A DNA stretch of 64,000 nucleotides, from assembly GCA_028873965.1 (NCBI GenBank), contig JAPPMU010000024.1, positions 16,503-80,502 of the forward strand, given 5' to 3'. The notes beneath the pieces are model-generated. The model was given only the letters and a program-made list of their open reading frames with translations, ran no database searches and was not told the origin of the DNA. Source of the stretch: Chloroflexota bacterium. Lineage in GTDB: Bacteria > Chloroflexota > Dehalococcoidia > Lucifugimonadales > UBA3495. How positions within the stretch are numbered: the stretch's first letter is position 1; each line of letters starts with the position of its first letter. The position numbers and the translations under genes are program-made. Shown here one piece after another: positions 1 to 64,000 of the stretch.

Positions 1-60
1 GGCCAGGGCGATCCGGCGTTGTATAATTGGGTACGGACAGTCAATTTCAGGAGGTCTTAC

Positions 61-279
61 ATGAACCGCACTCAACGTGATCTGATACTGCTGGCTGCTG
101 GCATCGGCATCGGGGTTGGCCTCGGTATGCTGCTGGCGCCGCGCAGCGGCCGGGAAACCCGCCAGGCATTGACGCAGGGCGCCAACCAGGCCGTCGAACG
201 GGGCCGCGACTACTGGCAGCGCATCCGTAGCCGAATCGCCGCCGGCGACAGCGACGCGGAGCTCGACTCCGAGGATTAG
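61..279 (+). CDS. YtxH-like small membrane/stress protein
   Basis: ATG at 61 lies 6 nt after AGGAGG. N-terminal TM helix LILLAAGIGIGVGLGMLLAP is followed by SGRETRQ and a charged helical tail, the YtxH pattern. The track ORF starts at an upstream TTG (19). Confidence 0.6.
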   Translation: MNRTQRDLILLAAGIGIGVGLGMLLAPRSGRETRQALTQGANQAVERGRDYWQRIRSRIAAGDSDAELDSED

Positions 280-360
280 CCCGAGACGTTTCGCCGGGGC
301 GACGGTCTATCCGGCCGTCGTCCCGGCATTTTTACGCCGCTACGCGAAGGACAGCCGCTT

Positions 361-654
361 ATGTCGCCCGACGTCGTGTCGATTATCCGAGATATTGCAA
401 TCATCGTTATGGCGGTGATGGTGACCGTGGCGGCGCTGGCTCTTACCGTCGTGACGCTGAAGATCTATCCCAAAATCAAGCGGGCAGCAACCAATTTCGA
501 GGCGTCGTCTTGTCTTATGCTCGACGCCGCCGCACGTATCTCCAGCCTGGTGACTGCCGGCAGCGAGATCGGCGCGTTCGTCTGGGACCTGGTCACGCGG
601 ATCCGCGGTGGCCGTGACGAAAAGCCGGAAGACGAGAACAAACCAGCCAAGTGA
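361..654 (+). CDS. small membrane protein (DUF948-like, common neighbour of YtxH genes)
   Basis: 97 aa ORF with one N-terminal TM helix (IAIIVMAVMVTVAALALTVV) and a helical charged tail. It sits directly after the YtxH-like gene. Confidence 0.45.
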   Translation: MSPDVVSIIRDIAIIVMAVMVTVAALALTVVTLKIYPKIKRAATNFEASSCLMLDAAARISSLVTAGSEIGAFVWDLVTRIRGGRDEKPEDENKPAK

Positions 655-689
655 ACCGCTCACGCATACCTGATTTGCGGCTGGAGAAC

Positions 690-798
690 GTCAGAAGCAG
701 GATTTGCCGGATTTTAGGATTTGCTGGATTGGGCGCACTTTTCCAGGTGACGGTTCCAATCCTGATAATCCTCAAATCTTGAAAATCCTGCTTCTGAC
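690..798. repeat. MITE-like element, family 1 (TIR GTCAGAAGCAGGATT)
   Basis: GTCAGAAGCAGGATT at 690-704 and its reverse complement AATCCTGCTTCTGAC at 784-798. A second copy with the same termini and a similar interior lies at 55301-55411. Confidence 0.8.
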
Positions 799-831
799 AA
801 CTCCGCGACGCAAACTGGGTGCGTAAGAAGA

Positions 832-977
832 CAGGGCCTTTTCAAAGTCACTGCGGCAACCTTCGCGCCACCCAATCGTCATTCCTGCGAAAGCAGGAAT
901 CCAGGGTCCGCCGTCAATAGGGAGGTTCTGGGTTCCCGCTTTCGCGGGAACGACGGGTGGACTTTGAAAAGGCCCTG
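832..977. mobile_element. 146 bp MITE carrying two REP-type hairpins, with 18 bp perfect TIRs and a 9 bp target-site duplication
   Basis: CAGGGCCTTTTCAAAGTC at 832-849 is the exact reverse complement of 960-977. GTAAGAAGA flanks both ends (823-831 and 978-986). The interior holds hairpins GTCATTCCTGCGAAAGCAGGAAT (878-900) and GGTTCCCGCTTTCGCGGGAACGAC (931-954). Confidence 0.85.
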
Positions 978-1055
978 GTAAGAAGAATATTCGCCTTGTA
1001 CACGTTCCAATGCCTAAGTTATAATTCCGAGTTAGTTTCGTTATTGCGGTGTGTG

Positions 1056-2135
1056 ATGGCAGATATATTCGACAAGCTGCAGCCTATCGTGGATCGCTAC
1101 CGGTCCATTGAAGATGAAATGGCACGACCGGAAGTGGCTGCTGACTATGCCAGGTTGCGCGAGTTGAACCGCGAACGGTCCGGCCTTGAAGAGCTGGTGG
1201 GCATCGACAGCCAGCACCGCAAGCTGTTCGAAGAGCAGGCCGACCTGAAAGCGCTGGTCGGCGAGGGCGGTGATCCCGAGCTGGTGGAGATGGCCCAACT
1301 GGAGCTGGACGAGGTCGAACAGCGCATTTCCCAGTTGGCGCAGCGGTTGCGGATCGCCCTGCTGCCGAAGGACCCCAACGACGAGCGGGACGTCATCGTG
1401 GAGATCCATGCCGCCGCCGGGGGCGAGGAGGCATCGTTGTTCGCCGGCGACCTGTATCGCATGTACCAGCGCTTCTCCCAGGAGCAGGGCTGGACGGTGG
1501 ATATACTGGACTCCAACGCGTCGGATCTGGGCGGCTTCAGCCGCATCGCTTTTTCCGTCGATGGGGACAACGCCTTCAGCCGGCTCAAATTCGAAGCCGG
1601 CGTCCACCGGGTGCAGCGTGTCCCCGAAACCGAGACCCAGGGCCGCATCCATACCTCCACGGTCACGGTGGCGGTGCTGCCGCAGGCTGACGAGGTCGAG
1701 GTGGACATCAAGGAGGACGACCTGCGCATCGACATCTTCCACGCCGGCGGCCACGGCGGGCAGAATGTCAACAAAGTCGCCACGGCGGTCCGGATCGTCC
1801 ACGAACCCACCGGCGTGGTGGTGGTCTGCCAGGACGAACGGTCGCAGTACAAGAACAAGTCCAAGGCCATGACCATATTGCGCAGCCGGCTGTACGCGGC
1901 GGAACAGGAGCGGCACCAGGCTGCCATCTCCAACAGCCGCAAAGCGCAGATCGGCAGCGGCGACCGCTCCGAGAAAATCCGCACCTACAACTACCCCCAG
2001 GATCGGATCACGGACCACCGTATCGGGCTGTCGGTCCACGGCGTGCAGCGCCTGATGGACGGGGGTCTGGGCGACATCATCGACAAGCTCATTGCCGACG
2101 ACCAGGAGCGCGGTCTGGCCAGCGTGTCAGCCTGA
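1056..2135 (+). CDS. prfA: peptide chain release factor 1
   Basis: Full-length RF1-like sequence with the GGQ motif (HAGGHGGQNVNKV) and an RF1-type tripeptide context (RVPETETQGRIHTS). The in-frame ATG at 1056 (MADIFDKLQ) is the likely start. The track ORF is extended upstream into the MITE. Confidence 0.95.
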   Translation: MADIFDKLQPIVDRYRSIEDEMARPEVAADYARLRELNRERSGLEELVGIDSQHRKLFEEQADLKALVGEGGDPELVEMAQLELDEVEQRISQLAQRLRIALLPKDPNDERDVIVEIHAAAGGEEASLFAGDLYRMYQRFSQEQGWTVDILDSNASDLGGFSRIAFSVDGDNAFSRLKFEAGVHRVQRVPETETQGRIHTSTVTVAVLPQADEVEVDIKEDDLRIDIFHAGGHGGQNVNKVATAVRIVHEPTGVVVVCQDERSQYKNKSKAMTILRSRLYAAEQERHQAAISNSRKAQIGSGDRSEKIRTYNYPQDRITDHRIGLSVHGVQRLMDGGLGDIIDKLIADDQERGLASVSA

Positions 2136-2199
2136 TCCCAGTATTGACGACCTGCATGATCAGGGGCGGCCGCAGGGTCGCCCTTGCCGATTGAGCCAT

Positions 2200-3084
2200 A
2201 TGCCCAACCTTCGCACCGTCATCCAGGAAACCCACCGCACCCTGGAGTCCGCCGGCATTCCGGACGCCCGCCTGGAAGCCGAGGTGATGGTGATGGACGT
2301 GATGCGGATGCTACGACAGGCAATCTTCGCGGAGCAGGAGACCCAGGTCTCCTCCCAACAGGAGGAGCAGCTGGCGGCCATCGTGACGCGTCGGCTCACG
2401 CGGGAGCCGCTGGCCTACATCCTGAACTATCGCGAGTTCTACGGCGTCAACCTGCTGGTGAACCGGGACGTCCTGATCCCGCGTCCCGAGACCGAAACCA
2501 TGGTGGAGCACGCGCTGTTCATGGCGCTCATGGGCATGGAAAGCCGCGAACTCGTCATCGCCGACGTGGGCACCGGCACCGGCGCCATCGCCGTGAACCT
2601 GGCCATCCACCTGCCGGCGGCGCGCATCTACGCCAGCGACGCATTCGACGCTACCCTGGACGTTGCTGCGTACAACGTGCGTATGCACAACGTCGCCGAC
2701 CGCGTAACCCTGCTGAAGGGCGACCTGCTCGAACCGTTACCCGAACCCGTGGACGTCATCGTAGCGAACCTCCCCTACCTGCCCACGGATCGCATTCCCA
2801 CGCTGCAACCGGAAATCCAGTGGGAGCCGGTGGCCGCATTGGACGGCGGAGCCGACGGCCTGGACCACATCCGGCGCCTGCTGTCCCAGGCCGCGGCAAC
2901 CCACGGCGGCGAAGGCAGCCGGCTAAAGCCCCACGGCGTGATCCTGTTGGAGATGGACCCCGAGCAGATTCCCGAGGCTCGCTCCCTGGCGTCCGCGGCC
3001 TTTCCCGAGGCGGAAATCACCGTCGAGCCGGACCTGGCCGGTCTGGACCGGGTGCTTTCGGTCAGCCTGGCCGGCGATTACTGA
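2200..3084 (+). CDS. prmC: release-factor glutamine N5-methyltransferase (HemK/PrmC)
   Basis: Follows prfA. SAM motif DVGTGTGAIA and catalytic tetrapeptide context IVANLPYLP (NLPY in place of the usual NPPY). In-frame ATG at 2200. Confidence 0.85.
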   Translation: MPNLRTVIQETHRTLESAGIPDARLEAEVMVMDVMRMLRQAIFAEQETQVSSQQEEQLAAIVTRRLTREPLAYILNYREFYGVNLLVNRDVLIPRPETETMVEHALFMALMGMESRELVIADVGTGTGAIAVNLAIHLPAARIYASDAFDATLDVAAYNVRMHNVADRVTLLKGDLLEPLPEPVDVIVANLPYLPTDRIPTLQPEIQWEPVAALDGGADGLDHIRRLLSQAAATHGGEGSRLKPHGVILLEMDPEQIPEARSLASAAFPEAEITVEPDLAGLDRVLSVSLAGDY

Positions 3085-3152
3085 GGCGCGAGCGCGTGAT
3101 GTCTGCATTGTCCACCGGTTTGCAAACGTCCACGATCTATCGGTGAGCGCCG

Positions 3153-3899
3153 ATGCGTGCCCTGATCCTCTCGGACATACACTCCAACCTGCAGGCTTTT
3201 GACGCCGTCCTGGCGGATGCGGACGACGCCGGCGGATACGATATGGTTTGGTTTCTCGGTGATCTGGTGGGCTATGGCTCGGATCCGAGCGTGTGCATCG
3301 ATCGGCTGCGGAGGCTGCCCCACGTCGCGATCGCCGGGAATCACGACCACGCTGTGACCGGCAAGCTGAACCCGGACCTGTTCAACGGCGCGGCGCGGGC
3401 CGCCGCGTTATGGACGGCCCAGCAGCTATCCGACGACGAAATAGCCTACCTGGCCGCGCTGCCCGAGGTCCGGCAGACGGAGAAGTTCACCCACGTGCAC
3501 GGCAGTTTGCGAGATCCCGTTATGGAATATCTCATCAGCGAGCCGGCAGCCCTGGCGACCTTCGCCCTGATGGAGACGCCCTTCTGCCTGGTGGGACACT
3601 CCCACTATCCGTTGGTCTGGACTGAGGAGGACGGTCGGGCCGGCGTCGAACTGCTTGACCCGGCCACGCCGCTTTTGTTGGAATCCGGTCGCAGAATGAT
3701 CGTGAATCCCGGCAGCGTGGGCCAGCCGAGGGACGGCGACTGGCGCGCTTCCTACCTGCTCTATGAAAGCGAGGCGGGTGGCAAGGCCGGCATGCTGCAC
3801 CATCGTCGGGTAGAGTACGACCTGGCCGGAGCCCAGAACGGGATACTATCGGCAGGTCTCCCGGAGTCCCTGGCAATCCGCCTGGGCAACGGGCACTAG
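3153..3899 (+). CDS. metallophosphoesterase family protein (YfcE/MJ0936-like)
   Basis: Motifs LILSDIHSN, GDLVGYG and GNHD in the canonical order. Confidence 0.8.
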   Translation: MRALILSDIHSNLQAFDAVLADADDAGGYDMVWFLGDLVGYGSDPSVCIDRLRRLPHVAIAGNHDHAVTGKLNPDLFNGAARAAALWTAQQLSDDEIAYLAALPEVRQTEKFTHVHGSLRDPVMEYLISEPAALATFALMETPFCLVGHSHYPLVWTEEDGRAGVELLDPATPLLLESGRRMIVNPGSVGQPRDGDWRASYLLYESEAGGKAGMLHHRRVEYDLAGAQNGILSAGLPESLAIRLGNGH

Positions 3900-3936
3900 C
3901 AAACTTGACGGTATTCGGCCCTGACGATTAAACTTT

Positions 3937-5676
3937 TTGCGACATCCGCTCGCCCGAAGAGCAAGTCGAGGTAACATCATCGCTATTCAACAGGTCAATG
4001 GCAACGCCGCATTCAGTGAAGACGTAGCATTATTCATAGATTGGGAGAACTTCAAAATCAGCCTGGCGGTGCGGGGCCGGACCCCCAACGTGTCCGCGCT
4101 GAAGGAAGAGGTCTCCAACCACGGCCGCGTTGTCGTCGGCAAAGCCTATGCCGACTGGGTATCCCGCGCCCCCGAGTTGAAAGGGGCCAGCCAGTTTATA
4201 CATGACCCGCCGTCGCTGTACGCGGCCGGCATCGAGCCGGTGTACGTGCCCACCCGGTTGCCCCTGCGCGGATCCTACCAGTCGAATCGTACCGTCAGCG
4301 TCAAGAACAGCGTTGACGTGAAGATGACCGCCGACTGCATCGACACCGCACACAACTTCCCCAACATCAACACTTTCGTCCTCGTATCCGGGGACTCCGA
4401 TTTCATCCACGTCATCAACTCCCTGCGGGCGGTCGGAAAGCGCGTCCTGGTGGTTGGCGTCTCCTGGGCCACCTCCCGGCGAATGGCCGACCACGTGGAC
4501 GGCCTGATCTTCTACGACGCGGACGTGGATCCCATTGAACCCGAAGAACCCGCGCCTTCATTCCACCGCGGTCCTGCCCAGCGCGGCCGTCCGCAACAGC
4601 CTGCTGCCCTGGCCAATCCCGGCCGGCACCAACTGCCCGAGGTCATTCGCGCCATCGAGGACGTGATCCGAACCGAGCGCGCCGCCGGCCACACGCTTCT
4701 CCTCACGTCGCTCAAACAGCGGCTGGTGCGCCGCATCGCCGGTTTCGACGAGCGCAAGCTGGGCTTCTCGGGCTTCAAGAAGCTGATGTTGCGCGTGGCC
4801 GAAGAGGGCAACATCAAGATACGCAGCGTTGACCTGGTGGATTGGATCCTGATGGCTGACGAGCCCGACCCCGAACCGGTGGCCAGGGACGATGACGACG
4901 CCGAGCTGGAGACCGCAGACTCCTACGATGATGTGGACGACGCGGCCGAGGATGCCGATGACCGGGTCGCCGGAGTGGGCGACCGCTCGGACGAACTCGA
5001 GGACAGTGATGACGATGACGAGGTGGAGGATGACCGGTCGGGCGACCGGATGACCGCGGCGGCGCGGACCAATGAGCCGGACCGGGTCGCGCCAGCCCCC
5101 GCTGACCCTGACCAGGCAAAGATCGAGCGGTCTCTGGCCGAAGCCATCGCCGCCATGGAATTGCCCGAATCCGGCGACCCGGAGGGCGACGCAGCGCGTA
5201 TCGCCGACCTGGTGGCCATGAGTCACTTCCTCGAAAATCGGGACGGCGCCGACGCGGTGATGTTCCAGGCGCTATGCAACGAGATCAGCGAAAACCTCAC
5301 CGCCGGCATCGAAGCCGAGGATGCCACCATCCGTGAGCACTGGGGAGACTCGACCGACCTGGTGGCGCGCAACCTGATCACGCGCTACGTTCGGACCCTG
5401 ATGGCCGTCGGCCTGTTCCAGTACCGCAACATCAATTTCAGGGATCCGGAGACCAACCGGGCGCGGAGACGACGGGTCTTCGGCCTGAACCGCGAGCATC
5501 CTGTCGTGGGATTCGCGCTGGCCGCCCGGCTGGGCCTGCCCTACGAGCCCCCCGAAGACGACCACGCTCCTCCCACCAACGACGCCATCGCCGCGCCGCC
5601 GGTGGATCATCACGGCTCAGCCGAGGCAGATAGCGCCGAAACGGCCGAGGACGCGGAAGTAGTCGCCTTCAGCTGA
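3937..5676 (+). CDS. NYN (LabA-like) domain protein with OST-HTH/LOTUS-like region and an acidic low-complexity linker
   Basis: N-terminal VALFIDWENF ... VLVSGDSDFIHVINSLRAVGKRVLVVG is the NYN/PIN-like pattern. A LOTUS-like segment follows (LTSLKQRLVRRIAGFDERKLGFSGFKKLMLRV), then a D/E-rich stretch. The start is uncertain (TTG at 3937 in the track). Confidence 0.7.
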   Translation: MRHPLARRASRGNIIAIQQVNGNAAFSEDVALFIDWENFKISLAVRGRTPNVSALKEEVSNHGRVVVGKAYADWVSRAPELKGASQFIHDPPSLYAAGIEPVYVPTRLPLRGSYQSNRTVSVKNSVDVKMTADCIDTAHNFPNINTFVLVSGDSDFIHVINSLRAVGKRVLVVGVSWATSRRMADHVDGLIFYDADVDPIEPEEPAPSFHRGPAQRGRPQQPAALANPGRHQLPEVIRAIEDVIRTERAAGHTLLLTSLKQRLVRRIAGFDERKLGFSGFKKLMLRVAEEGNIKIRSVDLVDWILMADEPDPEPVARDDDDAELETADSYDDVDDAAEDADDRVAGVGDRSDELEDSDDDDEVEDDRSGDRMTAAARTNEPDRVAPAPADPDQAKIERSLAEAIAAMELPESGDPEGDAARIADLVAMSHFLENRDGADAVMFQALCNEISENLTAGIEAEDATIREHWGDSTDLVARNLITRYVRTLMAVGLFQYRNINFRDPETNRARRRRVFGLNREHPVVGFALAARLGLPYEPPEDDHAPPTNDAIAAPPVDHHGSAEADSAETAEDAEVVAFS

Positions 5677-5729
5677 AGGCTCTCACAAGCCGGCGCACGA
5701 GCGGGTCCCCCAGGCAGGGCGCGGCCCGC

Positions 5730-6227
5730 TTATGCTGTGGGGGCAACGTCCGGTGCGTTCCGCGCCCAACGGGCCAACGCCTTGCCGGATGCCGTAATTT
5801 CCGCAACCGAGGTGTAGTAGTAGTCCTGCCATCCGCGTTCGGGCAAGCCGGCGAACAGCATCAGGTTCAGAGGGTACTCCTCGCTGTCGGTGACCCGGCG
5901 GAAGTCGTCGCGGAACAGGAAAGTCGGCTTGCCCAGGGCGATGGCGATGCCAAGTTCGACCATCACCCCCTCATCGGGCGGCGTTCCGTTCACGACGGCG
6001 AAGATCGCGTCGGCGTCGCGCACGTCTTGGCAATCGGCCAGGGCGATCCGGTGAGCCCAGCCCGGTTGTGACAGGTCCACCTGGTTGTTGCGCTGGAACG
6101 GCTCCCACACCTCCAGGCCGAGGCTCTCCAGCGCGCCGATAAGTTCCGGGAGCAATCGCGTCTTCTGCTGCTCCGAGAACCCGTAAGGGTTGGCGAGGTA
6201 AACCGTTTTACGACCGGACGCGCTCAT
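5730..6227 (-). CDS. nucleoside 2-deoxyribosyltransferase-like protein
   Basis: VYLANPYGFS near the N-terminus and PDEGVMVELGIAIALGKP match the family pattern. Confidence 0.7.
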   Translation of the reverse strand: MSASGRKTVYLANPYGFSEQQKTRLLPELIGALESLGLEVWEPFQRNNQVDLSQPGWAHRIALADCQDVRDADAIFAVVNGTPPDEGVMVELGIAIALGKPTFLFRDDFRRVTDSEEYPLNLMLFAGLPERGWQDYYYTSVAEITASGKALARWARNAPDVAPTA

Positions 6228-6236
6228 GCTCTTTGG

Positions 6237-6659
6237 TCACGCTCGGGAAGATTCGCGCCAGAGCCGACAACCGGTGACACCCAGGGCGGTGGGAGCCATC
6301 GTGTCCACAATGATCCAAATGATGTCGTTGGTGACATCGCCTTCGCTGCCGTTGAGAAAGCGGAACCAGTTGTACAGGAAGACGAGCGACACGCCCAACG
6401 TGAGATAGAACGTGGCGTTGGCTTCCAGGTAGGCGCGGGTCACCGCCTGGTTACCATCGGGCACGCTGACGTGTACCTTGTGGTGAATGTTGAAGGCCAG
6501 GGCGGTGGCCAGGCCGATGAGCATCAGCACGTCAAGCACGTGCCACACGACCAGCGCGCTGACCACGTTACCCAGAAACGTGCTGACGATGAAAAACACC
6601 GCCACCGCCACCGCGGTGCCCAGCATATAGACGCAAACCAGTTTCTTCAGCGGGCTCAT
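6237..6659 (-). CDS. hypothetical integral membrane protein (4 TM)
   Basis: Hydrophobic helices throughout. The in-frame ATG at 6659 avoids overlap with the purL 3' end. The track start at 6722 overlaps purL. Confidence 0.5.
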   Translation of the reverse strand: MSPLKKLVCVYMLGTAVAVAVFFIVSTFLGNVVSALVVWHVLDVLMLIGLATALAFNIHHKVHVSVPDGNQAVTRAYLEANATFYLTLGVSLVFLYNWFRFLNGSEGDVTNDIIWIIVDTMAPTALGVTGCRLWRESSRA

Positions 6660-6688
6660 AACGCCTTCCGGGTTCTTCTTCAGCGCCG

Positions 6689-8932
<2,244 letters not shown>

Positions 8933-8938
8933 TGCGGA

Positions 8939-9215
8939 CTACCTTCCAAAAACATCGTCATGAGTGCCGGTACGCTCAAGGTAGATGGTATCGGCGTCTT
9001 CCGTCCACAACAAAATCCAGTCGCCGGGCGATATGGCACTCCCAATATCCGGCGAAATCGCCCATGAGCCGGTGCCGCCGGGCACGTTCGGGAAGCGGCA
9101 AATCGTTGATCAGCAAATTGACGATGTCCCAAACCAAGTTGACATTCAAGCCTCGGCGTCTGCACCTCCTGATGTCACGACGGAATGAGGCGCTGGTATC
9201 TTGCCTCTTAGGCAT
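8939..9215 (-). pseudogene. YafQ/RelE-family toxin gene interrupted by a 1 nt frameshift
   Basis: Frame A reads MPKRQDTSASFRRDIRRCRRRG...LPLPERARRHRLMGDFAGYWECHI. A frame shifted by one base then reads PGDWILLWTEDADTIYLERTGTHDDVFGR-stop (TAG at 8941-8939). Together these match E. coli YafQ (..GYRDAHVEPDWILIYK..ERTGTHAALFG). The junction is near 9026-9032 (CATATCG|CCCGGCGACTGG). Confidence 0.75.
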
Positions 9216-9537
9216 CCTCCTCGTCGTCCTCATCAATCACTTTGTCGAAGTACGCTATCATCTCATCCAGGCTGTCAAAACGCATACGCCCGGCGCGATC
9301 TGTCTCCTCAAAGGCCGCTATAGTTTCGGCATTGGGCGTCTTGCCCCAGCACATGCAGAAACTGACCCGCGGCACTTCCAGCCAGGCATCGCCTTTCTCC
9401 TGGTATCGGCCCAGTACATCCCGGTAAAACTCCTCAATGGCCTCGCCGGGGGTCAATCCCAGCTGGGCCAAAACCTTTTCCGCATCCCGCTTCAATTCCG
9501 GGGAAATTTGAACGTTCACGATCCCTGTTTCAGTCAT
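9208..9537 (-). CDS. RelB/DinJ-family antitoxin
   Basis: MTETGIVNVQISPELKRDAEKVLAQLGLTPGEAIEEF is the DinJ ribbon-helix-helix pattern, and the C-terminus has a PNAETIAAFEE segment. The stop overlaps the toxin ATG (ATGCCTAA). Confidence 0.75.
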   Translation of the reverse strand: MTETGIVNVQISPELKRDAEKVLAQLGLTPGEAIEEFYRDVLGRYQEKGDAWLEVPRVSFCMCWGKTPNAETIAAFEETDRAGRMRFDSLDEMIAYFDKVIDEDDEEDA

Positions 9538-9583
9538 AGCGCACCTCGACAGCGACATACTGCGCACCCGATTATACGTCAAG

Positions 9584-10501
9584 CTAACCAATGATCCCCC
9601 CAACCACCACCATACCCACGCCGCACACGGCCATCAGCGTGCCGACGACCAATCCCGTCGTGATCGTTTCCGCCTGCCTCAGGAACAGGCGAACCAATAC
9701 CATGGTCACCAGCGGGTTGCAGGATACTATGGGAGCGAGAACCAGGATGTTAGAGCCCTCCCGCGTAACGGCGAAGTAGAGCGACATTACTGCGCACGCC
9801 GCGGCTAATCCAGCCAGAAAGACCCATAGCGGCGCCCATCCCGTGGAACTTGCCTTCTGCGCCGCTTCACGGCCGAACACCGGCGACAGCAGCATCGTGG
9901 CGAAGAACATGCTGCCGGCCGCCATGATCAGCGGGGAACCGAACAACTCGCTCAGGACCCGCCCGCTGAGCGTCGATGCACCGTAGCATGCAGCGGCCAG
10001 CAGGGCCAACAGGTAACCCAGCACCGATTTCCAGTCGCGTCCCCAGCTTTGGCGCAGGAAGTTGCCGCTGGTCAGTCCCAATCCGATGACCACCACCACT
10101 GTGCCAATGCCCAGCAGCACGGTCAAATGCTCGTTGAAACCGGGGACGCCCATGCGGGTGAGGGTGATGGAGAACAGGGCGGAAAACAGCGCGGCGCTGC
10201 CCACGATGGGCGTGACCCGGGCCGCTCCGATCAGGCTGATTGCGATGTACTGCTGTGACCGCCCGCCCATGTAGCTGAGGATGCCGTTGCCCAGCAGCCA
10301 CACCATGGCGACGGCCGGCAGGGCGATCACAGCGTCGAACTCGAAGACCAGGGCCAGGGTGCCGGCCAGCAGGGTTGACGCTACCAGTGAGATCAGCGAC
10401 GACGGCATGGGGCGTATCGCCTGCATCCCGAGGCGCGCCAGCACCGCCGAACTGCCAAACCCCAGCACCGCGATGCACGCCAGACCGATGGAGAGCAGCA
10501 T
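9584..10501 (-). CDS. EamA/DMT-family transporter
   Basis: 305 aa with about 10 TM helices in two similar halves. Confidence 0.7.
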   Translation of the reverse strand: MLLSIGLACIAVLGFGSSAVLARLGMQAIRPMPSSLISLVASTLLAGTLALVFEFDAVIALPAVAMVWLLGNGILSYMGGRSQQYIAISLIGAARVTPIVGSAALFSALFSITLTRMGVPGFNEHLTVLLGIGTVVVVIGLGLTSGNFLRQSWGRDWKSVLGYLLALLAAACYGASTLSGRVLSELFGSPLIMAAGSMFFATMLLSPVFGREAAQKASSTGWAPLWVFLAGLAAACAVMSLYFAVTREGSNILVLAPIVSCNPLVTMVLVRLFLRQAETITTGLVVGTLMAVCGVGMVVVGGIIG

Positions 10502-10503
10502 TG

Positions 10504-11199
10504 CTAGTGGGCCGACACCGCGTCGATCATCGAGCCGAAAATCAGGTTGCCATCGTCAGAGCCCAGCAACACCTCGCAACTCCTTTCGGGGTGAGGCATC
10601 ATGCCCAGCACGTTACGGCCCTCGTTGATTATCCCCGCAATGTTGTCCACGGATCCGTTGGGGTTGGCGCCGGGCGTAACCGATCCATCGGGCTCGCAGT
10701 AGCGGAACAGGATCCTGCCCTGCTCTTCCATCTGCGCGATGGTGGACGCATCCGCGTAGTAGTTGCCCTCTCCGTGGGACACGGGTACCGCCAGCGGCTG
10801 TCCGACGGCGCACCGGCCCGTGAATGGCGTGTCCACCCTTTCCGTGCGCAGGTGCGTCCACTGGCAACGGTATTCCAGGTGTCCGTTGCGGCGCAGTGCA
10901 CCCGGCAGCAGGCCGGCTTCGCACAGGATTTGGAAGCCGTTGCAGATGCCGATGACCAATCCGCCTCCGGCGGCGAAGTCGCGCACCGCGCCCATCACCG
11001 GAGAGAAGCGGGCAATGGCTCCGGCGCGCAAGTAGTCGCCATAGGAGAACCCGCCGGGCACGATGATGGCGTCGTACCCGGCGACGCTGTCTTCCTTGTG
11101 CCAGATGTAGTCGGCTTCCTGCCCCAGCACCCCATTGACGGCGTGGTGGCAGTCGGTGTCGCTCCAGGTTCCCGGGAAGACCAGGATGCCGAAACGCAT
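10504..11199 (-). CDS. purQ: phosphoribosylformylglycinamidine synthase glutaminase subunit PurQ
   Basis: [11 protein letters not shown], catalytic GICNGFQIL, and HGEGNYY / MMPHPER at the C-terminus. Confidence 0.95.
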
Positions 11200-11207
11200 A
11201 CGTCGGG

Positions 11208-11663
11208 TCAGCCTGCCGATTCCAGGAGTCGGGATACGATGGCGTTGACCTGGCTGCCATCCGCTTTGCCGCGCACCTGCGGCATGATGCGGCCCATGAC
11301 CTTGCCGCGGTCGCCCGGGCCGGCGGCTCCGGCATCGGCGATGGCTTGTCGGGCAATGGCCTCGATTTCGCCCTCGCCCAGTTGCTCCGGCATGTATTCC
11401 AGGAGGATGGCCAGAGACGCCTCCTCCTTGGCAACGAGGTCGGCGCGGCCGCCCTGGCCGAACATCTCGATGCTCTCCCGGCGGTCCTTGACCTGCTTGG
11501 CTACAACGTCGGTGACGCCGCTCTCGTCCAGCTCTTTGAGATTGTTCTTCTCGGTCAACTGGATTTGGCTCTTGAGGAATCGCAGAGTCTCCAGGCGCTC
11601 GCGGTTTCGGGCGCGCATGGTGTTGCGGATGTCCTCTTCCAGTTGTTCTTTGATGGTAGCCAT
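11208..11663 (-). CDS. GatB/YqeY domain protein
   Basis: [35 protein letters not shown] is the YqeY pattern. 151 aa. Confidence 0.8.
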
Positions 11664-11792
11664 AGCGTTGCCGCCTTTTGCATCTCGCGCGTCCGGTGGG
11701 CTTCCAGAGCCACGATCCGGGCGACGAGCAAGTCGTTAAATGCTACAACGCCACCGGGCTGAGACGCAACCGTGCTATACTGAAATTGCCCG

Positions 11793-11879
11793 GCCGAAGT
11801 GGCGGAATGGTAGACGCGCCGGTCTCAAAAACCGGTGGGAGAATATCCCGTGTCGGTTCGAGTCCGACCTTCGGCACCA
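11793..11879 (+). tRNA. tRNA-Leu (anticodon CAA), CCA encoded
   Basis: Acceptor GCCGAAG pairs with CTTCGGC. The anticodon stem CCGGT/ACCGG carries the loop CTCAAAA. There is a long variable arm, T arm GTCGG-TTCGAGT-CCGAC, discriminator A and a CCA tail. Confidence 0.95.
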
Positions 11880-11892
11880 GTTTCTCAATAGC

Positions 11893-11947
11893 GGGGCGGC
11901 TCGCGCTTGTTTCCAGCATCAACAAGCGGCGAGCCGCCCCCTTTTTC
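11893..11947 (+). terminator. intrinsic terminator after tRNA-Leu
   Basis: 12 bp GC-rich stem GGGGCGGCTCGC (11893-11904) pairs with GCGAGCCGCCCC (11929-11940) and is followed by CTTTTTC. Confidence 0.75.
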
Positions 11948-12030
11948 GGCTCAGACGTGGGACAATTGCGGGGCAAACTCACAGGACCACCTCTGATCTG
12001 GCCTCGCGCGTACCCAGTTTCGCCCGTGTT

Positions 12031-12122
12031 GTCATTGCGGGCGAAGCGCGGCAATCTCGTCGAGGCAACGGCCGTCGCTATGGCAACGAGATCGCCACGT
12101 CGCTGCGCTCCTCGCGATGATA
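12031..12122. repeat. REP-type hairpin pair, second sequence class
   Basis: GTCATTGCGGGCGAAGCGCGGCAATC and GAGATCGCCACGTCGCTGCGCTCCTCGCGATGA are palindromic units. They translate to the SLRAKRGNL / EIATSLRSSR artefact peptides seen in the track ORFs. Confidence 0.6.
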
Positions 12123-12183
12123 AACTGGGTGCGCGCGAGCCCTTCGTCACGCCGCAAACGTCATCTCTTCGGTGGATCGTGGC

Positions 12184-13296
12184 TTAGCGGAAGTTGGGCA
12201 TCACCTTTTCCGCGAAAAGTTGCAGCGAGCTGGACACCTGGTCGTAGGACAGGCCCCCGGCGTCGAGGTAGCTGATGAAGTGGGTGACGTGGTTCTGTTC
12301 CAGTTCCTTGATGGCTGCCGTGACCTTCTCGGGGCTACCGATGGCTGCCATGCCTTCCTTGCCGCGCTCGGCCACCAGATCCGGCTCGATAAAGGGGTCC
12401 TGGACGTAGTGCTCATAGCCACGCACCCCTGAGTCTCGCACAACGTCGGAGAGCGGGCGGCGCAGGAAGTCCCCCATGTCGCCAGCCCATTGCAGGCGTG
12501 GCACCAGCAGTTCGGTGGCTTCCTCGTCGGTGGGAGCCACATAGACATTGCGGACGGCGGCGACCTCGATGTCATCGGGCGCCGCCCCCTCTTCCAGCAT
12601 CCGCCGGCGGTAGAGGTTAATCAGGTTCTGGTCAGCGTCCGGCGAAGCGGGGAAGAAACTGCTGCCCACGGTGAACAACCCCCAACGGTTGCGGACGGCA
12701 ATCTCTACCGATTCCGGGCTGTGCGTGACCGCCATGAATATGGGCGGATGCGGCTGTTGCACCGGCTTGGGAATAACCCGCACTTCCGGGAAGCTGAAAT
12801 AGTCGCCGTCGTAGGAGAAGGTGTCCTCCGTCCACGACCTGACGGCGATGTCCATGCCCTCGATGAAACGGTCGCGGGCTTCGGCGATGTCCAGGCCATA
12901 GATGTCGAACTCCCGCTTCTGGTAGCCGCGGCCGGCCCCGACGATCAGGCGTCCCCGGCTGATAATGTCCAGTGTGGCCAGGTCCTGCGCCAGCCGCAGG
13001 GGAGCGTGCCACGGCACTATGGTGCAGGCCACGCCCACCTTGACCCGCCTGGTCCTGGCGGAGATGGCGGCCAGCAGGCTGTGAGGCGAGCTGATGATGC
13101 TGTGTTCGCTGAAAGCGTGCTCGGCAATCCACACCGAGTCGAAGCCCAGTTCCTCCGCCAGTTCCGCGCCGCGCAGAATGTCCTCGTAGACCTCGACGTC
13201 GGTGCGGCTGACCGGGTTGGGATTGATTTTGCTCTCGTCGGCGTATTGCTCGTGCAGCAGGGGGCGCTGGCCCACGAAGAAGGCTCCGAATTGCAT
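12184..13296 (-). CDS. LLM-class (luciferase-like) flavin/F420-dependent oxidoreductase
   Basis: MQFGAFF..., ELGFDSVWIAEHAFSEH, and a TIM-barrel LLM pattern over 370 aa. Confidence 0.85.
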   Translation of the reverse strand: MQFGAFFVGQRPLLHEQYADESKINPNPVSRTDVEVYEDILRGAELAEELGFDSVWIAEHAFSEHSIISSPHSLLAAISARTRRVKVGVACTIVPWHAPLRLAQDLATLDIISRGRLIVGAGRGYQKREFDIYGLDIAEARDRFIEGMDIAVRSWTEDTFSYDGDYFSFPEVRVIPKPVQQPHPPIFMAVTHSPESVEIAVRNRWGLFTVGSSFFPASPDADQNLINLYRRRMLEEGAAPDDIEVAAVRNVYVAPTDEEATELLVPRLQWAGDMGDFLRRPLSDVVRDSGVRGYEHYVQDPFIEPDLVAERGKEGMAAIGSPEKVTAAIKELEQNHVTHFISYLDAGGLSYDQVSSSLQLFAEKVMPNFR

Positions 13297-13300
13297 CCGG

Positions 13301-13759
13301 TCAGTCCTCCCGCTCGATCTCGGCGTACACCGCCCGCATGGAGGCGCCGGAGTCGTCCTCCACCTCGGTGAACCACTTGATCAGAGAGCGCGTCAGCTGG
13401 TCGACCGACTCATCAACTGCGGCGGCCTCATAGCGCTGGCGCACATTGGGCAGGGTTACACGAGATTGGGCTTCGCGCATCCAGACGATCTTTTCCTTGT
13501 CGGTCATGTCCGAACCGGCCACGCGCAGCCGCTCGGTAAACAAGGCGTCGTCCTTGTCCTCGGGGGCGCCGCCCAACTCGCGAATGCGCCGGTCGAAGAT
13601 GTCCCCGTGGCTGGTCTCGCGCTCGGCTACCAGGGAAAGGCAGGCCTTCAGCCCCGGATGCTCGGTCTTGTCGGCCCACGCCTTGAGGTACACACCGGCC
13701 CGGTGCTCCTGCAGGCGAATGTCGTTGAGCAGGTCTATGTATTCTGGCTGATCCGGCAT
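13301..13759 (-). CDS. hypothetical helical protein (possibly ferritin-like)
   Basis: 152 aa, 4 nt upstream of the LLM gene. Helical, with ERETSH and QEH motifs. No firm family call. Confidence 0.4.
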   Translation of the reverse strand: MPDQPEYIDLLNDIRLQEHRAGVYLKAWADKTEHPGLKACLSLVAERETSHGDIFDRRIRELGGAPEDKDDALFTERLRVAGSDMTDKEKIVWMREAQSRVTLPNVRQRYEAAAVDESVDQLTRSLIKWFTEVEDDSGASMRAVYAEIERED

Positions 13760-13960
13760 TGCGATACCTCACTATATTGAGCGTTGGGAAGGCGAAAACG
13801 GGCGCGGCTGCCGTCACTTCTCAATAAAGCACTCGCCGATGATTGTCAGGCAGCGCGGTTACGGGCGAGTCTAGTGTGCCGCCCCTGGGGTGTCAAACTT
13901 GGCTGTGACCGGCGCGTGCTAAAATGCCGCCACGAAATCAGGCCGGTTTCAGGAGCGGTT

Positions 13961-15139
13961 TTGCCTCAATTGACTGAAGCGCAGCGCGGCATGGTCGCGA
14001 CAATCAGAGAGTTTGTCCGCCGGGAAGTCCAACCGGTCGCGCAGAAAATGGAGCACGCCGACGAGTACCCCTTCGAGCTGGTGGAGCGGATGAAGGAGCT
14101 GGGTCTCTTCGGCGCGGTGATCCCCGAAGAGTACGGGGGGCTTGAGCTGGACGTGACGTCCTACGCCCTGGTCATCGAGGAAATCTGCCGGGGGTGGATG
14201 AGCCTGAGCGGGATACTGAATTCCCACCTCATCATGGCCTACATGGTCACGACCCACGGTACACCGGAGCAGAAGGAGCGGTTCCTGCCCCTGATGGCGA
14301 CCGGCGAGAAGCGAGGCGGCATCTGCATCACCGAGCCCAACGCGGGCAGCGACGTCCAGGCCATCGAGACTCGCGCCGTCCGCGAAGGCGACGAATACGT
14401 GGTAAACGGGACCAAGAGCCTCATAACCAACGGGCGCCACGGGAACACCTTCGCCCTGGTCACCAAGACCGACCCGGACGCCGACCCGCCCCGGCGCGGC
14501 ATCAGCATCTTCATCGCCGAGAAGGGGCCGGGTTTCAACGTGGTGCGGGACATACCGAAGCTGGGCTACAAGGGCGTGGATACCTGCGAGCTGTCCTTCG
14601 AGGACTACCGCGTATCCGGTGGGAATCTGGTCAGCGGCGAGGAGGGCAGGGGGTTCTACCAGATAATGAGCGGGCTGGAGCTGGGCCGCATCAACGTTGC
14701 CGCCCGCTGCCTCGGCGTGGCGCGGGCCGCGCTGGAAGAAGCCACGCGATACGCCAGGCAGCGCGAAACCTTCGGCAAGCCCATCGGAGAGCACCAGAGC
14801 GTGCAGATAATGCTGGCCAACATGGCGACCCAGATCCAGGCGGCCCACCTGTTGGTGCTCCACGCCGCCGAGAAGAAGGACCGGGGCGAGCGCGCCGACA
14901 TGGAAGCCGGCATGGCCAAGCTGTTCGCCAGCGAGATGTGCATGCAGGTCGCCATCGACGCCATGCGCATCCACGGCGGCTACGGCTACACCCAGGACCT
15001 GGCGGTGGAGCGCCACTTCCGCGACGCCCCGCTGATGATGATCGGCGAGGGAACCAACGAGATCCAGCGCCTGGTCATCGCCCGCCATCTGCTCAACAAC
15101 TACCCCACCGGCGACTTCCTGTACGAGTCGGGGTTGTAA
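13961..15139 (+). CDS. acyl-CoA dehydrogenase
   Basis: The typical N-terminus LTEAQRGMVATIREFVRREV is present, and the C-terminus reads GGYGYTQDLAVERHFRDAPLMMIGEGTNEIQRLVIA. The likely start is TTG at 13961, 5 nt after AGGAG. The track ORF starts further upstream at 13784. Confidence 0.9.
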   Translation: MPQLTEAQRGMVATIREFVRREVQPVAQKMEHADEYPFELVERMKELGLFGAVIPEEYGGLELDVTSYALVIEEICRGWMSLSGILNSHLIMAYMVTTHGTPEQKERFLPLMATGEKRGGICITEPNAGSDVQAIETRAVREGDEYVVNGTKSLITNGRHGNTFALVTKTDPDADPPRRGISIFIAEKGPGFNVVRDIPKLGYKGVDTCELSFEDYRVSGGNLVSGEEGRGFYQIMSGLELGRINVAARCLGVARAALEEATRYARQRETFGKPIGEHQSVQIMLANMATQIQAAHLLVLHAAEKKDRGERADMEAGMAKLFASEMCMQVAIDAMRIHGGYGYTQDLAVERHFRDAPLMMIGEGTNEIQRLVIARHLLNNYPTGDFLYESGL

Positions 15140-15179
15140 TGATGGTAATCGCCAAGCCACCAGCACGGGAGGCGCCATC

Positions 15180-15581
15180 ATGCCGGATATCCACGTCAAA
15201 GGCAGCATTGCCGGCACGTCGGAAACGCGGGATTTTGACTTCCGAGTTGCCAAACGGTCGGCGCAACTTGGGTTGCCACAATCGGCCATCGACGCCCTGG
15301 GGCTGGCCGAGGTTCCCGGTTTGTTGTATGGCCCGATGGCTGACGATGCCGCAAAGCGTGGGCCAATCTACCTTTCCTGCGTGGATTTTGAGGGGCGCAC
15401 CATTCACCAGTACGTAGCTCCAACAAGCAGACCTACCGTTGGCGCCGATGTCCTGCGCGCGCTGGGGTATGAGGTCGACTTGGAGCGAGGCTGCATCGCC
15501 AAGCCGTCTAAACCGCTAAAAATCCAGCGGGGCCTGATGCCGACCATGCTGGATGTATCGGATTTGCGGTCTGACGATTGA
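15180..15581 (+). CDS. hypothetical protein (weak resemblance to retropepsin-like fold, no D-T/S-G motif)
   Basis: GGGAGG lies 7 nt upstream of the ATG. The tail VGADVLRALGYEVDLERGCI resembles the C-terminal strand of clan AA protease-like proteins. This is the first gene of a lower-GC stretch. Confidence 0.4.
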   Translation: MPDIHVKGSIAGTSETRDFDFRVAKRSAQLGLPQSAIDALGLAEVPGLLYGPMADDAAKRGPIYLSCVDFEGRTIHQYVAPTSRPTVGADVLRALGYEVDLERGCIAKPSKPLKIQRGLMPTMLDVSDLRSDD

Positions 15582-15678
15582 TGCTACGGGCTGGGGGCCG
15601 AGTCTGTCGCCAGCGCGGTCCGACGGCGAGAATAGGCTGCCGCTTTTGCTGAAACTTACCCACAAAGGAGGACCTGAC

Positions 15679-16449
15679 ATGACGTTGCCTGTAGAACCAT
15701 TCGACGACAGCAAGTTGCGCGAATCGATTTTGAGTACAGAGAAAGCCGAAAAATCGGACGAACCAACCAAAAAACGTGGCCTGCTAAACCTGAGACAGTA
15801 CGATTACACGATCGCGTATGATGACTACGCAATCGGATACAAGGAAGCGGCAGACCAACTCGTAGCTGGAATGGGAACAGGGCAGTCCACCGATGCGTAT
15901 CTGGCCTACCCTGTAATGTTCTTGTACCGGCACTACCTGGAACTCCGACTGAAAGAAATCGTCATCGGATTGAAGGAATTAGGGGCTTTGTCTGTCGACT
16001 TCGGCCGCTTCAATTTGCGGCCCCAACTTCCTGACCCTGAAGAGAGAGGACATCGCCTGGCGTACTTTTGGAACGACATGCTGTCCTATTGGTTTGGGGC
16101 AATAGAAGAAGACCTCGTTGCCGGCATTGTGCTTGAAGAACTGGAACCCACGTATGATATCGTCGGAGAACGCATCAGCGAACTTGACGAAATAGACAGA
16201 TCATCAGAGGTTTTCAGATACCCGGTCGACAACAAGGGGAAACCGCATCGGATCATTACACTCAGTTTACGCGAATTGAGCCATGTGAAGGACGTTATGA
16301 ATGCGATTGCCTATCATTTGGATACAATCAGCGGGTCAGTGTACGAATCCAAAGAAGAATTGAAAGAGTTGTATGAAGACGCGGTACATTCATACTGGTA
16401 TGATCGGCACATTGATTACCTAGTTGGTGAATGGAAAGACGCTCGCTAA
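15679..16449 (+). CDS. hypothetical helical protein
   Basis: ATG at 15679 is preceded by AAGGAGGA. 256 aa in a low-GC region. No family recognised. Confidence 0.5.
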   Translation: MTLPVEPFDDSKLRESILSTEKAEKSDEPTKKRGLLNLRQYDYTIAYDDYAIGYKEAADQLVAGMGTGQSTDAYLAYPVMFLYRHYLELRLKEIVIGLKELGALSVDFGRFNLRPQLPDPEERGHRLAYFWNDMLSYWFGAIEEDLVAGIVLEELEPTYDIVGERISELDEIDRSSEVFRYPVDNKGKPHRIITLSLRELSHVKDVMNAIAYHLDTISGSVYESKEELKELYEDAVHSYWYDRHIDYLVGEWKDAR

Positions 16450-16487
16450 CCTACGTTTCAGATTTTGGAACGAGCAACATTTTGACC

Positions 16488-17267
16488 ATGTTTGAGAAAG
16501 CAACGCTACAATTGAATGCGGCGGTGCTGCTGCCATCACTAGCAGCAGTGCTAGTCCTTGCTGGCTGCAGCTCAGAACCGCAACCGGCACCTACAGCCAC
16601 GCCGGACATCGCAGTAATGGTAAGCACGGCAGTAGAAGAGGCCATGTGCGCCCGTGCCGCCACGCCGGCCGATGTTCGTTCCGGCTACTGTGGTCGTTTA
16701 TGCCGTGGCGATGACTATTGGAAAACAGCAGACATAGCTGACGTAAAGGCTGCAATTCATTGTGGCGTGGATGTCAACGCTACCGATGAGCAGGGCTGGG
16801 CTCCCCTTCATTACGCAACGATGTATCGGCACACGGACATCGTTCAGTTGCTGCTGGAAAATGGCGCAAATGTGGATGCGCTTTCCCCAGCAGGCAATTG
16901 GTCTGCCTTGTTCTTAGCAATACAGGATTCTTATCCAGATGGCGCCGTTGTGCTTCTGAATAATGGAGCCGATGTCGCTGCAAAAGACTCTATTGGGTTT
17001 ATGCCATTGCATTACGCTGTCTCATATTTGGAACCATACATGATTGAATTGATGTTGGACAATGGTGCTGATGTTAATGCACAGAACAAATCCGGCGTGG
17101 CGCCACTACATATTGCGGCGTGGGAAGATAAACCCTCGGTAGTGCGGTTGCTATTGAGCAGAGGAGCGAATATTGGTCTGCGGACCACTGCAGGGAGAAC
17201 AGCCTGCCACAATGCAGTTGAAGGAAACCAGTCAATTGAAGTTCTAAATTTGCTGTGTTCAAGATAA
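16488..17267 (+). CDS. ankyrin-repeat lipoprotein
   Basis: Signal peptide with lipobox (AAVLVLAGCSS). At least four ANK repeats are present (GWAPLHYATMYRHTDIVQLLLENGANVDA; FMPLHYAV...MLDNGADVNAQNKSGVAPLHIAAWEDKPSVVRLLLSRGANIG). Confidence 0.8.
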   Translation: MFEKATLQLNAAVLLPSLAAVLVLAGCSSEPQPAPTATPDIAVMVSTAVEEAMCARAATPADVRSGYCGRLCRGDDYWKTADIADVKAAIHCGVDVNATDEQGWAPLHYATMYRHTDIVQLLLENGANVDALSPAGNWSALFLAIQDSYPDGAVVLLNNGADVAAKDSIGFMPLHYAVSYLEPYMIELMLDNGADVNAQNKSGVAPLHIAAWEDKPSVVRLLLSRGANIGLRTTAGRTACHNAVEGNQSIEVLNLLCSR

Positions 17268-17300
17268 TATTGCAACAGCCTAAAGTCACCTCAACCAATT

Positions 17301-17468
17301 CCCGTCTATCCTGTACATCCATGCAAGCGCGATAACATGCCCCTCACCGCCCTCCCCAACCTCCGCGTGCTGGAGGTCGCCTCTCTGATGCCCGGTCCGT
17401 GCTGCGGCAAGCTCCGCGCGCCCTACGCAACCGCCATCAAAGCCAACCTGCCCGTCCTGCCCGGGTGA
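17301..17468 (+). pseudogene. remnant of a CoA-transferase 5' end (copy A)
   Basis: Encodes MPLTALPNLRVLEVASLMPGPCCGKL... and then stops after 43 codons. It begins with the 27 bp CCCGTCTATCCTGTACATCCATGCAAG, which is repeated exactly at 18156-18182. Confidence 0.65.
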
Positions 17469-17492
17469 TAGGATAGGTACGCAGAGGCAAGC

Positions 17493-17804
17493 ATGGAAGC
17501 ATTTCAATGCCCGTTCTTGGGCGGCCTTGTGGAACTCAACGATGAACGAGAGCGGCACATCGCAGAAAAGCATTCCCAACTGCTCCCGAATCGGCCTGAT
17601 CATATAGCCACGACTCTGGCTGACCCGGATTTAATCCTGCGCAAAGACCCTGAGGATGAAACCATCCTGTTCTACCGCTGGTTTTACGACTTGGACAAAT
17701 ACGTACTCGTAGCGGTGGTCAATCACCCCGGACGTGACTGGATAATCACCGCTTTCGTCACCCGGAGGTTGCAGAGAGGAGAAATAATATGGCAGCGACG
17801 CTGA
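17493..17804 (+). CDS. small toxin-like protein (putative partner of the DUF2283-like gene)
   Basis: 103 aa. The pattern ERERHIAEKH...ADPDLI...KYVLVAVVN...WIITAFVTRRLQRGEIIW is seen in small TA-type proteins. It overlaps the next ORF by 16 nt. Confidence 0.45.
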   Translation: MEAFQCPFLGGLVELNDERERHIAEKHSQLLPNRPDHIATTLADPDLILRKDPEDETILFYRWFYDLDKYVLVAVVNHPGRDWIITAFVTRRLQRGEIIWQRR

Positions 17805-18154
17805 GGTTCGAGCACGACGTGGTCGGCAACATCATGTACATTGAGAAATGCCCGCCTTATCCGGGGCAGGACGAGGACGACATTGAGGACGGTGTAATCG
17901 CCCGGCGTCATCCTGATACCGACGAAGTAGAAAGCATGATGATACTGTTCTACTCGTCTCGGATCGTGAGCCGTGAACCGCTCCGGTTGGACATCCCAGT
18001 GACGAAAGGCGCGATCAACGACCAGACGGCGGCAGCAGAGTTCGACTGCTTGGTCCATCCTGATTCGGAGTGGCTGACCTTCCCGGCGGACGCCGAAATC
18101 GTCGAGCTGTACATTCCCGGCTGGACTGAGACGACGGAACCGTCGCTAACTTGA
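17789..18154 (+). CDS. DUF2283-like small protein
   Basis: RFEHDVVGNIMYIEK...GVIARRHPDTDEVESMMILFYSSRI matches the DUF2283 pattern (xYDxExDxLYI ... GxxxGIEIL). Confidence 0.5.
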   Translation: MAATLRFEHDVVGNIMYIEKCPPYPGQDEDDIEDGVIARRHPDTDEVESMMILFYSSRIVSREPLRLDIPVTKGAINDQTAAAEFDCLVHPDSEWLTFPADAEIVELYIPGWTETTEPSLT

Positions 18155-18155
18155 T

Positions 18156-18394
18156 CCCGTCTATCCTGTACATCCATGCAAGGTCCATCCCAATCTCCCA
18201 CCGCCCTCCCCAACCTCCGCGTACTCGAGGTTGCCTCCCTTATCCCCGGCCCGTACTGCGGTAAGCTGCTGGCGTCGCTGGGAGCCGAGGTCATCAAGGC
18301 GGAGCCGCCCGGCGTGGGCGGTCCGTCCCGTCGTCGCAGCCCTCCTGTCCGTGGAATAGGCCACCAGGCAGCGAAGATGGGCAAGCGAATATGA
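18156..18394 (+). pseudogene. remnant of a CoA-transferase 5' end (copy B)
   Basis: MQGPSQSPTALPNLRVLEVASLIPGPYCGKLLASLGAEVIKAEPPGVGG is a family III CoA-transferase N-terminus, truncated at 72 codons. Its stop overlaps the ATG of the intact paralog (ATATGA). Confidence 0.7.
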
Positions 18395-19593
18395 CTCCTC
18401 CGATGCAGGGTGTCCGCATCCTCGAAATGTCGCAGGCTATTGCCGGGCCGATGGCGGCGCGGACGCTGGGCGACCTGGGCGCCGAGATAATCAAGATCGA
18501 GCAGCCCGGCGTGGGGGATATGTCGCGGCGCATCGGCCCCCACTTCCTGGGCGGCGAGAGCGCCTATTACCTGAACTTCAACCGCAACAAGAAGAGCGTA
18601 ACCATAGACCTGCGCACGCCGGAGGGCCGGGAAGTCTGCCGCCGGCTCGTGGCCGTGTCCGACGTGGTGTTGGAGGCATTCCGGCCCTCGGTGCTGGAGC
18701 GCCTGGGACTGGGCTACGAATCGTTGCAGGCAATCAACCCGTCCATCATCGCCTGCTCGTTGTCGGCCTTCGGGCAGGAGGGGCCGTACCGTGAGCGGCC
18801 CGGCTTCGACGGCATCGTGCAGGCCATGGGCGGCGGGATGAGCGTCACCGGCAACCCCGGCCAGCCGCCGGTGTTCATGGGCTTTCCGGTGGGCGACATG
18901 GTCGGCGGCTACGTGGCGGCCATCGGCATCGCCTCCGCGTTGTACGGGCGGCGGGTCACCGGCGAGGGGCGCCGCCTGGACATCTCCCTGCTGGACGTTC
19001 AGATTGCCCTGCAAGCCCACCTGGGGCAGTTCTACCTGGTGTCTGGCGAGGTGCCGCAGCCCATCGGCTCCAGCCATCCGTCCAACCTGCCGGTGGGAGC
19101 CTACCAATGCTCCGACGGCAGATACTTGCAGGTCCACTGCGCCAGCCAGGAATTCGCCATGAAGACCCTGCGCATGATGGCCGGCGAAATCGAAGCGCTG
19201 CGGGGCATGGATGAAGACCTGCGTTTCACCACCGCTCCCTCCCGCATCGAGAACCGCGATGCGCTCGAAGCAGCCCTAACCGCAGGCTTTATGACCAAGC
19301 CGCGCTCCGAGTGGGAGCAACTGCTGCTGAAGTACGACGTGCCCGGCGGACCGGTCAACAACATTGGCGAGGCCCTGGCCGACCCGCAGGTGCAGCTGCG
19401 CGACATGGTGGTGGAAATCGACCATCCGGTCGCCGGCGCCTACCGCACCGCCGGCAACCCCATCAAGACCGGCAGCCCCGATAACTTCGCGCCGCCGCCA
19501 ACCCTGGGCCAGGATACCGAAGCCGTCCTGACCGGGCTGCTGGGATATAGCGGCGCGGAAGTGGCGGCGCTGCGCGAAGCGGGAGCGGTTTAA
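18391..19593 (+). CDS. CaiB/BaiF family (class III) CoA-transferase
   Basis: GVRILEMSQAIAGPMAARTLGDLGAEIIKIEQPGVGDMSRR and NRNKKSVTIDL are present. 400 aa. Confidence 0.9.
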   Translation: MTPPMQGVRILEMSQAIAGPMAARTLGDLGAEIIKIEQPGVGDMSRRIGPHFLGGESAYYLNFNRNKKSVTIDLRTPEGREVCRRLVAVSDVVLEAFRPSVLERLGLGYESLQAINPSIIACSLSAFGQEGPYRERPGFDGIVQAMGGGMSVTGNPGQPPVFMGFPVGDMVGGYVAAIGIASALYGRRVTGEGRRLDISLLDVQIALQAHLGQFYLVSGEVPQPIGSSHPSNLPVGAYQCSDGRYLQVHCASQEFAMKTLRMMAGEIEALRGMDEDLRFTTAPSRIENRDALEAALTAGFMTKPRSEWEQLLLKYDVPGGPVNNIGEALADPQVQLRDMVVEIDHPVAGAYRTAGNPIKTGSPDNFAPPPTLGQDTEAVLTGLLGYSGAEVAALREAGAV

Positions 19594-19613
19594 GTAATAG
19601 ACACAACCCCTCG

Positions 19614-19727
19614 AAGAGGATCAAAATAATTGCCGGTCCCAATGGGGTCGGCAAAACCAGCATCGCTATGGAACTTCCGCTCGACGAGGCGGAATGCCCC
19701 GCCTTCCGCTATGCCAAGTGGCGTTAG
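19614..19727 (+). pseudogene. N-terminal fragment of a zeta-toxin-like P-loop ATPase
   Basis: Reads KRIKIIAGPNGVGKTSIAMELPLDEAECPAFRYAKWR-stop. The Walker A motif is intact, there is no start codon, and only about 37 codons remain. Confidence 0.5.
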
Positions 19728-20203
19728 GCAGGAATGCTGCCTGTAGTTACCGGCGCATGGTGGGGTAATGGGTAATGGACTCCTGGTGAACGCCTGATGA
19801 CGACAGCGGACGGTTCAGGGGTACGCTTCAGGAAAGGATGGTCGTAGGCGATCCGGTACTGGATCGAATCGGCAACGGAGGGAACCTTCACGCCTGTGAA
19901 CCAAACAACTTGAACGTTGGCGAACATATTTGCGAAGAGGGGTGATTGCGATCTCCGAGCGTCGCCTGCTAAGTTGTCATGGTCGTAAACTGGTATTGCT
20001 TCGAATGAAATGGGATTGCCCTCTCCGCCATGGATTGAATCAAGCACGTCCATGGCTTCACTGGAAAGGATTTGTTCGCCACACTGAACGCATTCAGATA
20101 CGGGAAAATTTTCCACGAAAAGAGAGCGCTCTCGGGAGGACGAAAAGTACCTCGTCTTGACCTGCTGGTAAGTGTCGACTCCTTGGCAGTAATGGCAGTT
20201 CAT
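19724..20203 (-). CDS. YgiT-type zinc-finger (MqsA-like) antitoxin-like protein with an unusual C-terminal extension
   Basis: MNCHYCQGV...VSECVQCGEQILSSEAMDVLDSI is the YgiT zinc-finger pattern. The start overlaps the upstream DUF4258 stop (TGATG). Confidence 0.6.
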   Translation of the reverse strand: MNCHYCQGVDTYQQVKTRYFSSSRERSLFVENFPVSECVQCGEQILSSEAMDVLDSIHGGEGNPISFEAIPVYDHDNLAGDARRSQSPLFANMFANVQVVWFTGVKVPSVADSIQYRIAYDHPFLKRTPEPSAVVIRRSPGVHYPLPHHAPVTTGSIPA

Positions 20204-20502
20204 CAGTCGCTGTCCTTTCTCGTAATATAGTCGTCGTCCCACTTTTCGGGGTTGGTATCTTTTGGGAAGTAAGCTGTAACGACGACGTTGCTGAAGTCAT
20301 CACGGCACACTAGGTGTCCGATACACCCATCAGCTCTTTGGGCCCAAATTAGGCATGTCGGCCCTTCATGGTGGTCGGGGTTTCCCTCAATGATCATTGG
20401 GGAGTCGTCGCACAACATGAACCTAATGTCAGGTTTGGATGGTGTTGGCCGGTTGCGGACCCGTCGTTCGTAGTGAGTCGTGTAGGAAAGGTTTCCCTTC
20501 AT
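20203..20502 (-). CDS. DUF4258-family toxin-like protein
   Basis: THYERRVRNRPTPSKPDIRFML...IIEGNPDHHEGPTCLIWAQ...VVVTAYFPKDTNPEKWDDDY matches the DUF4258 pattern. ATG at 20502. Confidence 0.6.
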   Translation of the reverse strand: MKGNLSYTTHYERRVRNRPTPSKPDIRFMLCDDSPMIIEGNPDHHEGPTCLIWAQRADGCIGHLVCRDDFSNVVVTAYFPKDTNPEKWDDDYITRKDSD

Positions 20503-20547
20503 CGCTGCGCAGGCTAATGCACTCAGTAGCACAGGTTCCTCCAACGC

Positions 20548-20856
20548 CTACCACTCATCCTGAGTTGGACGAACTTGCTCTATGAACCCACTGGGCAGAG
20601 GGATGGTTCCGTCCTGATCCTCCAACTCTTTCAGGGCACGTTTGAGCATGATAGCAAATATCTTTGCTTGTGTCGGACTGAGCCGGACTATCCCTTTGAG
20701 CTCAGGGTGAACGTCTTCATCTTCACTGCCTTGTTCATCGGCTTGCATCGCATGCGGAAATGATAAGGCCCGTAGGCCGAGGATGATGCCAAACTCGGTG
20801 GACACTATTTGAACCAGGTCGGCATGAATGTCGGGGATGGCAGGCTCGTTGGGCAT
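20548..20856 (-). CDS. DUF3467-like small protein
   Basis: ADLVQIVSTEFGIILGL ... VRLSPTQAKIFAIMLKRALKELEDQDGTI fits the DUF3467 pattern. Confidence 0.45.
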   Translation of the reverse strand: MPNEPAIPDIHADLVQIVSTEFGIILGLRALSFPHAMQADEQGSEDEDVHPELKGIVRLSPTQAKIFAIMLKRALKELEDQDGTIPLPSGFIEQVRPTQDEW

Positions 20857-21093
20857 TTCTTCTACTTCACCTTGTCAGACGACCGTTTTGCGCCGTGTGA
20901 TGCTGGCAGTATAGCACCACCGGATATTGCGTGGTTACGCGGGAAACTTGGAGTTCTGACTGCGGTGCGACACGGCTCTGACTTTGGTCAACACAGCCGG
21001 CGCCAGCGTAGACGCTGTGGCGACAATATCCGCAAGCCGTGGTTCGAAGCTCAACCTGTTGGCGTGAGCCACTGCAAACTCCCTTTGAACGCC

Positions 21094-21906
21094 TCACAAA
21101 CACCGCTCCGCCTCGGAGCGGATGTAGTCCCGGAACTCCTGGGGCAGCCCGGCGGCATCGGCAGCCTGGGCGTTTTCCCGGATGCGCTCTGGACGGGAGG
21201 TGGTGGGTATGGCCGAACTCACGCGGCGGTCAGAAATGACCCAGGCCAGCAGCGCCTGGGCCCAGGTGTTGATGCCGTAGTCCCGCAGCGGCGTGAGGTC
21301 CGGCTGCTGCTGCAGGTCCAGGACGTAGCGGCCCTTCTGCAATGGCTCCATCACCAGGACGCCGGTGCCCAGTTCCTCGGCCAGGGGCAGCAGTTCGTCT
21401 TCAACGCTCCGGTTGAGCACGTTGTAGGGGATCTGGACGGTGTCCACTCGACCCTGCCGCATCAGGTCCATGATGGTGGGGTAGGCATCGGGCACCATCG
21501 CAGACACGCCGACCATGCCGATCTTGCCTTCTGCCTTGAGTCGCTCCAGGGTGGGCAGGTGAGTCTGCCAGTCGATCATGTTATGGACCTGGAAGAGGTC
21601 GATGTAGTCGGTCTGGAGCAGTTCGAAGGAACGGGCAATTTGGGCTTCGCCGGCCTCCTTGCCCTCGGTGCGCACCTTGGTGGCGAGGTAGAACCGGTCC
21701 CGACGGTCCTCTGTGATCTCGCCCAGGACCTGCTCCGCGTGGCCGTACCAGGCGGCGGTGTCGATCAGGTTTACGTCGCTGTCCAGGCAGTTGTCCACGA
21801 TCTGTCTTCGGACGGCGATCTCATCGTCGTCGGTGACGTCGAAAGTTCGCAACGTTCCCAGGCCAATGACTGAAACGTCCAGGTTGCCAAGTTTGCGGTA
21901 TTCCAT
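21094..21906 (-). CDS. aldo/keto reductase
   Basis: MEYRKLGNLDVSVIGLGT..., DTAAWYGHAE and YIDLFQVHN. In-frame ATG at 21906. Confidence 0.85.
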   Translation of the reverse strand: MEYRKLGNLDVSVIGLGTLRTFDVTDDDEIAVRRQIVDNCLDSDVNLIDTAAWYGHAEQVLGEITEDRRDRFYLATKVRTEGKEAGEAQIARSFELLQTDYIDLFQVHNMIDWQTHLPTLERLKAEGKIGMVGVSAMVPDAYPTIMDLMRQGRVDTVQIPYNVLNRSVEDELLPLAEELGTGVLVMEPLQKGRYVLDLQQQPDLTPLRDYGINTWAQALLAWVISDRRVSSAIPTTSRPERIRENAQAADAAGLPQEFRDYIRSEAERCL

Positions 21907-22231
21907 CTTTGTTGACCTCGCCCGAGTGCCGAATGCCAGCATGTGCATGGGGGATGCGCGTGATTTGTCCCCAGCGGTTGTACCACTTACCACGCTAGTC
22001 CGACCAGTCCCGTTCAAGCTCCCGGAGCCGGACAGACCCACATATCTGATGGCGTCCCTGATACCCTGACCAGGCAGCCCAGTAAAAGCAGCGAACGGCA
22101 GTAGACCTCACACGCACCCATTTTTGCTATCGCGTGGAACGCTGTCCCGTGGCGTTCACGTTTCCTGAAACACGGCCCCCACCAGCAAAGAGATTGCGGT
22201 GCTTCGTTCACAATGACAAATGACATAGGAG

Positions 22232-22382
22232 TTACGCACTTGAAATTACAAACCCGTCATTCCTGCGCAAGCAGGAATCCATAGGCTTCACAGTGAACGA
22301 ATCTGGAACACTGTTAACGATTTCGGCCACTGGATTCCCGCTTTCGCGGGAATGACGGGTGTAAAGTCTCCCAACTGCGTAA
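22232..22382. repeat. MITE-like element built on two REP hairpins (imperfect ~33 bp TIRs)
   Basis: The left end TTACGCACTTGAAATTACAAACCCGTCATTCC resembles the reverse complement of the right end (TTACGCAGTTGGGAGACTTTACACCCGTCATTCC). The hairpin cores are GTCATTCCTGCGCAAGCAGGAATCC and GGATTCCCGCTTTCGCGGGAATGAC. Confidence 0.65.
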
Positions 22383-22530
22383 GTCCTATGACAGTTTGAC
22401 GGAAAGCGAGTAAGCGTGAGACATGACCGGCTCTGGACGGCCACGCGCCAGCGGAGTATCTTGCGGCTTGGCACCCCGTGCTGAGGTTTCAGCAACATGA
22501 CCCAGACAACCACGAGCACGACGAGGTTGA

Positions 22531-23889
22531 ATGATGCCTGAACTCCATGAGCTTTCGGTGGCGGAAGCCGCCGCGCAGATTCGCGAAGGAACCCTGTCGC
22601 CGGTGGCGCTGGCCGAGTCGCTGCTGGCGCGCATAGACGCGCTGGACGGCGACTTGCAGGCGTGGGTTACCATCGACCGCGACGCGGTGCTGTCGACGGC
22701 CAGGCAGCGGGAGGAAGAGGTGCAACGGGGCGACCCGCTGGGCTTGATCCACGGCGTCCCGGTGGGCCTGAAGGACATTTTCTACACCGAGGGCATGCTC
22801 ACCGCCTGCGGCTCGAAGGTGTACGCCGATTTCGTGCCGGAATTCGACGCAACCTCGGTGGCAAATATCAAGGCGGCCGGTGGCATCATCCTCGGCAAGG
22901 CGGTCACCACCGAGTTCGCCTCCTCCGACCCTTCGCCGACGCGCAACCCGTGGAACCTGGAGCACACCCCCGGCGGCTCCAGCAGCGGGTCGTCCGCGGC
23001 GGTGGCGGCGCGCATGGTTCCGGCGGCGCTGGGCTCGCAGACTGGCGGGTCCACCTGCCGGCCGGCGGCCTACAACGGGATCGTCGGCGTGAAGCCCACC
23101 TACGGGCGCATCTCACGTTATGGGGTGGCCCCGTTGAGCTGGTCGCTGGACCACGTGGGCATCCTGACCCGCACGGTGGCCGACGCCGCGCTGATGCTGA
23201 CCGTCCTCAGCGGCGCGGACGACAATGATCCGGGCAGCCTGCGCGAACCTGTGCCCGACTTCACGGCGCAGATGGTTGAGCATGACCGGCCCCCGCGCAT
23301 CGGGCTGGTGCGGCAGTACTACCAGGACTATGCCACGCCGGAGATGTGGGCGCACACCGAGGCAATCGCCAATCAACTGGCGGAGGCTGGTGCGGAGGTC
23401 GAGGAAATACCGTTGCCCGACAGCTTCGCCGTGGTCCACAGGTTCCAGCGCATCGTGTCCAACGTCGAGTGCGCGGCAATCCACCAGGCCAATCATCGCG
23501 TTCGTGCCGCCGACTACGGCCCGCGCATCCGCGCCGGCATGGAGATGGGCATGATCATGCCAACGTCGGCGTACCTGAAGGCCCAGCGATTGCGGCGGCA
23601 GTTCCGCGCCGACTTCAGCGAGATGGCTGCCAGGGTGGACGTCGTGATGACGCCGGCAATGCCGGCGCCGGCTCCCCGCGACCTGAATACCACCGGCGAT
23701 GCCGCGTTCCAGGTGCCGTGGTCGGCCTCCGGGTTACCCACGGTGGTGGTGTCGACGGGCCTGAGCGAACTGGGCATGCCGATGGCGGTGCAGTTCGGAG
23801 GCCCGTGGGCACAGGAGGGCAGGGTCCTGGGCGCGGCGCAGTGGTGCGAGCGGATTGCTGGGTTGAACCAGGCGCCGCCGATAGGTTGA
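22531..23889 (+). CDS. amidase (amidase-signature family, GatA-like)
   Basis: GGSSSGSSAAVAA signature within the GLKD...TTEFA...GGS context. 452 aa. Confidence 0.9.
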   Translation: MMPELHELSVAEAAAQIREGTLSPVALAESLLARIDALDGDLQAWVTIDRDAVLSTARQREEEVQRGDPLGLIHGVPVGLKDIFYTEGMLTACGSKVYADFVPEFDATSVANIKAAGGIILGKAVTTEFASSDPSPTRNPWNLEHTPGGSSSGSSAAVAARMVPAALGSQTGGSTCRPAAYNGIVGVKPTYGRISRYGVAPLSWSLDHVGILTRTVADAALMLTVLSGADDNDPGSLREPVPDFTAQMVEHDRPPRIGLVRQYYQDYATPEMWAHTEAIANQLAEAGAEVEEIPLPDSFAVVHRFQRIVSNVECAAIHQANHRVRAADYGPRIRAGMEMGMIMPTSAYLKAQRLRRQFRADFSEMAARVDVVMTPAMPAPAPRDLNTTGDAAFQVPWSASGLPTVVVSTGLSELGMPMAVQFGGPWAQEGRVLGAAQWCERIAGLNQAPPIG

Positions 23890-24577
23890 CATCGTCAATC
23901 AATGAGCAGGGCGCATGTAAACTGATCTCTCCCTGGGATTCGACCTGGGTGGCGCAGCATGAGGCATGAACTGCGTACCAAACCGTAGAGGCCATTTCGG
24001 GTGCAGCACATGGCGCCAAGTTCGTGATCATTACTTGGATCGAATCAAAACCGGACTGGCAAAGGACGTGTGGGACGCTATAGCGCAGGTCAATGCCCAT
24101 ATCAAGGCGCAGCGTTCTGAAGGCGGCTTCGTTTCCCCGGGACGAGCCCGTCGACGCTCCGTGCACCGTCCACACCGGCCTCCACTCGCTCGCGCACTGA
24201 GCAACTATTGGGCCGCATCGACGCGTGCCGCCAGGTGAGCATCACAGATTGATGACACCAAGGCGTCGCGTCCCTCACCGCGCTCCACGTCGCCGCAATG
24301 GGTTACGTGAAATCTCCTGACCAAAGCAATAACGGTCTCGTCCTGGAGCAGGCGGCGCGCTCGCTCACGACTTCGGTGAGCAACAGTAACCTACCGAGAA
24401 AACATGCTACCCACTCCGGCCTCAGTACGGACAGTGGAAACTGCGAGACGTAAGCCGCGCCGACTCCGACGTCCCGTTTATCTCCCGGCAGGCCAGTAGC
24501 AAAACTGCGCCGGTTTTGTTCATGGCGGGCGTGGTTCACGCAGATGAACAGTGCGAACGGCTAACTGGTGGCAGCGC

Positions 24578-24741
24578 TCAGGGTAGGACGCCGATGCGGG
24601 ACTTCCTGGTGTCGCACCCCACGCAGGTGGACCGGGTGGCGGGCCGGCCGTTCTTCATGGAGACGGCCTCAATGTCTTTTGAACCGGTCTTGGCCTGCAC
24701 TTGACGCAGTAGATCTCTACGGCTCCGGACGGGGTGGACAT
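24578..24741 (-). pseudogene. DUF5679-like zinc-ribbon gene with a 1 nt frameshift
   Basis: Reads MSTPSGAVEIYCVKCR, then shifts frame into KTGSKDIEAVSMKNGRPATRSTCVGCDTRKSRIGVLP-stop. The joined sequence fits the CxxC...KNGRPA...CxxC...RIG pattern. The total is 164 nt, one short of a whole number of codons. The shift is near 24690-24699. Confidence 0.6.
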
Positions 24742-24917
24742 GGGCGAAAGCTCCTGGCGGCGGGATGGCAACAGCCATTGTAACCCCCGGCGACAACCCT
24801 GCCGGTGATCATGTGACGGTCGAATGGATTTTGGTGACATCCCGCACCTTACGCCGCGGGAACGAGGCCGGTAGAATGGTCTCACCGCTGCGGGCGTGAT
24901 GGCAGACCAACCGCCAG

Positions 24918-25361
24918 GTGAACAACGGTCGGCATCCTGAGCTCTCGATCCCGCGGGTGATTGAGGTGATGGTGCCTGGAGAAATTCTCGAAGAGAAGGT
25001 GCTCAAACTGCGCTTGGTGGATACCAGGGGAATCGACACGACGGTAGAGCGAGCCGACTTGGACAGCCATCTGAGAGACCCGGCAACTGTGGTAGCACTT
25101 TGCACGAGTTTCAATGACGCGCCCGCCATCTCGGTTCAGGCGCCCTTGGAACAAGCCCAACGGAGCGGCACCGGAAACCTGGACGCTAAAGCCATAGTCC
25201 TGGCTTTGGTGTATCCCGACCAGGCGTCTGGGGTCAAGTACGATGACGGAGCCGAGGTGGAGACGGTTGAGGAAGGCTATGCGCTGAAAGCACACCAAGT
25301 TTGGATGCAGTTGGCGGTGAGAGAAGGGACCGAATCGCTGGACAACAACATATCGACACGT
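24918..25361 (+). pseudogene. internal fragment of a P-loop GTPase/NTPase-like gene
   Basis: KLRLVDTRGIDTT has a G3/Walker-B-like context with no upstream P-loop. The frame is closed by a stop at about 24895, and the 3' end runs into a repeat. Low confidence. Confidence 0.3.
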
Positions 25362-25444
25362 GGGGATTTCTGGGTTTCCGCTTGCGCGGGAACGACGTGC
25401 TATCCACAAGGAAACCCACCAACGCTGAACAGTTACCGGTGACG
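25362..25444 (+). repeat. third copy of the island-end module (REP hairpin + CTGAACAGTTAC + CGGTGACG)
   Basis: About 71/82 identical by hand alignment to 42750-42831. It ends with CTGAACAGTTAC (25425-25436) and CGGTGACG (25437-25444), which abuts the channel gene stop codon. Confidence 0.75.
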
Positions 25445-26275
25445 TCAGCGGCGGCGCTCGTCCTCGTTATCGTCTGCGTTCAACCGCTCTTCCAGGCGCT
25501 TGAGCGTCTCCTGGGTTGCCCGCAACTCGCGCATTATGTCCTGCCGCGAGACCGGTTCGAGCCCTTCTTGCAGCTGACTTCGCTTGGTGTCGTCCAGGCT
25601 GTTGATGATGATGGCGATGAACAGGTTGATCACCACGAAGGTGCCCACCACGACGAAGCTGACGAAATATACCCAAGCAAAAGAGTGCTTCTGCATCGCC
25701 GTATCCATCACGTTGGTCCAGCCGTCCAGCGTGATGATGTTGAACAGCGTGAGGAGCGAAATCGCAAGACTGCCCCAATGCTCGGGATCGTGGGCATGGA
25801 AGAGATGGAAACCCATGATGGCGTAGATGTACACCACGATGCTCATCAGCATGATCACGTGGCCCACGCTTGGGATCGAGCGCACCAGCGCCGCCACGAT
25901 GAGCCGGAGGTCGCGGATCGCCGAGATCAGGCGCACCACGCGCAGCAGACGCGCCAGCCGCGCAATCATCGCAAACTGACCTGTTGCCGGGATCAAGGCA
26001 AAGACGATCACCATGAAGTCGAAGATGTTCCAGCCGTCGCGGAAATAATCCTGCATACGGGGCCACAGCGCCACCATCTTGAGAATGGCTTCAACGATGA
26101 ATATTCCCAGGGCGATCTGGTTTCCCAGTTCCAGCCAGTGTCCGTAGTCACTGGCGATGACCGCGGAAGTTTCCAGGCCCAGCAGGACGCCGTTGGCGAT
26201 GATGACGGCGATGATGAAATATTCGAACCAGTTCGAGTTGACCAGGCCCGCCGAGATTTTGACCAGTTGATTCAT
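25445..26275 (-). CDS. voltage-gated ion channel, single-domain BacNaV/NaChBac-like
   Basis: Six TM helices. S4 has arginines at every third position (RLARLLRVVRLISAIRDLR). The pore is LFNIITLDGWTNVMD, and there is a C-terminal coiled coil. ATG at 26275. Confidence 0.85.
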   Translation of the reverse strand: MNQLVKISAGLVNSNWFEYFIIAVIIANGVLLGLETSAVIASDYGHWLELGNQIALGIFIVEAILKMVALWPRMQDYFRDGWNIFDFMVIVFALIPATGQFAMIARLARLLRVVRLISAIRDLRLIVAALVRSIPSVGHVIMLMSIVVYIYAIMGFHLFHAHDPEHWGSLAISLLTLFNIITLDGWTNVMDTAMQKHSFAWVYFVSFVVVGTFVVINLFIAIIINSLDDTKRSQLQEGLEPVSRQDIMRELRATQETLKRLEERLNADDNEDERRR

Positions 26276-26342
26276 GGGATCGCGCCGCTGCGTTGAAAAT
26301 CGCACATATTTTACGGCAGTTCACCCGCCATGCCGCGTCTGC

Positions 26343-26556
26343 CAGGGCATGTCGTCAAATCGAGTTGCCAAGCGTCAAACCGCTCCATTTCAGTCATTCC
26401 CGCGAAAGCGGGAATCCTGGAGGTCGCTGTGCCCGGAATGTTCTGGATTCCGGCTTTCGCCGGAATGACGGTTCGAGGGCCCGGAATGACGGTTCGAGGG
26501 CCCGGAATGACGGTTCGGGGTGAAGGGCCGTCATCCGGGACTTTGAAAAGGCTCTG
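26343..26556. repeat. REP hairpin cluster / degenerate MITE of the 832-977 family
   Basis: Hairpins GTCATTCCCGCGAAAGCGGGAATCC and GGATTCCGGCTTTCGCCGGAATGAC are present. The right end GACTTTGAAAAGGCTCTG (26539-26556) matches the 960-977 TIR at 17/18. A possible degenerate left TIR (CAGGGCATGTCGTCAAATC) lies at 26343. Confidence 0.6.
26460..26522. repeat. 21 bp tandem repeat x3
   Basis: CCGGAATGACGGTTCGAGGGC is repeated head to tail three times. The last copy is slightly diverged. Confidence 0.9.
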
Positions 26557-26669
26557 CCTGTCCGTGGCGAGGGATGAAGATCCGCGAAACGCTCACGCAT
26601 CGTCGCAATCGGCAGGCATTCGGGCGAGAAATCAACAGCTACGAGCCCGGCCCGAGAAGCCCCAATCGG

Positions 26670-27108
26670 TCAGCCGGAAGGCAATACGGGCTCGCCGTCC
26701 TCGATCCTCAGCACGAACCGGTAGTCGTAGCCCAGGTCCAGAATGCGCTGGCCGCCTTTTCCCCGGTCAAACACGGCGATAACCTGCCGGACCACCGAGC
26801 CCGCCGCTTCCACGGCCTGGATGCACCGGATGATCGAATCGCCCGTGTAGCAGGTGTCGTCCACGATGGCCACCCGGGATCCGAGGTTGCCTTCGATGCG
26901 GTTGAGCATACCGTAGTCTTTTGCTTCGGCCCGCACGTAGAAACCGGCGCGCGGAACGCCGGATTGATGCACCACCGCCGTCACCACGGGAATCGCTGCC
27001 GTGGCCGGCCCGCCGACGCTGCGGACATCATCTACAAGCATGTCGCCAATTATCCGGCCAGCCAGGATACTGCCCTTCGCGCTGAGCATAAATGCGCGCC
27101 CGTTGACG
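26670..27108 (-). pseudogene. phosphoribosyltransferase (PyrE-like) gene, 3' portion, separated from its 5' portion by the island
   Basis: PRPP-binding motif VAIVDDTCYTGDSII. The frame stays open upstream of the track ATG back to the island junction (..TVTVNGRAFMLSAKG), and the N-terminal ~33 residues expected for this family are missing here. Confidence 0.8.
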
Positions 27109-27120
27109 GTAACTGTTCAG
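27101..27120. repeat. left island junction: direct repeat CGTTGACG + terminal inverted repeat GTAACTGTTCAG
   Basis: CGTTGACG (27101-27108) is identical to 42824-42831. GTAACTGTTCAG (27109-27120) is the exact reverse complement of 42812-42823. Confidence 0.9.
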
Positions 27121-27203
27121 ATTTGATGTGACCAGCCCACCCCAAAACCGTCATACCGGCGAAAGCAGAAGGATCTAAAGAGCGCACTTTCGAATCTGCC
27201 TTC

Positions 27204-27803
27204 ATGATGACCATCCGTCAAACGCGCCAAAGATCCAAATCGCGAGTGCGCGTCGACGGTGCGAATGCACGGAAAACGGCAAATGGGCAAAGCCGCGGCG
27301 CAACCGCGATTCAGAATATCACGCACAAGGGAGTAACAGGCAGCACCTCTGAATCCGATTTTGACTCAACTGAGACCAGCAACACCGTCGAAAAAGCTAA
27401 GCCAAAACGACGATCCGGAAAAGCGTCCAATCCGGCCGCCGGGAACGATGCCCCGACCAAGCCGAATCACGGGCGCACCTCCACATCCAAGACCCCAAGT
27501 CTTTCACGCGAGCAACGCAAGGCAGCCGGCCTTTGCGTAAGCTGCCCAAATCGCGCAGTCCAAGGCCAGACCCGCTGTCCGCCCTGTGCCAAAAAACATC
27601 TCCAATGGTACCGGAGTAAGCAAGCGGAAAAGAACGCGGGTTCCGCTATGCCTCCCGCGCAGGCTGGACGACCCAGAAAGACTGAAGAAGCGCGTGCCGA
27701 GCAGGAACGCGAGCCCCGCATCCAAGACGGAGCCGAGCGCGATGCTATCGAGGCCCGCATCCAAGAGTTGGAAAACGAGATCCAGCGGCTCCGCGAAGGC
27801 TGA
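27204..27803 (+). CDS. hypothetical basic protein with zinc-ribbon-like Cys motif and C-terminal coiled coil
   Basis: GLCVSCPNRAVQGQTRCPPCAKKH is followed by ERDAIEARIQELENEIQRLREG. The start is uncertain. Confidence 0.4.
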   Translation: MMTIRQTRQRSKSRVRVDGANARKTANGQSRGATAIQNITHKGVTGSTSESDFDSTETSNTVEKAKPKRRSGKASNPAAGNDAPTKPNHGRTSTSKTPSLSREQRKAAGLCVSCPNRAVQGQTRCPPCAKKHLQWYRSKQAEKNAGSAMPPAQAGRPRKTEEARAEQEREPRIQDGAERDAIEARIQELENEIQRLREG

Positions 27804-27952
27804 CGGCCACATCACGCCCCACCTCGCTTCGGCCCCTGACCGCGGTCACGACATCGCTTCGCCAAGCTGCGCCGGCACCTGGCGGCAGCCGGCGCACGCC
27901 ACTGTGAAAATTGATCCCGCCCAAGAAACTGCGACGGGGTCAGCGCAGCGAG

Positions 27953-28789
27953 CTACGTGGCCGGTTCGTCCAGACCGACTATACGCTCTTCGGACGCTGA
28001 CGTAGTGGTAGTGGACGCCGCCGCCGGCAGTTGCACGGGAGCCGGAGCTGGCCGGCTACGACGCGCCAGTGCCGCTATTGCCAGCGCCAGCGCGACCAGA
28101 GCCAACAGCGCAGCGATGCCGGCCGCTCCCAGCGTGTACAGGTCGTAATCATTCTCCGGCTCCACGGAGCGGCCCCGCGGCCCTTCCTCGCCTTCCGGCC
28201 CTCGTTCTCCCTGCGGTCCTTCTGGTCCCGGTGGTCCCGGTTCCCCGGGAGACCCAGCCGGCCCCGATGCGCCTTGTGGCCCTGCCGGACCCGGCGGCCC
28301 AGCGGGTCCGCGCTCACCCGGTGGCCCCGCAACCGCAGCCGGCTCCGGGGCTTGCGTAGGAGTAGGTCGCGCCGTGGCGGTTGGCACCGGACGCGGCGTT
28401 GGAGTCGCGGTGGCGGCGGGCTGTCCTGCGGAAGGAGCCCGCAGTTCCAAGTCGGCTTGCAGGAACCCGCTGGTCCAGCTCATCTCCACATCAGCCCTCT
28501 GGCCGTTGACCAGAAAGTGGATCGGGCCGCGGCCCCGGGGTTGGCTCACCTGCAAAGGCCCGAACCGTCCGTTGGCCCGCACCGTAATCCGGCTGAGCTC
28601 CGTGTCGCCTTGCATCGCCTGGATCACAGCGCCGGCCGTCGCCGGCACACCTTCCAGCCAGGCCGTCCCCGCCAGCACCATCGGCGGCAAGTTGGGCGCC
28701 TGCGCTGACGCCGGCGAACTGGGAAGCACCGTCAGCAAAGTCATCGTGATCACGGCCGGGATTACGATCAGCCACCGAGTTTGAATCAT
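27953..28789 (-). CDS. collagen-like triple-helix repeat protein, secreted, with C-terminal TM segment
   Basis: A signal peptide (start 28789 after GGAGGAAG) is followed by an uninterrupted G-X-Y run ([52 protein letters not shown]), then the hydrophobic [25 protein letters not shown]. Confidence 0.8.
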
Positions 28790-28941
28790 TGGTTCGCTTC
28801 CTCCCAACGTCGGGTTGACGAGTTGAGCCGAAACCTCAATATCTCGCACTATCTGATGATGAAAGCATTACTGACGACAAGAGAGGCAGAACGCCGTCAG
28901 ACGGTGGAGCGCTCCCCAATCCGGCGGAACGCGAGCGGCGT

Positions 28942-30888
28942 TTACTGGTTGAAATCCCAGACCGCGGCGCCCACGACGTAGTTTCCATCCGGCACAGTGT
29001 CATGAATGTTCATGGCGTGGGAGCTGCGCATAAAGTTCGCTATGCCGTCGTAATCATCGGCTGCGTTCTGTGATGAACGTTCATTGCGGAACAGGAATTC
29101 GATGTTGACGCTTCCAGTAGCCTGGGAATTGTCTATAGATGCGATTTTCCAGCCGTATCCCAAGCAGTTTTCGAAACCGCAACTCCGATCCGCCCACACG
29201 ACAATCCCGTCGGATAACCGGCTCATTATTTTGCGCATATCGTTGTTGTCGCTGGCGCTGGCCAGAGAGCCGGCCCCGCGGTACAGGCCCTGGAGTATTC
29301 CCTCCAAGCCGCCTCCGCTGTAAGCGATGTATTGATCAAACAGGATCACCTGCCCGCGCTGCCATCGCCACATCTCATAGCCCCGGTAATTGATCGCCTC
29401 GCCGTCTTGACCTTGCAGCTTGCTCCTGACGGAGGCCAGGTCAAAATCGCCGTGCAGCACGGTCAACTGTGCATCGTTCACAAAGGCAATTTCTGAAACA
29501 TTATCCGGATTGATGTCGTAGTGGTTCTTGATGAAGTCAATAGCGTCGAAAATCTGGCGTTCCTGCCGGCTGGGCAAGAAACTGCCGGATTCGGTTTGAC
29601 CCCACCGGACCAGCAAGATCCGGTGGCTATTTTGCGGCACCAAGTCAAACGTCGATTCCGGCTCACGGAGCGGGACCGGAGTGGCGGTTGGAGTAGGCGC
29701 TGGGGTGTTCGTTGGTCGCGCTGTTGCGGCCTGCGCCTGCGGGATAGTAGCAGCCGGCTGCGCCGGTACCAGACGCGGCGTTGCCGCCACCGCCCGGGGA
29801 GATTCAGTAGCGGTCGGCGCCCGCGCGGTTCCGCTGCCGCGGCGACCTCCGCTCTCGTTGTTCTGATTTGAGGAGCGGGAACTGGCGTCGTCCGAGTCAA
29901 CGAATTCCGCGGTGCCGTCGCCGACCACAAACTCACCGTCGGCTTTCACGTCGCCGATGTCCAAGTCAAGCGCGTATCCGGCAAATAATTCTTTAACAAA
30001 CTCGTCGATTCCCACGTCGCCTTCCGCTGCCGTCGCCGCGCGTTCCGAACTGAACTTCACGGCGTAGGAAGCCGGTATCAATTCGCTATCGTCGCTTTCC
30101 CTAATGGCAAACGCCAGCCCTTCACAACGTTCAATGACGCATTTTTCGGACAGGGCTGCAAATCGCAGCCACCCGTCGCCAACCTGATCCAAGATGCTTT
30201 TTAGCTCGCTATCCTCGGCGTCGGCGAGCTTCTCAGGTGCGCGGCTCTTCAGCGTGAGCATATCTTCCAAGTCATCCTGCCGTTCAACGGCCATAACGAC
30301 ATACCCGTCCTTCTCGAACAACGCCACGGCCGGCGGCTGTTGACCGGGGCATTCCCAGAGTTCAAAACCACGGTAGTCGTCGTCTTCGCAGTCCAGCCCG
30401 TCTTCCAGTTCTTCGCGAATGACATCGAACCGGAAATCACCCTGCGCAATTTCCAGCGTAACGTCCAAGTTCTCGTCGCCTATTACCGTTGCGCCAAGCG
30501 CAACGTCGTCATCGTCAATTTCGAGGGCTTTGTAAGTTTCCGAAGAAATCCCGAGGTCGTCGGAATCTTCATCTTCCTCCTCCAGCCATTCGATGTAGTC
30601 TTCGGGAATGTCGCCGCTCAAAGCCGCCTGATTGTCCCATATCACAACTGCCACGGCATTGCCCGGAATATAGGCCAGCACGTCGCTGCCCCCGGAAGCG
30701 CCGCCTCCACCGCCACCGCCAAACACGCCGGTCACCAGCAACACGACGACCACGATGACCACCACCAGCGCGGCGGCGCCACCTCCGGCGATCCCGAGCA
30801 TCTTGCCCGACATGGTGAAGCCGCCGCCGGCAGGGCTGCCTTGGGGCTGGGGCTGTTCGTTCCTTTCTTGGTCTCCATTGGCTGCCAT
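28942..30888 (-). CDS. large membrane-anchored extracytoplasmic protein with an internally duplicated domain
   Basis: ATG at 30888 follows AGGAGGAAC. There is an N-terminal TM helix plus a poly-Gly stretch, acidic regions and a Pro/Thr/Ala linker. Two related segments are present (GDFRFDVIREEL...YRGFELWE and GDFDLASVRSKL...YRGYEMWRW). Confidence 0.6.
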   Translation of the reverse strand: MAANGDQERNEQPQPQGSPAGGGFTMSGKMLGIAGGGAAALVVVIVVVVLLVTGVFGGGGGGGASGGSDVLAYIPGNAVAVVIWDNQAALSGDIPEDYIEWLEEEDEDSDDLGISSETYKALEIDDDDVALGATVIGDENLDVTLEIAQGDFRFDVIREELEDGLDCEDDDYRGFELWECPGQQPPAVALFEKDGYVVMAVERQDDLEDMLTLKSRAPEKLADAEDSELKSILDQVGDGWLRFAALSEKCVIERCEGLAFAIRESDDSELIPASYAVKFSSERAATAAEGDVGIDEFVKELFAGYALDLDIGDVKADGEFVVGDGTAEFVDSDDASSRSSNQNNESGGRRGSGTARAPTATESPRAVAATPRLVPAQPAATIPQAQAATARPTNTPAPTPTATPVPLREPESTFDLVPQNSHRILLVRWGQTESGSFLPSRQERQIFDAIDFIKNHYDINPDNVSEIAFVNDAQLTVLHGDFDLASVRSKLQGQDGEAINYRGYEMWRWQRGQVILFDQYIAYSGGGLEGILQGLYRGAGSLASASDNNDMRKIMSRLSDGIVVWADRSCGFENCLGYGWKIASIDNSQATGSVNIEFLFRNERSSQNAADDYDGIANFMRSSHAMNIHDTVPDGNYVVGAAVWDFNQ

Positions 30889-31023
30889 CGCAGGTTCCTC
30901 CTGGGTTGGACAAGTTTGCTGTCTGAATTTGGTGATGACCGGCGCGCCAACGGCGGCCACAAAACCGTCAGCGCGCCGGCCGTATTGGGACATGTCATCA
31001 AGGTGAAGTCGCTCGCGTAGTTA

Positions 31024-31446
31024 TCAAGGGGTTCCCGACTGACTGGCTGCCATCGCTTCCTGAATCTTCTCAACGAGCTCCCAGTCGTAGGCAACGTTTC
31101 GTAGCCTTACCCCCCGGCCATCGGTTCCGCGAATGGTCACCGTCTTGGTCAGCGAACCGGAGCGGGTTACGCCTGCTATCTCCTGATGCTCAAACTCGAC
31201 CATGCGTCTGCCGCTTCCCCACCCGGACACGATTACTCGCCTGGTGGTGATGATGCACTCGGCGTCTCTGAATTTCGCATACTGGATCATGCCGACCACC
31301 AGAATGATGAGACCTGGCAACAGGAAGAAGAAAAACCCGATGATCGCCCCGCACCCGATGGACATCCAATAGCTTTGGGTGTTCGGCGCGGCGACGTAGA
31401 TTACCTGCTCGTCGGGAGCAAGAGCGGTGAACATGCGGGAGCGCAT
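31024..31446 (-). CDS. bacterial PH-domain (YdbT/DUF304-like) membrane protein
   Basis: A two-TM hairpin is followed by ECIITTRRVIVSGWGSGRRMVEFEHQEIAGV. Confidence 0.5.
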   Translation of the reverse strand: MRSRMFTALAPDEQVIYVAAPNTQSYWMSIGCGAIIGFFFFLLPGLIILVVGMIQYAKFRDAECIITTRRVIVSGWGSGRRMVEFEHQEIAGVTRSGSLTKTVTIRGTDGRGVRLRNVAYDWELVEKIQEAMAASQSGTP

Positions 31447-31488
31447 GGGCGACTACCTCTTCTAGAGTTGGGACGCAACGGGGCGTAG

Positions 31489-31827
31489 TCAGGGCGCTGG
31501 GCCGTACTCGTTGTCGTCGTCGCTGCCCAACAACGTGAAGATGAACAGGATGACGGCTCCGAACAATGGGACCAAGCTCCACAACAGCGACCATCCGCTG
31601 CGGCCAGTGTCATGGAGCCTGCGGACCCACACCGCCCACGTTGGCAAAAACGTCGCCAGCGCATACAGGAATACCAGGACCATCGGCCACCAACTGCCGC
31701 TCGACAATCCCACCAGCAACAGGCCCCAAGTGATGACCGAGTTGAGCAGCACATAAGTCCAGTACTCCAGCCGAGTTGCTCTCCCGCTGAAGTCGGCATA
31801 TTTCAGGAAAGGCCCTATAAACGGCAT
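31489..31827 (-). CDS. DUF805-family inner membrane protein
   Basis: FSGRATRLEYWTYVL ... VRRLHDTGRSGW are DUF805 hallmarks. ATG at 31827 follows GGAGG. Confidence 0.7.
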   Translation of the reverse strand: MPFIGPFLKYADFSGRATRLEYWTYVLLNSVITWGLLLVGLSSGSWWPMVLVFLYALATFLPTWAVWVRRLHDTGRSGWSLLWSLVPLFGAVILFIFTLLGSDDDNEYGPAP

Positions 31828-32756
31828 GGTACGTACCTCCCAATCCAATGGCTCGCGGGCTCTCGACGCGACGCACTCAGGGGTGGTCCGCCGGCGCATC
31901 AACGCGTTGTGAAAGCGACATTCGCCGGCGCGCCAACCCGCGGAACATTTCCCAAATGTCGGGCGCGCGCTCAGGGATCACGGCCTTTTCGTCGCATAGT
32001 GAAGCAACGACTACCGGCATATCAGCGACGGGCCGCCACACCGCTATCCGGCATGGGTTTGGATGGGGCGCGAACGTAGTTGCCGGCGCGCGGGGCAACG
32101 ACTGCGATGAACAACGCAGGAAGTCCATCCGCAACGGCGTGGCCGGTTGGCGTTCCAACGGGGGTGAAGCTACCCGCGCGTTGTGAACGACCTGCCGCAA
32201 CGAGGATAGGCGGAACGCCCGGCGCGGCGGTTGCTTGACCAAACGGCCAAGTGGTAGCATGGACATAGTTCACCCCCCACGGGTGCGCTATGGGTCGCCG
32301 AGCCACTGCCAAGAGTCCGGCGACCTTTCGCTTGTTGGGGAGGGGAACCCGCCGCTACCGCCGGCGGTGGAACCTCTCCCACGATTCAGGATAAGGCTAC
32401 GTTGCAACAGTCGCCGGCGTCCCGATTTAGCGTGAGCCTCGCAGGAGAGGCACAAGGCCAAACCTGAACAAGGACTCACACGAATAGACGGGCTTCCGCC
32501 CGCGACTGTTGCGCGGCTAATTTCCCACACCAAGGCAGAATCGTCAAGCGACGAAACAGCGAAACTTGGAACTGGAACCGGGTCACCAGAAAACGGTGTC
32601 CCCGTTTTCTGACCACCCGGCAATCGCTTCCGCTGTCCATGCGAGCAGCCCAAGTTTCAGCGATGGAACCACTTAGAGGACCGAAGGTGCCTCACTGGCG
32701 CGCAACAGCTTGCTCGCCGGGCCAGCCCTCTCACGGCGGTCAATAAAATTTCGGGG

Positions 32757-34517
32757 ATGGCCGACAATCCCCTCAATGCCGTCAACCGCGGCGTCTACAT
32801 CTCCGACAACCTGCCGTTCCTGCAACGCCTGAACGACGAGTGCGTTGACCTCGTCTGCATCGACCCGCCCTTCGCAAAGAACGAAACCTTCGGGCGCAAG
32901 AACGACAAGTCGCCGGACCCCTTGAAGCCGCCGCTCTCCGACGTGGAGCGCGCCACCGAGCTGGCGCTGCTGCGACGCTGGGACATCAATAGCCCAGCAG
33001 ACGCCACGGCCAAAGGCATCGACTGGCCGGAGACGGCCTACAAGGACTTCTGGTCGTGGGAACGCGACGTTCATGAGGAATGGCTGCGGGACATCGAGGA
33101 CGACTACCCAGCCATCGCCAAGCTGATTGACGTGACGCGGGAGATCCACAATGACGGAACGGCGGCCTACCTGTGCTACATGGCCGTGCGGCTGTTCGAG
33201 ATCCGGCGGGTGCTGAAGGACACCGGCAGCCTGTACCTGCACTGCGACCACACGGCGGGCGCCTACCTGCGCCAACTGCTGGACGCCGTGCTTGGCAACG
33301 GCGCAGACGGAGCCCCTGGATTCCGCAACGAAATCAACTGGCGCAGTACATCCGCCCACAGCGACTCCAACCGTTACGGCGCCAACACCGAGACCATCCT
33401 GTTCTACACGAAGGCCAACCAATGGTACTGGCAAACTCAATTCCAAGGTTACGACGCCAAACACCTTGCTCGCTTCCATTACAAAGACCCCGACGGACGA
33501 GCCTGGCAGGACGACAACCTGACCGCCAAGGGGCTCGCCGGTGGCGGCTACGAGTACGAGTACAAGGGCGTCTCCTCACTATGGCGAGTACCGCTCTCGA
33601 CTATGCAAGAACTTGACCGCCAAGGACGCTTGCACTTCACCAGCAAAGGCGGCATCCGCCGTAAGCGCTACCTCGACGAATCCCTCGGCAGGCCCGTCCA
33701 ACAACTCTGGGACGACATCAGCCCCTTGAATTCACAGGCCAATGAGCGTACTGGCTACCCGACGCAGAAGCCCGTCGCCCTTGCCGAACGCATCATCAAG
33801 GCGTCCTGCCCCGAGGACGGCGTGGTACTCGACTGCTTCGCCGGCTGCGCTTACGTCGCCATCGCCGCCGAGCGGCTCGGCCGCAACTGGGTCGCCTGCG
33901 ACATCAACGCCCGCGCTTGGACCGTCTTCAAGCGCCAGTTCTCGAAACCCAAATTGGCGATGCTCACCTGCGCCGAGCCAATGCACAACCTGCAACCCGC
34001 CCTGATAGCCAACTCGGTCACCGTGCACGGCCCCGAAGAGCTGCCGATCCAGACCGTAGCCAGATCAGAACAACCAGCACCAGCGTTGAAGATACGCGAC
34101 AAGCCTCGCGGGTTCAAAGTGCCAGCCAGCATCATCCCTGAGCAGGAGATGCTCGGTATGTTGCTGGAACTCTCCAGCTACACCGCCTGGTGCTGCGGTT
34201 TTGCCAATCGGAAGTCCGATGGCACCATCGTCAAGACGCGACGCAACTTCCATCTGGACCATCTGGCACCAGTGTCCAAAGACGGCACCAGCCACGACAT
34301 ACAGAACCGCGCGCCGATGTGCCCCGACCACAACATCCGCAAGAGCAACCGCCAAATCGCGCTATCCCAGTATCGGCAAGAAATTGCCGACGCCGGCGAA
34401 CTGATGGTGGACTCCGTGGAAGAACTGATCAACCTGAATGAAGCCCTCGCCAGCGCCATGGTGATGTTCGGGGAAGCCTACGCACAGAGGTGCCCCCAGC
34501 GCCGGCTACCGATCTAG
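32757..34517 (+). CDS. DNA N4/N6-methyltransferase fused to a C-terminal HNH nuclease motif
   Basis: Motif IV CIDPPFAK lies near the N-terminus. SAM motif I VLDCFAGCAYVAIAAERLGRNWVACDIN lies later, giving a beta-class order. The HNH motif HLDHLAPVSKDGTSHDIQNRAPMCPDHNIRKSN is encoded at about 34251-34349. Confidence 0.8.
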   Translation: MADNPLNAVNRGVYISDNLPFLQRLNDECVDLVCIDPPFAKNETFGRKNDKSPDPLKPPLSDVERATELALLRRWDINSPADATAKGIDWPETAYKDFWSWERDVHEEWLRDIEDDYPAIAKLIDVTREIHNDGTAAYLCYMAVRLFEIRRVLKDTGSLYLHCDHTAGAYLRQLLDAVLGNGADGAPGFRNEINWRSTSAHSDSNRYGANTETILFYTKANQWYWQTQFQGYDAKHLARFHYKDPDGRAWQDDNLTAKGLAGGGYEYEYKGVSSLWRVPLSTMQELDRQGRLHFTSKGGIRRKRYLDESLGRPVQQLWDDISPLNSQANERTGYPTQKPVALAERIIKASCPEDGVVLDCFAGCAYVAIAAERLGRNWVACDINARAWTVFKRQFSKPKLAMLTCAEPMHNLQPALIANSVTVHGPEELPIQTVARSEQPAPALKIRDKPRGFKVPASIIPEQEMLGMLLELSSYTAWCCGFANRKSDGTIVKTRRNFHLDHLAPVSKDGTSHDIQNRAPMCPDHNIRKSNRQIALSQYRQEIADAGELMVDSVEELINLNEALASAMVMFGEAYAQRCPQRRLPI

Positions 34518-34769
34518 CCGTGCCGAAGCCATTGAAGCCGTCGGGAATAAGACTAGCGGTGGGCTGATCAATTTGGGATACCCCTGCCCCCGCTATCACG
34601 GGCCACTGTCCTGCACTGAAAAAACAGCAGGCCGTTACGAAACAGCCAACGCTGCGGGCGTTTCCAGACGCCGACCTCCCGGAATCCAAGAGGCGATTTC
34701 CTTGCGCGACTTCGGAAACTCTGCTCCTGAAAATAGCTGTGACAACGACTTCGAATCAGCGAGATCGCC

Positions 34770-35099
34770 TCAATCAGTTTCGGTCGTATCGACCCCCTCA
34801 TCCTTGAGACGCTGTTCCAACCCGATCATTCCGTTATCGTCTTGGACACCGTCGTCGTAAAGTTCCAGCCATTCTTGTTGGATAGCCCCCATTGCCCCGC
34901 TGAGTGCTTCTTCACAAGTTTCATACCTGCGAATGAGCAGGTTTGAGACGTAAGGCATATTCTTGTCGTACGCCACCGCTTCCCAGGGAAGGCCAGTGCG
35001 GCGATGTCGGATAACTATCCCAAATTGGGCAGTCTCCAACGTCAGTGATCGTTCTGTTCGCTTTTTGAGCGAAAAATCCTTTAGTTGTGGCACTGGCAT
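34770..35099 (-). CDS. hypothetical protein
   Basis: ATG at 35099 lies 5 nt after GGAGGAG. 109 aa. No family recognised. Confidence 0.45.
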   Translation of the reverse strand: MPVPQLKDFSLKKRTERSLTLETAQFGIVIRHRRTGLPWEAVAYDKNMPYVSNLLIRRYETCEEALSGAMGAIQQEWLELYDDGVQDDNGMIGLEQRLKDEGVDTTETD

Positions 35100-35356
35100 C
35101 GCGTCTCCTCCATGAGGCATTTTGGAGGTCTCAAGGCCTCTGACGCATATCATACCACCCGTGTCGCAAAAATCTGTTACCTGACGAGGCAAGTGCAGAA
35201 ATCTCAAGGGCCACTGAATTGCGAAATTCGTTGAATTAGCGGTCAATCTCGTCCCCAGCCACTCTAGAATTCGGAGTGGGGAAATCGCCTTTTGCGTCAC
35301 TAGCGGTTATAATTCAGCTACTCATCACACGTCTCACAGCCATCAAGGAGAAGCCT

Positions 35357-35605
35357 ATGACCACCACACAGGAAACTCAACCATACGACCTCGCCCAGCT
35401 CGTTGCTTATCACGAGATGCGTCAAAGCCTAGAAGACGACTACTTCGGTCGCTGGGTCGTTATCCACAACTGCGAACTTGCCGGCGACTACGAAACCTAC
35501 GACGAAGCGCGTGCCAGAACTCGAAAGGAAGGTTTCAACCTCCTGGACTGCCTGATTCAGAGAGTTGGCGTCGAGCCGCCTATCATCGTGTCCTACAGCT
35601 CCTGA
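35357..35605 (+). CDS. small antitoxin-like protein (DUF5678-like pattern)
   Basis: ATG at 35357 follows AAGGAGAAG. FGRWVVIHNCELAGDYETYDEARA fits the GxWVAI..gevv pattern. The stop lies 1 nt before the next ATG. Confidence 0.4.
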   Translation: MTTTQETQPYDLAQLVAYHEMRQSLEDDYFGRWVVIHNCELAGDYETYDEARARTRKEGFNLLDCLIQRVGVEPPIIVSYSS

Positions 35606-35606
35606 C

Positions 35607-35999
35607 ATGCCGCACGCCATTGCGGAGTACCACGCTCCGTCAATCGACTTCCTGATCGAGAACGGGCCTCATATCCAAGTACTCGTTGCGGAGCGCCCCA
35701 CCGTAGCGTTGCTGGATTCCGGGTCCCGCTTGTCCTACGTCGACATCGAACTCGCGGAAGACCTCGGAGCTCCTGAAACCGGTGCACATACGGTTCGCAG
35801 CGCAACCGGGCAAGAGAACCTCCCGTCCTTTGGCCTCAGTCTGCGAATTCCCGTGCTGGACTTATCCCTCGGCCCGCCACTCCCCGGAGTGCCGCTCAGA
35901 AAACAAGGGCACTTTTGGCAAGTGATAGTCGGCCGCGACGTCCTCAGCGCATACCTTATGACCATTGACTGGCGAACCGGCCTGATCCGCCTCAGCTGA
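35607..35999 (+). CDS. retropepsin-like (clan AA) aspartic protease
   Basis: Catalytic ALLDSGS motif and C-terminal VIVGRDVLSAYLMTIDWRTGLIRL. Confidence 0.65.
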   Translation: MPHAIAEYHAPSIDFLIENGPHIQVLVAERPTVALLDSGSRLSYVDIELAEDLGAPETGAHTVRSATGQENLPSFGLSLRIPVLDLSLGPPLPGVPLRKQGHFWQVIVGRDVLSAYLMTIDWRTGLIRLS

Positions 36000-36200
36000 C
36001 GGCACACCCTGCCGCCTGCCTGCTCTTTCCGCTAATCGCCCCCGCCGTCGCACGCCGGCCCCCTCCGGAAATCATCTACGTGATGATTGTTCCCATGCCA
36101 ACCCGTGCCCATCCAGTGACACCGTCCCGCAGCGCGGAAGTGCCCGACGCCGACAAAATGTAGACATAGCCGACCATCGGCACCGCCGTCCGCCACCGGC
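35841..36200 (+). repeat. ~350 bp direct repeat, copy 1 (3' end of the protease gene plus downstream sequence)
   Basis: Aligns by eye over most of its length with 38304-38640. Shared blocks include CTCAGAAAACAAGGGCACTTT, GACGGCACACCCTGCCGCCTGCC and GCGCGGAAGTGCCCGACGC. Confidence 0.75.
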
Positions 36201-36401
36201 GAGGGGCAGAAGGTTTCACTATCGGTGATCAATGACACTTGGCACATGACCAATTTATTCACGGGCTATAGCATGGAGAAGCGATTCCGGCGATGCGTGC
36301 CAGTTCGCTTAACACAGCGTCTAATACCATACCTTCCTCGGCACCGACACCGTTTTCCTGGGCGAAACACGCTCGACCGCGAGGTTACGTAGATTGTACG
36401 C

Positions 36402-38255
36402 TCAACCAACCCACCTCTCGGTAAGCAATACAAAAAATGTCAATACAATACCGGACCCCATCAGGACCGAGATCAACACGTCAGTCCTTCGCCTTCCGCT
36501 ATCGAAAAAACGCACTGCGTGACCGTCATGTTCATCCCGAAAGGCCAGCTTTGGCTCGCCGCGTTCTCTCTGAAGATCCCAGACATTCACCGTCAGGAAA
36601 ATAACCACCGTGGATAGCAAAATTGCAAACATATCGACCAAAACCCTTTGCCATCCACCCACGTCAAGCCGCGAAAACAGCCCGAACACCACAGTAATTC
36701 CAGCGAACGCCACCAACGCGAATAACTCCCCCAGTCCGATCCCTTGCCCCTTAGACCTGACTAGCATATCCAACTCTGATCTGGCGCTCACCAGCATCTG
36801 CACGTCCGCATCGCGAAGCGGACATACCCCAGCCAAGCAATCCATAGCTAGCTCGTAAGCCACCTGGAGTTCGTCGTCATCCCGCGAGCAGTCTATTCGC
36901 ATCACATGAGTCAAGATTTCCCCGCTCAATACATTCCGCTCCACTAACTGTTGAATACTCCGGTACACCACGAACGTCTGGTTTACCTCGGAGTTGATGC
37001 GCGTGACGAGCCGCGCCACCCTGAATGCCAGAAGCAACGTGAATACCGTCGCCGACAACGTGATCGTCTCAATATACCCCGCAGATGTCCACACCCATTG
37101 ATCGACGCCCACCCTCGGGAAAATCTCTTCCCTGACGTAAACAAACGCACCGCACAGCCAAAGCGCGACTAGTAGGCCTGAAAACCCGAACCTTCTCTCT
37201 GCTTCAAAGTTGACAAGAAGGTTTACCGTGATCACCGCGGCCGTCCCTACAACCAAGTATTGCCACGATGCCACGCCCACAAAGGCAAAACACCATAGCC
37301 ACAATAGCGAAAATAGAGGAGTCGCATATCCGAGAGCATTTATCCCGAGATTTCGCGTCTCCAAGTTCGCCTTTCTCCAAAACACACTCGGTACAGAATT
37401 CAAGAACAGGCCGCCCAGCACCGCGACCCCAACCGTTCCGAGTAATACGCTAGTGTTCGCATCCTCGTTGAAGCTGAACCCAATCATCAGGTTCAACGGA
37501 ACGCAGATTGCATTGGCAATGAGATTTACTGCCACTACGCAGAACACGTCAGCTCGACCATCATCCGGGGCGAGGCCCCGGTCCACCATATCGCGCCCGA
37601 CATCCACACTCCACCTGAATGCGTACGCCGCGCAAGCTGCGGCTACCGTAGCGGCAACGGCTAAACCCAAACCCCGCCCAATGGACCATGCGCTGTTCTC
37701 GTCTAATCCCCAGAACATCCCCGTCTGGGCAAATACCACGAATCCTATGCCTGCCAATCCGACGGACATCAATAACAACGTCGTAATAGTGACCGGACGA
37801 TACCTACGTTCTCGCCGAAACAGGTAAGCAGTCAACCAAATCACCCCTATGTGGTACAACTCGTAGACCACCGCCACGATGGAAATATCGACGTACCTCG
37901 CAGACAACGAAAACAACGCCAGCTCGAAATTGTTGAACACTATTGGTATGAACATCCAGCACGCGATTCGTCTGCGCACCAGCCTGCGGACCGCTCGGTC
38001 ACGAATTAGGTGCCGATACCATAGCCACAAAAACAGCCCGTAGCCAAAAGCCAACCCCAGCCTCCACCCTGCGTTGAATAGGAACGGGGCGGTAATACCT
38101 CCCGCCACAGCAATCATCAACGGGATCGTCGAATAGATCCCAACCGCTGCCGCCATGTATCCTAACGCCGCACGGTCCCCCGTAGCGCCCAAGCGAACAA
38201 AAGTAGCGAATCCAGCTACAACAGCGGAAACGCGGCGTTCCATCAATTCAAGCAT
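36402..38255 (-). CDS. large polytopic membrane protein of unknown function
   Basis: About 617 aa from ATG 38255. About 10 N-terminal TM helices (DMT-like appearance) are followed by a soluble helical segment and then 3-4 more TM helices. GC is lower than in the flanks. The N-terminal 57 codons of the track ORF are antisense to the repeat and are not credible. Confidence 0.6.
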   Translation of the reverse strand: MLELMERRVSAVVAGFATFVRLGATGDRAALGYMAAAVGIYSTIPLMIAVAGGITAPFLFNAGWRLGLAFGYGLFLWLWYRHLIRDRAVRRLVRRRIACWMFIPIVFNNFELALFSLSARYVDISIVAVVYELYHIGVIWLTAYLFRRERRYRPVTITTLLLMSVGLAGIGFVVFAQTGMFWGLDENSAWSIGRGLGLAVAATVAAACAAYAFRWSVDVGRDMVDRGLAPDDGRADVFCVVAVNLIANAICVPLNLMIGFSFNEDANTSVLLGTVGVAVLGGLFLNSVPSVFWRKANLETRNLGINALGYATPLFSLLWLWCFAFVGVASWQYLVVGTAAVITVNLLVNFEAERRFGFSGLLVALWLCGAFVYVREEIFPRVGVDQWVWTSAGYIETITLSATVFTLLLAFRVARLVTRINSEVNQTFVVYRSIQQLVERNVLSGEILTHVMRIDCSRDDDELQVAYELAMDCLAGVCPLRDADVQMLVSARSELDMLVRSKGQGIGLGELFALVAFAGITVVFGLFSRLDVGGWQRVLVDMFAILLSTVVIFLTVNVWDLQRERGEPKLAFRDEHDGHAVRFFDSGRRRTDVLISVLMGSGIVLTFFVLLTERWVG

Positions 38256-38303
38256 GGCAGCAGGGATTCTACCATCACTTACCTCACCTACCGCTGACCT
38301 CCG

Positions 38304-38460
38304 TTTGCGAATCCCTGCCCTGGATTTATCTGTCGGGCCGCCGCTTCCCTGAGTGTCACTCAGAAAACAAGGGCACTTTCGGCAAGTGATAGTCAGCTGC
38401 GACGTCCTCGGCGCATACCGGACCACTGATCAGCGAACCAGCCTGATTCGCCTCAGTTGA
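38304..38460 (+). pseudogene. duplicated 3' fragment of the retropepsin-like gene with an in-frame stop
   Basis: Reads LRIPALDLSVGPPLP-TGA-VSLRKQGHFRQVIVSCDVLGAYRTTDQRTSLIRLS-stop, against the intact copy LRIPVLDLSLGPPLPGVPLRKQGHFWQVIVGRDVLSAYLMTIDWRTGLIRLS. Confidence 0.7.
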
Positions 38461-38640
38461 CGGCACACCCTGCCGCCTGCCGGCCAGAGCCTGAAGTCAC
38501 CTACGTGGCGGTTATCCCCACGCCAACCGTGCCTATCTGGTGCCACCGACGCGCAGCGCGGAAGTGCCCGACGCAGGCACAACGTAGACATCGCCGACCA
38601 ACGGCGCATCCGGCCGCCCCATTGGCCAGGGGCGGCCAGT
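38304..38640 (+). repeat. ~350 bp direct repeat, copy 2
   Basis: See copy 1. This copy is diverged and carries a stop within the duplicated coding part. Confidence 0.75.
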
Positions 38641-38756
38641 TTTGTTGCCGGCGCCAGACGACCCGAATTTCCGCGCCAGAGCCGCGCGCGCAACCTCTGG
38701 ATAACTTTTGGGTACAATCCCGAGCACGACGATTCAGGACACCCGAAAGAACTACG

Positions 38757-39176
38757 ATGGACGCCGCTATCCCAAGTTCCCCTGTTCCCGACCATCCCCA
38801 GGAGACACCTGTGAACCAAACCATCATCATGCCCATTGGGATCATCGAGACGCCGACGCCGGCCGGCGCGATTTTTCGATTGACCACGCAAGGGCAGAAT
38901 GCGGAACTCCGTGCCGACGCCCACGTCACCGTCTGGCGGTACCACCCCAAGCAACTCGCCATGGCCAAGTTCACCGGACGCATTATCCAAGTGGACGACG
39001 ACACCGCCACCTTCGCCATCCTGCGCGCGGAAGTTGACGAGCGGTGGCCCGCCGAAATCAACCCGCTGGGCGCCGGAGCGCCGGTTTACCTGGCAATCAG
39101 AAGCTCCTTCGAGCCCGACACCAGCCGCACGGCGGTCACCGTCTCGCTGGCTGACGCCGAGGAAGGGAAAGAATGA
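38757..39176 (+). CDS. hypothetical protein
   Basis: 139 aa from ATG 38757. The upstream part of the track ORF lies in the repeat. No family recognised. Confidence 0.4.
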   Translation: MDAAIPSSPVPDHPQETPVNQTIIMPIGIIETPTPAGAIFRLTTQGQNAELRADAHVTVWRYHPKQLAMAKFTGRIIQVDDDTATFAILRAEVDERWPAEINPLGAGAPVYLAIRSSFEPDTSRTAVTVSLADAEEGKE

Positions 39177-39282
39177 ACCACACGCCAATGAGCAACGCTG
39201 CTACCGTTACAATGTTAAGGAATCCCTCGAACTGTGCTACCCTTGCGCCGGCAACTGAGAAAAGCGTCGGGGTACAAGACGA

Positions 39283-39987
39283 ATGCAGCAACAACCGCAC
39301 AACGCGACCAGCAGCGACCTTCACGATAGCGCAGGAGGTCCAGTACCCATGACCACGGCGGAACAAACCCCCGTCACCCACCTGCTGGACGGAATGTTGT
39401 GCTGCCAGAATTGCGGCGCTGCCATGGAGTCCACCGACTCGTCCCCGGGGCAAACGCCCATGTACGCGTGCCTCCGTAGCCAAGGAGGCTGCGGCGCCAC
39501 GGCAATCCCCGCCGAACCGCTCGTCCAGTTGGTGGTCACTACGGTGATCCGAGCTGCGTTGGAAGGCGGCAACGCCCAGCAAGTGGCCGAGATAGTCCAA
39601 GAAGATACGCGGGAACGCATCATAGCGTACGACGAAGGCGGGTACACGCCGGAGACGAGGCTGTCACCAGACCTTTCCATTGCCGTCCCGGAAATGAGGG
39701 GAACGCGTCAGCCGGATGCGGCGGAGGACATCGAGCCGCTGCGCAGGCTCAACCGGTACTGGAATCTCACCGGGGATCGAGGGCAGATCGCAGAGTACGC
39801 GCTGGACCCGGACACCTACCTACGTCCCAGCAACGTTCGAACCACCAGGGACATCATCGAAACCGCAGTGGACGAGGTTAGTGTCGGTCCAAGATCAGCC
39901 ATCATCAGGTACAGGTTCGCCATGCCCCCGGGCAGCGGGGACCAAGGGAAGTTCCAAGAAGTGGTGGACTTGGCGAGCCGCCGATGA
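39283..39987 (+). CDS. stand-alone recombinase zinc-ribbon-like protein (large serine recombinase C-terminal module without catalytic domain)
   Basis: LLDGMLCCQNCGAAMESTD...MYACLRSQGGCGATAIPAEPLVQLV matches the zinc beta-ribbon of large serine recombinases. No resolvase domain is present. The start is uncertain (39283 or 39349). Confidence 0.5.
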   Translation: MQQQPHNATSSDLHDSAGGPVPMTTAEQTPVTHLLDGMLCCQNCGAAMESTDSSPGQTPMYACLRSQGGCGATAIPAEPLVQLVVTTVIRAALEGGNAQQVAEIVQEDTRERIIAYDEGGYTPETRLSPDLSIAVPEMRGTRQPDAAEDIEPLRRLNRYWNLTGDRGQIAEYALDPDTYLRPSNVRTTRDIIETAVDEVSVGPRSAIIRYRFAMPPGSGDQGKFQEVVDLASRR

Positions 39988-40019
39988 AGAACCGTCGCAG
40001 TCAGTGAGGTCTGCCCCGA

Positions 40020-40424
40020 CTACGTTTGAGGCAGAAGGGTGAACACCGGCTCCGCGACCTCGCCGCTGGAAACCCACACCACACGGCAGAGCGCCGATTC
40101 ATCTTCCAGCACCTTGGAACCGGACACCGCCAGGAACAGGTAGTCCCGCACACCAGCCGGTGTTTCAGCTGGTCGGAGGTGCCCACCAGCCAGCTGATCA
40201 ATCATTTGGTTTTCCAACCGAGATCCTTTCTCAATGGTGTCGTCGGGCAACACGTGGAGGGGCATGGTCCCCTGGGTTGTCCGGTACAGCTCCAGCGACT
40301 CGGCGGTCCAGTCCTCAACTATCGCCCCGAAAACCGCCTGGCTGATTTGGCGAAAAAGATCAGTGCCGTCACCAGCCGGAATGTCGCGCAATCTACCGGG
40401 ATGACCGGCTTCGCGTATGCTCAT
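40020..40424 (-). CDS. hypothetical protein, divergent from the XRE regulator
   Basis: 134 aa ORF. No family recognised. Confidence 0.4.
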   Translation of the reverse strand: MSIREAGHPGRLRDIPAGDGTDLFRQISQAVFGAIVEDWTAESLELYRTTQGTMPLHVLPDDTIEKGSRLENQMIDQLAGGHLRPAETPAGVRDYLFLAVSGSKVLEDESALCRVVWVSSGEVAEPVFTLLPQT

Positions 40425-40561
40425 TTCTCAATAAAATCCAAACGAGAATTCAGGCAGATACATGGCCCGCAGACGGGAAATCTGCTAACATGGATTATAG
40501 CATTTTCGGGGCGAAAACTGAACTGGGAAGCGACAGCAAAAAAGGCCAAGAGGCAACCCCT

Positions 40562-41035
40562 ATGAGCGAACTTACGGCGACGACCGCCGCTATTCCTGAC
40601 GAAACCCGAGGCGGACCAACCTCAGGCAGCGACTCGCTGCCTTTGGGCGAGATACTCAGGCGAATGCGGGGCGAAAGAAGCCTGCGGGACGTGGAGCGGG
40701 ATACCGGCGTGGCCAACTCTCATCTGTGCAACGTCGAAAGGGGCAGCCAACAGCCCGGTCTGAAGTTCCTGGGCCGCATGGCGGACTACTACCAGACCAG
40801 CGTGGCTGAGATCATCCGCCAGGCGGAACTCCTCAGGGACGCCCAGGACAACCCCCATCGGCTGATGGCGGCCGACGTGGAGCGCTCGTACCGGTTCGTG
40901 GCCGAGGACCCCAGGCTTCAACCCTGGGAAGAGCCGGAGGAAGCACTATCCATTGATGCCAAGAGGCAGGTCGTGAGGACGTACGAACTCCTGACGGGAA
41001 GGACGCTGCTGGGGTCTGCGGCAAGCGTCCCATGA
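40562..41035 (+). CDS. XRE-family helix-turn-helix regulator
   Basis: LGEILRRMRGERSLRDVERDTGVANSHLCNVERGSQQP is an HTH_3 pattern. It lies directly upstream of the recombinase. Confidence 0.75.
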   Translation: MSELTATTAAIPDETRGGPTSGSDSLPLGEILRRMRGERSLRDVERDTGVANSHLCNVERGSQQPGLKFLGRMADYYQTSVAEIIRQAELLRDAQDNPHRLMAADVERSYRFVAEDPRLQPWEEPEEALSIDAKRQVVRTYELLTGRTLLGSAASVP

Positions 41036-41092
41036 GGTGATCAATCGCCGCGCCGGCACTCGGCGAAACCTGCGGAACGAAGGAGGACAGCC

Positions 41093-42718
41093 ATGCCCAT
41101 GAAAAAGAGGAAACCGGAAGGCGAACCCATCAGGTACGCCTTGTACGTCAGGTTTTCAAGCTGGCAGCAAGACGGTGAAAACTCCAAAGAGGGACAGCTC
41201 AACGCCCTGCGCGCGTACGTTGAGTCCAAAGGCGGCGTGATCGTAAAGATCTACATCGACGAGGGCGTGAGCGGCAAGCGCGACGACCGCAAAGAGCTCA
41301 ACGAGTTGATGCGGGACGCCGGAAACCGCATACGCCCCTTTGACGAAGTCCTGGTCTGGAAATTCGACAGGTTCGGGCGCCGGGCCAGCACCATGGACCG
41401 CCGCATCACCGAGCTGGAAGAGCGCGGCATCGGCATCACCGCCATCCAACAACCCATACAGGGGAAACCCTCCGTAGTAAGGTTGTTCAGGACCATGCTG
41501 GGCGGCTTCGCCGAGTACGTCAGCGACAACATGGGCGAGGACATTTCCCGCGGCAGAAAAACTTCCGCCGCACACGGCGTCTGGACCAGTTCGTCCGTGC
41601 CGTTCGGATACAAAAAGGACTACCGGATGGACCGGAACAAAATGCGTCCGTTTCTGGTGCCGGACCCCGACACGGCGCCAATAGTCCAGCGGGTGTTCAG
41701 CCTGTACCTTGACGGCTCCAGCACGTCAAAGATCGCCAGCGTCTTCCGGGAAGAGGACGTGCCTGGCCCCACCGAAAAGCCGTGGACCCCGAAACGGGTC
41801 TCGCAAATGCTGAAAAACATCGAATACGCCGGCTTCATCCAATTCGGTCAACGCTCCAAGTACGAGGATGAAGTGGCGCTCACAACCGCGCCCGCGATGG
41901 AAATTGTGAGCTTGGAAGACTACAACCTGGCGCAGGACATAATGGTGTCCCGCAATCCGACGAACAGGCACCCCCGGGAAATCGCCAGCGTCCATCTGCT
42001 GAGCGGACTGACCCACTGCGGTAGGGGCAGCCACAAGATGAGCCCCACGGGCGGGGAGCGCAGCTACTACAACTGCAACGGAAGGCGCAACGGGATATGC
42101 CCGGACTGCGACACGCCCAACGTCAGGGCGGAACGGCTGGATGCCTTGGTCCTCCAGCACGTACTGGACAGGATCATCATCAAGGAGAACACGGAACGGA
42201 TTCTCGCCATCGTAGCCAGCAGCCAGACGGAAGCCACGATGGAAGTGGAAGAGGAACTGAAGAACGTCAATTTGGAAATTGAGGGCCAGAAGCAAGCGAG
42301 AAAGAACCTGCTCAAGCTGGTGGAGGAAGAATACGCGGTGTCGGCGGACATCTCCGAAAGGCTGAGTGAAATCAGGGAGAGCCTGACGCGGCTCGAATCA
42401 AGGGCGCTTGAGGCAAGGGCCAAGGTGTCTAACGAAAAAGCCCTCATCTCAAATCCGGACAAGGTTCTTGCCTACGCGAAGAAACTCGAGACCTATCTCC
42501 GCGGCACCAACCTGGACCTCACCAAGGCAATCCTGAATGATCTGATAGTGCAGGTCAAAGTCTATCCCGGAGAGCAGAAGGACACCGCAAACGTGGTCAT
42601 CACATACCGGTTGCCTACGCCGCCCACGGGCTGGACCGAGAAGACCGACATGGAAGTGATCGCCCTGCGGAAAAATGTGCGCTCTTTAGAGACACCCGCC
42701 AAAGCCGGTATCCAGTAA
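41093..42718 (+). CDS. large serine recombinase
   Basis: The resolvase catalytic domain is present (YALYVRFSSWQQ..., IYIDEGVSGKRDDRKEL, VLVWKFDRFGRR). It is followed by the recombinase domain, a zinc ribbon (CGRGSHKM...YYNCNGRRNGICPDC) and a long coiled coil. The 3' end runs into a REP unit (..PAKAGIQ). Confidence 0.9.
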   Translation: MPMKKRKPEGEPIRYALYVRFSSWQQDGENSKEGQLNALRAYVESKGGVIVKIYIDEGVSGKRDDRKELNELMRDAGNRIRPFDEVLVWKFDRFGRRASTMDRRITELEERGIGITAIQQPIQGKPSVVRLFRTMLGGFAEYVSDNMGEDISRGRKTSAAHGVWTSSSVPFGYKKDYRMDRNKMRPFLVPDPDTAPIVQRVFSLYLDGSSTSKIASVFREEDVPGPTEKPWTPKRVSQMLKNIEYAGFIQFGQRSKYEDEVALTTAPAMEIVSLEDYNLAQDIMVSRNPTNRHPREIASVHLLSGLTHCGRGSHKMSPTGGERSYYNCNGRRNGICPDCDTPNVRAERLDALVLQHVLDRIIIKENTERILAIVASSQTEATMEVEEELKNVNLEIEGQKQARKNLLKLVEEEYAVSADISERLSEIRESLTRLESRALEARAKVSNEKALISNPDKVLAYAKKLETYLRGTNLDLTKAILNDLIVQVKVYPGEQKDTANVVITYRLPTPPTGWTEKTDMEVIALRKNVRSLETPAKAGIQ

Positions 42719-42811
42719 ATCCTTGCTGTGCTCACGTTTGCCAGTGGCAGGGATTTCTGGGTTCCTGCTTTCGCAGGAACGACGTGTAATCCACCAGAAA
42801 ACCCATCAACA

Positions 42812-42831
42812 CTGAACAGTTACCGTTGACG
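42812..42831. repeat. right island junction: terminal inverted repeat CTGAACAGTTAC + direct repeat CGTTGACG
   Basis: Exact counterparts of 27109-27120 (inverted) and 27101-27108 (direct). Confidence 0.9.
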
Positions 42832-42923
42832 TACCAGTCGATGGTCTGGCCATCCTCCAGGGCAAAGCGCCCTCGGTGAATATGCGGCCGCACCAGTTCG
42901 GCGATGGCTTGCAGGTTGCTCAT
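42824..42923 (-). pseudogene. phosphoribosyltransferase gene, 5' portion
   Basis: MSNLQAIAELVRPHIHRGRFALEDGQTIDWYVNG is the expected PRT N-terminus (G-F-x-L-x-x-G ... Y-v-d). The reading then runs into the island terminus. The GTC AAC GG codon phase is identical at both junctions. Confidence 0.8.
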
Positions 42924-42949
42924 GGTTGAGCCTACTGGTTGGGGTTGCC

Positions 42950-43270
42950 TCACCCTCTGTCTTGTTCCTCTTCCGGAACGGGCATACCGGGCCGCCAGCC
43001 CCGTGGCGCGGGGTGTCCCCGCCGATTGTGTCGGCCTAGCGCCCAGAGAAAGGCGGAGACGTCAATGCCGGCGCGTTCTACCTCTTTGCCCAGAGTAGGC
43101 CCGCGCATCGGCCGGTTGCCCCAATCCGTGAGCGTGATGCTGATTTGCCCGTTAGACAATATGACGTGGCTGCCCTTGCCCCGGCGACGACGGCTGATTA
43201 TCTCGAATCCAAATCTCCGAAAGGCCGATACGGCCTCGCCAAATGGCACATTGCTAATTGATACCGGCAT
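42950..43270 (-). CDS. hicA: HicA-family toxin-like protein
   Basis: AVSAFRRFGFEIISRRRRGKGSHVIL is the HicA pattern. It overlaps the hicB 3' end by 17 nt. At 106 aa it is longer than typical. Confidence 0.6.
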   Translation of the reverse strand: MPVSISNVPFGEAVSAFRRFGFEIISRRRRGKGSHVILSNGQISITLTDWGNRPMRGPTLGKEVERAGIDVSAFLWALGRHNRRGHPAPRGWRPGMPVPEEEQDRG

Positions 43271-43538
43271 TCAGATTGACCAACACGCTGGCCGTTTGCA
43301 CCGTGTAGCCCTGGGTCGTCCAGTCCTTTTTCATTTGCTCGGCGTCTTCGGTTTCCTCCATAGCCGGACGCCCGACTTCCTCCAGAAATAGTTCGATGGC
43401 GCCCTGGACCATGTACAGGGCTTCATCCCGGTCTTCGCCTTCGGAGGCGCAGCCGGGGAGGGCGGGCACAAAAACCGAGTAACCGGCGTCATCGCCTCCG
43501 GATACCAGCACCACTTCAAACTCCTCGGTTTGAGGCAT
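43254..43538 (-). CDS. hicB: HicB-family antitoxin
   Basis: EVVLVSGGDDAGYSVFVPALPGCASEGEDRDEALYMVQGAIELFLEE is the HicB/UPF0150 pattern. ATG at 43538. Confidence 0.7.
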   Translation of the reverse strand: MPQTEEFEVVLVSGGDDAGYSVFVPALPGCASEGEDRDEALYMVQGAIELFLEEVGRPAMEETEDAEQMKKDWTTQGYTVQTASVLVNLNAGIN

Positions 43539-43655
43539 GGCGCCGCCTGGTTCAAGTCCCGATTGATCTGTCCTCGTAACCATACTCACAGGTCTCTACG
43601 ACTCGCACCGTTGGGGGCGAAGGATCCTTCGCCCCGGTACGGGCGCGCATCCCGG

Positions 43656-45407
43656 CTACCGCCCCATGGCGTAGCCGTCTCGCCGCAGGTCGGCGCCTCC
43701 AAACAGGCTTCCGCGCTCGCGATCGATCTCGATGGCGCACAGGGAGCCCATGCGCGGTGTCCACTCGTTCCACACGTCAACGTCGTGACCGCGCTTGCGG
43801 AGGTCGTCCACCACGGACGGCTCGATGCGAGACTCGACACCGACCAGGCCGGGACGGTATGCGTGCGGCCAGAAGGAGTTGGGGAAACTCCAGGTGGAAG
43901 CGCGGGGAGCCTCGATGGCCTGCTGCACGTCCATGCCAAATTCGGCGACGTTAAGGAAGAGCTGCACCATGGACTGGGGCTGCACGTCGCCGCCCGGCGT
44001 TCCGAAGGGCATCCAGGGCTTGCCATCCTTGAACGCCATCGCCGGATTCGGCGTGAGCCGCGGCCGCTTTCCTGGCGCAAGGCTGGCGGGGTGGTCCTCG
44101 TCCAGCCAGTTCTGCGCTCCCCGAGCCGACACCATGAAACCCAGGCCGGACGCAATGGGCGCGCCGCCGAACCCGTCGCTGGGAGTGGCCGAGAAGGCGT
44201 TGCCCCAGCGGTCCACCGCGCAGATATAAGACGTATCCGCGGACAGCGGGCCGGCCACTGGCTCCGGCTTGCGGGCGGCGTGGCCGGTTCCAGCCTGGAA
44301 CGCCCAGGGATCTCCGGCATCGGGCATTTCCGGATGCGCGCGGCGGGGATCGATCTCTCGGCGCCGGATGTCCGCGTACTCCCGGGAGAGCAGGCCGTCC
44401 ATGGGCACGTCCACGAAATCCGGATCGCCGTAGTAGGCGTGGCGATCGGCAAAGGCCAGCTTCAGCGCCTCCAGCACGGTGTGGATGTACTCCGCGGAAT
44501 TGTGGCCCATTCCCTGAAGGTCACAGCCTTCCAGAATGCGCAGGGCGTGGAGGTTCATCGGCCCCTGGCACCAGGGGCCGCAGGCGTACACGTCGATTCC
44601 CTTGTAATCGATCACCGGCGGAGTGTCCACGCCCACGGAGAAGGCAGCCAGGTCGTTCATGGATAGCCAGCCGCCCTGGCTCCGTATGAACGCTACCATC
44701 TCCTCGGCGATGTCACCCTTGTAAAACAGGTCTCGCGCGGCCTGTATGGCAGCCTCACGACCCTGACCCGCAACGGCACGCTCCGCGTCGATCATGCGCC
44801 GGAAGGTCCGTGCCAGATCGGACTGCACCAGCAGATCGCCGACGCCCAGGGCCTTGCCGTTGGGGTAGAAGATATCCATGGTGCTGGCCCACTGGCTGGT
44901 GTCCCCTTCGTCGAGGATGATGTTATCGCCGCTGCTGACCAGAGCGCGGTGCAGCGTGGCGGGGATGGGGAAGCCGTGGGCCGCCAGTTCCAGCGCCGGA
45001 GTGACGACCTGCTCGAAGGTCATGGTGCCGTAACGGCTGAGGGAGGTGAGCCAGGCGTCCGGCGCCGCCGGCGTCACGGTGCGCATCACCCCGTGGGGCA
45101 TGTCGCCGCCGTGTTCGCGCCGGAAATAGTCGATGGACGCCTCAGCTGGCCAGCGACCCAAGCCACTGATCTCCCGGGTGTCCCCAGACTCGGCGTGGTG
45201 GATGATGATCGGAGCCACGCCGCCGAAGCTGGTGTACTGGGGAAGCGTCACGTTGATGACGATGCCGGCGGCCACCCCCGCGTCAATGGCGTTGCCGCCC
45301 TGTTCAAGTATCCGGTAGCCGGCCGCCGTAGCCAGGTAGTGACCGGTGCTGACCATGTGCGTAACGCCGCCCACCAGCGGGCGGTAGCTTCTCAATCCCA
45401 ATGCCAT
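43656..45407 (-). CDS. ggt: gamma-glutamyltransferase family protein
   Basis: 583 aa. MVSTGHYLATAAGYRILEQGGNAIDAG at the N-terminus, and the autoprocessing/nucleophile context ADTSYICAVD. Confidence 0.9.
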   Translation of the reverse strand: MALGLRSYRPLVGGVTHMVSTGHYLATAAGYRILEQGGNAIDAGVAAGIVINVTLPQYTSFGGVAPIIIHHAESGDTREISGLGRWPAEASIDYFRREHGGDMPHGVMRTVTPAAPDAWLTSLSRYGTMTFEQVVTPALELAAHGFPIPATLHRALVSSGDNIILDEGDTSQWASTMDIFYPNGKALGVGDLLVQSDLARTFRRMIDAERAVAGQGREAAIQAARDLFYKGDIAEEMVAFIRSQGGWLSMNDLAAFSVGVDTPPVIDYKGIDVYACGPWCQGPMNLHALRILEGCDLQGMGHNSAEYIHTVLEALKLAFADRHAYYGDPDFVDVPMDGLLSREYADIRRREIDPRRAHPEMPDAGDPWAFQAGTGHAARKPEPVAGPLSADTSYICAVDRWGNAFSATPSDGFGGAPIASGLGFMVSARGAQNWLDEDHPASLAPGKRPRLTPNPAMAFKDGKPWMPFGTPGGDVQPQSMVQLFLNVAEFGMDVQQAIEAPRASTWSFPNSFWPHAYRPGLVGVESRIEPSVVDDLRKRGHDVDVWNEWTPRMGSLCAIEIDRERGSLFGGADLRRDGYAMGR

Positions 45408-45576
45408 AGTGACCTCCGCAGCAGGGCTGCGCTTGTTATGGGTTTGCTGTTGGTTGAACGGGAGTATAGGGCATTGGGGAGAGGGCCGCCAGATTGGTGA
45501 CCCTTTCCTCTTGCGCCCATCGCGACCGTCAATTTATCATCGCCGCGAGATCACAACTCCGCAAATCCGTCCTACC

Positions 45577-46527
45577 ATGACCGAACCGAAAACGATAAAC
45601 GCTGCACAAACCGGCGTCTTTGAGGGGGATTGCCTGGAGTTAATCCCAAATCTCCCCGATGCCAGTATCGACGTTGTTGTCACCAGTCCGCCCTACTGGG
45701 GCCAACGCTCCCCCGGTGGGGGTGTGGGCAACGGCGCTGAGGAAGACCCCAGGGAGTACCTTGCCTTTTTGGAGGCGGTATTCACTGCTTTGCTGCCCAA
45801 GCTGAAGCGGCACGGGATTGCGTGGCTCAACTTGGGCGATGCCTACAACACGCCGGTAAATTGGGGAGCGAAGGATTACAAATACAGTTCGTTAGGGGCT
45901 GATAAAAATGGTTTCTCGCCCGAAAACGCGGCCTATACCAAGCCGCGTTTCAAGCGTAAGGCGTTTGTTGACAAAACGACCGGATGGCTACAGTACGGCA
46001 ACTTGCTGATGCTGCCGCAGCGTCTGCTGATAGCGCTCACTGAATCGGGGTATCTGTACCGCGGCGAAGTTATCTGGACCAAGAAGAACCCGATGCCGGA
46101 AGGACGTTGCCGCCGGCCGCACCGCAAGCATGAACCCATATACCTGTTGGCCAAAGATGAGCAGCATTCGTTCCGCGCCGCGCCGCCGGTGCCCAGCGTG
46201 TGGGAGTTTGCCAATGAACACATCCCCGGCTTGCAGCACCGATCACGGTTTCCCATAGAACTGCCCAAACGCTGCATTGAAGCTTACGGGCGGAGCGGAC
46301 GCGAGGTAGTGGTGCTGGACCCATTCTCCGGTTCCGGGTCAGCCGGCATAGCAGCGCTGCGATTAGGCTGTACTTACATCGGGTTCGAGATTGACCCGGA
46401 GCAGGTTGCGGAATCAAGGAAGAGGTTGGCGCAGATCAACGAACAGCAAAATTTCAACTTTGACGAGGCGAACGGCGTCATAAAGTCGAAATCAGAAATC
46501 TCGAAAAATGGTCGTCTGGATTCGTAA
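45577..46527 (+). CDS. DNA methyltransferase (N4-C/N6-A, beta class, SPPY motif)
   Basis: DVVVTSPPYWGQ is motif IV. VVVLDPFSGSGSAGIAALRLGCTYIGFEID is motif I. ATG at 45577. The region is lower in GC. Confidence 0.85.
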   Translation: MTEPKTINAAQTGVFEGDCLELIPNLPDASIDVVVTSPPYWGQRSPGGGVGNGAEEDPREYLAFLEAVFTALLPKLKRHGIAWLNLGDAYNTPVNWGAKDYKYSSLGADKNGFSPENAAYTKPRFKRKAFVDKTTGWLQYGNLLMLPQRLLIALTESGYLYRGEVIWTKKNPMPEGRCRRPHRKHEPIYLLAKDEQHSFRAAPPVPSVWEFANEHIPGLQHRSRFPIELPKRCIEAYGRSGREVVVLDPFSGSGSAGIAALRLGCTYIGFEIDPEQVAESRKRLAQINEQQNFNFDEANGVIKSKSEISKNGRLDS

Positions 46528-47575
46528 AATCACATACGAATATCCGGGCTTCTGCATCGCTATCTTCGGGTGTGGGCGTCGTATTGCGGTTGTAGGAAAA
46601 GCACGCTGAGAAGTGGCCATGCTCCTCGAAGTCGCGCCGTTTGTCGCTCGGTTGGCCGTCATCAGTGTCTCCAAACTCGCCGCGATTGACTGGCCGCGCT
46701 GCGGGGAAACTCTTGACATCCATTGTCCAAAACACGGAAAGGTAACCGGCGGAGATCAATGCTTGGCTCATTGGCACGTCATCGGTGCGCCTTTCCGCAA
46801 GGCTGGATTTCACGTGAACCACGCCTAGCAGCTGATCTACGCTATCAACATCATATAACACTAATATGTCGGCTTTATCAGGAATAATGCGTCGATCATC
46901 AACAATACCCAGCAGCGCGGCTTTTTCGGCTTTATTACCTATACGAATGTCCACGCCGTGACGCGCCAGGAACCGCCGGTAGTGCCTTACCATAACGCGC
47001 TCTAAAGCCCACCCGCTGGTCCGTTTCCAACTCTGTTCCAAATTCAGCCGGGCGTTGGCTATCGGGTGATTCGAACGGTCGCAATAGGCACGATTTACCA
47101 AAAACGTCCACAAATCGGATGGATTCGCATTCGGCCACACTTGTACCGCAGCTAAAAACATATCCGCGACAGCGTCAGCTCGCCTGTTGCCAGACGCTAA
47201 TCCTTCTTTGAGTATGCTCACTACCCGGTCAAATTCCTGCTGCGTTGCTCCTTGGATCTGATATTCCGCGTCGTACCGGTCATACCTGAACCGGATCAGC
47301 ACCCCATTGCCGGTTGCGACCGCGGTAAGACCGTCCGTGCGGTTTGAAGTTTCGGCATCGCCGATACCGTCGAAAAGGCGCCCTGGCGCAATCCCAAACG
47401 CCGATGCCAGTTGCAAGATGGCGGTTAAGGCTGGGTTGCGCTCCCCGCGTTCAATGCCGCCGATGTATGACCGATCCAGCCCCGCGACCTCGGCTAGGCT
47501 CTCCTGCGTCATGCCCAGAGATTCGCGCAGCCGACGAACGTTGCTGCCGAATTTCAGTTTGCCAGCATCGCCCAT
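46478..47575 (-). CDS. XRE-HTH fused to a putative PD-(D/E)xK-type restriction endonuclease domain
   Basis: N-terminal HTH (FGSNVRRLRESLGMTQESLAEVAGLDRSYIGGIERGERNP). The C-terminal region contains IIPDKADILVLYD...GVVHVKSSLAERR, a nuclease-like motif. The gene is convergent with the methyltransferase and overlaps it by 50 nt. Confidence 0.55.
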   Translation of the reverse strand: MGDAGKLKFGSNVRRLRESLGMTQESLAEVAGLDRSYIGGIERGERNPALTAILQLASAFGIAPGRLFDGIGDAETSNRTDGLTAVATGNGVLIRFRYDRYDAEYQIQGATQQEFDRVVSILKEGLASGNRRADAVADMFLAAVQVWPNANPSDLWTFLVNRAYCDRSNHPIANARLNLEQSWKRTSGWALERVMVRHYRRFLARHGVDIRIGNKAEKAALLGIVDDRRIIPDKADILVLYDVDSVDQLLGVVHVKSSLAERRTDDVPMSQALISAGYLSVFWTMDVKSFPAARPVNRGEFGDTDDGQPSDKRRDFEEHGHFSACFSYNRNTTPTPEDSDAEARIFVCDFTNPDDHFSRFLISTL

Positions 47576-47644
47576 GGTGGGGTATTCTGTGGACGGTTGC
47601 CGGCAGCGTCTAGCGACTAATCGTACCATTTGGAGGCATCACCC

Positions 47645-48820
47645 ATGTACGACCTGCTCATCAAAGGCGGCACGGTAATCGACCCCACGCAGAACCGGAA
47701 CGGCGCATTTGATGTCGCCATAACCGACGGCAAGATCGCCGCGGTGGCTGCCGACATCTCCTCCGACGAAGCCTCGCGCGTCGTGGAGGTGCGGGGCAAA
47801 TACGTAACCCCCGGCCTGATCGACCTGCACACCCATGTCTATGAGGGCGTCAACGGCAACGGCGTCAACGCCGACGTGGGCGGCGTCCGCGCCGGCGTCA
47901 CCACGATGGTCGATGCCGGCAGCAGCGGCTGCGACACCTACGGCGGGTTCCCGGCGCACATCATTCCCAACAACGCCACCGAGGTGATCCCCTTCCTGCA
48001 CATCTGCCGCACCGGTCTGGCCACCACGCCGGACATCTTCTCGCCCAGCAGCATCGACCTGGAGCGGACGATCCAGGTGGTTGAGGAGAGCAACGGCACG
48101 ATCCGCGGCATCAAGGCCCGCATGGTCTCGCCGGCCCTGGAGATCATGGGCATGGAAATGCCCCGCATGGCCAAGCGCGCGGCCCGCGAGGCCGGCGTGC
48201 GCCTCATGGTTCACATCGGCGATACCGAAAAGCGCTACCCGGCCGAGGTGATCCGCGACCTGCTTCCCCTCATGGAGCCGGGCGACATCGTCACCCACTT
48301 CTTCACCGCCAACCCGGGCGGAGTGCTGGACAGCGACGGCAACCTGGTGCCCGAGGCCAGGGAGGCCCACGAGCGCGGCGTGTGGTTGGACACCGCCCAC
48401 GGGCGCGCCAATTTCAGCTTCGACATTGGTGAGCGGGTGCTGGATCAAGGAGTGGAGCCCCACTGCATCAGCACCGACCTGACCGTGCCCGGTCGCATTC
48501 GCACGGTCCACAGCATGACCGAAATGATGACCCGTTTTCTGGCCATGGGGTTCACCCTGGACCGGGTGGTGGAGATGTGCACCATCAACCCCGCGCGGGC
48601 CATCGGCGAGGAGGAGCGCCTGGGCAGCCTGGAAGTCGGCAAGCAGGCCGATGTTTCGGTGCTGGACATCCAGGACGGCGACTGGATCGTTTACGACGTG
48701 CTGGGCAACGGACGGCAATCGGAACGCGCCGTGACCCCGGTGCTGTCGGTCAAGCGGGGCGAGGTTTTCGAAGCCGGCTGGGGCCCTCGACCCTGGGGTT
48801 GGGAGCCGGACAACGCCTAG
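47645..48820 (+). CDS. amidohydrolase-family metallohydrolase (dihydroorotase/deacetylase-like)
   Basis: MYDLLIKGGTVIDP..., VTPGLIDLHTHVY metal-binding motif. GGAGG lies 8 nt upstream of ATG 47645. Confidence 0.85.
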   Translation: MYDLLIKGGTVIDPTQNRNGAFDVAITDGKIAAVAADISSDEASRVVEVRGKYVTPGLIDLHTHVYEGVNGNGVNADVGGVRAGVTTMVDAGSSGCDTYGGFPAHIIPNNATEVIPFLHICRTGLATTPDIFSPSSIDLERTIQVVEESNGTIRGIKARMVSPALEIMGMEMPRMAKRAAREAGVRLMVHIGDTEKRYPAEVIRDLLPLMEPGDIVTHFFTANPGGVLDSDGNLVPEAREAHERGVWLDTAHGRANFSFDIGERVLDQGVEPHCISTDLTVPGRIRTVHSMTEMMTRFLAMGFTLDRVVEMCTINPARAIGEEERLGSLEVGKQADVSVLDIQDGDWIVYDVLGNGRQSERAVTPVLSVKRGEVFEAGWGPRPWGWEPDNA

Positions 48821-48925
48821 GAACCATATCCACGGAACACGAGCGAGATAAGCAGGACTTACTGAATGAGCATTCAAGGGATCATGGGACGCAGGGGCCA
48901 GGGTGCGCTGCGAGAGGATTACAAG

Positions 48926-49846
48926 ATGGTTGAAGTGATATTGAGTTCCCCCAGGGGGTTCTGCGCCGGCGTGGTGCGGGCCATCGACGTCGTGGAGGAA
49001 TGCCTGGAGCGGTTCGGCCCTCCCGTTTACGTCAAACATCAGATCGTGCACAACCCTTACGTGGTGGCTGAGTTGGAGCAGAAGGGCGCCATCACGGTGG
49101 AGGAGGTTGACGAGGTTCCCGACGGCTCCCTGGTGGTGTTCTCGGCCCACGGCTCGCCGCCGGAGGATTTCGAGAAAGCAGCCGAACGCAACCTCCGGGT
49201 GATCGACGCGGTGTGCCCGCTGGTCACCCGCGTGCACAACGAGGCCAAGAAGTACCACCGGGAGGGAAAGCGGGTCCTCCTGGTGGGGCACCAGGGCCAC
49301 CAAGAAGTCCGCGGAACCATGGGCCAGGCTCCGATGACGCTGATCAACGACTCCGCGCCCCTGGCCGAGCAGGAAGTCAGCGCCGACATCGACTGGCCGG
49401 CCGACAGCGAGGTGGCCGTCATAACTCAGACGACGCTTTCCGTGGGCGACACGGCCAACGCCATCGGCGCCATCCAGGAGCGATTTCCCGGCGCGGTGGT
49501 GCGGAACGATATCTGCTACGCTACCACCAACCGCCAGGACGCGGTCACGCAGATGGCCGGACTGGTCGACGTGGTGCTGGTGATCGGCGCGCAGAACTCG
49601 TCGAACTGCAACCGGCTGCGAGAGGTCGCCGAGGCCAACGGAACTCCGGCCTACCTGATCAACGGCCCGGACGAAATCGACCCGGATTGGCTGGTGGGAT
49701 GCCAGCGGGCGGGAATAACGTCGGGAGCCTCCACCCCCGAAGTCCTGGTGGAAGCGGTGATTGAAGCGCTGGACCCGGCCAAGGTCACGTTGCTGGAAGG
49801 CGCGGAGGAAGACATCACCTTCACGCTGCCCCGGGAGTTGCGGTGA
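48926..49846 (+). CDS. ispH: 4-hydroxy-3-methylbut-2-enyl diphosphate reductase
   Basis: SPRGFCAGVVRAIDVV, HQIVHNPYVV, ICYATTNRQ and NSSNCNRL are IspH/LytB hallmarks. ATG at 48926. Confidence 0.95.
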   Translation: MVEVILSSPRGFCAGVVRAIDVVEECLERFGPPVYVKHQIVHNPYVVAELEQKGAITVEEVDEVPDGSLVVFSAHGSPPEDFEKAAERNLRVIDAVCPLVTRVHNEAKKYHREGKRVLLVGHQGHQEVRGTMGQAPMTLINDSAPLAEQEVSADIDWPADSEVAVITQTTLSVGDTANAIGAIQERFPGAVVRNDICYATTNRQDAVTQMAGLVDVVLVIGAQNSSNCNRLREVAEANGTPAYLINGPDEIDPDWLVGCQRAGITSGASTPEVLVEAVIEALDPAKVTLLEGAEEDITFTLPRELR

Positions 49847-49923
49847 TCAGACGCGAGCGGACGCTGATACTGCATCCGCCAGCAGACGAAAATGTGGATA
49901 CTCCGATCAACGTCCCAGACAAG

Positions 49924-50733
49924 CTACAACCCGCAATGCCCTTCGCATTCGTTGATGAATCCGTTCACTTCATGCTCATGGTTGTCAAGCACAAGTGCAT
50001 CCTCCAGCGGGATGCGGCGATGATGCAAGTAAGCCCGCTTGCGAAACATTCGGCCGGCATTGTGCGTGCTGGACCGGAGCATGGCGTCAATTTCCACAGC
50101 CTCCTGGTATAGCTCCGGTTCGCTCTGCTTGATGTCAAGCCAACTGGACGAGCTGCGGAACGGGCAACCGATGCAAGCGCTGCGGGAAAGGCTGCGATTG
50201 GGATAATGTTCTGCGAACCAATACAAGCATTGTTCCCGCGTCATCGGCAAGTCGTCAATTAGTGGATAACGATGCTTAATCCACCAGTTGCGACTTGGCC
50301 TGACCCGCAGTGCCTCATCGGTAGTTATACCCAACCACATCTCAACGTTAGTTTCCGATGAAAGACTTTGCCGAGGTCTGACCCCCAACAACCGCTGAAC
50401 CTCTTTTCTGATGGGGTCTAGTTTGTAGTTTTTGGTGCATTGCCGCCAGTTGATTCCGGCGGGTTGACCATCCCGGTCGGCTAGATACGCCGGCAAAGTC
50501 AGCCAAGCTTGCCCTTGGGCGTTGACGCCGTTGACGACGTCATCCCGTAGGCTACGCCCGTTGTCAGTTGTGATAATCGGGAACGACACCTTGGATTGTA
50601 GCCATTCGATGTTGTCATAGACAGATCGGGGTTCCCACTGGGTATCGGCGAATATGGCACAATCGGGTTTGACGCCAAAAGTTTCATCGTTGGCAAGCAG
50701 GCACATCACAGTGCTTTGCACACCGCCACCCAA
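49924..50733 (-). CDS. PAPS-reductase-like (PP-loop ATP pyrophosphatase superfamily) protein; operon gene 4
   Basis: LGGGVQSTVM (partial PP-loop), RQCTKNYKLDPIRK, GITTDEALR, HRYPLIDDLPMTREQC and SACIGCPFRS. The only start in the track is a TTG inside the PP-loop, with no SD. The frame stays open upstream into gene 3. Confidence 0.75.
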   Translation of the reverse strand: MGGGVQSTVMCLLANDETFGVKPDCAIFADTQWEPRSVYDNIEWLQSKVSFPIITTDNGRSLRDDVVNGVNAQGQAWLTLPAYLADRDGQPAGINWRQCTKNYKLDPIRKEVQRLLGVRPRQSLSSETNVEMWLGITTDEALRVRPSRNWWIKHRYPLIDDLPMTREQCLYWFAEHYPNRSLSRSACIGCPFRSSSSWLDIKQSEPELYQEAVEIDAMLRSSTHNAGRMFRKRAYLHHRRIPLEDALVLDNHEHEVNGFINECEGHCGL

Positions 50734-50777
50734 ACTCAGGACGCGGAGTGCCGGCGGCGTGGAGTTTGGCCGGTAGC

Positions 50778-51548
50778 CTACGGTTCTTTTTTTGGCTTGG
50801 CCTCCTCCACAACAGCGCGGAGCTCGTCGTAATCCAGAAAATCGAAAGACAGAGTGGCGGCGCGCAGGTTCAATGCTGTCATCAACTCATTGGCATCTTT
50901 CGTTGTCCGCAGGTGCTCGTTGCCGTCGAGAAAAACGTCCCAGACCGCCGCCAATAGTCGGGGATTAGACGACAAAAATGTCCGGTCAATGGTTTGGTGG
51001 TACAGGTTCACGTTTCGAGCCATTTCTGCAAGCAAGTCGTCTTGGCTATGCTTTGAATGTTCGGCAGCCCGGGTCGCCATTTCACCAAGCCACCACAGCC
51101 GTGCCGCGGCGTTCCACTTGCGCCCGTCAGAGCCAGAGTATTGCAGATAACGCCGGTGCACGAAATTATACGTGGCTTGGTTGAGATTGCTGGATTGCCA
51201 CCGGACAGGAACGTACTTAGGCAATTCAAAGCAGTTGATGGTTGCCCAGAGCAAACTATCCGCTGCTTGCACGACAGAGGTACCTATCGCACTGCGCATT
51301 ATGGGCGCGTACATGGCATCAGTATTTGGTCCGCCTTTCTGCAAGCGATTCAAATCCGCTAAAGGCACAGACATATTCAGCCGCGCGCCGTATAACTCGG
51401 CGTCCGGGCCATGCTCCTCACGGCCAGCCTGCTCCATGCGCTGGCGTAGTTCGTCTGGATCGCCCTGGATAAACAACCGTGGCTCGGACTCGGCAAGCGT
51501 CAACAGGGCGTTATAACCGGCATCGTTCAATAACTGTATTTCTGGCAT
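50778..51548 (-). CDS. hypothetical protein; operon gene 3
   Basis: 256 aa, helical, W/R-rich core (AARLWWLGEMATRAAEHS). No family recognised. The gene ends with CCA AAA AAA GAA CCG TAG. Confidence 0.6.
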   Translation of the reverse strand: MPEIQLLNDAGYNALLTLAESEPRLFIQGDPDELRQRMEQAGREEHGPDAELYGARLNMSVPLADLNRLQKGGPNTDAMYAPIMRSAIGTSVVQAADSLLWATINCFELPKYVPVRWQSSNLNQATYNFVHRRYLQYSGSDGRKWNAAARLWWLGEMATRAAEHSKHSQDDLLAEMARNVNLYHQTIDRTFLSSNPRLLAAVWDVFLDGNEHLRTTKDANELMTALNLRAATLSFDFLDYDELRAVVEEAKPKKEP

Positions 51549-51561
51549 GGTCAGTTAGCCT

Positions 51562-52443
51562 CTATTCATCAGTATCGTCAGCGTCAGCATAGTCAGCCAA
51601 CAAGATGGCAAACGGCGCACTCAATAGACGTTGGGTCGCCAGAAACAAGGAATGCGAACCATCGTATCCTGGGCCCCCAATGTCTAGATTGTGAGCAAGC
51701 AATTGGGTCTTTACGCAACTGAACCAGGCGCAATTTTCGTAGTCTCCGTCATCCCACAGATCTTTCACGACGGTTAACACAGAAAGGACTGCGCTGGTGA
51801 AAACCGATGGCATTGGCAATCTGCTGGCTTTGCGCACTTCGTTGAATGTATCCAGCGTAGCGCGGTTGGCGAATATCTCCACATAGTCGTTTCCGATGTC
51901 CACGCTGACGTCGAACTCACCGTCGTTCAACCGCCCGCTTTCGTCTTCTTTCAAGCGGAAAATGCTCCTCACTGGTCTCACATCGGAATTAATGATGAAA
52001 GACCAATGCAGGTCGGTGGCCAACGGCGCCAGTTCGTTAATTATCACCGGTTGCTTGCCGTATTCTGCATGGGCAGTTTCGGTGGAAAGAACAAAACTGC
52101 GGGTTGCGAGTATGACCGGATGCACCTGCACCTCGTTTTTGAGCCGGCCCACCGGAATACGCCCACGCGCCACGAACGGCTCGCCGGGCATAGCTTCCAG
52201 CCGGTCACGGTACAGGGTGGAGCCACAGTACACCATTGCCGCGCATTTGGCGTCGCCGGACTCCACAGCACCGACGAGCGCCGGCTCGTTCAAATTGAAC
52301 CGCACCGATATAGACAGAATCCCGCTGTCCTGGTCGTATTGCGGTGGGTCACAGGATGTCTCCAGCGTGGAATCCAAGCCGTAGTCGTCAGCATCAGGGC
52401 GCAGCACCGGGTACAGGTACTGGCGATTAGAACGGTAACGCAT
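51562..52443 (-). CDS. hypothetical protein; operon gene 2
   Basis: 293 aa. The start overlaps the stop of the ATPase gene (TAATG). Acidic C-terminus. No family recognised. Confidence 0.6.
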   Translation of the reverse strand: MRYRSNRQYLYPVLRPDADDYGLDSTLETSCDPPQYDQDSGILSISVRFNLNEPALVGAVESGDAKCAAMVYCGSTLYRDRLEAMPGEPFVARGRIPVGRLKNEVQVHPVILATRSFVLSTETAHAEYGKQPVIINELAPLATDLHWSFIINSDVRPVRSIFRLKEDESGRLNDGEFDVSVDIGNDYVEIFANRATLDTFNEVRKASRLPMPSVFTSAVLSVLTVVKDLWDDGDYENCAWFSCVKTQLLAHNLDIGGPGYDGSHSLFLATQRLLSAPFAILLADYADADDTDE

Positions 52444-54338
52444 TATCCGCTCCCGCCCGGCGTTTGCGGGCTGGTCTGGCCTCTGCCCACCAACCGGAAC
52501 GTCTTGCCTTGCACCGGCTCATTAGTTTTTATCTCCAGCTGGTAACGATCTTGTCCGTTGCCCGGCAGCTTGCGGATTGCCCCTTCTGCTACGTCAACCA
52601 CAGTGTCGCCAGATTTTGCCTCCTGGATCCTCAGTGAATGTTCGGCGCCGTCCTCCCCTACCGCTACGAGTCGCACTTCGAACAATTCTTGTCCAGGATT
52701 GTCAAAAGCGGCGATGACCCAATGAGTTTCGTTTCTGACCAGTTGTACCCTGATGCTGTTCACCCGAGCCACCGGCGGACGGCGATTAGCGCCAGTCTGT
52801 CCGCGTCCACCGCCACGACCCCCCGACCCTCCGCTGCCGCCGCCGTTCCGTGTTCGCCGCCGTTCGCCCCCACGGCCCCCGTGCTCTCCGGCGAGCAAAC
52901 CCGCGCCGCCTCCGGTATTAGGTGATTGCCAAGGGACAGTCACAGAAACGGTTGCAGGTTTTTCAGTGTCGCCAGGTTCGCCGCCGTCATCGTATGTCGA
53001 CAGCCCATAGGGTACTAGTTCGGGGATGTATTCGCCGGATTCCGGAGACTGAGGCCCGGCTGCCAACCCAATGCGCTCTCGCACCCACTGGCCGATTTCC
53101 GTCAGCGCATTGTTGGCATCCCTGCGGCGGTCGGAGTCTTCTATGTAGCCCACTGATAGTCTGTCGTGCTTGGGAGATTCCGAATCTCTGATATAAGACG
53201 ATTCGCCGGGTTCAGATATGCACTCGATGACTGCTGTGAATCCACGCCAGTGCGGATCTATCCGGCCCAAGCCCAACGCCATGTCCCGCCGGTCGGAGGT
53301 AATCATCATTCCCGAATCGCGGACCAGAGCAATCTCGCGGACTTTCGGATTTGAGTCCTCGTGAACTTGGATACGCAACGAAACATTGCCTACGCCGGCG
53401 AAGTATTCCGTTGCAGCTGGTTTCATTTTTGACACCCTGATAAAGTTCGCGGTGCGGGACAACTGTCCGTGGTATTGCCTACCGATATTATCGGCGTTCA
53501 CCTCATCATCGCCAACTTTGACGGTAAGATGCCCTTTTACAATGGCGTGAAAGTAATTATCGATGGCAATTGCAATGCAATCTCGTTGCCAGCCGGGTTG
53601 GCCTCTATCCGGACCAATCTTGTAGCCGGGAATGTATATGGCCGTGCCGGGTTGCCTCAGCCCAAATATGCGCGGCACGTCGTTGTCCGTCAGCGGGGCG
53701 TAAGACCCTGCGCTCAGGTAGCCGGTGCGGCGCTTTGGTGCGCCACTGCCGTCGGTATGTGATACCAAAATGGTCTTGCCGATGAACCGCAGGTTCATGC
53801 GGTCATTGTCCCGCCAGGCGGTGGAATAGAGGACAGTACGCAGGTCGGTCACCGCAAAAGCGGAGTGCTTGCCCAAGCCAAAGGAACCAGCGGCGTCCTT
53901 TTGCTCTTTCACCGGCGAGCCGGAGCCCTTGGTAAGAGCTGCCCATTTGCTGGGAGCGCCGCCGGGCCGAGGCACGTCTTGCGCACCGGTGGTATTGCTG
54001 TCTCTGATGCAAAGGGTGCGCAGTTGGCGGTTATCGTTCAGCAGCCATTTGCCGTTAGTGAACTGCTCTTTTCCCTTGTCATCGTTATGAGGTGAGTTTA
54101 TCGCCCAGTCGAGGATATCGCGCAGTTGGTTGCCTTCAAAGTCGCTGATAGCGAGGTCCTGCAAGCTAAACTCCACTCTGACTGGCTCACCGCCAGCCTT
54201 GGCGTCAAGCGAGTTCTGGATGGATTCCCGAATCAAGTTGGTATCCCGCTGGTCCGTGAAATGCGAGATGCCGGGATCGTTAGGTCCCTCAATTTCACCG
54301 GCGTCATTGGGCGGGAACTGCCATGTCATTTTTGGCAT
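52443..54338 (-). CDS. GHKL-superfamily ATPase with Gly/Arg-rich linker and C-terminal beta-rich domain; operon gene 1
   Basis: Bergerat-fold N box IRESIQNSLDA, a G1-like box CIRDSNTTGA and a G2 box AGSFGLGKHSAF. The low-complexity stretch GGRGGERRRTRNGGGSGGSGGRGGGRGQ spans aa 475-520. GGGGAG lies 8 nt upstream of the ATG. Confidence 0.75.
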   Translation of the reverse strand: MPKMTWQFPPNDAGEIEGPNDPGISHFTDQRDTNLIRESIQNSLDAKAGGEPVRVEFSLQDLAISDFEGNQLRDILDWAINSPHNDDKGKEQFTNGKWLLNDNRQLRTLCIRDSNTTGAQDVPRPGGAPSKWAALTKGSGSPVKEQKDAAGSFGLGKHSAFAVTDLRTVLYSTAWRDNDRMNLRFIGKTILVSHTDGSGAPKRRTGYLSAGSYAPLTDNDVPRIFGLRQPGTAIYIPGYKIGPDRGQPGWQRDCIAIAIDNYFHAIVKGHLTVKVGDDEVNADNIGRQYHGQLSRTANFIRVSKMKPAATEYFAGVGNVSLRIQVHEDSNPKVREIALVRDSGMMITSDRRDMALGLGRIDPHWRGFTAVIECISEPGESSYIRDSESPKHDRLSVGYIEDSDRRRDANNALTEIGQWVRERIGLAAGPQSPESGEYIPELVPYGLSTYDDGGEPGDTEKPATVSVTVPWQSPNTGGGAGLLAGEHGGRGGERRRTRNGGGSGGSGGRGGGRGQTGANRRPPVARVNSIRVQLVRNETHWVIAAFDNPGQELFEVRLVAVGEDGAEHSLRIQEAKSGDTVVDVAEGAIRKLPGNGQDRYQLEIKTNEPVQGKTFRLVGRGQTSPQTPGGSG

Positions 54339-54368
54339 TTTGTATCTCCCCTACAAGCTGCGTAGGGT

Positions 54369-54397
54369 ATCTTATTGACCGTTCGCTATGTCGTCAA
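54369..54397 (-). promoter_or_regulatory. sigma70-like promoter candidate for the four-gene operon
   Basis: On the minus strand: TTGACG (54397-54392), a 17 nt spacer, then TAAGAT (54374-54369), 30 nt upstream of the ATG. Confidence 0.4.
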
Positions 54398-54403
54398 TCC
54401 GGC

Positions 54404-55279
54404 TCACCGGCGCGACAGGGCCGGCGGCCAGTGTGATTGACGCCGCTGTATGTCGCTGCGCACCCAGCAGGTGCTGAGCTCAACCTGGCCGGCGGTCTCA
54501 CGCGCCTGCTGATAGGCCTCCATGAAGTTGGAGGTCAGGATGCCGGCGGGCAGCGCGAACAGCCCGATGCCCAGGAGGGCGATGAATCCCGCCAGCGCCC
54601 GGCCGGCCAGGGTTCCCGGCACCACCTCCAGAGACGGCAGCGTGGTCAGGATCACCACTGAGGCCCACAACGCATCACCGATGGACCCGAACTGCTCGTG
54701 GTTGCCGCCGGGAAGCTTCGTTTCCGCGGCGTGCAGCATGTAGCCGGCGGCCAGCCAGAACACCCCCAGGGCAACCAGCATGCTGACCAACTGCGACGCG
54801 GAGCGCAGCATCACGCGGCCCATGAGCCGCATGGCCGGGAAACGGCGGCCGGTCATGATCAGGCGGGAGACCAGGCGGAAGATGGGCAGCACTTCCACCT
54901 CGCCGAACACGATCATCACCACCAGCGTGGGCCAGATGGCAATAAAGTCGATGATCGCCGCCGCGTTGGTGGTGGCGTAGCGCAGGCGGCTGCGCCAGCC
55001 TCCCCGCCGGTAGTTCCGGTGCCAAACGATGCACCACAAGCGAACCACGTACTCGGCGGCGAACACGCTGACGAAGAAGAACTCGAGCTCCGTCTTGCCG
55101 ATGGCCAGGTTAACCGCGCTGAACAGCACCAACCCGAAGATGGTGAAGTCCACCACCCGCGCCGCGCCCCCGCTGTCCGCCTCCAGCACGTGAAACACGG
55201 CGTGCTGGAGACGCACGTAGGGATGGGCGTCAGGCAGCCGGCACTGCAGCAGGGAGAACCTGCCGGAAAATATCCCCAT
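54404..55279 (-). CDS. ion-transport (Kv-like 6TM) family protein with a degenerate selectivity filter
   Basis: 6TM architecture. The pore helix FGSIGDALWASVVILTTLPSLEVVPGT aligns with the K+ channel pattern ..WWAVVTMTTVGYGD..P, but has TTLPSLE in place of TTVGYGD. Confidence 0.7.
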   Translation of the reverse strand: MGIFSGRFSLLQCRLPDAHPYVRLQHAVFHVLEADSGGAARVVDFTIFGLVLFSAVNLAIGKTELEFFFVSVFAAEYVVRLWCIVWHRNYRRGGWRSRLRYATTNAAAIIDFIAIWPTLVVMIVFGEVEVLPIFRLVSRLIMTGRRFPAMRLMGRVMLRSASQLVSMLVALGVFWLAAGYMLHAAETKLPGGNHEQFGSIGDALWASVVILTTLPSLEVVPGTLAGRALAGFIALLGIGLFALPAGILTSNFMEAYQQARETAGQVELSTCWVRSDIQRRQSHWPPALSRR

Positions 55280-55300
55280 GGATTACGGTGCGACGGTATG

Positions 55301-55411
55301 GTCAGAAGCAGGATTTGCCGGATTTTGGCGATTGGCAGGATCGGAGCCGTCCAACAGTAGAGAACCCCTAATCCTGTCAATCCATCGTATCCGGTGAATC
55401 CTGCTTCTGAC
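55301..55411. repeat. MITE-like element, family 1, second copy
   Basis: GTCAGAAGCAGGATTTGCCGGATTTT... ...GAATCCTGCTTCTGAC has the same termini as 690-798. Confidence 0.8.
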
Positions 55412-55419
55412 AGATGGCG

Positions 55420-56166
55420 CTACATCGCCGTCCGCCCGCCGTCGATCACCAGCTCGCTGCCGGTCATGAAGGACGCCTCGTCGGACGCCAGGAACAGCAC
55501 GCCGTAGGCAATGTCCTCCGCCTGGCCCAAACGGCCCAGCGGGGTCCGGTTCAGCCGGTCCTCCCGGCCGCCGGCGGCCAGCAGGTCGGCGGTCATGTCG
55601 GTCTCGATGGTGCCGGGATGCACGCTGTTGCAGCGGATGCCGTCGCCGGCGTGCTGGATAGCCGTGGACTTGGTGAACAGCCGCACCGCGCCCTTGGAGG
55701 CGGTATAGGCGGAGGAGATGTGGTTGCCCACCAGGCCGGCCACGCTGGAGATGTTCACGATGGACCCGCCGCCGTTGCTGCGCATTTCGGGGATGGCGGC
55801 CTTGGTGCCCAGGAACACGCCCTTGGCGTTCACGCTCATGGTGACATCCCAGTTCTCCATGGTCGTGTTCTCGACCCGCTCCGGCATGTACACGCCGGCG
55901 TTGTTCACCAGGATGTCCAGCTTGCCGAACCGCTCCACCGTGGCCGCGATGGCGTCCTTCCAGGACTGCTCGTCGGTCACGTCCAGGTGGACGTACAGGC
56001 ACTCGCCGCCCAGCTCGTTGATCTCGGCCTCAACCTGTCGCCCCAACTCGTCGCGCAGGTCGCCGATTACCACCTTGCAGCCCTCGCGGGAGAACATTCT
56101 CGCCTCGGTGGCGCCCATTCCCCGGGCGCCGCCGCTGATGAAAGCCACCTTGTTTTCCAGTCGCAT
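55420..56166 (-). CDS. SDR-family oxidoreductase
   Basis: KVAFISGGARGMG (TGxxxGxG-type), NNAG, and YTASKGAV (YxxxK). Confidence 0.9.
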   Translation of the reverse strand: MRLENKVAFISGGARGMGATEARMFSREGCKVVIGDLRDELGRQVEAEINELGGECLYVHLDVTDEQSWKDAIAATVERFGKLDILVNNAGVYMPERVENTTMENWDVTMSVNAKGVFLGTKAAIPEMRSNGGGSIVNISSVAGLVGNHISSAYTASKGAVRLFTKSTAIQHAGDGIRCNSVHPGTIETDMTADLLAAGGREDRLNRTPLGRLGQAEDIAYGVLFLASDEASFMTGSELVIDGGRTAM

Positions 56167-56181
56167 TTCAGTACCTCGTTG

Positions 56182-56928
56182 TTATGTTTGTTGTCGCAGA
56201 TGCGCCAGTTGCTCACGGAGCCGGGCGACTTCGGCTTCGGCCGCTTGCCTGCCTGCTTCGCTGGCCTGTAATGCCGCTTCGCTGTCTTGGAGGGCGAATT
56301 CGCTTTCCTGGTGGGTCCGGAGCCATTCGCCCGTCGCCGGGTCGTATAGCCGGAGAGTCAAGTCAGGCGCTACGGCTAGATCCAATCCCAGCATTACGCT
56401 GTGGGCGCGCAGATTGCCATCGTCGCCGGTGGTCAGGGGCTGCTCCCGGTATTCCGCACCGTCCAGCCTCTCCAGCACCAGAGCCGGCGTGAAGTAGTTT
56501 CCGGTCGGATCGAAGCGCACGTATTCCGTAACGCCCATGTCGGCGTAGATGCGACGCTTTTCGGTAGCGTCCCGCCGCCAGGTTCGGGAAGAGGCGATCT
56601 CCATGATGAAGTCCGGCGCCCGGCCCTCGCGCCAGACCAGCCAGGAGTCCCGCGGGTGACGGCTGGTGACGCCAAAGACGACGAAGACATCGGGCGCGAC
56701 CCTGACGTCGTTCCGGTTCATCCGGTAGTAGATCAACATGTCGCCGCCGACGTAAACGTCCTCGTGCTCGTGGTATCGAACGCGCAGCGTGGAAACGGTT
56801 TCAGTCAGGGGCGTGTATTGCGCTTCGGATTCGGCCATGGGTTCACCGTCGGAGGATGGGTATTCGATGGTGGGGTCATCGATCTCATCCTCGTCAGGAA
56901 CCTGGGGCCTTGCGGTTTTGCTGACCAT
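56182..56928 (-). CDS. Uma2-family (DUF820) endonuclease-like protein with C-terminal coiled coil
   Basis: YPSSDGEPMAESEAQ..., APDVFVVFG, PDFIMEIASS and EKRRIYADMGVTEYVRFDP. ATG at 56928. Confidence 0.75.
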   Translation of the reverse strand: MVSKTARPQVPDEDEIDDPTIEYPSSDGEPMAESEAQYTPLTETVSTLRVRYHEHEDVYVGGDMLIYYRMNRNDVRVAPDVFVVFGVTSRHPRDSWLVWREGRAPDFIMEIASSRTWRRDATEKRRIYADMGVTEYVRFDPTGNYFTPALVLERLDGAEYREQPLTTGDDGNLRAHSVMLGLDLAVAPDLTLRLYDPATGEWLRTHQESEFALQDSEAALQASEAGRQAAEAEVARLREQLAHLRQQT

Positions 56929-56999
56929 GGATTTCGCTCCGAACGTCTGCGGTGGCGCTGGGAAGCGGCCTGTCGAAAACGGCCGCTTCCCACCGAACA

Positions 57000-57590
57000 T
57001 TATAGGCGAGGCCGGCGACGGATGCCCAAGGCGGCGACGCCGGCCAGCAGGGCCAGCGCGGCAACATCCATGGGCTTGTCGTCCGCGTCTGCGGCGGCCG
57101 CGCAGGCGCCCCCGCCGCCCGTGTCAGCCGCGGGAGTGAGCTCAGGCGGCTGTCCCGGACCCAGCGCCACGAAATCAGCAAAGGCCATCCACGCCGGGGC
57201 GGTACGGGTGCACATGCCGGTTTTGCCTTCCCGGGCATAGACGATGTATCTCCGCTCCTTTTTGAACTGGTAACCGCAGGAAATACCGCTGGCCTCCGTT
57301 TCGATGGTGATGGTTTCCCGGCGTGGTCCTTTCCACACTCGGCTGACCCGGAACTCCACCGCCACCGGGTCGGCGGACGACAGCCGGTACGGGGGATGGC
57401 CCAGGGCTCTGATGGCTACGACTTCGCCGGCGAACACGGCGTCAGCCTCAGCCAGCGCCTCGGTTGGAGAACCGGAAGGCGCGCAAAGACAGGCGTGGGC
57501 TGGCCTGGGCAACACGAACAGTGCCATCAAGCCCAGGGCGAAAACTACGGCCACGGTGGCGGCCACGAGATTGCCACGCTGCGCTCGCAC
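57000..57590 (-). CDS. secreted protein with N-terminal C-x-C after the signal peptide and a C-terminal hydrophobic anchor plus basic tail
   Basis: The signal peptide ends ..PAHA/CLCAPS (TIMP/netrin-like N-terminal pattern). The C-terminus is GGGGACAAAADADDKPMDVAALALLAGVAALGIRRRPRL. Confidence 0.55.
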   Translation of the reverse strand: MRAQRGNLVAATVAVVFALGLMALFVLPRPAHACLCAPSGSPTEALAEADAVFAGEVVAIRALGHPPYRLSSADPVAVEFRVSRVWKGPRRETITIETEASGISCGYQFKKERRYIVYAREGKTGMCTRTAPAWMAFADFVALGPGQPPELTPAADTGGGGACAAAADADDKPMDVAALALLAGVAALGIRRRPRL

Positions 57591-57828
57591 TGGACTTTGT
57601 ACATTTGCCTGGTGCAGGCGAGCGTACTGCTGAGTTGAGCGTAAATTGGGGCTGGAATTTTCCAGATGTTGGGGTCAAAACCCAACAGTGGAATAATTGG
57701 CTCAATAATCCCAGCACGAAGTGTTCCGGTTCAGCCACGAATCCAAAGTTTGTACAAAGTCCAGTCGCAATGACAAGACGGTAAGAAACCTCTCGCGGGA
57801 ACACCCCCGTGGCCGCATCACACCGATA

Positions 57829-58581
57829 CTATTGCGCGAACAGCCCGCCGTCGATCACCAGCTCGCTGCCGGTCATAAACGATGACTCGTCCGACGCCAG
57901 GAACAGCACGCCCCAGGCCACGTCTTCGGCCTGACCTACCCGGCCGATGGGCGTCCGGTCCAGCGACGCCTGCCGAGCCGCGTCGTCACGCAGCAGCGTG
58001 GGTGTGGTCATCGGCGTCTCGATGATGCCCGGGTGCACCGAGTTGCAGCGAATGCCCTCGGCCGCGTACTGGATGGCCGTGGACTTGGTGAAAAGCCGCA
58101 CCGCGCCCTTGGTGGCCCCGTAGGCCGGCGCCCGCCAGCTGCCGATCAGGCCGGCCACGCTGGAGATGTTGATGATGGAACCGCCGCCGGCCTTGCGCAT
58201 CTCAGGGATCGCCGCCTTGGTGCCCAGGAACACTCCCTTGGCGTTGATGTCGAAGATGTTGTCCCACAGCTCTTCGCTGGTGTCCTCGATGCCAACCTGG
58301 CGGTAGATGCCGGCGTTGTTCACCAGGATGTCCAGCTTGCCGAACCGCGCCACGGCGGTGTTGACGGCAGCGTTCCATTCGTCTTCGCTGGTAACGTCCA
58401 GCTTCACGAAGACGCACTCGCCGCCGGTCTCGTTGATCTCGGCTTCCAGTTGCCGGCCCTCATCCTCCAGCACGTCCGCGATGACCACCTTGCACCCCTC
58501 GCCGGCGAAGAGCCTGGCCTCGGCGGCTCCTTGGCCCCGGGACCCGCCGCTGATCAGAGCAACCTTGTTTTCCAAACGCAT
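57829..58581 (-). CDS. SDR-family oxidoreductase (paralog of 55420-56166)
   Basis: MRLENKVALISGGSRGQG, NNAG and YGATKGAV. ATG at 58581 lies 7 nt after GAGGTG. Confidence 0.9.
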   Translation of the reverse strand: MRLENKVALISGGSRGQGAAEARLFAGEGCKVVIADVLEDEGRQLEAEINETGGECVFVKLDVTSEDEWNAAVNTAVARFGKLDILVNNAGIYRQVGIEDTSEELWDNIFDINAKGVFLGTKAAIPEMRKAGGGSIINISSVAGLIGSWRAPAYGATKGAVRLFTKSTAIQYAAEGIRCNSVHPGIIETPMTTPTLLRDDAARQASLDRTPIGRVGQAEDVAWGVLFLASDESSFMTGSELVIDGGLFAQ

Positions 58582-58908
58582 TGCAAACACCTCGACCCGT
58601 ATTAGCTGCCTTTACTTCGCAACGATTCTAACGTCAGCGGAAAGGCCGTCAAGCGCAGATGACAGGGCGCTGCTTCCGGCGTGAGTTGGGTGAACAAGAA
58701 CGGGACCGCTTTTCGGGGGCGGCGTTCGGGTTGGGCTATACTAACGTGGCGACATTATCAAGAAAACATCGTTGCACGCGCACCGCTCGCCCTGGTCTGC
58801 CCATACTCTCCGGCTGCGGCAGGCTGCAACCCCACCGAAAAAGGACACGCCAACATCGCAACGCCCACCGCAGCGACAGGCCGCAGAGAGGTAAACAAAG
58901 CATGGTTC

Positions 58909-60069
58909 ATGGCCGTGCTGGCGCTTACCGTCTATGCCACCATCAGCGCCATCCTCATCGTTCCGCCGCTCCTGGTGGAGATTGCCACTGACCTGGACAT
59001 TTCGGTGGCCGTCGCCGGCCAGTTGGCCACCGCGACCTTCGCGGGGTGGGCGGTCATGGGAATCTCCGGCGGTCCGCTGTCGGACTCCTTCGGCCGGCGT
59101 CCGGTGGCCCTGGCGTGCCTGGCGGTCCTCTCGATATCAGTCCTGGCATCCGCATTCGCGCCCAACCTGGAAATCCTGCTGGCCTTGAGGGTTCTAACCG
59201 GCTTGGGAGGCGGGGCGCTCCCACCCAACATCGTGGGTTCGGTATCGGACGTGATCTCACCGGCCCGCCGGGCGCGAGCCGTGGGGGCGCTGCTGGCGAT
59301 TCAAGGGCTGGCGTCGGCCATCACCGTGCCCTTTGTCGCGGTGCTGGCGGATCTGGGCGGGTGGCAGCTGGCGTTTATCGTCTACGGTCTGACGCTGGCG
59401 GTGGGGCTGCTGGCCAACTGGCTCTGGCTTCCCGAGGCCCGGAGCGCGCGAGTTCGCAACTGGGAATTTTTCTCCAGGTACCGGTCGCTGGTGTCACTGC
59501 GGTTTTTCCGCGTCGCGGTAGCGGTTAATATTGCCCAGCGCGTCGCTTTCTGGGGCATGATCAGCTATTTCGCTGCCTACCTGATTCACACTTACGGATT
59601 GAGCATCGGCTTTGTAGCGCTGCCGTTGGCGATCTCCGCTGTGGGGCAGATGGTCGGAAGCTACTCCGCTTCGTTCGTTGCCAACCGGAGGAGCCGGGCA
59701 GTTTCCATCGCTGCGTGCACGGTATTGGGGGGAATGTGCGGCTTCCTGTTGTTCGCCTTCGACCTCGGACTCTGGGCATCGGTGGCCGCCGCCGCGGTTG
59801 GAACAGGGCTGTTGAGCATAACGTTCCCGGTCCTGGTGGCCGCCAGCACCGAGTATTCGGGAGAGTCCAAGGCCACGGGCGTGGGCCTCATGGGGTTCAG
59901 CAACCAGGCCGGAGGGTTCCTGGGCGCCGGCATTGCCGGCGCGCTGCTGGCAAGCACCGGGTACGCGGGAGTGGGATACCTGTGTTTCGCGGTGTGCATC
60001 GTCAGCGCCCTGTTGACAACCCTCTTCGGACGCCAGTTCGGCGAGACCGCGGGCCAGAGCAAGGCGTAA
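58909..60069 (+). CDS. MFS transporter
   Basis: 12 TM pattern with DSFGRRPV (MFS loop 2-3 motif). The start is uncertain (ATG 58909; the track ORF begins at 58681). Confidence 0.8.
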   Translation: MAVLALTVYATISAILIVPPLLVEIATDLDISVAVAGQLATATFAGWAVMGISGGPLSDSFGRRPVALACLAVLSISVLASAFAPNLEILLALRVLTGLGGGALPPNIVGSVSDVISPARRARAVGALLAIQGLASAITVPFVAVLADLGGWQLAFIVYGLTLAVGLLANWLWLPEARSARVRNWEFFSRYRSLVSLRFFRVAVAVNIAQRVAFWGMISYFAAYLIHTYGLSIGFVALPLAISAVGQMVGSYSASFVANRRSRAVSIAACTVLGGMCGFLLFAFDLGLWASVAAAAVGTGLLSITFPVLVAASTEYSGESKATGVGLMGFSNQAGGFLGAGIAGALLASTGYAGVGYLCFAVCIVSALLTTLFGRQFGETAGQSKA

Positions 60070-60175
60070 TCGGACACCCATGGTCTGGCTGCGCCCGCAC
60101 GGTGCCTATCCACACCACGACGCGCGACGCCCAATTGATCGGCCCCGCCATCCGTGGGACGCACTCCGGTAAAAT

Positions 60176-60721
60176 ATGGACATGTTCATTTTGCCGCGCG
60201 CGGTCGGTCTGCCGTTCCGATCGCTTTCATTTTTGCGTTTCCATCCCATCCGGGTGACGGCACTGCTCGCGGTGTCGATCTCATTGGTCGCCTGCTCCGC
60301 CGGACAGCCCGCCGCCGACTTCACCCTCACCACCTTCAAAGGCGAAGAGTTTCGCCTGTCCGAGCAGCGCGGCAACGCCGTGGTCATCAACTTCTGGTAC
60401 CCGTCATGTCCGCCCTGCCGTGACGAGATGCCCGCCTTCCAGGAGGTCTGGGAGGAGTACCAGGGGCGCAACGTGCGGTTCATCGGACTGTTTGTGCCCC
60501 AGGGGTTCGACACGGAGGTTGAAGCGCGGCAGTTTGTCGATGAGTTCGGCCTGACCTTCGACTTCGCCACCGACGTGCGCGCCCGGGTGGCCCAGGAGTA
60601 CGCGGTGCAGTTTTTTCCGACTACCTATTTCATCGACCAGGCCGGACGGGTGCACCTCATGGAAATCAGCCGGATGGACGTGGACCGCTTGACGGACATC
60701 CTGGAAGAGTTGGTGGGTTGA
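60176..60721 (+). CDS. TlpA/ResA-like thiol-disulfide oxidoreductase lipoprotein
   Basis: Lipobox SLVACSAG and thioredoxin motif FWYPSCPPCRDEMP. Confidence 0.85.
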   Translation: MDMFILPRAVGLPFRSLSFLRFHPIRVTALLAVSISLVACSAGQPAADFTLTTFKGEEFRLSEQRGNAVVINFWYPSCPPCRDEMPAFQEVWEEYQGRNVRFIGLFVPQGFDTEVEARQFVDEFGLTFDFATDVRARVAQEYAVQFFPTTYFIDQAGRVHLMEISRMDVDRLTDILEELVG

Positions 60722-61179
60722 TGGACGTCCTGGGCATCATCCTCCTGGTGATCCGGTGGGCGCATGCGCTGGCCGCGGTGGTTTGGATCGGCGGCAGCCT
60801 GTTCATGCTGCTGGCCGGCCGGCCGGCGCTGCGCACCGCCGACCCGGGCGGACTGGTGGGCCGCGCACTGGCGGCCGAGTTCCGGCCCATCGTAGTCACT
60901 GCCATCGCCGTACTCATCGTGTCCGGCGTGATCCTGACGGTGGACCGGCTGACCTCGGACGCCGCCGGCATAGCCTACACCATCGTGCTGGTCGCTAAAA
61001 TCCTGCTGGCGGTGTACGCTTTCCTTGTCGCCTGGTTGCTGCCTCGACGTCGGGATCGACCCTCCGGCGGCATCGCTGGCGCAATGACCGGGCCAGTAGC
61101 GTTGACCATCGCCGGCGTCCTGGTGATCGGCCTGGCCGACGTGCTCACCTGGTTATTCGAGAAAGGATTGGCGGGCTGA
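60718..61179 (+). CDS. hypothetical 4-TM membrane protein
   Basis: Overlaps the redoxin stop (ATGA). Four hydrophobic helices. No firm family call. Confidence 0.55.
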   Translation: MMDVLGIILLVIRWAHALAAVVWIGGSLFMLLAGRPALRTADPGGLVGRALAAEFRPIVVTAIAVLIVSGVILTVDRLTSDAAGIAYTIVLVAKILLAVYAFLVAWLLPRRRDRPSGGIAGAMTGPVALTIAGVLVIGLADVLTWLFEKGLAG

Positions 61180-61190
61180 ATCTAGCCGAG

Positions 61191-61421
61191 GTGAACGAAT
61201 TGAGAACCGACCTGCTGGACATACTGGCCTGCCCGGTCTGCCGGGGCGCGTTGACACTCGACGGGGAGACCATCGCGCCGGATGACGCACCCGACGCGGG
61301 CGAGGTTCTCACCGGAACGCTGACGTGTCCGGCGTGCCCCGAGGCTTATCCTATAAACGAGGGCATCCCTAACCTGCTGCCGCCCGACCTGCGGGACGCG
61401 GAGGCCGCGGCGGGACGGTAG
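61191..61421 (+). CDS. Trm112-family zinc-ribbon protein
   Basis: LLDILACPVCRGAL ... LTCPACPEAYPINEGIPNLLP. GTG start. Confidence 0.75.
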   Translation: MNELRTDLLDILACPVCRGALTLDGETIAPDDAPDAGEVLTGTLTCPACPEAYPINEGIPNLLPPDLRDAEAAAGR

Positions 61422-61437
61422 GTGAAGGACAGACACT

Positions 61438-61821
61438 ATGGAATACAAGGGCCGAAAGTACCGAAAACTTTACGCTCACCTGCGCAGCCTGTCTTCTCAG
61501 GAATGGAAGGCGTCATTCGATGATATTGAAGCCATCATCGGTGACCGCCTGCCCGCGTCCGCGCGACGTCACCGGGCTTCATGGGCCAACGACATCACGC
61601 AAGCCCGCGCCCGCGCCTGGCTCGCCGCTGGGTGGGAGACGGCTGACGTGGATATGGACGCCGAGACGCTGCTTTTCCGGCGAAAGCGACCACTGCTCGC
61701 CAGTCGCCGCAATCTCGATGAAATTTGGCCCGCCCGCTCCTTTGGCCCTTGGCCCGAAGGACTGAGCCTGCGGCGTGAAGACTTATACCGGGAATGGGAG
61801 CGGGTCTCTGATGTTTATTGA
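61438..61821 (+). CDS. putative antitoxin of the VapC pair
   Basis: 127 aa. The C-terminus (GPWPEGLSLRREDLYREWE) resembles VapB-type tails. It overlaps vapC by 11 nt. Confidence 0.5.
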   Translation: MEYKGRKYRKLYAHLRSLSSQEWKASFDDIEAIIGDRLPASARRHRASWANDITQARARAWLAAGWETADVDMDAETLLFRRKRPLLASRRNLDEIWPARSFGPWPEGLSLRREDLYREWERVSDVY

Positions 61822-62233
61822 CACCAATGTACTCGTGTACGCACGGAACCGCGACGCCCCTAACCACCATCTCGCGAGAGATGCGCTGCAACAGGTGGCG
61901 CAAGGCCCTGAACCCCTGCGCATCAGCCGTCAGGTAATCCGAGAGTATCTGGCGGTAGTCACACGTCCGCAGGCCTGGTCGGTTCCACTTACCAGTACCG
62001 AGGCGGTCCAAGACGTGAACTCTCTGAACGGCTCCTTCAATATACTTGCGGATGGCCCGGAGGTAATGGAGGCGTTGCTCGCATTGATCCGCAGAGTTCC
62101 GGTATCAGGAAGGCAAATCCACGACGCCAACATTGTCGCAACCATGTTGGCCCACGGGGAACGCCGGCTGCTGACGTTCAACACCAGAGATTTCCGCAGA
62201 TACGGAGACCGAATCGAGCTGGTTGCCCTCTGA
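61811..62233 (+). CDS. vapC: PIN-domain toxin VapC
   Basis: MFIDTNVLVYA ... GRQIHDANIVATM ... LLTFNTRDF carries the PIN acidic residues in order. Confidence 0.8.
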   Translation: MFIDTNVLVYARNRDAPNHHLARDALQQVAQGPEPLRISRQVIREYLAVVTRPQAWSVPLTSTEAVQDVNSLNGSFNILADGPEVMEALLALIRRVPVSGRQIHDANIVATMLAHGERRLLTFNTRDFRRYGDRIELVAL

Positions 62234-62264
62234 CGAGGTTCAGAGGTTCGGATAGACCTGTATA

Positions 62265-62295
62265 TTCAAAGGGGTGGGTTTTGAAAGCCCACCCC
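62265..62295 (-). terminator. intrinsic terminator between convergent vapC and the UGSC gene
   Basis: GGGGTGGG (62271-62278) pairs with CCCACCCC (62288-62295). On the minus strand it is followed by TTTGAATAT. Confidence 0.6.
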
Positions 62296-62323
62296 TACTT
62301 GGCGCAGCCTCATCTGTGGCGGA

Positions 62324-62860
62324 TCACCCGCCGGTCAGGATCGCCACCACCTCGGTCGCCAGACCTTCGGCCCGCTCCCGCAGAGCCGGTCGGTCCAGGT
62401 TTTCGATGGGGTGCTGGGTGAAGATCGTCGGGTAGTCTTCCGCTCCCCACATCTTGGCCATGGCGTTGGCCGTGGGAATGAACCGGTCGGTGCAAATCGT
62501 CGCGGAGGGGAGGCCAGCCTTCTCAACGTGGATTCCGTCGTGCACACTGCACGCGCTGCAGCTCCCTCAATCGCCGATGGCAACCACCACCGAGTCCACG
62601 TTGGCAACCAACTCCTCCATTTCCTTCGGGTCAGCCGGCCGCGACGCGCTGGGCTTGCGGAGCCAGCGGACTTCCCGGATTTCGTAGCGGTTGCGCAAAA
62701 CCTCCGCCAGCTCCTCGAGCAGCACGTCCGCGTTGCGCTTGCTGTCGTCGATCAGACCGACCCGGGTGCCCGCCAGCGTGTGCAGGCGCGGCGCGCCGTC
62801 GAAGGGCGCAATAATGGGTTCGGTGACCGGGTTGACCAGTTGGTAGGTTTGAGTAGCCAT
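62324..62860 (-). CDS. UGSC-family selenoprotein (in-frame TGA = Sec at 62569-62567)
   Basis: The two track ORFs (62567-62860 and 62324-62545) are in the same frame and are separated only by TGA. The read-through gives ..VVAIGD-U-GSCSACSVHDGIHVEK.., that is the U-G-S-C motif. Hairpins follow the TGA. Confidence 0.7.
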
Positions 62861-62891
62861 ATTAGCCCTCCTGGGATGATTCCTGAAGCCG

Positions 62892-63956
62892 CTAAGGTGT
62901 TTGAACTTTCTTGGTTACTGCGGTCGAGCCCACTTTCGGGCCCCAGCTCGGTATCACCGACGAGGAGTTGGACTCCTCTCCGCCGGCGAATACTAACAGA
63001 ATATCGTCCGGTTCGGGAATAAGGGACACCATTGCGGCCTCGTCGCCCGGTTCCACATCGCCGCGCAGCACCAGGCCGCGTTTCAGGTCGGCTACCGAGC
63101 GTTGGATGTTCGCGTGCAGGTACTCTCGCACTTGTTGCTTCGTCCAGTCTCGCCACAGGTTGCTGTTGCCGGCGATGGTCACTGCCACCTGGCCCTGCCG
63201 GATGCCCACCGACACGTCGCCCACTGATCCCGAGGTGGACATCGACGTTCCCAAAGAGGATGCCACGTCCGCGATGGCGTACAGGATGGGCTCGGGCCGT
63301 CCGATGGACCGCACTTGTCGGGGCGCCTCGCTGGCGAACACCGTGACCGTGCTGTCGCTGGCGTCAAAGCCGCGATCCACGTGCAGGGGCGTCCAGTGTG
63401 TCTCGCCCTCCGCCTCCGCTATGCAGTAGGTGTACTTGCCCGGATGTCCGATGACGCTGCGGTCGAACAGGCCCGGAATGGCGGCGCAGGCGTTCATCAG
63501 GATGAGCCGAATGGACCGGCCGATGGTGCCGTTGGCGCGGTTGCCGGGGCCGAACAGGTTATTGCGGCTGTTCAACCCGATCTGCTCGCGGACCGGGCCA
63601 TTCACGATGCACAGGATCGCCGCGCCGCCCATGCTGGACGACGGCCCGACCAGGTTGAACACCGGATCCAGCATCGCCTCGGTGGCGGCCAGCACCACGG
63701 GAAAATATTCGGGTACGCAGCCGGCCATCACGGCGTTGGCCGCGGCTTTCTCCACGGTGATCACCCGCCGCCGTTCCGGCAACTCTCCGATAACGTCTTC
63801 GGGGTCTCGCCCGGAGTAGCCGATGAATTCGGCAACGCGGGCGGTTGTGGGTGGAACCACGGGCAACCCGTCGCTCCAGCCCAATTCGTAGCCTTTCTCG
63901 ATGGCGGAAAGGGCGTCGTCCCAGGTGGTGGTGGTTATGTCGGTGAACGTGGTCAA
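62892..63956 (-). CDS. conserved hypothetical protein upstream of the UGSC gene
   Basis: 354 aa with plausible coding statistics, 31 nt upstream of the selenoprotein gene. No family recognised. Confidence 0.6.
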   Translation of the reverse strand: MTTFTDITTTTWDDALSAIEKGYELGWSDGLPVVPPTTARVAEFIGYSGRDPEDVIGELPERRRVITVEKAAANAVMAGCVPEYFPVVLAATEAMLDPVFNLVGPSSSMGGAAILCIVNGPVREQIGLNSRNNLFGPGNRANGTIGRSIRLILMNACAAIPGLFDRSVIGHPGKYTYCIAEAEGETHWTPLHVDRGFDASDSTVTVFASEAPRQVRSIGRPEPILYAIADVASSLGTSMSTSGSVGDVSVGIRQGQVAVTIAGNSNLWRDWTKQQVREYLHANIQRSVADLKRGLVLRGDVEPGDEAAMVSLIPEPDDILLVFAGGEESNSSSVIPSWGPKVGSTAVTKKVQTP

Positions 63957-64000
63957 ATCAATTGCCTCTGACAGATCCGGGTCGGTTGCAACGTTGGGGG

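Follow-up and report, generated by a model that had tools for sequence, protein, structure and literature searches.

The window, a 64,000-nt stretch of DNA from a Chloroflexota bacterium, very probably carries two nested mobile elements: a 176-bp non-autonomous element in an orotate-phosphoribosyltransferase (OPRT)-like gene, and a serine-recombinase island inside a hairpin of that element. Read from sequence comparison, the gene break is caused by the separate 176-bp repeat element and not by the 15.5-kb island. An earlier note had described one 15.7-kb island whose excision restores the phosphoribosyltransferase (PRT) gene. The mobile island and its large serine recombinase are real, but the island proper is only 15,539 bp, and restoration of the gene was not borne out: the recombinase junctions are set in from the gene break by 58 bp on the left and 118 bp on the right, and the gene is still split in sister assemblies that lack the island and retain the 176-bp element and its 8-bp direct repeat. 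Although some of its details are unusual, the island is an element of an ordinary kind.

The PRT gene is truly split, as had been supposed, its two pieces aligning contiguously to solved short OPRTs. The pieces and the repeat that flanks the break are as follows.

26670..27108, minus strand: 3’ piece of the OPRT-like gene, residues about 34-176 and the stop codon
42832..42923, minus strand: 5’ piece of the gene, residues 1-30 and the first two bases of codon 31
27101..27108, unstranded: 8-bp direct repeat, left copy, CGTTGACG, single copy in the empty site of relatives
42824..42831, unstranded: 8-bp direct repeat, right copy, CGTTGACG

Public records for the 3’ piece give only a 139-aa ORF starting at an internal ATG, and the 5’ piece, as assembled, continues into the small element to give a 63-aa ORF (42732-42923). 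Computed deletion of 27109-42831, removing everything between the 8-bp repeats, generated the normal in-frame ORF that had been predicted (531 nt on the minus strand, 176 aa), with no private substitutions at otherwise invariant positions. The restored protein aligned without gaps over the junction to short OPRTs (PDB 2p1z, E 2e-25; 5hkf, E 1e-23). Its scores against TIGR00336 pyrE (87.9 bits) and Pfam Pribosyltran (21.4 bits) fell under the respective cut-offs of 106.8 and 26.3; given a sub-cut-off pyrE score alongside a good end-to-end alignment with solved short OPRTs, we use the cautious name “OPRT-like”. The search for relatives with an intact gene that the earlier note had proposed was successful: 12 Dehalococcoidia/SAR202 genomes carry an uninterrupted homologue (80-87% identity; an open 176-aa ORF in 11 of the 12) between the same neighbours, an ion-channel gene on the left and a gamma-glutamyl transpeptidase on the right. 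Nucleotide homology to these empty-site relatives ends at 27108 and picks up again at 42823-42826. A 100% identical intact protein was absent from a collection of 5.8 billion proteins, where the best match was 90%.

The element in the gene break consists of 27109-27166 and 42706-42823, bearing 12-bp inverted termini (GTAACTGTTCAG at 27109-27120, its reverse complement at 42812-42823) and flanked by the 8-bp repeat. Both repeats were where the earlier note had placed them, and the termini extend imperfectly to 28 nt at 86%.

27109..27166, unstranded: left arm of the 176-bp element, with an inverted terminus at 27109-27128 (starting GTAA), the 5’ half of REP-like hairpin 1 at 27148-27161 and the AAAGC core at its end, 27162-27166
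42706..42823, unstranded: right arm, with the 3’ half of REP-like hairpin 1 at 42706-42715, REP-like hairpin 2 at 42757-42784 and an inverted terminus at 42804-42823
25363..25445, unstranded: second, partial copy of the element’s right end, 87% over 83 nt, flank CGGTGACG

The partial copy adjoins the stop codon of the ion-channel gene, the point where synteny with relatives ends, and has no recombinase with it. The 15-mer ACGGTAACTGTTCAG occurs three times in the window at no more than two mismatches, against 0.05 expected, and a related genome (L008) contains an exact 13-mer of the outer terminus. The sequence shows a first step in which the 176-bp element inserted into codons 31-34 of the OPRT-like gene and CGTTGACG was duplicated.

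The transposon alternative raised in the earlier note came closer to the truth for this outer element, but its terminus begins GTAA and lacks the CTG of IS4/Tn5-type ends. IS66 elements generate 8-bp duplications, and their inverted repeats of 20-30 bp begin with GTAAGCG (PMC11946415). We tentatively regard the 176-bp element as a possible miniature derivative of such an IS66-like DDE transposon, a reading that we come close to favouring; the 8-bp repeat would then be an ordinary target-site duplication and the transposase would be encoded elsewhere in the genome. This proposal concerns the outer element only and is compatible with nesting. The GTAA start, the 8-bp repeat and a 28-nt inverted repeat within the 20-30-bp range resemble IS66-derived miniature elements, and the strong hairpin folding of the element (-41.3 kcal/mol, z = -6.4), the presence of at least two copies in 64 kb and the exact 13-mer in the related genome point the same way. 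Against it, the terminus reads GTAACTG where IS66 has GTAAGCG, with no match past GTAA; no transposase was found in the 64-kb window; and the flanks of the two copies are identical at seven of eight positions, with similarity going on further out, a higher target specificity than would be expected of IS66.

A second proposal for the outer element, which we consider rather unlikely, is that it is no transposon relic but a non-autonomous “mini-att” element that a site-specific (serine) recombinase encoded elsewhere mobilizes in trans. It is suggested by three features: because the 8-bp repeat reads CGT-TG-ACG, the joined outer ends (CTGAACAGTTACCGT-TG-ACGGTAACTGTTCAG) would make a perfect 15-bp dyad around TG; the two copies sit in near-identical targets (CGTTGACG followed by TACCAG, and CGGTGACG followed by T-CAG); and the element keeps host codons in phase. 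If true, the PRT gene would be reversibly switched by the 176-bp element, and of two nested serine-recombinase systems in the genome, one would home to REP-like hairpins.

The hairpins of the 176-bp element belong to a REP-like family, (c/t)CGTCATTCCnGCGAAAGCnGGAATCCAG, with 13 copies in the window and others in four relatives (L008, L011, L027 and L031). As in REP/REPIN sequences, these are short imperfect palindromes in many dispersed, mostly intergenic copies, often in inverted pairs (here at 877-958 and 26397-26476). The evidence that the island entered one of them comes from two sister assemblies, ENA SAMN13943213 scaffold_925 and NCBI GCA_028874955.1, whose flanks are 99.98% identical to the window and which are possibly not fully independent of each other. 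The unoccupied form (L022/L025 and L023/L026) joins exactly 27109-27166 to 42706-42823 with the hairpin intact, and the junction is a perfect member of the REP-like family. In the second step, as this comparison shows, the 15,539-bp island entered the loop of the first hairpin. Since removal of the island regenerates the hairpin and the 176-bp element, the PRT gene would still be broken after excision by the recombinase.

27167..42705, unstranded: the 15,539-bp serine-recombinase island itself, which the sister assemblies lack
27174..27187, unstranded: putative attP, P’ arm TCTAAAGAGCGCAC, also conserved in related island L035 at its left end
42677..42690, unstranded: P arm GTGCGCTCTTTAGA of the inferred attP, within the recombinase gene’s last codons

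The AAAGC core is present at both island junctions (27162-27166 and 42701-42705). No inverted repeats in the region are longer than the outer termini and the inner arms, the latter having the same symmetry centre as the hairpin. In the circular island, attP would comprise a perfect pair of 14-bp inverted arms around a central AA, with 10 nt between each arm and the AA, which lies within the AAAGC core at the extreme end of the recombinase ORF; attB would be the hairpin CCGTCATACCGGC-GAAA-GCCGGTATCCAG, with the same AA as its centre of symmetry. At both sites the recombinase would cut this central dinucleotide and then exchange strands, so that AAAGC would stand at both junctions and the last four codons and stop of the recombinase gene would come from the host side. 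As at serine-integrase att sites, attL and attR have only a short core in common, the putative attP is a dyad centred on a dinucleotide and an unoccupied attB is present.

Related islands at other loci are largely consistent with these boundaries. Nucleotide similarity among four islands extends through the AAAGC core and ~6 nt further (nGGAAT), then stops. Similarity of L035 to the window starts at 27159, passing through the core, then 7 nt and TCTAAAGAGCGCACTTTCGAATC, and the DNA upstream of its left junction is host sequence unrelated to the window. The independent right junctions of L031 and L036 likewise read AAAGCnGGAATCCAG, the canonical REP 3’ half, and the P arm is conserved in L027, L031 and L036 and, with mismatches, in L028. 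All 65 of 65 recombinase homologues are conserved as far as ...RSL-x-x-P-x-K/Q-A-G, the AAAGC codons, past which their tails are unrelated (541-828 aa in total). The recombinase thus appears, by these alignments, to use the AAAGC junctions rather than the outer 12-bp termini. Several observations count against the nested explanation: the right flank GGAATGACGG of L027 and L028 mismatches the canonical hairpin orientation; the left junction of L035 lies inside coding sequence, not a REP hairpin; and Logan contig SRR10996925_4118 (15,594 bp, spanning 27137-42730) passes the left junction unbranched at 27162. The ends of this contig are, however, exactly the k=31 branch points (27167 minus 30 and 42700 plus 30) to be expected if the reads contain both occupied and unoccupied forms. 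Also against nesting, the circular junction (attP), which the earlier note had proposed to look for, was not seen, and two metagenome scans found nothing.

A deletion between the 5-bp AAAGC repeats might in principle account for the unoccupied form, in place of a site that was never entered or that lost the island by excision. It is very improbable that the recombinase acts instead on the outer sites, with the 15-bp perfect palindrome around TG as attP and an attB in the PRT gene; the whole 15.7 kb would then be a single island with gene-restoring excision, and the 176-bp form of the sister assemblies would have arisen by internal deletion, with loss of the recombinase. A perfect dyad around the non-palindromic TG is typical serine-integrase geometry, the recombinase gene ends about 100 bp from the right terminus, and the restored ORF is free of private substitutions. 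Yet islands with 74-89% identical recombinases have no similarity to 27109-27158 and match 42712-42823 only in REP-like hairpin sequence, with similarity ending at AAAGC on both sides; the homologues’ C-terminal tails part ways at the AAAGC codon; what would be the deletion scar exactly matches the dispersed hairpin family; and an island-free partial second copy of the outer end is present. The first two of these points already largely refute this explanation. It is hardly credible that an assembly artefact produced the 176-bp form, through a short-cut in the graph past an island that alone is real, even though the form is known from assembled sequence and its two assemblies may come from one sample: the join ...CCGGCGAAAGCCGGTATCC... 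has only 5 bp in common, far under any assembler k-mer, so reads must span it, and a third, independent read set (Logan SRR10996925) ends its contig at both predicted k=31 branch points.

Comparison of the sequences places the island in a family in uncultured Chloroflexota, with a common right-end module of five genes and cargo that differs by member.

41093..42718, plus strand: 541-aa large serine recombinase, whose final four codons and stop come from the target (hairpin) side
40490..41035, plus strand: XRE-type HTH regulator (public call starts at 40562), in the module of related islands
40020..40424, minus strand: conserved 134-aa protein, module member
39283..39987, plus strand: paralogue of the recombinase C-terminal part (zinc ribbon and next region) without the catalytic domain, 55-71% conserved in related islands
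38811..39176, plus strand: conserved 121-aa protein, module member
36402..38426, minus strand: polytopic membrane protein, about 14 hydrophobic segments, cargo, no family match
35357..35999, plus strand: 82-aa protein, then 130-aa protein with a weak retropepsin-like match, cargo
32757..34517, plus strand: N6/N4 DNA methyltransferase with an HNH-like C-terminal region (HNH below the Pfam cut-off)
31024..31902, minus strand: 140-aa membrane protein and DUF805 membrane protein, cargo
28942-30993, minus strand: 683-aa anchored acidic protein, cargo
27953-28849, minus strand: collagen-repeat protein with signal-like and anchor-like segments, cargo
27204..27803, plus strand: basic protein of 199 aa, CxxC...CxxC zinc ribbon, coiled-coil tail, just within the left junction

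The recombinase and XRE regulator reported earlier at the right end were confirmed, and the earlier cargo list (methylase with weak HNH, collagen-repeat protein, weak aspartyl-protease match, hydrophobic protein of ~14 segments) was broadly correct. The recombinase combines Resolvase PF00239 (3.1e-27), Recombinase PF07508 (1.7e-16) and Zn_ribbon_recom PF13408 (6.6e-10) in one protein within the size range of about 450-700 aa for large serine recombinases. It matched the PHROG 95 integrase at 7.5e-97 and the XisF model below cut-off (E 1.3e-33), with less than 30% identity to any annotated phage or plasmid integrase. Its ALYVRFSSWQQ aligned to AIYTRVSTTNQ of TP901-1 integrase (3bvp), placing a serine at the catalytic-serine position; this serine of the Y-x-R-x-S motif is presumably the nucleophile. 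The 121-aa, 134-aa, zinc-ribbon-paralogue and 199-aa proteins are candidate excision directionality factors, the last having a homologue at 74% identity in a related island. No phage genes were found in the island. Direct repeats of ~360 bp lie on both sides of the polytopic membrane protein gene.

A close parallel in targeting is phiRv1 of Mycobacterium tuberculosis, which uses a large serine recombinase to integrate into REP13E12, a dispersed repeat about a kilobase long that has coding potential. Like phiRv1, the island pairs a serine integrase with an attB in repeated sequence, which offers several potential landing sites in each genome and makes it independent of any host gene; unlike phiRv1, its target is a ~29-nt REP-like hairpin, integrase identity is <30% and phage genes are absent. 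The earlier note had likened the island to skin/sigK, SPbeta/spsM and phi10403S/comK. Recombinases of the same family move these elements (SpoIVCA in skin, SprA in SPbeta, also A118 and the fdxN element with XisF), and the island likewise sits in a host ORF that would be intact with everything removed. The analogy nevertheless fails, since excision of the island would restore a REP-like hairpin and not the gene: its recombinase junctions and the gene break do not coincide, and the island-free allele keeps 184 extra bp in the gene, leaving the ORF broken. Nothing was seen that ties the island to development or regulation.

Serine-recombinase genomic islands also occur at ssrA in Dehalococcoides. 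By description these resemble the island in bacterial class, accessory cargo and serine-recombinase mover, but their target is the tmRNA gene, where the island has a REP-like hairpin. Among insertion sequences, the IS3-family IS1397 and ISKpn1 target REP. IS110/IS1111 elements also include REP-targeting members, with RNA-guided DEDD transposases (PMC11187229). The island similarly enters extragenic palindromic hairpins, a “safe” multi-copy target; such insertion sequences use DDE or DEDD transposases, whereas the island has a large serine recombinase and 15 kb of cargo. Multi-targeting large serine recombinases form a clade in which DUF4368 is common (Durrant et al. 2022; PMC10083194). As in that clade, close relatives lie at unrelated loci (L027, L028, L031, L035, L036 and the window) and the sites have a common short motif around the core dinucleotide. 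The island recombinase differs in having no DUF4368 match and a crossover within its own last codons, and its target motif is a structured hairpin repeat where that of the clade is AT-rich sequence.

The minus-strand phosphoribosyltransferase (PRT) gene is split into a 3' piece at 26670-27108 and a 5' piece at 42832-42923. As the earlier note on this DNA had described, the break is framed on the plus strand by an 8-bp direct repeat outside 12-bp inverted termini, reading GCGCGCC-CGTTGACG-GTAACTGTTCAG at 27094-27120 and CTGAACAGTTAC-CGTTGACG-TACCAG at 42812-42837, and deletion of 27109-42831 yields a minus-strand ORF of 176 aa. The outer inverted repeat reaches 28 nt at 86% and is among the two longest of the region; allowing ≤2 mismatches, the window has three occurrences of the 15-mer ACGGTAACTGTTCAG, against 0.05 expected. 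The restored ORF aligned end to end with short orotate phosphoribosyltransferase (OPRT) structures, ungapped at the junction (2p1z, E 2e-25, and M. tuberculosis 5hkf, E 1e-23); against the pyrE model TIGR00336 it scored 87.9 bits, under the cut-off of 106.8. We name the predicted product OPRT-like.

Scanning one genome per species for the empty site, we found the uninterrupted PRT gene that the earlier note had anticipated in 12 Dehalococcoidia/SAR202 genomes, at 80-87% identity. The 176-aa frame is open in 11 of these, with a 1-nt gap in the twelfth, and the junction sequence TGGTACGTCAACGGGCGCGCATT is almost invariant among them. In all 12 the homologue is flanked by an ion-channel gene (window 25445-26275), directly adjoining it in 11, and, on its other side, by a gamma-glutamyl transpeptidase gene (43656-45407). 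Nucleotide similarity to the relatives ends at 27107-27108 and restarts at 42823-42826 where the junction is reached (L005 and L009, contigs of two relatives). Among approximately 80 PRT-homologous proteins in public data the split was found in this lineage only, and the protein collection searched held no intact allele at 100% identity. The homologue of one long-read genome (L011, 10001-10527) is frame-broken by a 1-nt gap, probably a sequencing error. The same type of frame problem affects P0066, a homologous protein in L018 (175 aa, 79% coverage), which we rejected as a second interrupted allele because it reflects a frameshift in a long-read contig. Comparison of 37 homologues revealed no private substitutions at invariant positions of the split gene; given no sign of decay, the disruption is probably recent, or else the test is too weak.

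Exact-match searches with the proteins of the flanking genes retrieved the source scaffold (ENA SAMN13943215 scaffold_35, 328,944 bp) and two sister assemblies whose flanks are 99.98% identical (ENA SAMN13943213 scaffold_925 and NCBI GCA_028874955.1 contig JAPPGY010000045.1). Both sister assemblies hold only 176 bp at the site, with 27109-27166 joined to 42706-42823; they keep both outer termini and both CGTTGACG copies, and the PRT gene is split there too. This short form would be the unoccupied, or excised, target of the island, and it is the 176-bp outer element that interrupts the PRT gene. A Logan contig of SRR10996925 (15,594 bp, window 27137-42730, k = 31) begins 30 nt before the first island-specific base, 27167, and ends 30 nt after the last, 42700. 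Such ends are exactly the graph branch points required if both forms were in the reads, so the short form is real and coexists with the long form in a single read set. No circular junction was seen; the contig is unbranched at 27162, so circles, if any, are rare in that sample.

The earlier note had proposed a single 15.7-kb island whose excision would restore the PRT gene, in the manner of skin in sigK, SPbeta in spsM and phi10403S in comK. That attractive reading is corrected here: excision would regain a hairpin and leave the PRT gene broken, as in the island-free sister population, where 184 bp interrupt it. The likeness to skin, SPbeta and phi10403S fails on its defining points, since the island-free allele has a broken gene. 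Nested insertions can mimic a gene-restoring element, and terminal repeats beside a recombinase gene need not be the recombinase's own sites.

The join in the short form, CCGTCATACCGGC-GAAA-GCCGGTATCCAG, is a perfect hairpin belonging to the dispersed family (c/t)CGTCATTCCnGCGAAAGCnGGAATCCAG. The long form divides this hairpin, with its 5' half running to 27166, its 3' half resuming at 42706, and AAAGC on either side. The window and three related islands, whose recombinases are 78-89% identical, match through AAAGCnGGAAT and diverge beyond it, and three independent right junctions (the window and the related islands L031 and L036) read AAAGCnGG(A/T)ATCCAG, matching the hairpin's canonical 3' half. 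Inside the left junction, a 199-aa protein has a homologue 74% identical in the related island L035, where similarity to the window starts at 27159 (GCnAAAGC, 7 nt, TCTAAAGAGCGCACTTTCGAATC) and upstream DNA is unrelated. The related islands share none of the outer 58 bp and, of the outer 118 bp, the REP-like hairpin sequence only; none adjoins a PRT gene. On these grounds we place the ends of the island at AAAGC on both sides, for a length of 15,539 bp. Sequence comparison shows which of the insertions came first, where each element ends, and that the junctions share an AAAGC core. Related islands L027, L028 and L031 were compared over 10 kb each, a span that the islands exceed and within which the P' arm does not fall. 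The right junctions of L027 and L028, directly after the recombinase stop codon, read AAAGCnGGAATGACG, a hairpin arm with the flank opposite to that of the 13 canonical copies; the target rule of the family is therefore only partly understood.

Perfect 14-bp inverted arms lie inside the junctions, TCTAAAGAGCGCAC at 27174-27187 and its complement at 42677-42690. In the circularised island the leading AA of AAAGC would have an arm 10 nt away on each side and, by our own reading of the sequence, these two A's are also the symmetry centre of the hairpin. This geometry is that of the attP and attB of a serine integrase. Sites for the island (inner) and the 176-bp element (outer) are:

27135-27200, putative inner attL
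42665-42730, putative inner attR
GCCCACCCCAAAACCGTCATACCGGCGAAAGCCGGTATCCAGTAAATCC, putative inner attB
...GTGCGCTCTTTAGAGACACCCGCCAAAGCAGAAGGATCTAAAGAGCGCAC..., predicted inner attP
...GCGCGCCCGTTGACGTACCAGTCG..., predicted outer empty site
CTGAACAGTTACCGTTGACGGTAACTGTTCAG, predicted outer circle junction

By analogy with large serine recombinases, dimers of the enzyme would engage attP and attB, cleave both at the central dinucleotide (AA, judged from the symmetry) and rejoin the ends after rotation; excision would require a directionality factor. Comparison shows both occupancy states and an intact recombinase. The island contains:

41093-42718, large serine recombinase, 541 aa, all three domains present
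39283-39987, recombinase paralogue (zinc-ribbon and C-terminal part) without the catalytic domain
XRE-type regulator
two small conserved proteins of unassigned function
cargo: DNA methylase with an HNH-like end
cargo: collagen-repeat protein
cargo: several membrane proteins, one with approximately 14 hydrophobic segments
cargo: weak retropepsin-like match

The island is a large-serine-recombinase integrative element. A serine of the recombinase aligns with that of TP901-1 integrase, and no annotated phage or plasmid integrase reaches 30% identity to the protein. Among 65 homologues (E below 1e-30), those reaching the C-terminus are conserved through ...LRKNxRSL-x-x-P-x-(K/Q/H)-x-G and then bear unrelated tails, for totals of 541-828 aa, as expected of an ORF that runs past the element boundary into host DNA. 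A crossover in the last codons would give the enzyme a new tail at each integration. In the circular form the recombinase ORF would run in frame into the 199-aa protein, for 749 aa; an exhaustive search found approximately 100 relatives of the latter, all short and none fused, and the read-through is probably incidental. The paralogue (22% identity to the recombinase, E 4e-10) is kept at 55-71% in every related island (L027, L028, L031); this conservation suggests a working gene, which possibly regulates the recombinase.

No phage structural genes, conjugation genes or transposase were found in the island. A prophage reading was rejected, PHROG matches being confined to the integrase, methylase, HNH and collagen repeats, and viral contigs held no relatives of the recombinase. 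The half-site pattern had one match in the viral collection (L017), without any island protein; with approximately one expected by chance, this match was set aside. Scans of the metagenome collection for the outer end pattern and the inner P' arm gave none. The methyltransferase was the sole PADLOC match to a defence system in the cargo. Direct repeats of approximately 360 bp (35831-36194 and 38295-38618, 84-88% identical) bracket the 14-segment membrane-protein gene, which looks like a cassette acquired through recombination; the second copy takes in a 3'-end remnant of the retropepsin-like gene.

The right-end module is common to the related islands, whose cargo differs. That of L027 (1-5984) comprises Kiwa (KwaA/KwaB) and a 1327-aa Eco57I-type methylase; that of L028 (1-7245) includes a TIR-domain protein, a PemK toxin and an IS607-like unit, made up of a MerR/Resolvase gene and a short Cas12f1-like_TNB fragment. 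The Kiwa, TIR-domain, PemK and Eco57I-type genes suggest that the family may move defence genes within uncultured Chloroflexota, and its recombinase clade, from uncultured marine Chloroflexota, seems to target a dispersed hairpin repeat. phiRv1 likewise lands in a dispersed repeat, and the island resembles it in this. The target choice also resembles that of REP-homing insertion sequences, although those use other enzymes. The closest likeness in behaviour is to the multi-targeting recombinases of Durrant et al. (PMC10083194). An integrase of this class that recognises a compact, structured site of approximately 30 bp would be a candidate for genome engineering. Nothing here is unexpected in kind, and all of it comes from sequence comparison.

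The outer element by itself folds strongly (-41.3 kcal/mol, z = -6.4) and includes two REP-like hairpins. A partial second copy of its right end lies in the window:

25363-25445, hairpin 2 and terminus, 87% over 83 nt, flank CGGTGACG

This copy directly follows the ion-channel stop codon, where synteny with all twelve relatives stops; to its left lie the housekeeping genes prfA, prmC, purL and purQ. This arrangement suggests that a rearrangement took place at the copy. An exact 13-mer of the outer terminus is present in the related genome L008. The outer element may be transposon-derived, a reading of somewhat less than even odds: its GTAA terminus, 28-nt inverted repeat and 8-bp duplication resemble IS66, but the terminus departs from IS66 after GTAA and the window holds no transposase. 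Movement by a site-specific recombinase is the less likely reading; in its favour are two copies in nearly one target (CGTTGACG and CGGTGACG) and a repeat of the form CGT-TG-ACG, by which the joined outer ends would make a perfect 15-bp dyad around TG.

The (c/t)CGTCATTCCnGCGAAAGCnGGAATCCAG hairpin matches no Rfam family; we found 13 copies across the window and four related genomes (L008, L011, L027, L031). Copies frequently form intergenic inverted pairs, and several SAR202-type genomes share the family. Copies in the window include:

877-905 and 926-958, REP-like hairpins
22252-22281 and 22335-22363, REP-like hairpins
26397-26425 and 26448-26476, REP-like hairpins

A perfect tandem repeat at 26460-26517 (2.8 copies of a 21-nt unit, CCGGAATGACGGTTCGAGGGC) extends from a hairpin flank between the PRT and ion-channel genes. 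A 118-nt stretch at 12022-12139, beside tRNA-Leu(CAA) (11793-11879), is 83% identical to L005 10586-10702, the DNA separating these two genes in that relative; in the window it is 13 kb away, and it may be another small dispersed repeat.

Two further regions vary. Genes for a methyltransferase (316 aa) and an HTH/BsaWI-like restriction enzyme (365 aa), at approximately 45409-47630, are missing from this site in most of the twelve relatives; except in L001, nucleotide similarity jumps over 45500-47630, and the restriction gene of GCA_028874955.1 is called at 171 aa only. Relatives also lack a group of four to five genes at approximately 49850-54416 (631, 293, 256 and 260 aa, the 256-aa product with DUF6339), possibly a further insertion of variable or defence type.

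Follow-up and report, generated by a model that had tools for sequence, protein, structure and literature searches.

Does the compact, AT-rich gene block that lies between ispH and an ion-channel gene in a Chloroflexota genome encode a defence or DNA-modification system, and is that system new? An initial annotation had described the block as four genes, encoding a GHKL ATPase, two unassignable proteins and a PAPS-reductase-like enzyme, and had proposed that it belongs to no described system. We examined these proposals in the window, a stretch of 64,000 nucleotides, and in related loci from other genomes, metagenomes and phages.

Gene content and setting of the cassette

The block consists of four ORFs on the minus strand: gene A (52443-54338, 631 aa), gene B (51562-52443, 293 aa), the zero-frame ORF of gene C (50778-51548, 256 aa) and, as first called, gene D or "gene 4" (49924-50733, 269 aa). 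Genes A and B overlap as TAATG, and the next two gaps are 13 nt and 44 nt. A sigma-70-like promoter candidate, TTGACG-N17-TAAGAT, lies upstream of gene A (54369..54397, minus) and matches 9 of 12 consensus positions; since three sites of this type were found in the region where 2.2 are expected by chance, the site alone is no evidence. These ORFs, junctions and the promoter-like site were all recovered as first described, as were the motifs quoted for genes 1 and 4, the spot G+C counts (27/60 and 40/60, both exact) and the two flanking genes, which Pfam assigned to LYTB (ispH) and Ion_trans.

The G+C content of the cassette was 0.56, as compared with 0.65-0.67 in the flanking genes, and its GC3 was 0.62-0.64, as compared with 0.84-0.94. 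The locus was identical in three independent assemblies, and in related genomes the cassette occupied a different housekeeping-gene site in each. The GC3 shift and the differing insertion sites support the view that the block is foreign, horizontally acquired DNA. The order A-B-C-D was the same in 31 genomes and in two independently retrieved metagenome loci, so the neighbourhood is conserved.

Genes A, B and C matched, in the same order and orientation, the three models of PDC-M33 (CAS_00129), a three-family cassette catalogued in PADLOC as a phage defence candidate (Payne et al., bioRxiv 10.1101/2024.01.29.577857). The matches were E = 4.8e-71 over the full length for PDC-M33A, E = 4.5e-23 for PDC-M33B and E = 4.4e-16 for PDC-M33C; the first three genes thus do have a catalogued counterpart, contrary to the initial annotation. 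The literature searched contained no paper on DUF6339, the Pfam family matched by gene C (E = 1.5e-19), or on PDC-M33.

From its N-terminus, protein A comprises a Bergerat-type domain, a conserved middle region (LVRDxGM, ESPxH), a linker rich in Gly and Arg, and a C-terminal domain. The linker (52776..52913, minus; approximately residues 476-521, from the translation) is RGG-like and of low complexity, and its length and make-up differ between the aligned sequences. No variation across the family was seen in the N-box, G1 and G2 residues; the invariant positions include E38, N42, D45, D113, G118, G151, G154, G156 and K157. Pfam HATPase_c_3 matched 5 of 16 members below threshold (best E = 0.022), and a PDB search returned only Topo VI-B and MutL (E = 0.3-0.8). 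The motifs, together with sub-threshold matches that are all to GHKL proteins, support the initial assignment of gene A as GHKL-like.

Genes B and C had been regarded as unplaceable, which still describes gene B, to which no family could be assigned beyond its PDC-M33 match, but not gene C, with its DUF6339 match. In the AlphaFold model of protein B (pLDDT 83, pTM 0.54), a beta-sandwich N-terminal domain is followed by a helical C-terminal one, and Foldseek found no match in the PDB at E < 1e-3 (TM <= 0.26). Protein C was predicted with higher scores (pLDDT 94.5, pTM 0.90) to be all-alpha, and Foldseek found no relative in the PDB (best E = 2.0) or BFVD (best E = 0.83); the structure comparison suggested for these proteins thus gave no PDB relative for either, and the model of protein C is predicted to be a novel all-alpha fold. 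Pfam and structure comparison revealed no nuclease or other effector domain in A, B or C, which counts against a restriction role.

The junction of genes C and D

The initial annotation treated the cassette as four separate genes, in which gene 4 would be translated on its own. This could occur by non-canonical initiation or by termination-reinitiation; alternatively, gene 4 might be the decaying remnant of an ancestral C-D fusion, and in either case the slippery heptamer described below would be incidental. The "gene 4" ORF of the window begins at a TTG inside the PP-loop motif (…ALRVLS-L-GGGVQS). This TTG is not preceded by a Shine-Dalgarno-like sequence, the approximately 50 open codons upstream of it in the D frame contain no ATG, GTG or TTG, and initiation at this sole candidate would remove the beta-1 strand and the PP-loop serine. 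Because D has no usable start, the 44-nt "gap" more probably encodes the linker of a protein joined by frameshifting. Approximately 7 of the 29 unfused loci do have an ATG, 12 nt ahead of the PP-loop, from which D might be initiated independently, and the N-termini of stand-alone D-like proteins are short, with typically 5-10 residues ahead of the motif. However, 14 of the 29 have no ATG, GTG or TTG upstream of the PP-loop in the D frame, and every possible start would leave out the invariant P3 and R6 of …PPALRV….

D lies in the -1 frame relative to C in 29/29 unfused loci. Near the end of gene C, in its zero frame, we found the heptamer A_AAA_AAA (50787..50793, minus), a predicted -1 ribosomal frameshift site, and the A7 run is the same in the three assemblies. 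At the homologous position, 26/29 unfused loci carry C_CCA_AAA, whereas locus L011 carries A_AAA_AAA and L026 carries C_CCT_TTA. The heptamer is thus conserved at synonymous positions; local codon usage would give CCC-CCA-AAA for the P-P-K tripeptide only ~3% of the time. In the C genes of loci without D, the slippery heptamer and the KPPK tail are both absent. Decay does occur in one locus, L006, where the heptamer is altered and the B gene is interrupted, but the mean column identity of D (77%) is the highest of the cassette parts, indicating that D is under selection, which is incompatible with a pseudogene.

The Shine-Dalgarno-like sequence GGAGGAGG (50801..50808, minus) lies 7 nt upstream of the slippery site, and GAGGAGG or AGGGAG recurs at this position in related loci. 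In E. coli dnaX, such an element upstream of the slippery site stimulates frameshifting, and by analogy GGAGGAGG is possibly an upstream stimulator. Downstream, an irregular stem-loop is predicted (50718..50781, minus), with its 3' arm in the PP-loop Gly codons. In the window this structure has an MFE of -28.7 kcal/mol but is without statistical support (z = -0.63), and the lack of significance in the window clade weighs towards an independent gene 4. Stable stems 5-9 nt 3' of the heptamer were significant in 9/20 related loci (z -2.2 to -4.0), and one pair of the stem covaries (A-U x7 and G-C x7). RNAalifold gave no family-wide consensus structure, and the register of the stimulatory structure varies.

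The -1-frame ORF (49924..50787, minus) comprises 287 codons and a stop, and encodes 21 linker residues and then the D domain; joined to C residues 1-254, it gives a predicted C-D fusion of 541 aa. Natural in-frame C-D fusions exist as single called genes in L013 and L021 (541 and 535 aa), and account for 14 of the top 150 cluster representatives. The predicted fusion shows 61% identity to the natural 541-aa fusion, with the junction spanned without a gap, and is collinear with natural fusions of 541 aa and 551 aa. The linker length is conserved and equals that of the in-frame fusions, which argues against independent translation. Genes 3 and 4 are therefore apparently joined by a conserved programmed -1 frameshift, with D made only as a tail on C, and the description as four genes would no longer hold.

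Programmed -1 frameshifting is familiar from E. coli dnaX (tau/gamma), IS3-family transposases and the phage tail chaperones G/GT. The cassette resembles these in its zero-frame X_XXY_YYZ heptamer, in the Shine-Dalgarno-like element a few nucleotides upstream, in the stem 5-9 nt downstream in many loci, and in the expected two products from one start at a fixed ratio; it differs in that here a subunit of a putative defence system would gain an entire enzyme domain through the shift. The PT and BREX literature that we searched contained no mention of a frameshift.

Domain D and the C5-cytosine methyltransferase

The D domain has a PP-loop and six invariant cysteines. Its best family match was phrog_424, a family of free-standing PAPS-reductase-like proteins from phages (E = 3.4e-42), and the match of the window D to PADLOC SspD was weaker (E = 5e-12). 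The SspD model nevertheless matched 20/20 D homologues from profile position 2 (best E = 1.7e-18), and Pfam PAPS_reduct scored 26.6 bits against a cutoff of 22.5 bits, so that the PAPS-reductase/PP-loop assignment of gene 4 was borne out. D had no DndC match in PADLOC, no NCBIfam match and no sequence relative in the PDB, which weakens the case for any particular chemistry. A protein of Geobacillus phage PK5.1 shows up to 42% identity to D over the full length. The PHROG 424 phage proteins differ from D in being free-standing, with their own start codons; they lie in replication modules, often after a C5 methyltransferase.

The A-B-C genes partner with either D or a C5-cytosine DNA methyltransferase, and the two were mutually exclusive in the loci surveyed. 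A C5 methyltransferase abuts the operon in 12/12 A-B-C loci without D, whereas none was nearby in the 31 A-B-C-D loci (0/31), and the window cassette also lacks one. PDC-M33 itself has no fourth component, and the window adds to it an SspD-like/phrog_424 domain that would be frameshift-joined to C. Among A-B-C copies elsewhere, one on a Deinococcus plasmid is accompanied by Dcm and Vsr, one on an L. lactis plasmid adjoins an AlwI restriction enzyme and AbiG, and one in a temperate phage accompanies a DNA methyltransferase in the integrase-proximal region; these settings favour a modification role. Most A-B-C-D cassettes have housekeeping genes for neighbours and are not in classical defence islands, which we count against a defence role. 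A C5 methyltransferase lies directly upstream of the D-like gene in 30/80 metagenome loci, an association in line with a modification role. Since D-like enzymes and C5 methyltransferases co-occur in phages, however, the either/or exchange does not hold everywhere, and the substrate of D might be methylated DNA or something else.

The exchange is of the same kind as that between BREX type 1 and type 4. In BREX type 4 (brxPCZL), BrxP, which has a PAPS-reductase domain, replaces the methyltransferase PglX on a conserved core and makes phosphorothioate (PT) DNA; BrxP is a fusion of SspD and DUF4007, and acts with an NTPase and with a desulfurase in trans (PMC12914056). Both systems thus swap a methyltransferase for a PAPS-reductase-domain fusion protein, but BREX type 4 has a P-loop NTPase and an in-frame DUF4007 fusion, whereas the cassette has a GHKL-like protein and a predicted DUF6339 frameshift fusion. 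In PADLOC, the window cassette showed no BrxC, PglZ, BrxL or DUF4007, and no SspA, SspB, SspC, SspE, DndC, DndD or DndE; the initial view that it fits none of Dnd, Ssp, BREX-4 and Qat agrees with the PADLOC profiles. D recalls the phosphorothioation systems SspABCD-SspE/SspFGH, DndABCDE and TdpABC through its SspD match, its PP-loop and conserved cysteines, and the ATPase encoded alongside, but is much closer to phage phrog_424. GHKL-type MORC/paraMORC ATPases are encoded alongside Dcm and Vsr in R-M operons (Iyer, Abhiman & Aravind 2008, PMC2292703). The A-B-C loci share with these prokaryotic operons a GHKL-type ATPase, cytosine methyltransferase and Vsr partners and carriage on mobile elements, but lack their typical helicase and nuclease partners, and the HATPase_c_3 match of protein A is sub-threshold.

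Proposed role and alternative readings

A DNA-modification or defence role remains the best reading of the cassette. More specifically, we lean, by a modest degree, towards an immune system akin to restriction-modification, with PDC-M33 as its core, in which the modifier is tethered to C by the frameshift. Some ribosomes near the end of gene C would slip back one base on A_AAA_AAA (C_CCA_AAA in relatives) in vivo, and would then read the ~20-residue linker and the phage-type PAPS-reductase-like PP-loop/Fe-S domain. Because only a fraction of ribosomes would slip, the cell would make both C (28 kDa) and C-D (541 aa) at a fixed ratio. We infer that the substrate is DNA: C-D would activate it with ATP and mark the genome of the host; the likeliest mark is a sulfur-containing group, e.g. 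phosphorothioate, for which a housekeeping cysteine desulfurase would supply the sulfur. The initial annotation had taken the missing cysteine desulfurase as disqualifying, but PT synthesis requires a PAPS-reductase-domain protein and an NTPase, the desulfurase frequently comes from elsewhere and can act in trans, and tdpC by itself is a complete one-enzyme synthase (PMC12914056). A-B-C would act on DNA lacking the mark through ATP-driven conformational changes, giving a presumed anti-phage phenotype. Through the tether, the modifier would become part of the surveillance complex, while the frameshift would determine how much modification there is relative to restriction.

It is rather unlikely that ABCD instead resembles SspBCD, DndCDE and BrxPC in being an epigenetic machine that only modifies DNA, with D as a PP-loop sulfur inserter, A as the required NTPase, B and C as DNA-binding or nicking subunits, and a restriction partner elsewhere or absent. 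C-D plus A would mirror the two-protein arrangement of PT synthesis, and BrxP is itself SspD fused to a DNA-binding partner (PMC12914056); however, every known PT system has a P-loop NTPase, whereas A is GHKL-like. A, B and C show no recognisable nuclease, and many Dnd modification modules are reported to be decoupled from restriction (PMC10853773), but the 12/12 loci without D pair the A-B-C core with an ordinary C5 methyltransferase. Because C5 methyltransferases need no ATPase or helper proteins, A-B-C must have a task other than assisting modification. Phages, moreover, carry stand-alone D-like enzymes without A-B-C, and tdpC works alone.

We regard as improbable that D adenylates or thiolates something other than DNA (tRNA, a nucleotide signal or the C-terminus of a protein), as QueC-like QatC or CysH-like CRISPR type IV accessories may, in which case ABCD would defend by abortive infection or signalling, or would not be a defence system at all. 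PP-loop enzymes do act on diverse substrates, the C-terminal tail of D, ECEGHCG, recalls the catalytic tail of PAPS reductases, and the co-occurrence of D and C5 methyltransferases in phages weakens a simple swap argument; next to A-B-C, however, D and the DNA methyltransferase are mutually exclusive, the D-like genes of phages lie in DNA-replication modules, and SspD is the best defence-library match of D. PAPS-reductase homologues accompany type IV-B CRISPR-Cas (PMC11437467), and defence-system QueC-family proteins are reported to conjugate bases to proteins (PMC13639016), but a phage PAPS reductase is reported to aid evasion of Dnd (PMC13551039), and the pairing of GHKL ATPases with Dcm/Vsr is an established pattern in R-M systems (PMC2292703). 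Independent translation or decay of gene 4 is highly doubtful, given the invariant -1 frame relation and the conserved heptamer.

Taken together, a phage-type enzyme apparently tailed onto a candidate anti-phage trio points to a new modification-based immune system, in which, in this branch of the Chloroflexota, the modification function would not be a separate gene.

Organization of the locus and its PDC-M33 core

The cassette consists of four co-directional open reading frames on the minus strand, A (gene 1, 52443-54338, 631 aa), B (gene 2, 51562-52443, 293 aa), C (gene 3, 50778-51548, 256 aa) and D (gene 4, 49924-50733, 269 aa), with the TAATG overlap of genes 1 and 2 and the gaps of 13 nt and 44 nt that the initial annotation had described. 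An ENA scaffold and two independent Logan assemblies carry the whole locus, from a Chloroflexota MAG, without a single nucleotide difference. Precomputed Pfam assignments identified the flanking genes as ispH (LYTB) and an ion channel gene (Ion_trans), as had been proposed. The description of the block as AT-richer than its flanks also held, since the GC content of the cassette is 0.56, as compared with 0.65-0.67 in the flanking genes (the initial spot counts of 27/60 and 40/60 were exact). The contrast is much sharper in GC3, 0.62-0.64 in the cassette as compared with 0.84-0.94 in the flanking genes, and identifies the cassette as horizontally acquired. The sequence TTGACG-N17-TAAGAT, previously put forward as a promoter, is present at 54397-54369; because a sequence scan found three sites of this type in the region, as compared with 2.2 expected by chance, we regard it as a promoter candidate only.

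A second low-GC islet (GC 0.55-0.56) is located at 45409-47629, 2.3 kb from the cassette, with two high-GC housekeeping genes, an amidohydrolase gene and ispH, between them. The islet encodes an N6/N4 DNA methyltransferase (45409-46527, plus strand), the gene of which overlaps tail-to-tail with that of an HTH_3 and BsaWI-like restriction endonuclease protein (46478-47629, minus strand), and the two look like an independent type II restriction-modification (R-M) pair. The precomputed Pfam table of L001, the ENA copy of the locus, further lists a large serine recombinase (Resolvase/Recombinase/Zn_ribbon_recom; 41093-42718, plus strand), a HicB-like antitoxin (about 43254-43538), a Uma2-family endonuclease (56182-57000, minus strand) and a PIN and DUF7662 pair (about 61811-62233). 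Defence and toxin-antitoxin genes are loosely concentrated around the cassette.

In the PADLOC profile library, A matched PDC-M33A (E = 4.8e-71; residues 4-607 on profile positions 3-613 of 627), B matched PDC-M33B (E = 4.5e-23) and C matched PDC-M33C (E = 4.4e-16). The PDC-M33 cassette is defined as three families in succession (FAM>>FAM>>FAM), and A, B and C follow one another directly on the same strand in the order A>B>C, spaced by an overlap or 13 nt. Judged by profile matches and gene order, the cassette belongs to this catalogued candidate. PDC stands for "phage defence candidate", a set of 145 single- or multi-gene cassettes inferred by guilt-by-embedding (Payne et al., bioRxiv 10.1101/2024.01.29.577857). 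The initial view that no described system has this architecture does not hold for genes 1-3, which form a catalogued PADLOC candidate. Similarly, genes 2 and 3 could initially not be placed in any family; both match PDC-M33 profiles and C is the Pfam family DUF6339 (E = 1.5e-19). Neither PDC-M33 nor DUF6339 is mentioned in the main text of any paper in the literature searched.

The Bergerat-fold motifs recognized earlier in gene 1, namely the N-box ExxxNxxDA, the G1 box DxxxxG and the G2 box GxxGxGK, are all present, and residues E38, N42, D45, D113, G118, G151, G154, G156 and K157 are strictly or almost strictly conserved in an alignment spanning 21-53% identity (alignment A6). Formal matches were weak: Pfam HATPase_c_3 weakly matched 5 of 16 A family members (best E = 0.022), and the NCBIfam sacsin ATP-binding model gave 0.0017, under the cutoff of that model. 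A profile search of PDB sequences with A returned nothing significant, its sole matches being four Topo VI-B and two MutL sequences (E = 0.33-0.78), aligned at the N-box and the G2 box. Since the motifs are invariant while the formal matches are weak, the assignment of A as a GHKL-like ATPase has good grounds but falls short of proof. A Gly/Arg-rich, RGG-like low-complexity linker (…GGGAGLLAGEHGGRGGERRRTRNGGGSGGSGGRGGGRGQTGANRR…; 52776-52913, about residues 476-521) separates the conserved body of A from a C-terminal domain, and is variable yet present family-wide.

Structure prediction followed by Foldseek, an approach suggested in the initial annotation for genes 2 and 3, provided models of both proteins, neither with a meaningful match. 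The B model (pLDDT 83) comprises an N-terminal beta-sandwich and a C-terminal helical domain, with no specific structural relative in PDB. The C model is all-alpha and of very high confidence (pLDDT 94.5, pTM 0.90). Neither PDB (best E = 2) nor BFVD yielded a relative of it, and its predicted fold is therefore unrepresented in both libraries. Neither B, C nor D had an NCBIfam match. Nuclease, HEPN and SRA/EVE-like functions for B and C, which we considered, were left unsupported by these Foldseek searches. In two Spongiisociaceae loci, we observed additional DUF6339 paralogues after A-B-C-D: three in tandem together with a second A-like gene on the opposite strand in L017 (16122-20528), and one in L018 (14395-15237).

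The junction between C and D

Although the initial annotation presented gene 4 as a separate gene, its only start codon is a TTG that falls within the PP-loop motif (…ALRVLS-L-GGGVQS), and initiation there would remove the preceding beta-strand and the PP-loop serine. Upstream of this TTG, the D frame of the window is open for about 50 codons that include no ATG, GTG or TTG. The D frame is -1 relative to C, and the 3' end of C (…GCC AAG CCA AAA AAA GAA CCG TAG) contains the slippery heptamer A_AAA_AAA in the zero frame of C (50793-50787, minus strand), with GGAGGAGG located 7 nt upstream. On the basis of these features and the comparative data that follow, it is very likely that C and a C-D protein are both produced, the latter by a programmed -1 ribosomal frameshift.

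In the 29 loci in which C and D are unfused, D was in the -1 frame without exception, a start codon upstream of the PP-loop was wholly absent from the D frame in 14, and C_CCA_AAA was found at the homologous position in 26, as also in L090 and L091. Variant heptamers occur in L011 (A_AAA_AAA) and L026 (C_CCT_TTA). For a P-P-K peptide, the codons CCC-CCA-AAA would be expected in about 3% of cases from local codon usage. In the C genes of loci lacking D, both the KPPK tail and the heptamer are absent. Two loci recovered independently via D had the same C/D arrangement. The exception among the heptamers is L006 (11911-14369), where the site is changed to CCCCCCAAA and B is split by a 753-bp insert; this locus is visibly decaying. 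Other cassettes also appear to be decayed or interrupted, with C truncated in L005 and B separated from C by about 1.25 kb in L025.

Natural fusions have the same arrangement as the predicted frameshift product. In-frame C-D open reading frames of 541 aa (L013/L089) and 535 aa (L021/L088) were found, and those of L013 and L021 were called independently as proteins. When 1.84 billion cluster representatives were searched exhaustively with D, 14 of the best 150 matches were C-D fusions of 524-574 aa, with C N-terminal and D C-terminal. The predicted C-D product of the window, C residues 1-254 followed by 287 residues of the -1 frame (541 aa), aligned without gaps across the junction to a natural 541-aa fusion (61% identity) and to a 551-aa fusion (45% identity, E = 3e-159).

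A stable stem beginning 5-9 nt after the heptamer was significant in 9 of 20 loci (z from -2.2 to -4.0), its 3' arm being formed by the Gly codons of the PP-loop; the window clade showed no stem signal (z = -0.63). RNAalifold gave no family-wide consensus for 30 junction sequences, since the repetitive GGC-GGC-GGC target lets the helix register differ between clades, and the stem was therefore assessed by per-sequence z-scores and a hand-specified helix. In the latter, 80% of cells pair, as compared with 31-45% after a shift of the helix by 1-2 columns, and covariation is seen at one pair (A-U in seven, G-C in seven), but with only moderate shuffle support. Support for an RNA stem is thus moderate overall and absent for the window clade.

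Across the family, slippage during transcription is an unlikely mechanism, because CCCAAAA contains only four A's. We rejected a sequencing error as the origin of the A7 run, since three independent assemblies agree and the relatives use a non-homopolymeric heptamer. As for annotation, the ENA record (L001:13633-14415) gives the D region as a 260-aa protein beginning at an internal start, and both Logan assemblies (L002 and L003, about 4686-5352) leave it uncalled; the D domain is thus truncated or missed by gene callers, so that truncation or absence is common among database proteins of the D family.

Domain D and its association with DNA methyltransferases

D scored 26.6 bits with Pfam PAPS_reduct, above the 22.5-bit threshold, and matched PADLOC SspD, with E = 5.1e-12 for the window and with matches for 20 of 20 homologues (best E = 1.7e-18). 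Its match to phrog_424, a phage family annotated as "phosphoadenosine phosphosulfate reductase", was much stronger (E = 3.4e-42; residues 5-277 on profile positions 162-411 of 460), and by these profile scores D is closest by far to phrog_424, closer than to SspD. The initial assignment of gene 4 as a PAPS-reductase/PP-loop-like protein is therefore borne out. No match was found to DndC, BrxP or QatC in PADLOC, nor to any NCBIfam or PDB entry. D contains six invariant cysteines, including a CxxC motif and a C-terminal ECEGxCG tail, and with a mean column identity of 77%, as compared with 54-61% in A, B and C, it is the best-conserved part of the cassette and hence no pseudogene. A sulfate-assimilation CysH role for D was rejected in view of the foreign composition, the closeness to the phage and SspD families, and the lack of a CysH match in PDB or NCBIfam.

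The 80 reference-genome loci retrieved with an alignment of A were annotated by iterated local HMMs. A-B-C-D occurred in that order in 31 of them, mostly in Dehalococcoidia and also in Spongiisociaceae, Caldilineaceae, Phototrophicaceae and Acidimicrobiia, which shows conservation of the four-part neighbourhood noted initially in a single genome. A C5-cytosine DNA methyltransferase abuts the operon in all 12 loci with recognisable B and C but without D, usually immediately upstream and overlapping the start of A. No such methyltransferase lies near any of the 31 A-B-C-D loci, and one is present in 14 of 35 more distant A-only loci. Comparable settings were found on a Deinococcus plasmid, where Dcm and Vsr adjoin A-B-C; on a conjugative Lactococcus lactis plasmid, with A-B-DUF6339 between an AlwI restriction enzyme and AbiGI/GII; and in a temperate Clostridium phage, where the three genes occupy the integrase-proximal region, upstream of a DNA methyltransferase. 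C5 methyltransferases work without helper proteins; because of this, A-B-C is best read as the sensing or restricting, non-modifying half of the system, with D as a putative alternative modification module.

Five loci (L049, L052, L063, L070 and L073), from Pseudomonas cichorii, Pseudomonas sp., Paenarthrobacter, Methanoregula and Gemmatimonadales, carry distant A homologues (about 25% identity) followed by two open reading frames whose sizes match, about 258 aa and about 242 aa, usually with an adjacent C5 methyltransferase. The two downstream products had no PADLOC match to M33B or M33C, and these loci may represent an uncatalogued sister family of PDC-M33.

The nearest relatives of D are stand-alone phage genes, found by tblastn in 43 phage records, with Geobacillus PK5.1 at 42% identity; other carriers include Synechococcus phages, Pelagibacter HTVC034P, Thermus P23-77, Salisaeta SSIP-1 and Mycobacterium abscessus prophages. 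These genes are located in replication and recombination modules. In 30 of 80 D-anchored metagenome loci (L090-L169), a C5 methyltransferase directly precedes the D-like gene, as on a contig with the order primase, helicase, methyltransferase, D-like gene, DNA polymerase; L126:4895-6801 exemplifies the marine low-GC phage contigs in which a C5 methyltransferase is followed at once by a stand-alone phrog_424 gene within the primase-helicase-polymerase module. The two may form a two-enzyme DNA-modification or anti-restriction unit. These phage and metagenome contexts support a DNA-directed role of D and fit the view of phage PAPS reductases as anti-restriction DNA modifiers (PMC13551039, PMC11437467). 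They also show that the methyltransferase and D are not strict alternatives everywhere, and D might operate in parallel with cytosine methylation or build on it.

Relation to known systems and possible significance

The initial conclusion that the cassette fits none of Dnd, Ssp, BREX type 4 or Qat was supported by component models, of which only SspD was matched. With Ssp, the cassette shares solely the PAPS-reductase-like ATP pyrophosphatase domain of SspD; A, B and C gave no PADLOC match at E <= 0.1 and no Pfam domain for SspB (DUF4007 nickase) or SspC (AAA+/DUF6079 ATPase), and neither the SspA cysteine desulfurase nor a restriction partner (SspE or SspFGH) was found in the cassette or the gene table within 10 kb on either side. 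The absence of SspA is not decisive, because a phosphorothioate (PT) desulfurase can act in trans (PMC12914056). No PADLOC match was found for DndC, DndD or DndE with A-D, nor for the QueC-like QatC or TatD-like QatD of QatABCD, and no PADLOC or Pfam match for BrxP (PAPS reductase and DUF4007), BrxC, PglZ or BrxL of BREX type 4. In BREX type 4, the PglX methyltransferase is replaced by BrxP, a PAPS-reductase-domain protein fused to a partner domain, and only this logic of a methyltransferase/PAPS-reductase swap is common to the cassette. BrxP makes PT DNA with NTPase and desulfurase supplied in trans, and in the Tdp system the single gene tdpC suffices (PMC12914056); the lack of a cysteine desulfurase, taken earlier as an argument against PT, is therefore not disqualifying. 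Nevertheless, we consider it rather doubtful that the chemistry of D is phosphorothioation specifically. Prokaryotic MORC/paraMORC GHKL ATPases are known from R-M operons that also encode cytosine methylases and Vsr (PMC2292703), a theme matched by the context of A-B-C beside a methyltransferase and Vsr.

Apart from the SspD-like domain, the cassette resembles Ssp, Dnd, BREX-4 and Qat in logic only, and it differs from the PDC-M33 candidate in its modification partner and in the mode of expression of that partner. The literature searched described neither a defence system whose modification enzyme is coupled by frameshifting nor a DUF6339-PAPS-reductase fusion. The cassette would thus vary a known theme, modification-based, R-M- or BREX-like immunity, by a genuinely new expression device.

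We tentatively propose, as a possibility to which we give limited credence, that the cassette is a fifth, undescribed kind of sulfur/ATP-dependent DNA-modification immunity. According to this hypothesis, D would be made solely as a frameshift-dosed C-terminal extension of the novel-fold DUF6339 protein, which would be a subunit of a GHKL-ATPase effector complex; the efficiency of recoding would directly fix the ratio of self-marking to restriction, and the abundant stand-alone phage homologues would be counter-defence copies of the marking enzyme.

If the proposed frameshift and modification role of the cassette are confirmed, they would provide a mechanistic handle on the candidate defence family PDC-M33/DUF6339, which ranges over Chloroflexota, Pseudomonas, Lactococcus plasmids, archaea and prophages. 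A programmed frameshift would physically couple a modification enzyme to an immune effector, an arrangement unreported in the literature searched, and would explain in a simple way how self-protection and attack are kept in balance in R-M-like systems. The methyltransferase/PAPS-reductase swap of BREX would be extended to a second, unrelated core, thereby suggesting that PAPS-reductase-like DNA modifiers are interchangeable "M" modules. Confirmation would also assign a likely role, DNA marking or anti-restriction, to the phage "PAPS reductases" of phrog_424, a large orphan family with 4,056 cluster representatives.

Follow-up and report, generated by a model that had tools for sequence, protein, structure and literature searches.

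A conserved slippery heptamer between a DUF6339 gene and a start-less PAPS-reductase-like frame points to a probable programmed -1 frameshift in a candidate defence operon of a Chloroflexota bacterium

The window analyzed here, a stretch of 64,000 nucleotides from a Chloroflexota bacterium (contig JAPPMU010000024.1), carries four operon genes on its minus strand. Genes A, B and C are co-directional and each matches its own PADLOC model (PDC-M33A, PDC-M33B and PDC-M33C, respectively), while D is encoded in the -1 frame relative to gene C.
52443..54338, minus strand: gene A, 631 aa, matching PADLOC PDC-M33A (E 4.8e-71)
51562..52443, minus strand: gene B, 293 aa, matching PADLOC PDC-M33B (E 4.5e-23)
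50778..51548, minus strand: gene C (the third gene of the operon), a zero-frame open reading frame of 256 aa, matching DUF6339 (PF19866, E 1.5e-19)
49924..50787, minus strand: D, the part encoded in the -1 frame, consisting of a linker and a PAPS-reductase-like PP-loop domain

A domain search of gene A returned a weak match to the sacsin P-loop domain, a hint of a GHKL/sacsin-like ATPase, and gene B has no Pfam family. Gene C matches PDC-M33C with an E value of 4.4e-16. D, whose stop codon lies at 49924-49926 on the minus strand, matches PF01507, the SspD model (6.4e-12) and phrog_424 (3.4e-42), which point to a PAPS-reductase fold with a PP-loop. Among the PADLOC matches of the operon genes, A, B and C account for models of the PDC-M33 set (PDLC04582-04587); D matched the SspD model only, and no PDC-M33-named model for D was seen. 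No promoter-like site between C and D emerged from a consensus scan, and Rfam gave no match at their junction.

Gene C ends, on the minus strand, with GCC AAG CCA AAA AAA GAA CCG TAG, and the A7 run within it is the T7 run at 50787-50793 of the plus strand, as the first-pass annotation had read it. That annotation had also described the PAPS-reductase frame as the -1 frame, open across the run, and this holds: the frame reads ..GQAKKRTVGYRPNSTPPALRVLSLGGGVQST.. without a stop, is open for 31 codons 5' of the A7 run and 52 codons 5' of the PP-loop GGG, and spans 320 codons in total. The elements at the junction are as follows.
50801..50808, minus strand: Shine-Dalgarno-like GGAGGAGG, candidate upstream stimulator, 7 nt 5' of the heptamer
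50787..50793, minus strand: slippery heptamer A_AAA_AAA in the gene C frame, CC[A AAA AAA] GAA, the proposed -1 shift site
50778..50780, minus strand: zero-frame stop TAG, two codons 3' of the heptamer
50715..50786, minus strand: region 3' of the heptamer with weak, non-significant predicted structure (MFE -28.7 kcal/mol, z = -1.06)
50713..50736, minus strand: PP-loop codons S-L-G-G-G-V-Q-S, containing the TTG at 50731-50733

Conceptual translation of 50787-51548 joined to 49924..50787 gives a trans-frame C-D product of 541 aa, with a predicted junction peptide of ..EEAKPKKRTVGY.. and the linker RTVGYRPNSTPPA at the start of D.

We compared the window with related loci, for a set of 36 from different sponge-type MAGs, in each of which D lies in the -1 frame directly after C. 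These loci are mutually related, and counts drawn from them are therefore partly non-independent, though dS is saturated (>1) between the window and even its closest relative. A heptamer of the form X_XXY_YYZ occupies the same position and the gene C frame in 35 of the 36 loci: C_CCA_AAA in 31, A_AAA_AAA in three (the window, L028 and L036) and C_CCT_TTA in one (L026, tract C5T3A). The remaining site, that of L003, is degenerate (CCC CCC AAA). Conservation of the A-run, raised as a question in the first-pass annotation, is thus found for the slippery site but not for the run of A, since the usual form is C_CCA_AAA. Judged by the codon usage of the same genes, CCC-CCA-AAA would be expected at 2.2% of P-P-K sites, as against the 31 of 36 loci where it is seen, and the adjacent conserved Leu, Val and Arg codons draw on 4-6 synonymous codons across the set. 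Because the site is conserved while dS exceeds 1 elsewhere in these genes, the nucleotides of the heptamer are constrained beyond the protein sequence.

A zero-frame stop follows the heptamer within 1-2 codons in 29/36 loci; between heptamer and PP-loop (20-23 codons) the -1 frame is open in every one of the 36, and 5' of the heptamer it is closed within <=4 codons in 10. All three heptamers belong to a set of 18 picked out in E. coli for being under-represented in genes and for frameshifting at >0.10% without a stimulator (PMC4066793).

Could the window instead carry a homopolymer artefact, or a recent one-base deletion, of its own, such that a true or ancestral A8 encodes an in-frame C-D fusion? 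An eighth A would put C and D in one frame exactly, assembly and mutational indels usually fall in homopolymers, and two in-frame fusions (L029 and P0002) lie inside the same clade. Against this, the CC+A7 of the window (9 nt) equals in length and frame the CCCCC+AAAA of 31 relatives, and its A7 equals that of L028 and L036. In the closest relatives of the window (81-87% identical), C and D are offset in the same manner without exception, and the D of the window retains all 37 residues that are invariant in the family alignment with natural fusions, at a dN/dS of about 0.06 relative to L001. The same junction also recurs in assemblies with differing contig naming, including NODE_ and k113_ (L018, L033), names that we read as SPAdes- and MEGAHIT-type short-read assemblies. 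We give a window-only artefact or deletion little credence; for the family, these comparisons make assembly error or a recent inactivating indel very unlikely, and for the window itself unlikely.

The tract itself bears on two further explanations. One is transcriptional slippage: an extra A inserted by RNA polymerase at the A7/T7 run would put C and D in a single frame in some of the mRNAs, with no shift by the ribosome. Runs of A are known to allow transcriptional realignment, A7 is rarer in genes than expected in every frame (PMC4066793), and such slippage could contribute in the three A7 loci. It is at odds with the remainder of the set, in which 31/36 loci have C5A4 and L026 has C5T3A: C5A4 is judged too short for efficient transcriptional slippage, which therefore cannot explain the majority form. 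Moreover, conservation applies to the X_XXY_YYZ pattern in a specific frame, for which tRNA re-pairing is the only explanation, and we consider transcriptional slippage highly improbable as the source of the fusion. The other explanation is a phase-variable switch, in which changes of A-run length in the DNA would turn the enzyme ON (fused) or OFF (split). The operon resembles a DNA-modification or defence system, such systems often have homopolymer switches, and the clade contains both fused and split forms. Yet the tract lengths are fixed across the loci (A7 in three, C5A4 in 31), in the fused L029 and P0002 the tract is intact and the difference lies 3' of it, and, at 4-7 nt, the tracts would be short ones for a contingency locus. 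Phase variation is, in our estimate, the least probable of the alternatives and close to negligible.

The -1 frame bears the marks of a coding region under selection. The dN/dS of D is 0.03-0.07 at dS >1, and this strong purifying selection, apparent from comparison of the loci, argues that D is translated. S272, G274, G276, Q278 and S279 are invariant in the alignment to natural fusions, and D has conserved cysteines together with the PP-loop SLGGGVQS. In a fold search, the AlphaFold model of the natural fusion P0002 matched CysH, APS reductase, TtuA and LarE; the corresponding search with the DUF6339 domain gave no match. A PDB sequence search with D returned TPR and glucosidase matches, which we rejected as spurious.

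How D is translated depends on where it could begin. According to the first-pass annotation, the only start on offer is a TTG that cuts into the PP-loop and has no Shine-Dalgarno sequence, and we confirm this: the first ATG, GTG or TTG of the -1 frame is the TTG at 50733-50731, a Leu codon within the PP-loop, and no SD precedes it in the window. D might nonetheless arise as a separate protein if ribosomes initiated, or reinitiated after termination, at a non-canonical codon past the gene C stop; the PPK nucleotides would then serve some other purpose. In a subclade of five loci (L007, L008, L009, L012, L013), a GTGA/ATGA stop-start overlap follows the heptamer by one codon, and seven loci have an ATG, at MRVLSLGGG, six codons before the PP-loop GGG. 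Stand-alone D homologs of L014 and L015 also begin MRVLSLGGG, and in unrelated stand-alone PAPS-reductase paralogs a classic ATG opens the frame about 12 codons ahead of the PP-loop. (Within the genus, the remaining PAPS-reductase paralogs were rejected as frameshift cases, being either in-frame DUF6339 fusions or such unrelated stand-alone genes with normal starts.) In loci with the overlap or the ATG, separate synthesis of D is possible, and the heptamer is still kept there.

Set against this, 19 of the 36 loci (the window and 18 others) have no ATG, GTG or TTG from the heptamer up to the S-L of the PP-loop, so that a separate gene for D with a canonical start upstream of the PP-loop, named beforehand as evidence against a slip, does not describe them. 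The stop-overlapping codon in these start-less loci is GTA, CTA, ATA or TTA, none of which is a start, and the window has CTC where the MRVLSLGGG relatives have their Met codon. Separate synthesis would also leave unexplained why three different heptamers at one site are all slippery, and why true fusions have a homologous linker. From the sequences compared, separate synthesis of D is possible in a minority subclade and not in the window; as a general account of the family's junction, we think it very unlikely.

Relatives in which C and D are joined, or parted, provide a further comparison. Single-ORF C-D proteins of 535-567 aa occur in many lineages, sister and outgroup included, and the 541-aa trans-frame product of the window aligns to natural fusions over 99-100% of its length, sharing with them the linker PK(R/S/A)xxG(H/Y/R). 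The A-B-(C-D) synteny is also found at loci with a single-ORF C-D fusion. All frameshift loci belong to a single clade of 42 (SH-aLRT 92), its sisters and the outgroup being fused, and on this phylogeny the single-ORF fusion is the ancestral state. The comparison of homologs suggested by the first-pass annotation gave fused outgroups, a majority of loci in which D lacks a canonical start of its own, and a minority subclade in which D has an ATG or a GTGA/ATGA overlap besides the heptamer. At the equivalent site, old fusions use free codons (CCG CCC AAG AGG; CCC AAG AGC). Where C and D are not adjacent, comparison finds the heptamer absent: in L014 and L015, C is split from D by a 453-aa ORF, in L059 and L061, C is followed by Vsr, and in none of the four does the end of C carry PPK or a heptamer. 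C-only members typically have Vsr plus a C5 methylase downstream, where this clade has D instead. The AlphaFold model of P0002 places the junction within a disordered linker (residues 251-260, pLDDT about 41) flanked by two confident domains.

We also considered which elements could stimulate a shift at this site. The Shine-Dalgarno-like GGAGGAGG is spaced 7 nt from the heptamer, or 10 nt in its upstream register; GGAGG occurs 7-10 nt 5' of the heptamer in 20/36 loci, and any SD 4-mer 5-17 nt upstream in 28/36. SD-like sequences 6-17 nt upstream stimulate frameshifting (PMC4066793). Since GGAGGAGG overlaps conserved Glu-Glu codons, protein constraint may contribute to its conservation. A search for a downstream stimulatory structure, also suggested beforehand and taken here as a hairpin or pseudoknot 5-9 nt past the heptamer, gave support in one part of the family and none in the window, in its subfamily or for a family-wide stem. 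In a 9-sequence subclade, a downstream structure is 90% paired, with covariation matched by 0/500 shuffles. The 72 nt downstream of the heptamer in the window fold no better than shuffles (z = -1.06), the alignment of its subfamily yields no convincing conserved downstream structure, and RNAalifold found no consensus structure for all junctions together. A subfamily fold of -8.6 kcal/mol was rejected as weak, taking in the slip site itself and having no covariation. A long-range stem pairing GCCNCCG with the (GGN)3 PP-loop codons was likewise rejected: family-wide it does no better than shuffled or slid controls, and we accordingly claim structure for the 9-sequence subclade only.

Based on these observations, the A7 run is, in our judgment, quite probably the form that a conserved site of programmed -1 ribosomal frameshifting takes in the window. 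Ribosomes translating gene C would reach CC-A_AAA_AAA-G with two Lys-tRNAs in the P and A sites, and a fraction of them would slip back by one base, with GGAGGAGG, 7-10 nt upstream, and the close zero-frame stop probably assisting. Those that shift would continue in the -1 frame through a flexible linker of roughly 15 residues into the PP-loop enzyme, producing the 541-aa C-D fusion, and unshifted ribosomes would terminate two codons on, releasing free C of 256 aa, the product expected in the absence of frameshifting. Since the window offers D no separate start codon, frameshifting would be D's sole route to translation there. A -1 slip on A_AAA_AAA yielding one polypeptide with an intact PP-loop, as first proposed from the window alone, is supported by the heptamer, the selection on D and the natural fusions. 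That ribosomes actually shift, with what efficiency and for what purpose, we infer. Probably the shift would serve to fix how much C is free relative to how much is tethered to the enzyme in A-B-C-D, a candidate defence operon based on DNA modification. The need for two products is not evident from the in-frame fusion relatives, which apparently lack free C.

Similar arrangements are known elsewhere. In IS3-family elements (IS911, IS3, IS150), OrfA-OrfB is made by -1 programmed frameshifting, often on A_AAA_AAG or A_AAA_AAA. There, as proposed for the C-D junction, a start-less downstream ORF is reached by a shift that yields an OrfA-OrfB fusion beside free OrfA. In both, the upstream ORF carries the heptamer close to its end, a short way before the zero-frame stop, and in IS3-family elements an upstream SD and/or downstream structure may occur (PMC4066793, with general background). 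The C-D junction differs in having no mobile-element gene, pairing instead a DUF6339 protein with a PP-loop enzyme in a candidate defence operon, and also in that its commonest heptamer is C_CCA_AAA and its single-ORF fusions are ancestral. E. coli dnaX (tau/gamma) is chromosomal and has a Lys-codon heptamer with an internal SD-like stimulator about 10 nt upstream. C-D shares the chromosomal setting, the Lys-codon heptamer, the upstream SD-like sequence and a stop soon after in one frame, but the dnaX shift truncates the protein whereas the C-D shift would add a whole enzyme domain, and dnaX has a strong downstream hairpin whereas none is demonstrable in the window. Phage tail assembly chaperones G/GT use a late -1 shift at a fixed short:extended ratio, with the position of the site conserved despite divergence. 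C-D is alike in its proposed conserved late -1 shift and different in gene family, function and genomic setting.

D resembles DndC, SspD and the phage "PAPS reductase" (phrog_424) in its PAPS-reductase fold, PP-loop, conserved cysteines and defence-like operon. It differs from DndC and SspD in its PP-loop, SLGGGVQS, and its similarity to SspD is modest (E 6e-12). A PADLOC scan of the four operon genes found no DndA/B/D/E or SspA/B/C partners among them. We found nothing relevant in the literature on DUF6339, PDC-M33, PAPS-reductase frameshifting or a pairing of GHKL/MORC proteins with PAPS reductases, and no earlier description of a programmed frameshift in this gene family. To our knowledge, few conserved programmed frameshifts have been described in bacterial genes beyond IS elements, phages, dnaX and prfB.

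This one family offers unusually clean natural controls for such a site, with ancestral fusions of relaxed codon choice, recent re-fusions, and separated genes without a heptamer. Annotation would also be corrected, as gene callers will either miss enzyme D or begin it within the PP-loop. PDC-M33 in this clade would include a PAPS-reductase-like modification enzyme, tethered to the DUF6339 subunit, and the C-only relatives with Vsr and a C5 methylase suggest a model of an A-B-C core with interchangeable DNA-modification modules. More tentatively, and as a possibility we hold to be doubtful, the frameshift may be the stoichiometry device of a new kind of modification-dependent defence system. 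Free DUF6339 protein, together with the GHKL-type ATPase A and with B, would form a restriction or sensing arm, and DUF6339 tethered to the PP-loop DNA-modifying enzyme a self-marking arm. If so, one gene would set the balance between attack and self-protection. The persistence of the heptamer beside D's own ATG, and the repeated interconversion of fused, frameshifted and separated forms, would then both reflect tuning of that balance, in sponge symbionts facing dense phage populations.

The operon under study comprises four co-directional genes on the minus strand of the window, here called A to D, three of which match models of PDC-M33, a candidate defence system in PADLOC.

Gene A: 52443-54338, minus strand, 631 aa, PADLOC PDC-M33A (4.8e-71)
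Gene B: 51562-52443, minus strand, 293 aa, PADLOC PDC-M33B (4.5e-23)
Gene C: 50778-51548, minus strand, 256 aa, Pfam DUF6339, PADLOC PDC-M33C (4.4e-16)
Gene D: minus strand, PAPS-reductase-like frame with its end at 49924, Pfam PAPS_reduct
A7 run: 50793-50787, minus strand, within the last codons of C
Stop codon TAG of C: 50780-50778, minus strand
TTG: 50733-50731, minus strand, first ATG/GTG/TTG of the D frame, a Leu codon within the PP-loop S-L-G-G-G-V-Q-S

The 3' end of C reads GCC AAG CCA AAA AAA GAA CCG TAG. Re-reading of the window sequence showed that the first-pass annotation had located and described this A7 junction correctly. Frame translation confirmed its placement of D in the -1 frame, which is open through the A7 run (..GQAKKRTVGYRPNSTPPALRVLSLGGGVQST..), and the TTG it had named as the sole start for D, one that would cut the PP-loop, is indeed the first candidate start codon of that frame.

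We scanned species-representative genomes and recovered 38 loci with relatives of D (65-87% identity), mostly from Dehalococcoidia MAGs, with one each from Acidimicrobiia and Caldilineaceae and two from "Ca. Spongiisociaceae". D directly follows C in the -1 frame in 36 loci, the window counted in; one scanned locus (L029) has an in-frame C-D fusion, and D lies apart from C in two (L014 and L015).

C-frame codons where the window has its A7 run, among the 36 -1-frame loci
CCC CCA AAA: 31 loci
CCA AAA AAA: 2 loci (window, L036)
ACA AAA AAA: 1 locus (L028)
CCC CCT TTA: 1 locus (L026)
CCC CCC AAA: 1 locus (L003)

A slippery heptamer of the form X_XXY_YYZ in the C frame (C_CCA_AAA, A_AAA_AAA or C_CCT_TTA) is thus present in 35 of the 36. 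The heptamer sequence varies, yet the predicted re-pairing of both tRNAs one base back is preserved. The remaining locus, L003, nearly matches L002 and L004, but a single substitution within the slippery site (L003:4016-4030) gives it CCC CCC AAA in place of CCC CCA AAA and spoils A-site re-pairing. L003 may have lost the function recently or may tolerate a weak site, or the base may be a sequencing error.

Codon usage of the same genes predicts that CCC-CCA-AAA should make up 2.2% of P-P-K sites, conserved Leu, Val and Arg residues nearby are encoded by four to six codons, and synonymous sites are saturated (dS in D is 1.15 between the window and its closest relative), which together indicate constraint on the heptamer nucleotides beyond that on the protein sequence. 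A dN/dS of 0.03-0.07 marks D as a translated gene under strong purifying selection. The -1 frame stays open from the heptamer to the PP-loop in all 36 loci, and on the upstream side 10 have a stop in this frame no more than four codons before the heptamer; a zero-frame stop lies one or two codons past the heptamer in 29.

These comparisons bear on several other explanations of the junction. A misassembly or a newly arisen indel in the window, where A8 would give a plain C-D fusion, is improbable, as the tract has the length and frame seen in the family, two other loci carry an identical A7, and the window's D is intact with all invariant residues. A systematic homopolymer artefact across the family is excluded because the same junction occurs in contigs whose names imply different assemblers, including NODE_ and k113_ (L018, L033). 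Transcriptional slippage could contribute to expression where the tract is A7 but cannot operate on C5A4, and we give it little credence as the general mechanism. Phase variation is the least credible of these proposals, since tract lengths are fixed. It is also quite unlikely that D is made by separate initiation: in 19 of the 36 loci, no ATG, GTG or TTG lies in the stretch from the heptamer to the S-L of the PP-loop, leaving half of the loci without a start codon, and variation of the site among slippery heptamers only would go unexplained.

A -1 shift at the heptamer would yield a 541-aa trans-frame product. When this predicted polypeptide served as a protein search query, numerous single-ORF proteins of 532-559 aa came up that span 99-100% of its length, nearly all with DUF6339; the nearest are 45-61% identical, and a large distant group is 31-36% identical. 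The alignment continues through the junction, where the frameshift loci have a -1-frame linker, PKR-x-x-G-H/Y/R ... PPALRVLSLGGG, that corresponds to the linkers of true fusions (PKSMGH in P0004, PKARMGH in P0002). All three fused genes examined with context show A-B-(C-D) synteny. In the D-domain tree, every frameshift locus falls within one clade of 42 (SH-aLRT 92), whose sisters (the proteins P0005, and P0006 with P0007) are fused, as are the eleven distant proteins of the outgroup. At the site itself, codon choice is relaxed in the older fusions (CTG CCG CCC AAG AGG in L057, CGC CCC AAG AGC in L056). L029 and L058, the latter encoding P0002, are fusions nested in the frameshift clade that retain CCCCCAAAAG, with the frame change just downstream of it. 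The simplest history would be an ancestral fusion, a single origin of the frameshift arrangement, and long retention with few reversions. Homologs, to which the first-pass annotation had looked for a conserved run or a fusion, thus supply both a conserved slippery site and fused sisters and outgroup.

Where C does not adjoin D, the motif is missing from the four C ends read: in L014 and L015, C ends ..VPAEW* and lacks a heptamer, a 453-aa ORF intervenes, and D begins at ATG (MRVLSLGGG). The intervening ORF (L014:1620-4852, and likewise in L015) has no Pfam or PADLOC match; a DUF1800 gene lies upstream, and no A or B gene is visible there. In L059 and L061, where Vsr comes next, the end of C likewise has no such motif.

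For one subclade, separate synthesis of D is an additional possibility. One codon after the heptamer, GTGA (L007, L012, L013) or ATGA (L008, L009) overlaps the C stop, and seven loci have ATG at MRVLSLGGG; all of them retain the heptamer. This combination fits a lineage shifting towards separate expression, since L014 and L015 nest in this subclade, and it also fits a need for tethered as well as free enzyme. The window is free of this complication: there, the codon at the Met position of MRVLSLGGG is CTC and that overlapping the C stop is GTA.

We also considered elements that might stimulate frameshifting. C_CC.A_AA.A, A_AA.A_AA.A and C_CC.U_UU.A all belong to 18 heptamers under-represented in E. 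coli genes, which shift at >0.10% without any stimulator, and an SD-like sequence 6-17 nt upstream is known to stimulate shifting in that organism (PMC4066793). The window carries one such sequence, a candidate stimulator:

SD-like GGAGGAGG: 50808-50801, minus strand; spacing to the heptamer 7 nt, or 10 nt if the register further upstream is used

At the corresponding spacing, 20/36 loci have GGAGG, and 28/36 have an SD core of four bases somewhere 5-17 nt upstream. A downstream structure of the kind raised in the first-pass annotation is supported in a nine-sequence subclade, where a covarying hairpin is enclosed by an outer stem of 9 bp that begins 9 nt past the heptamer. The three Gly codons of the PP-loop supply the 3' arm of this stem. 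Pairing holds in 90% of cells, four inner-hairpin pairs show double changes, and the covariation score was reached by 0/500 shuffles. The window's own downstream fold is no better than shuffles (z = -1.06), no conserved downstream structure was found in its subfamily, and over all 35 sequences the outer stem is indistinguishable from controls. Our claim for the window is accordingly limited to the SD-like element and does not extend to a downstream structure.

D matches the PADLOC model SspD (6.4e-12) and the phage family phrog_424 "PAPS reductase" (3.4e-42); NCBIfam has no model for either C or D. The phrog_424 profile covers D (49924-50760, minus strand) only at profile positions 162-411 of 460, so phage relatives also have a ~160-residue N-terminal extension before the PP-loop domain. 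The AlphaFold model of P0002, a natural fusion 61% identical to the trans-frame product, has two confident domains. The predicted C-terminal domain structurally matches CysH/APS reductases as well as the [4Fe-4S] thiolases TtuA/NcsA and LarE, and none of the 50 best PDB matches listed falls in the DUF6339 domain. The window's genome encodes a second PAPS-reductase-like gene (L040; contig C54:115389-116237), 45% identical to D, as a 292-codon open frame with GTG starts and no DUF6339 gene upstream; same-genus relatives carry paralogs of its group as in-frame DUF6339 fusions of 545-567 aa.

An ion-transport-family channel gene (54404-55279, minus strand; PF00520, 9.2e-22) directly adjoins the operon on its upstream side. 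About 2.3 kb downstream, a gene at 46478-47629 (minus strand) encodes a 383-aa protein that joins an N-terminal XRE/controller-type HTH to a BsaWI-like type II restriction endonuclease domain (PADLOC REase_II, 7.8e-45), making the region a small defence island. In other Chloroflexota, DUF6339 genes of ~250 aa precede Vsr and a C5 cytosine methylase in place of D. Three such loci (L059:1514-2720, L060:285-2796, L061:243-2705) carry DUF6339 (PDC-M33C)-only genes with a Vsr endonuclease next and no PAPS-reductase-like enzyme. The methylase follows Vsr in L060 and L061, the next family-matching ORF in L059 is a PLP-dependent enzyme, and the annotated Vsr start overlaps the C end by ~90 nt in L059 and L061. 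These loci suggest A-B-C as a core and, paired with it, interchangeable DNA-modification modules, of which D would be one.

Full-text literature searches found nothing on DUF6339, PDC-M33, or frameshifting in PAPS-reductase-like or defence genes, the available portion of a 2016 recoding review (PMC5009743) makes no reference to PAPS reductase, restriction-modification or phosphorothioation, and Rfam has no family at the junction site. The closest arrangement is OrfAB of the IS3 family, in which the first ORF is joined to a second that lacks a start, as proposed for C-D, and a zero-frame stop comes just past the heptamer; dnaX resembles the junction in its upstream SD. The proposed mechanism is that of a textbook -1 site, and what is new is the gene family and setting. 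The conserved heptamer, the selection on D and the fusions aligning through the junction support the original proposal that a -1 slip joins C and D in one polypeptide. On this sequence evidence, the family probably makes the C-D fusion by programmed -1 ribosomal frameshifting, with the window's A7 a functional variant of the site.
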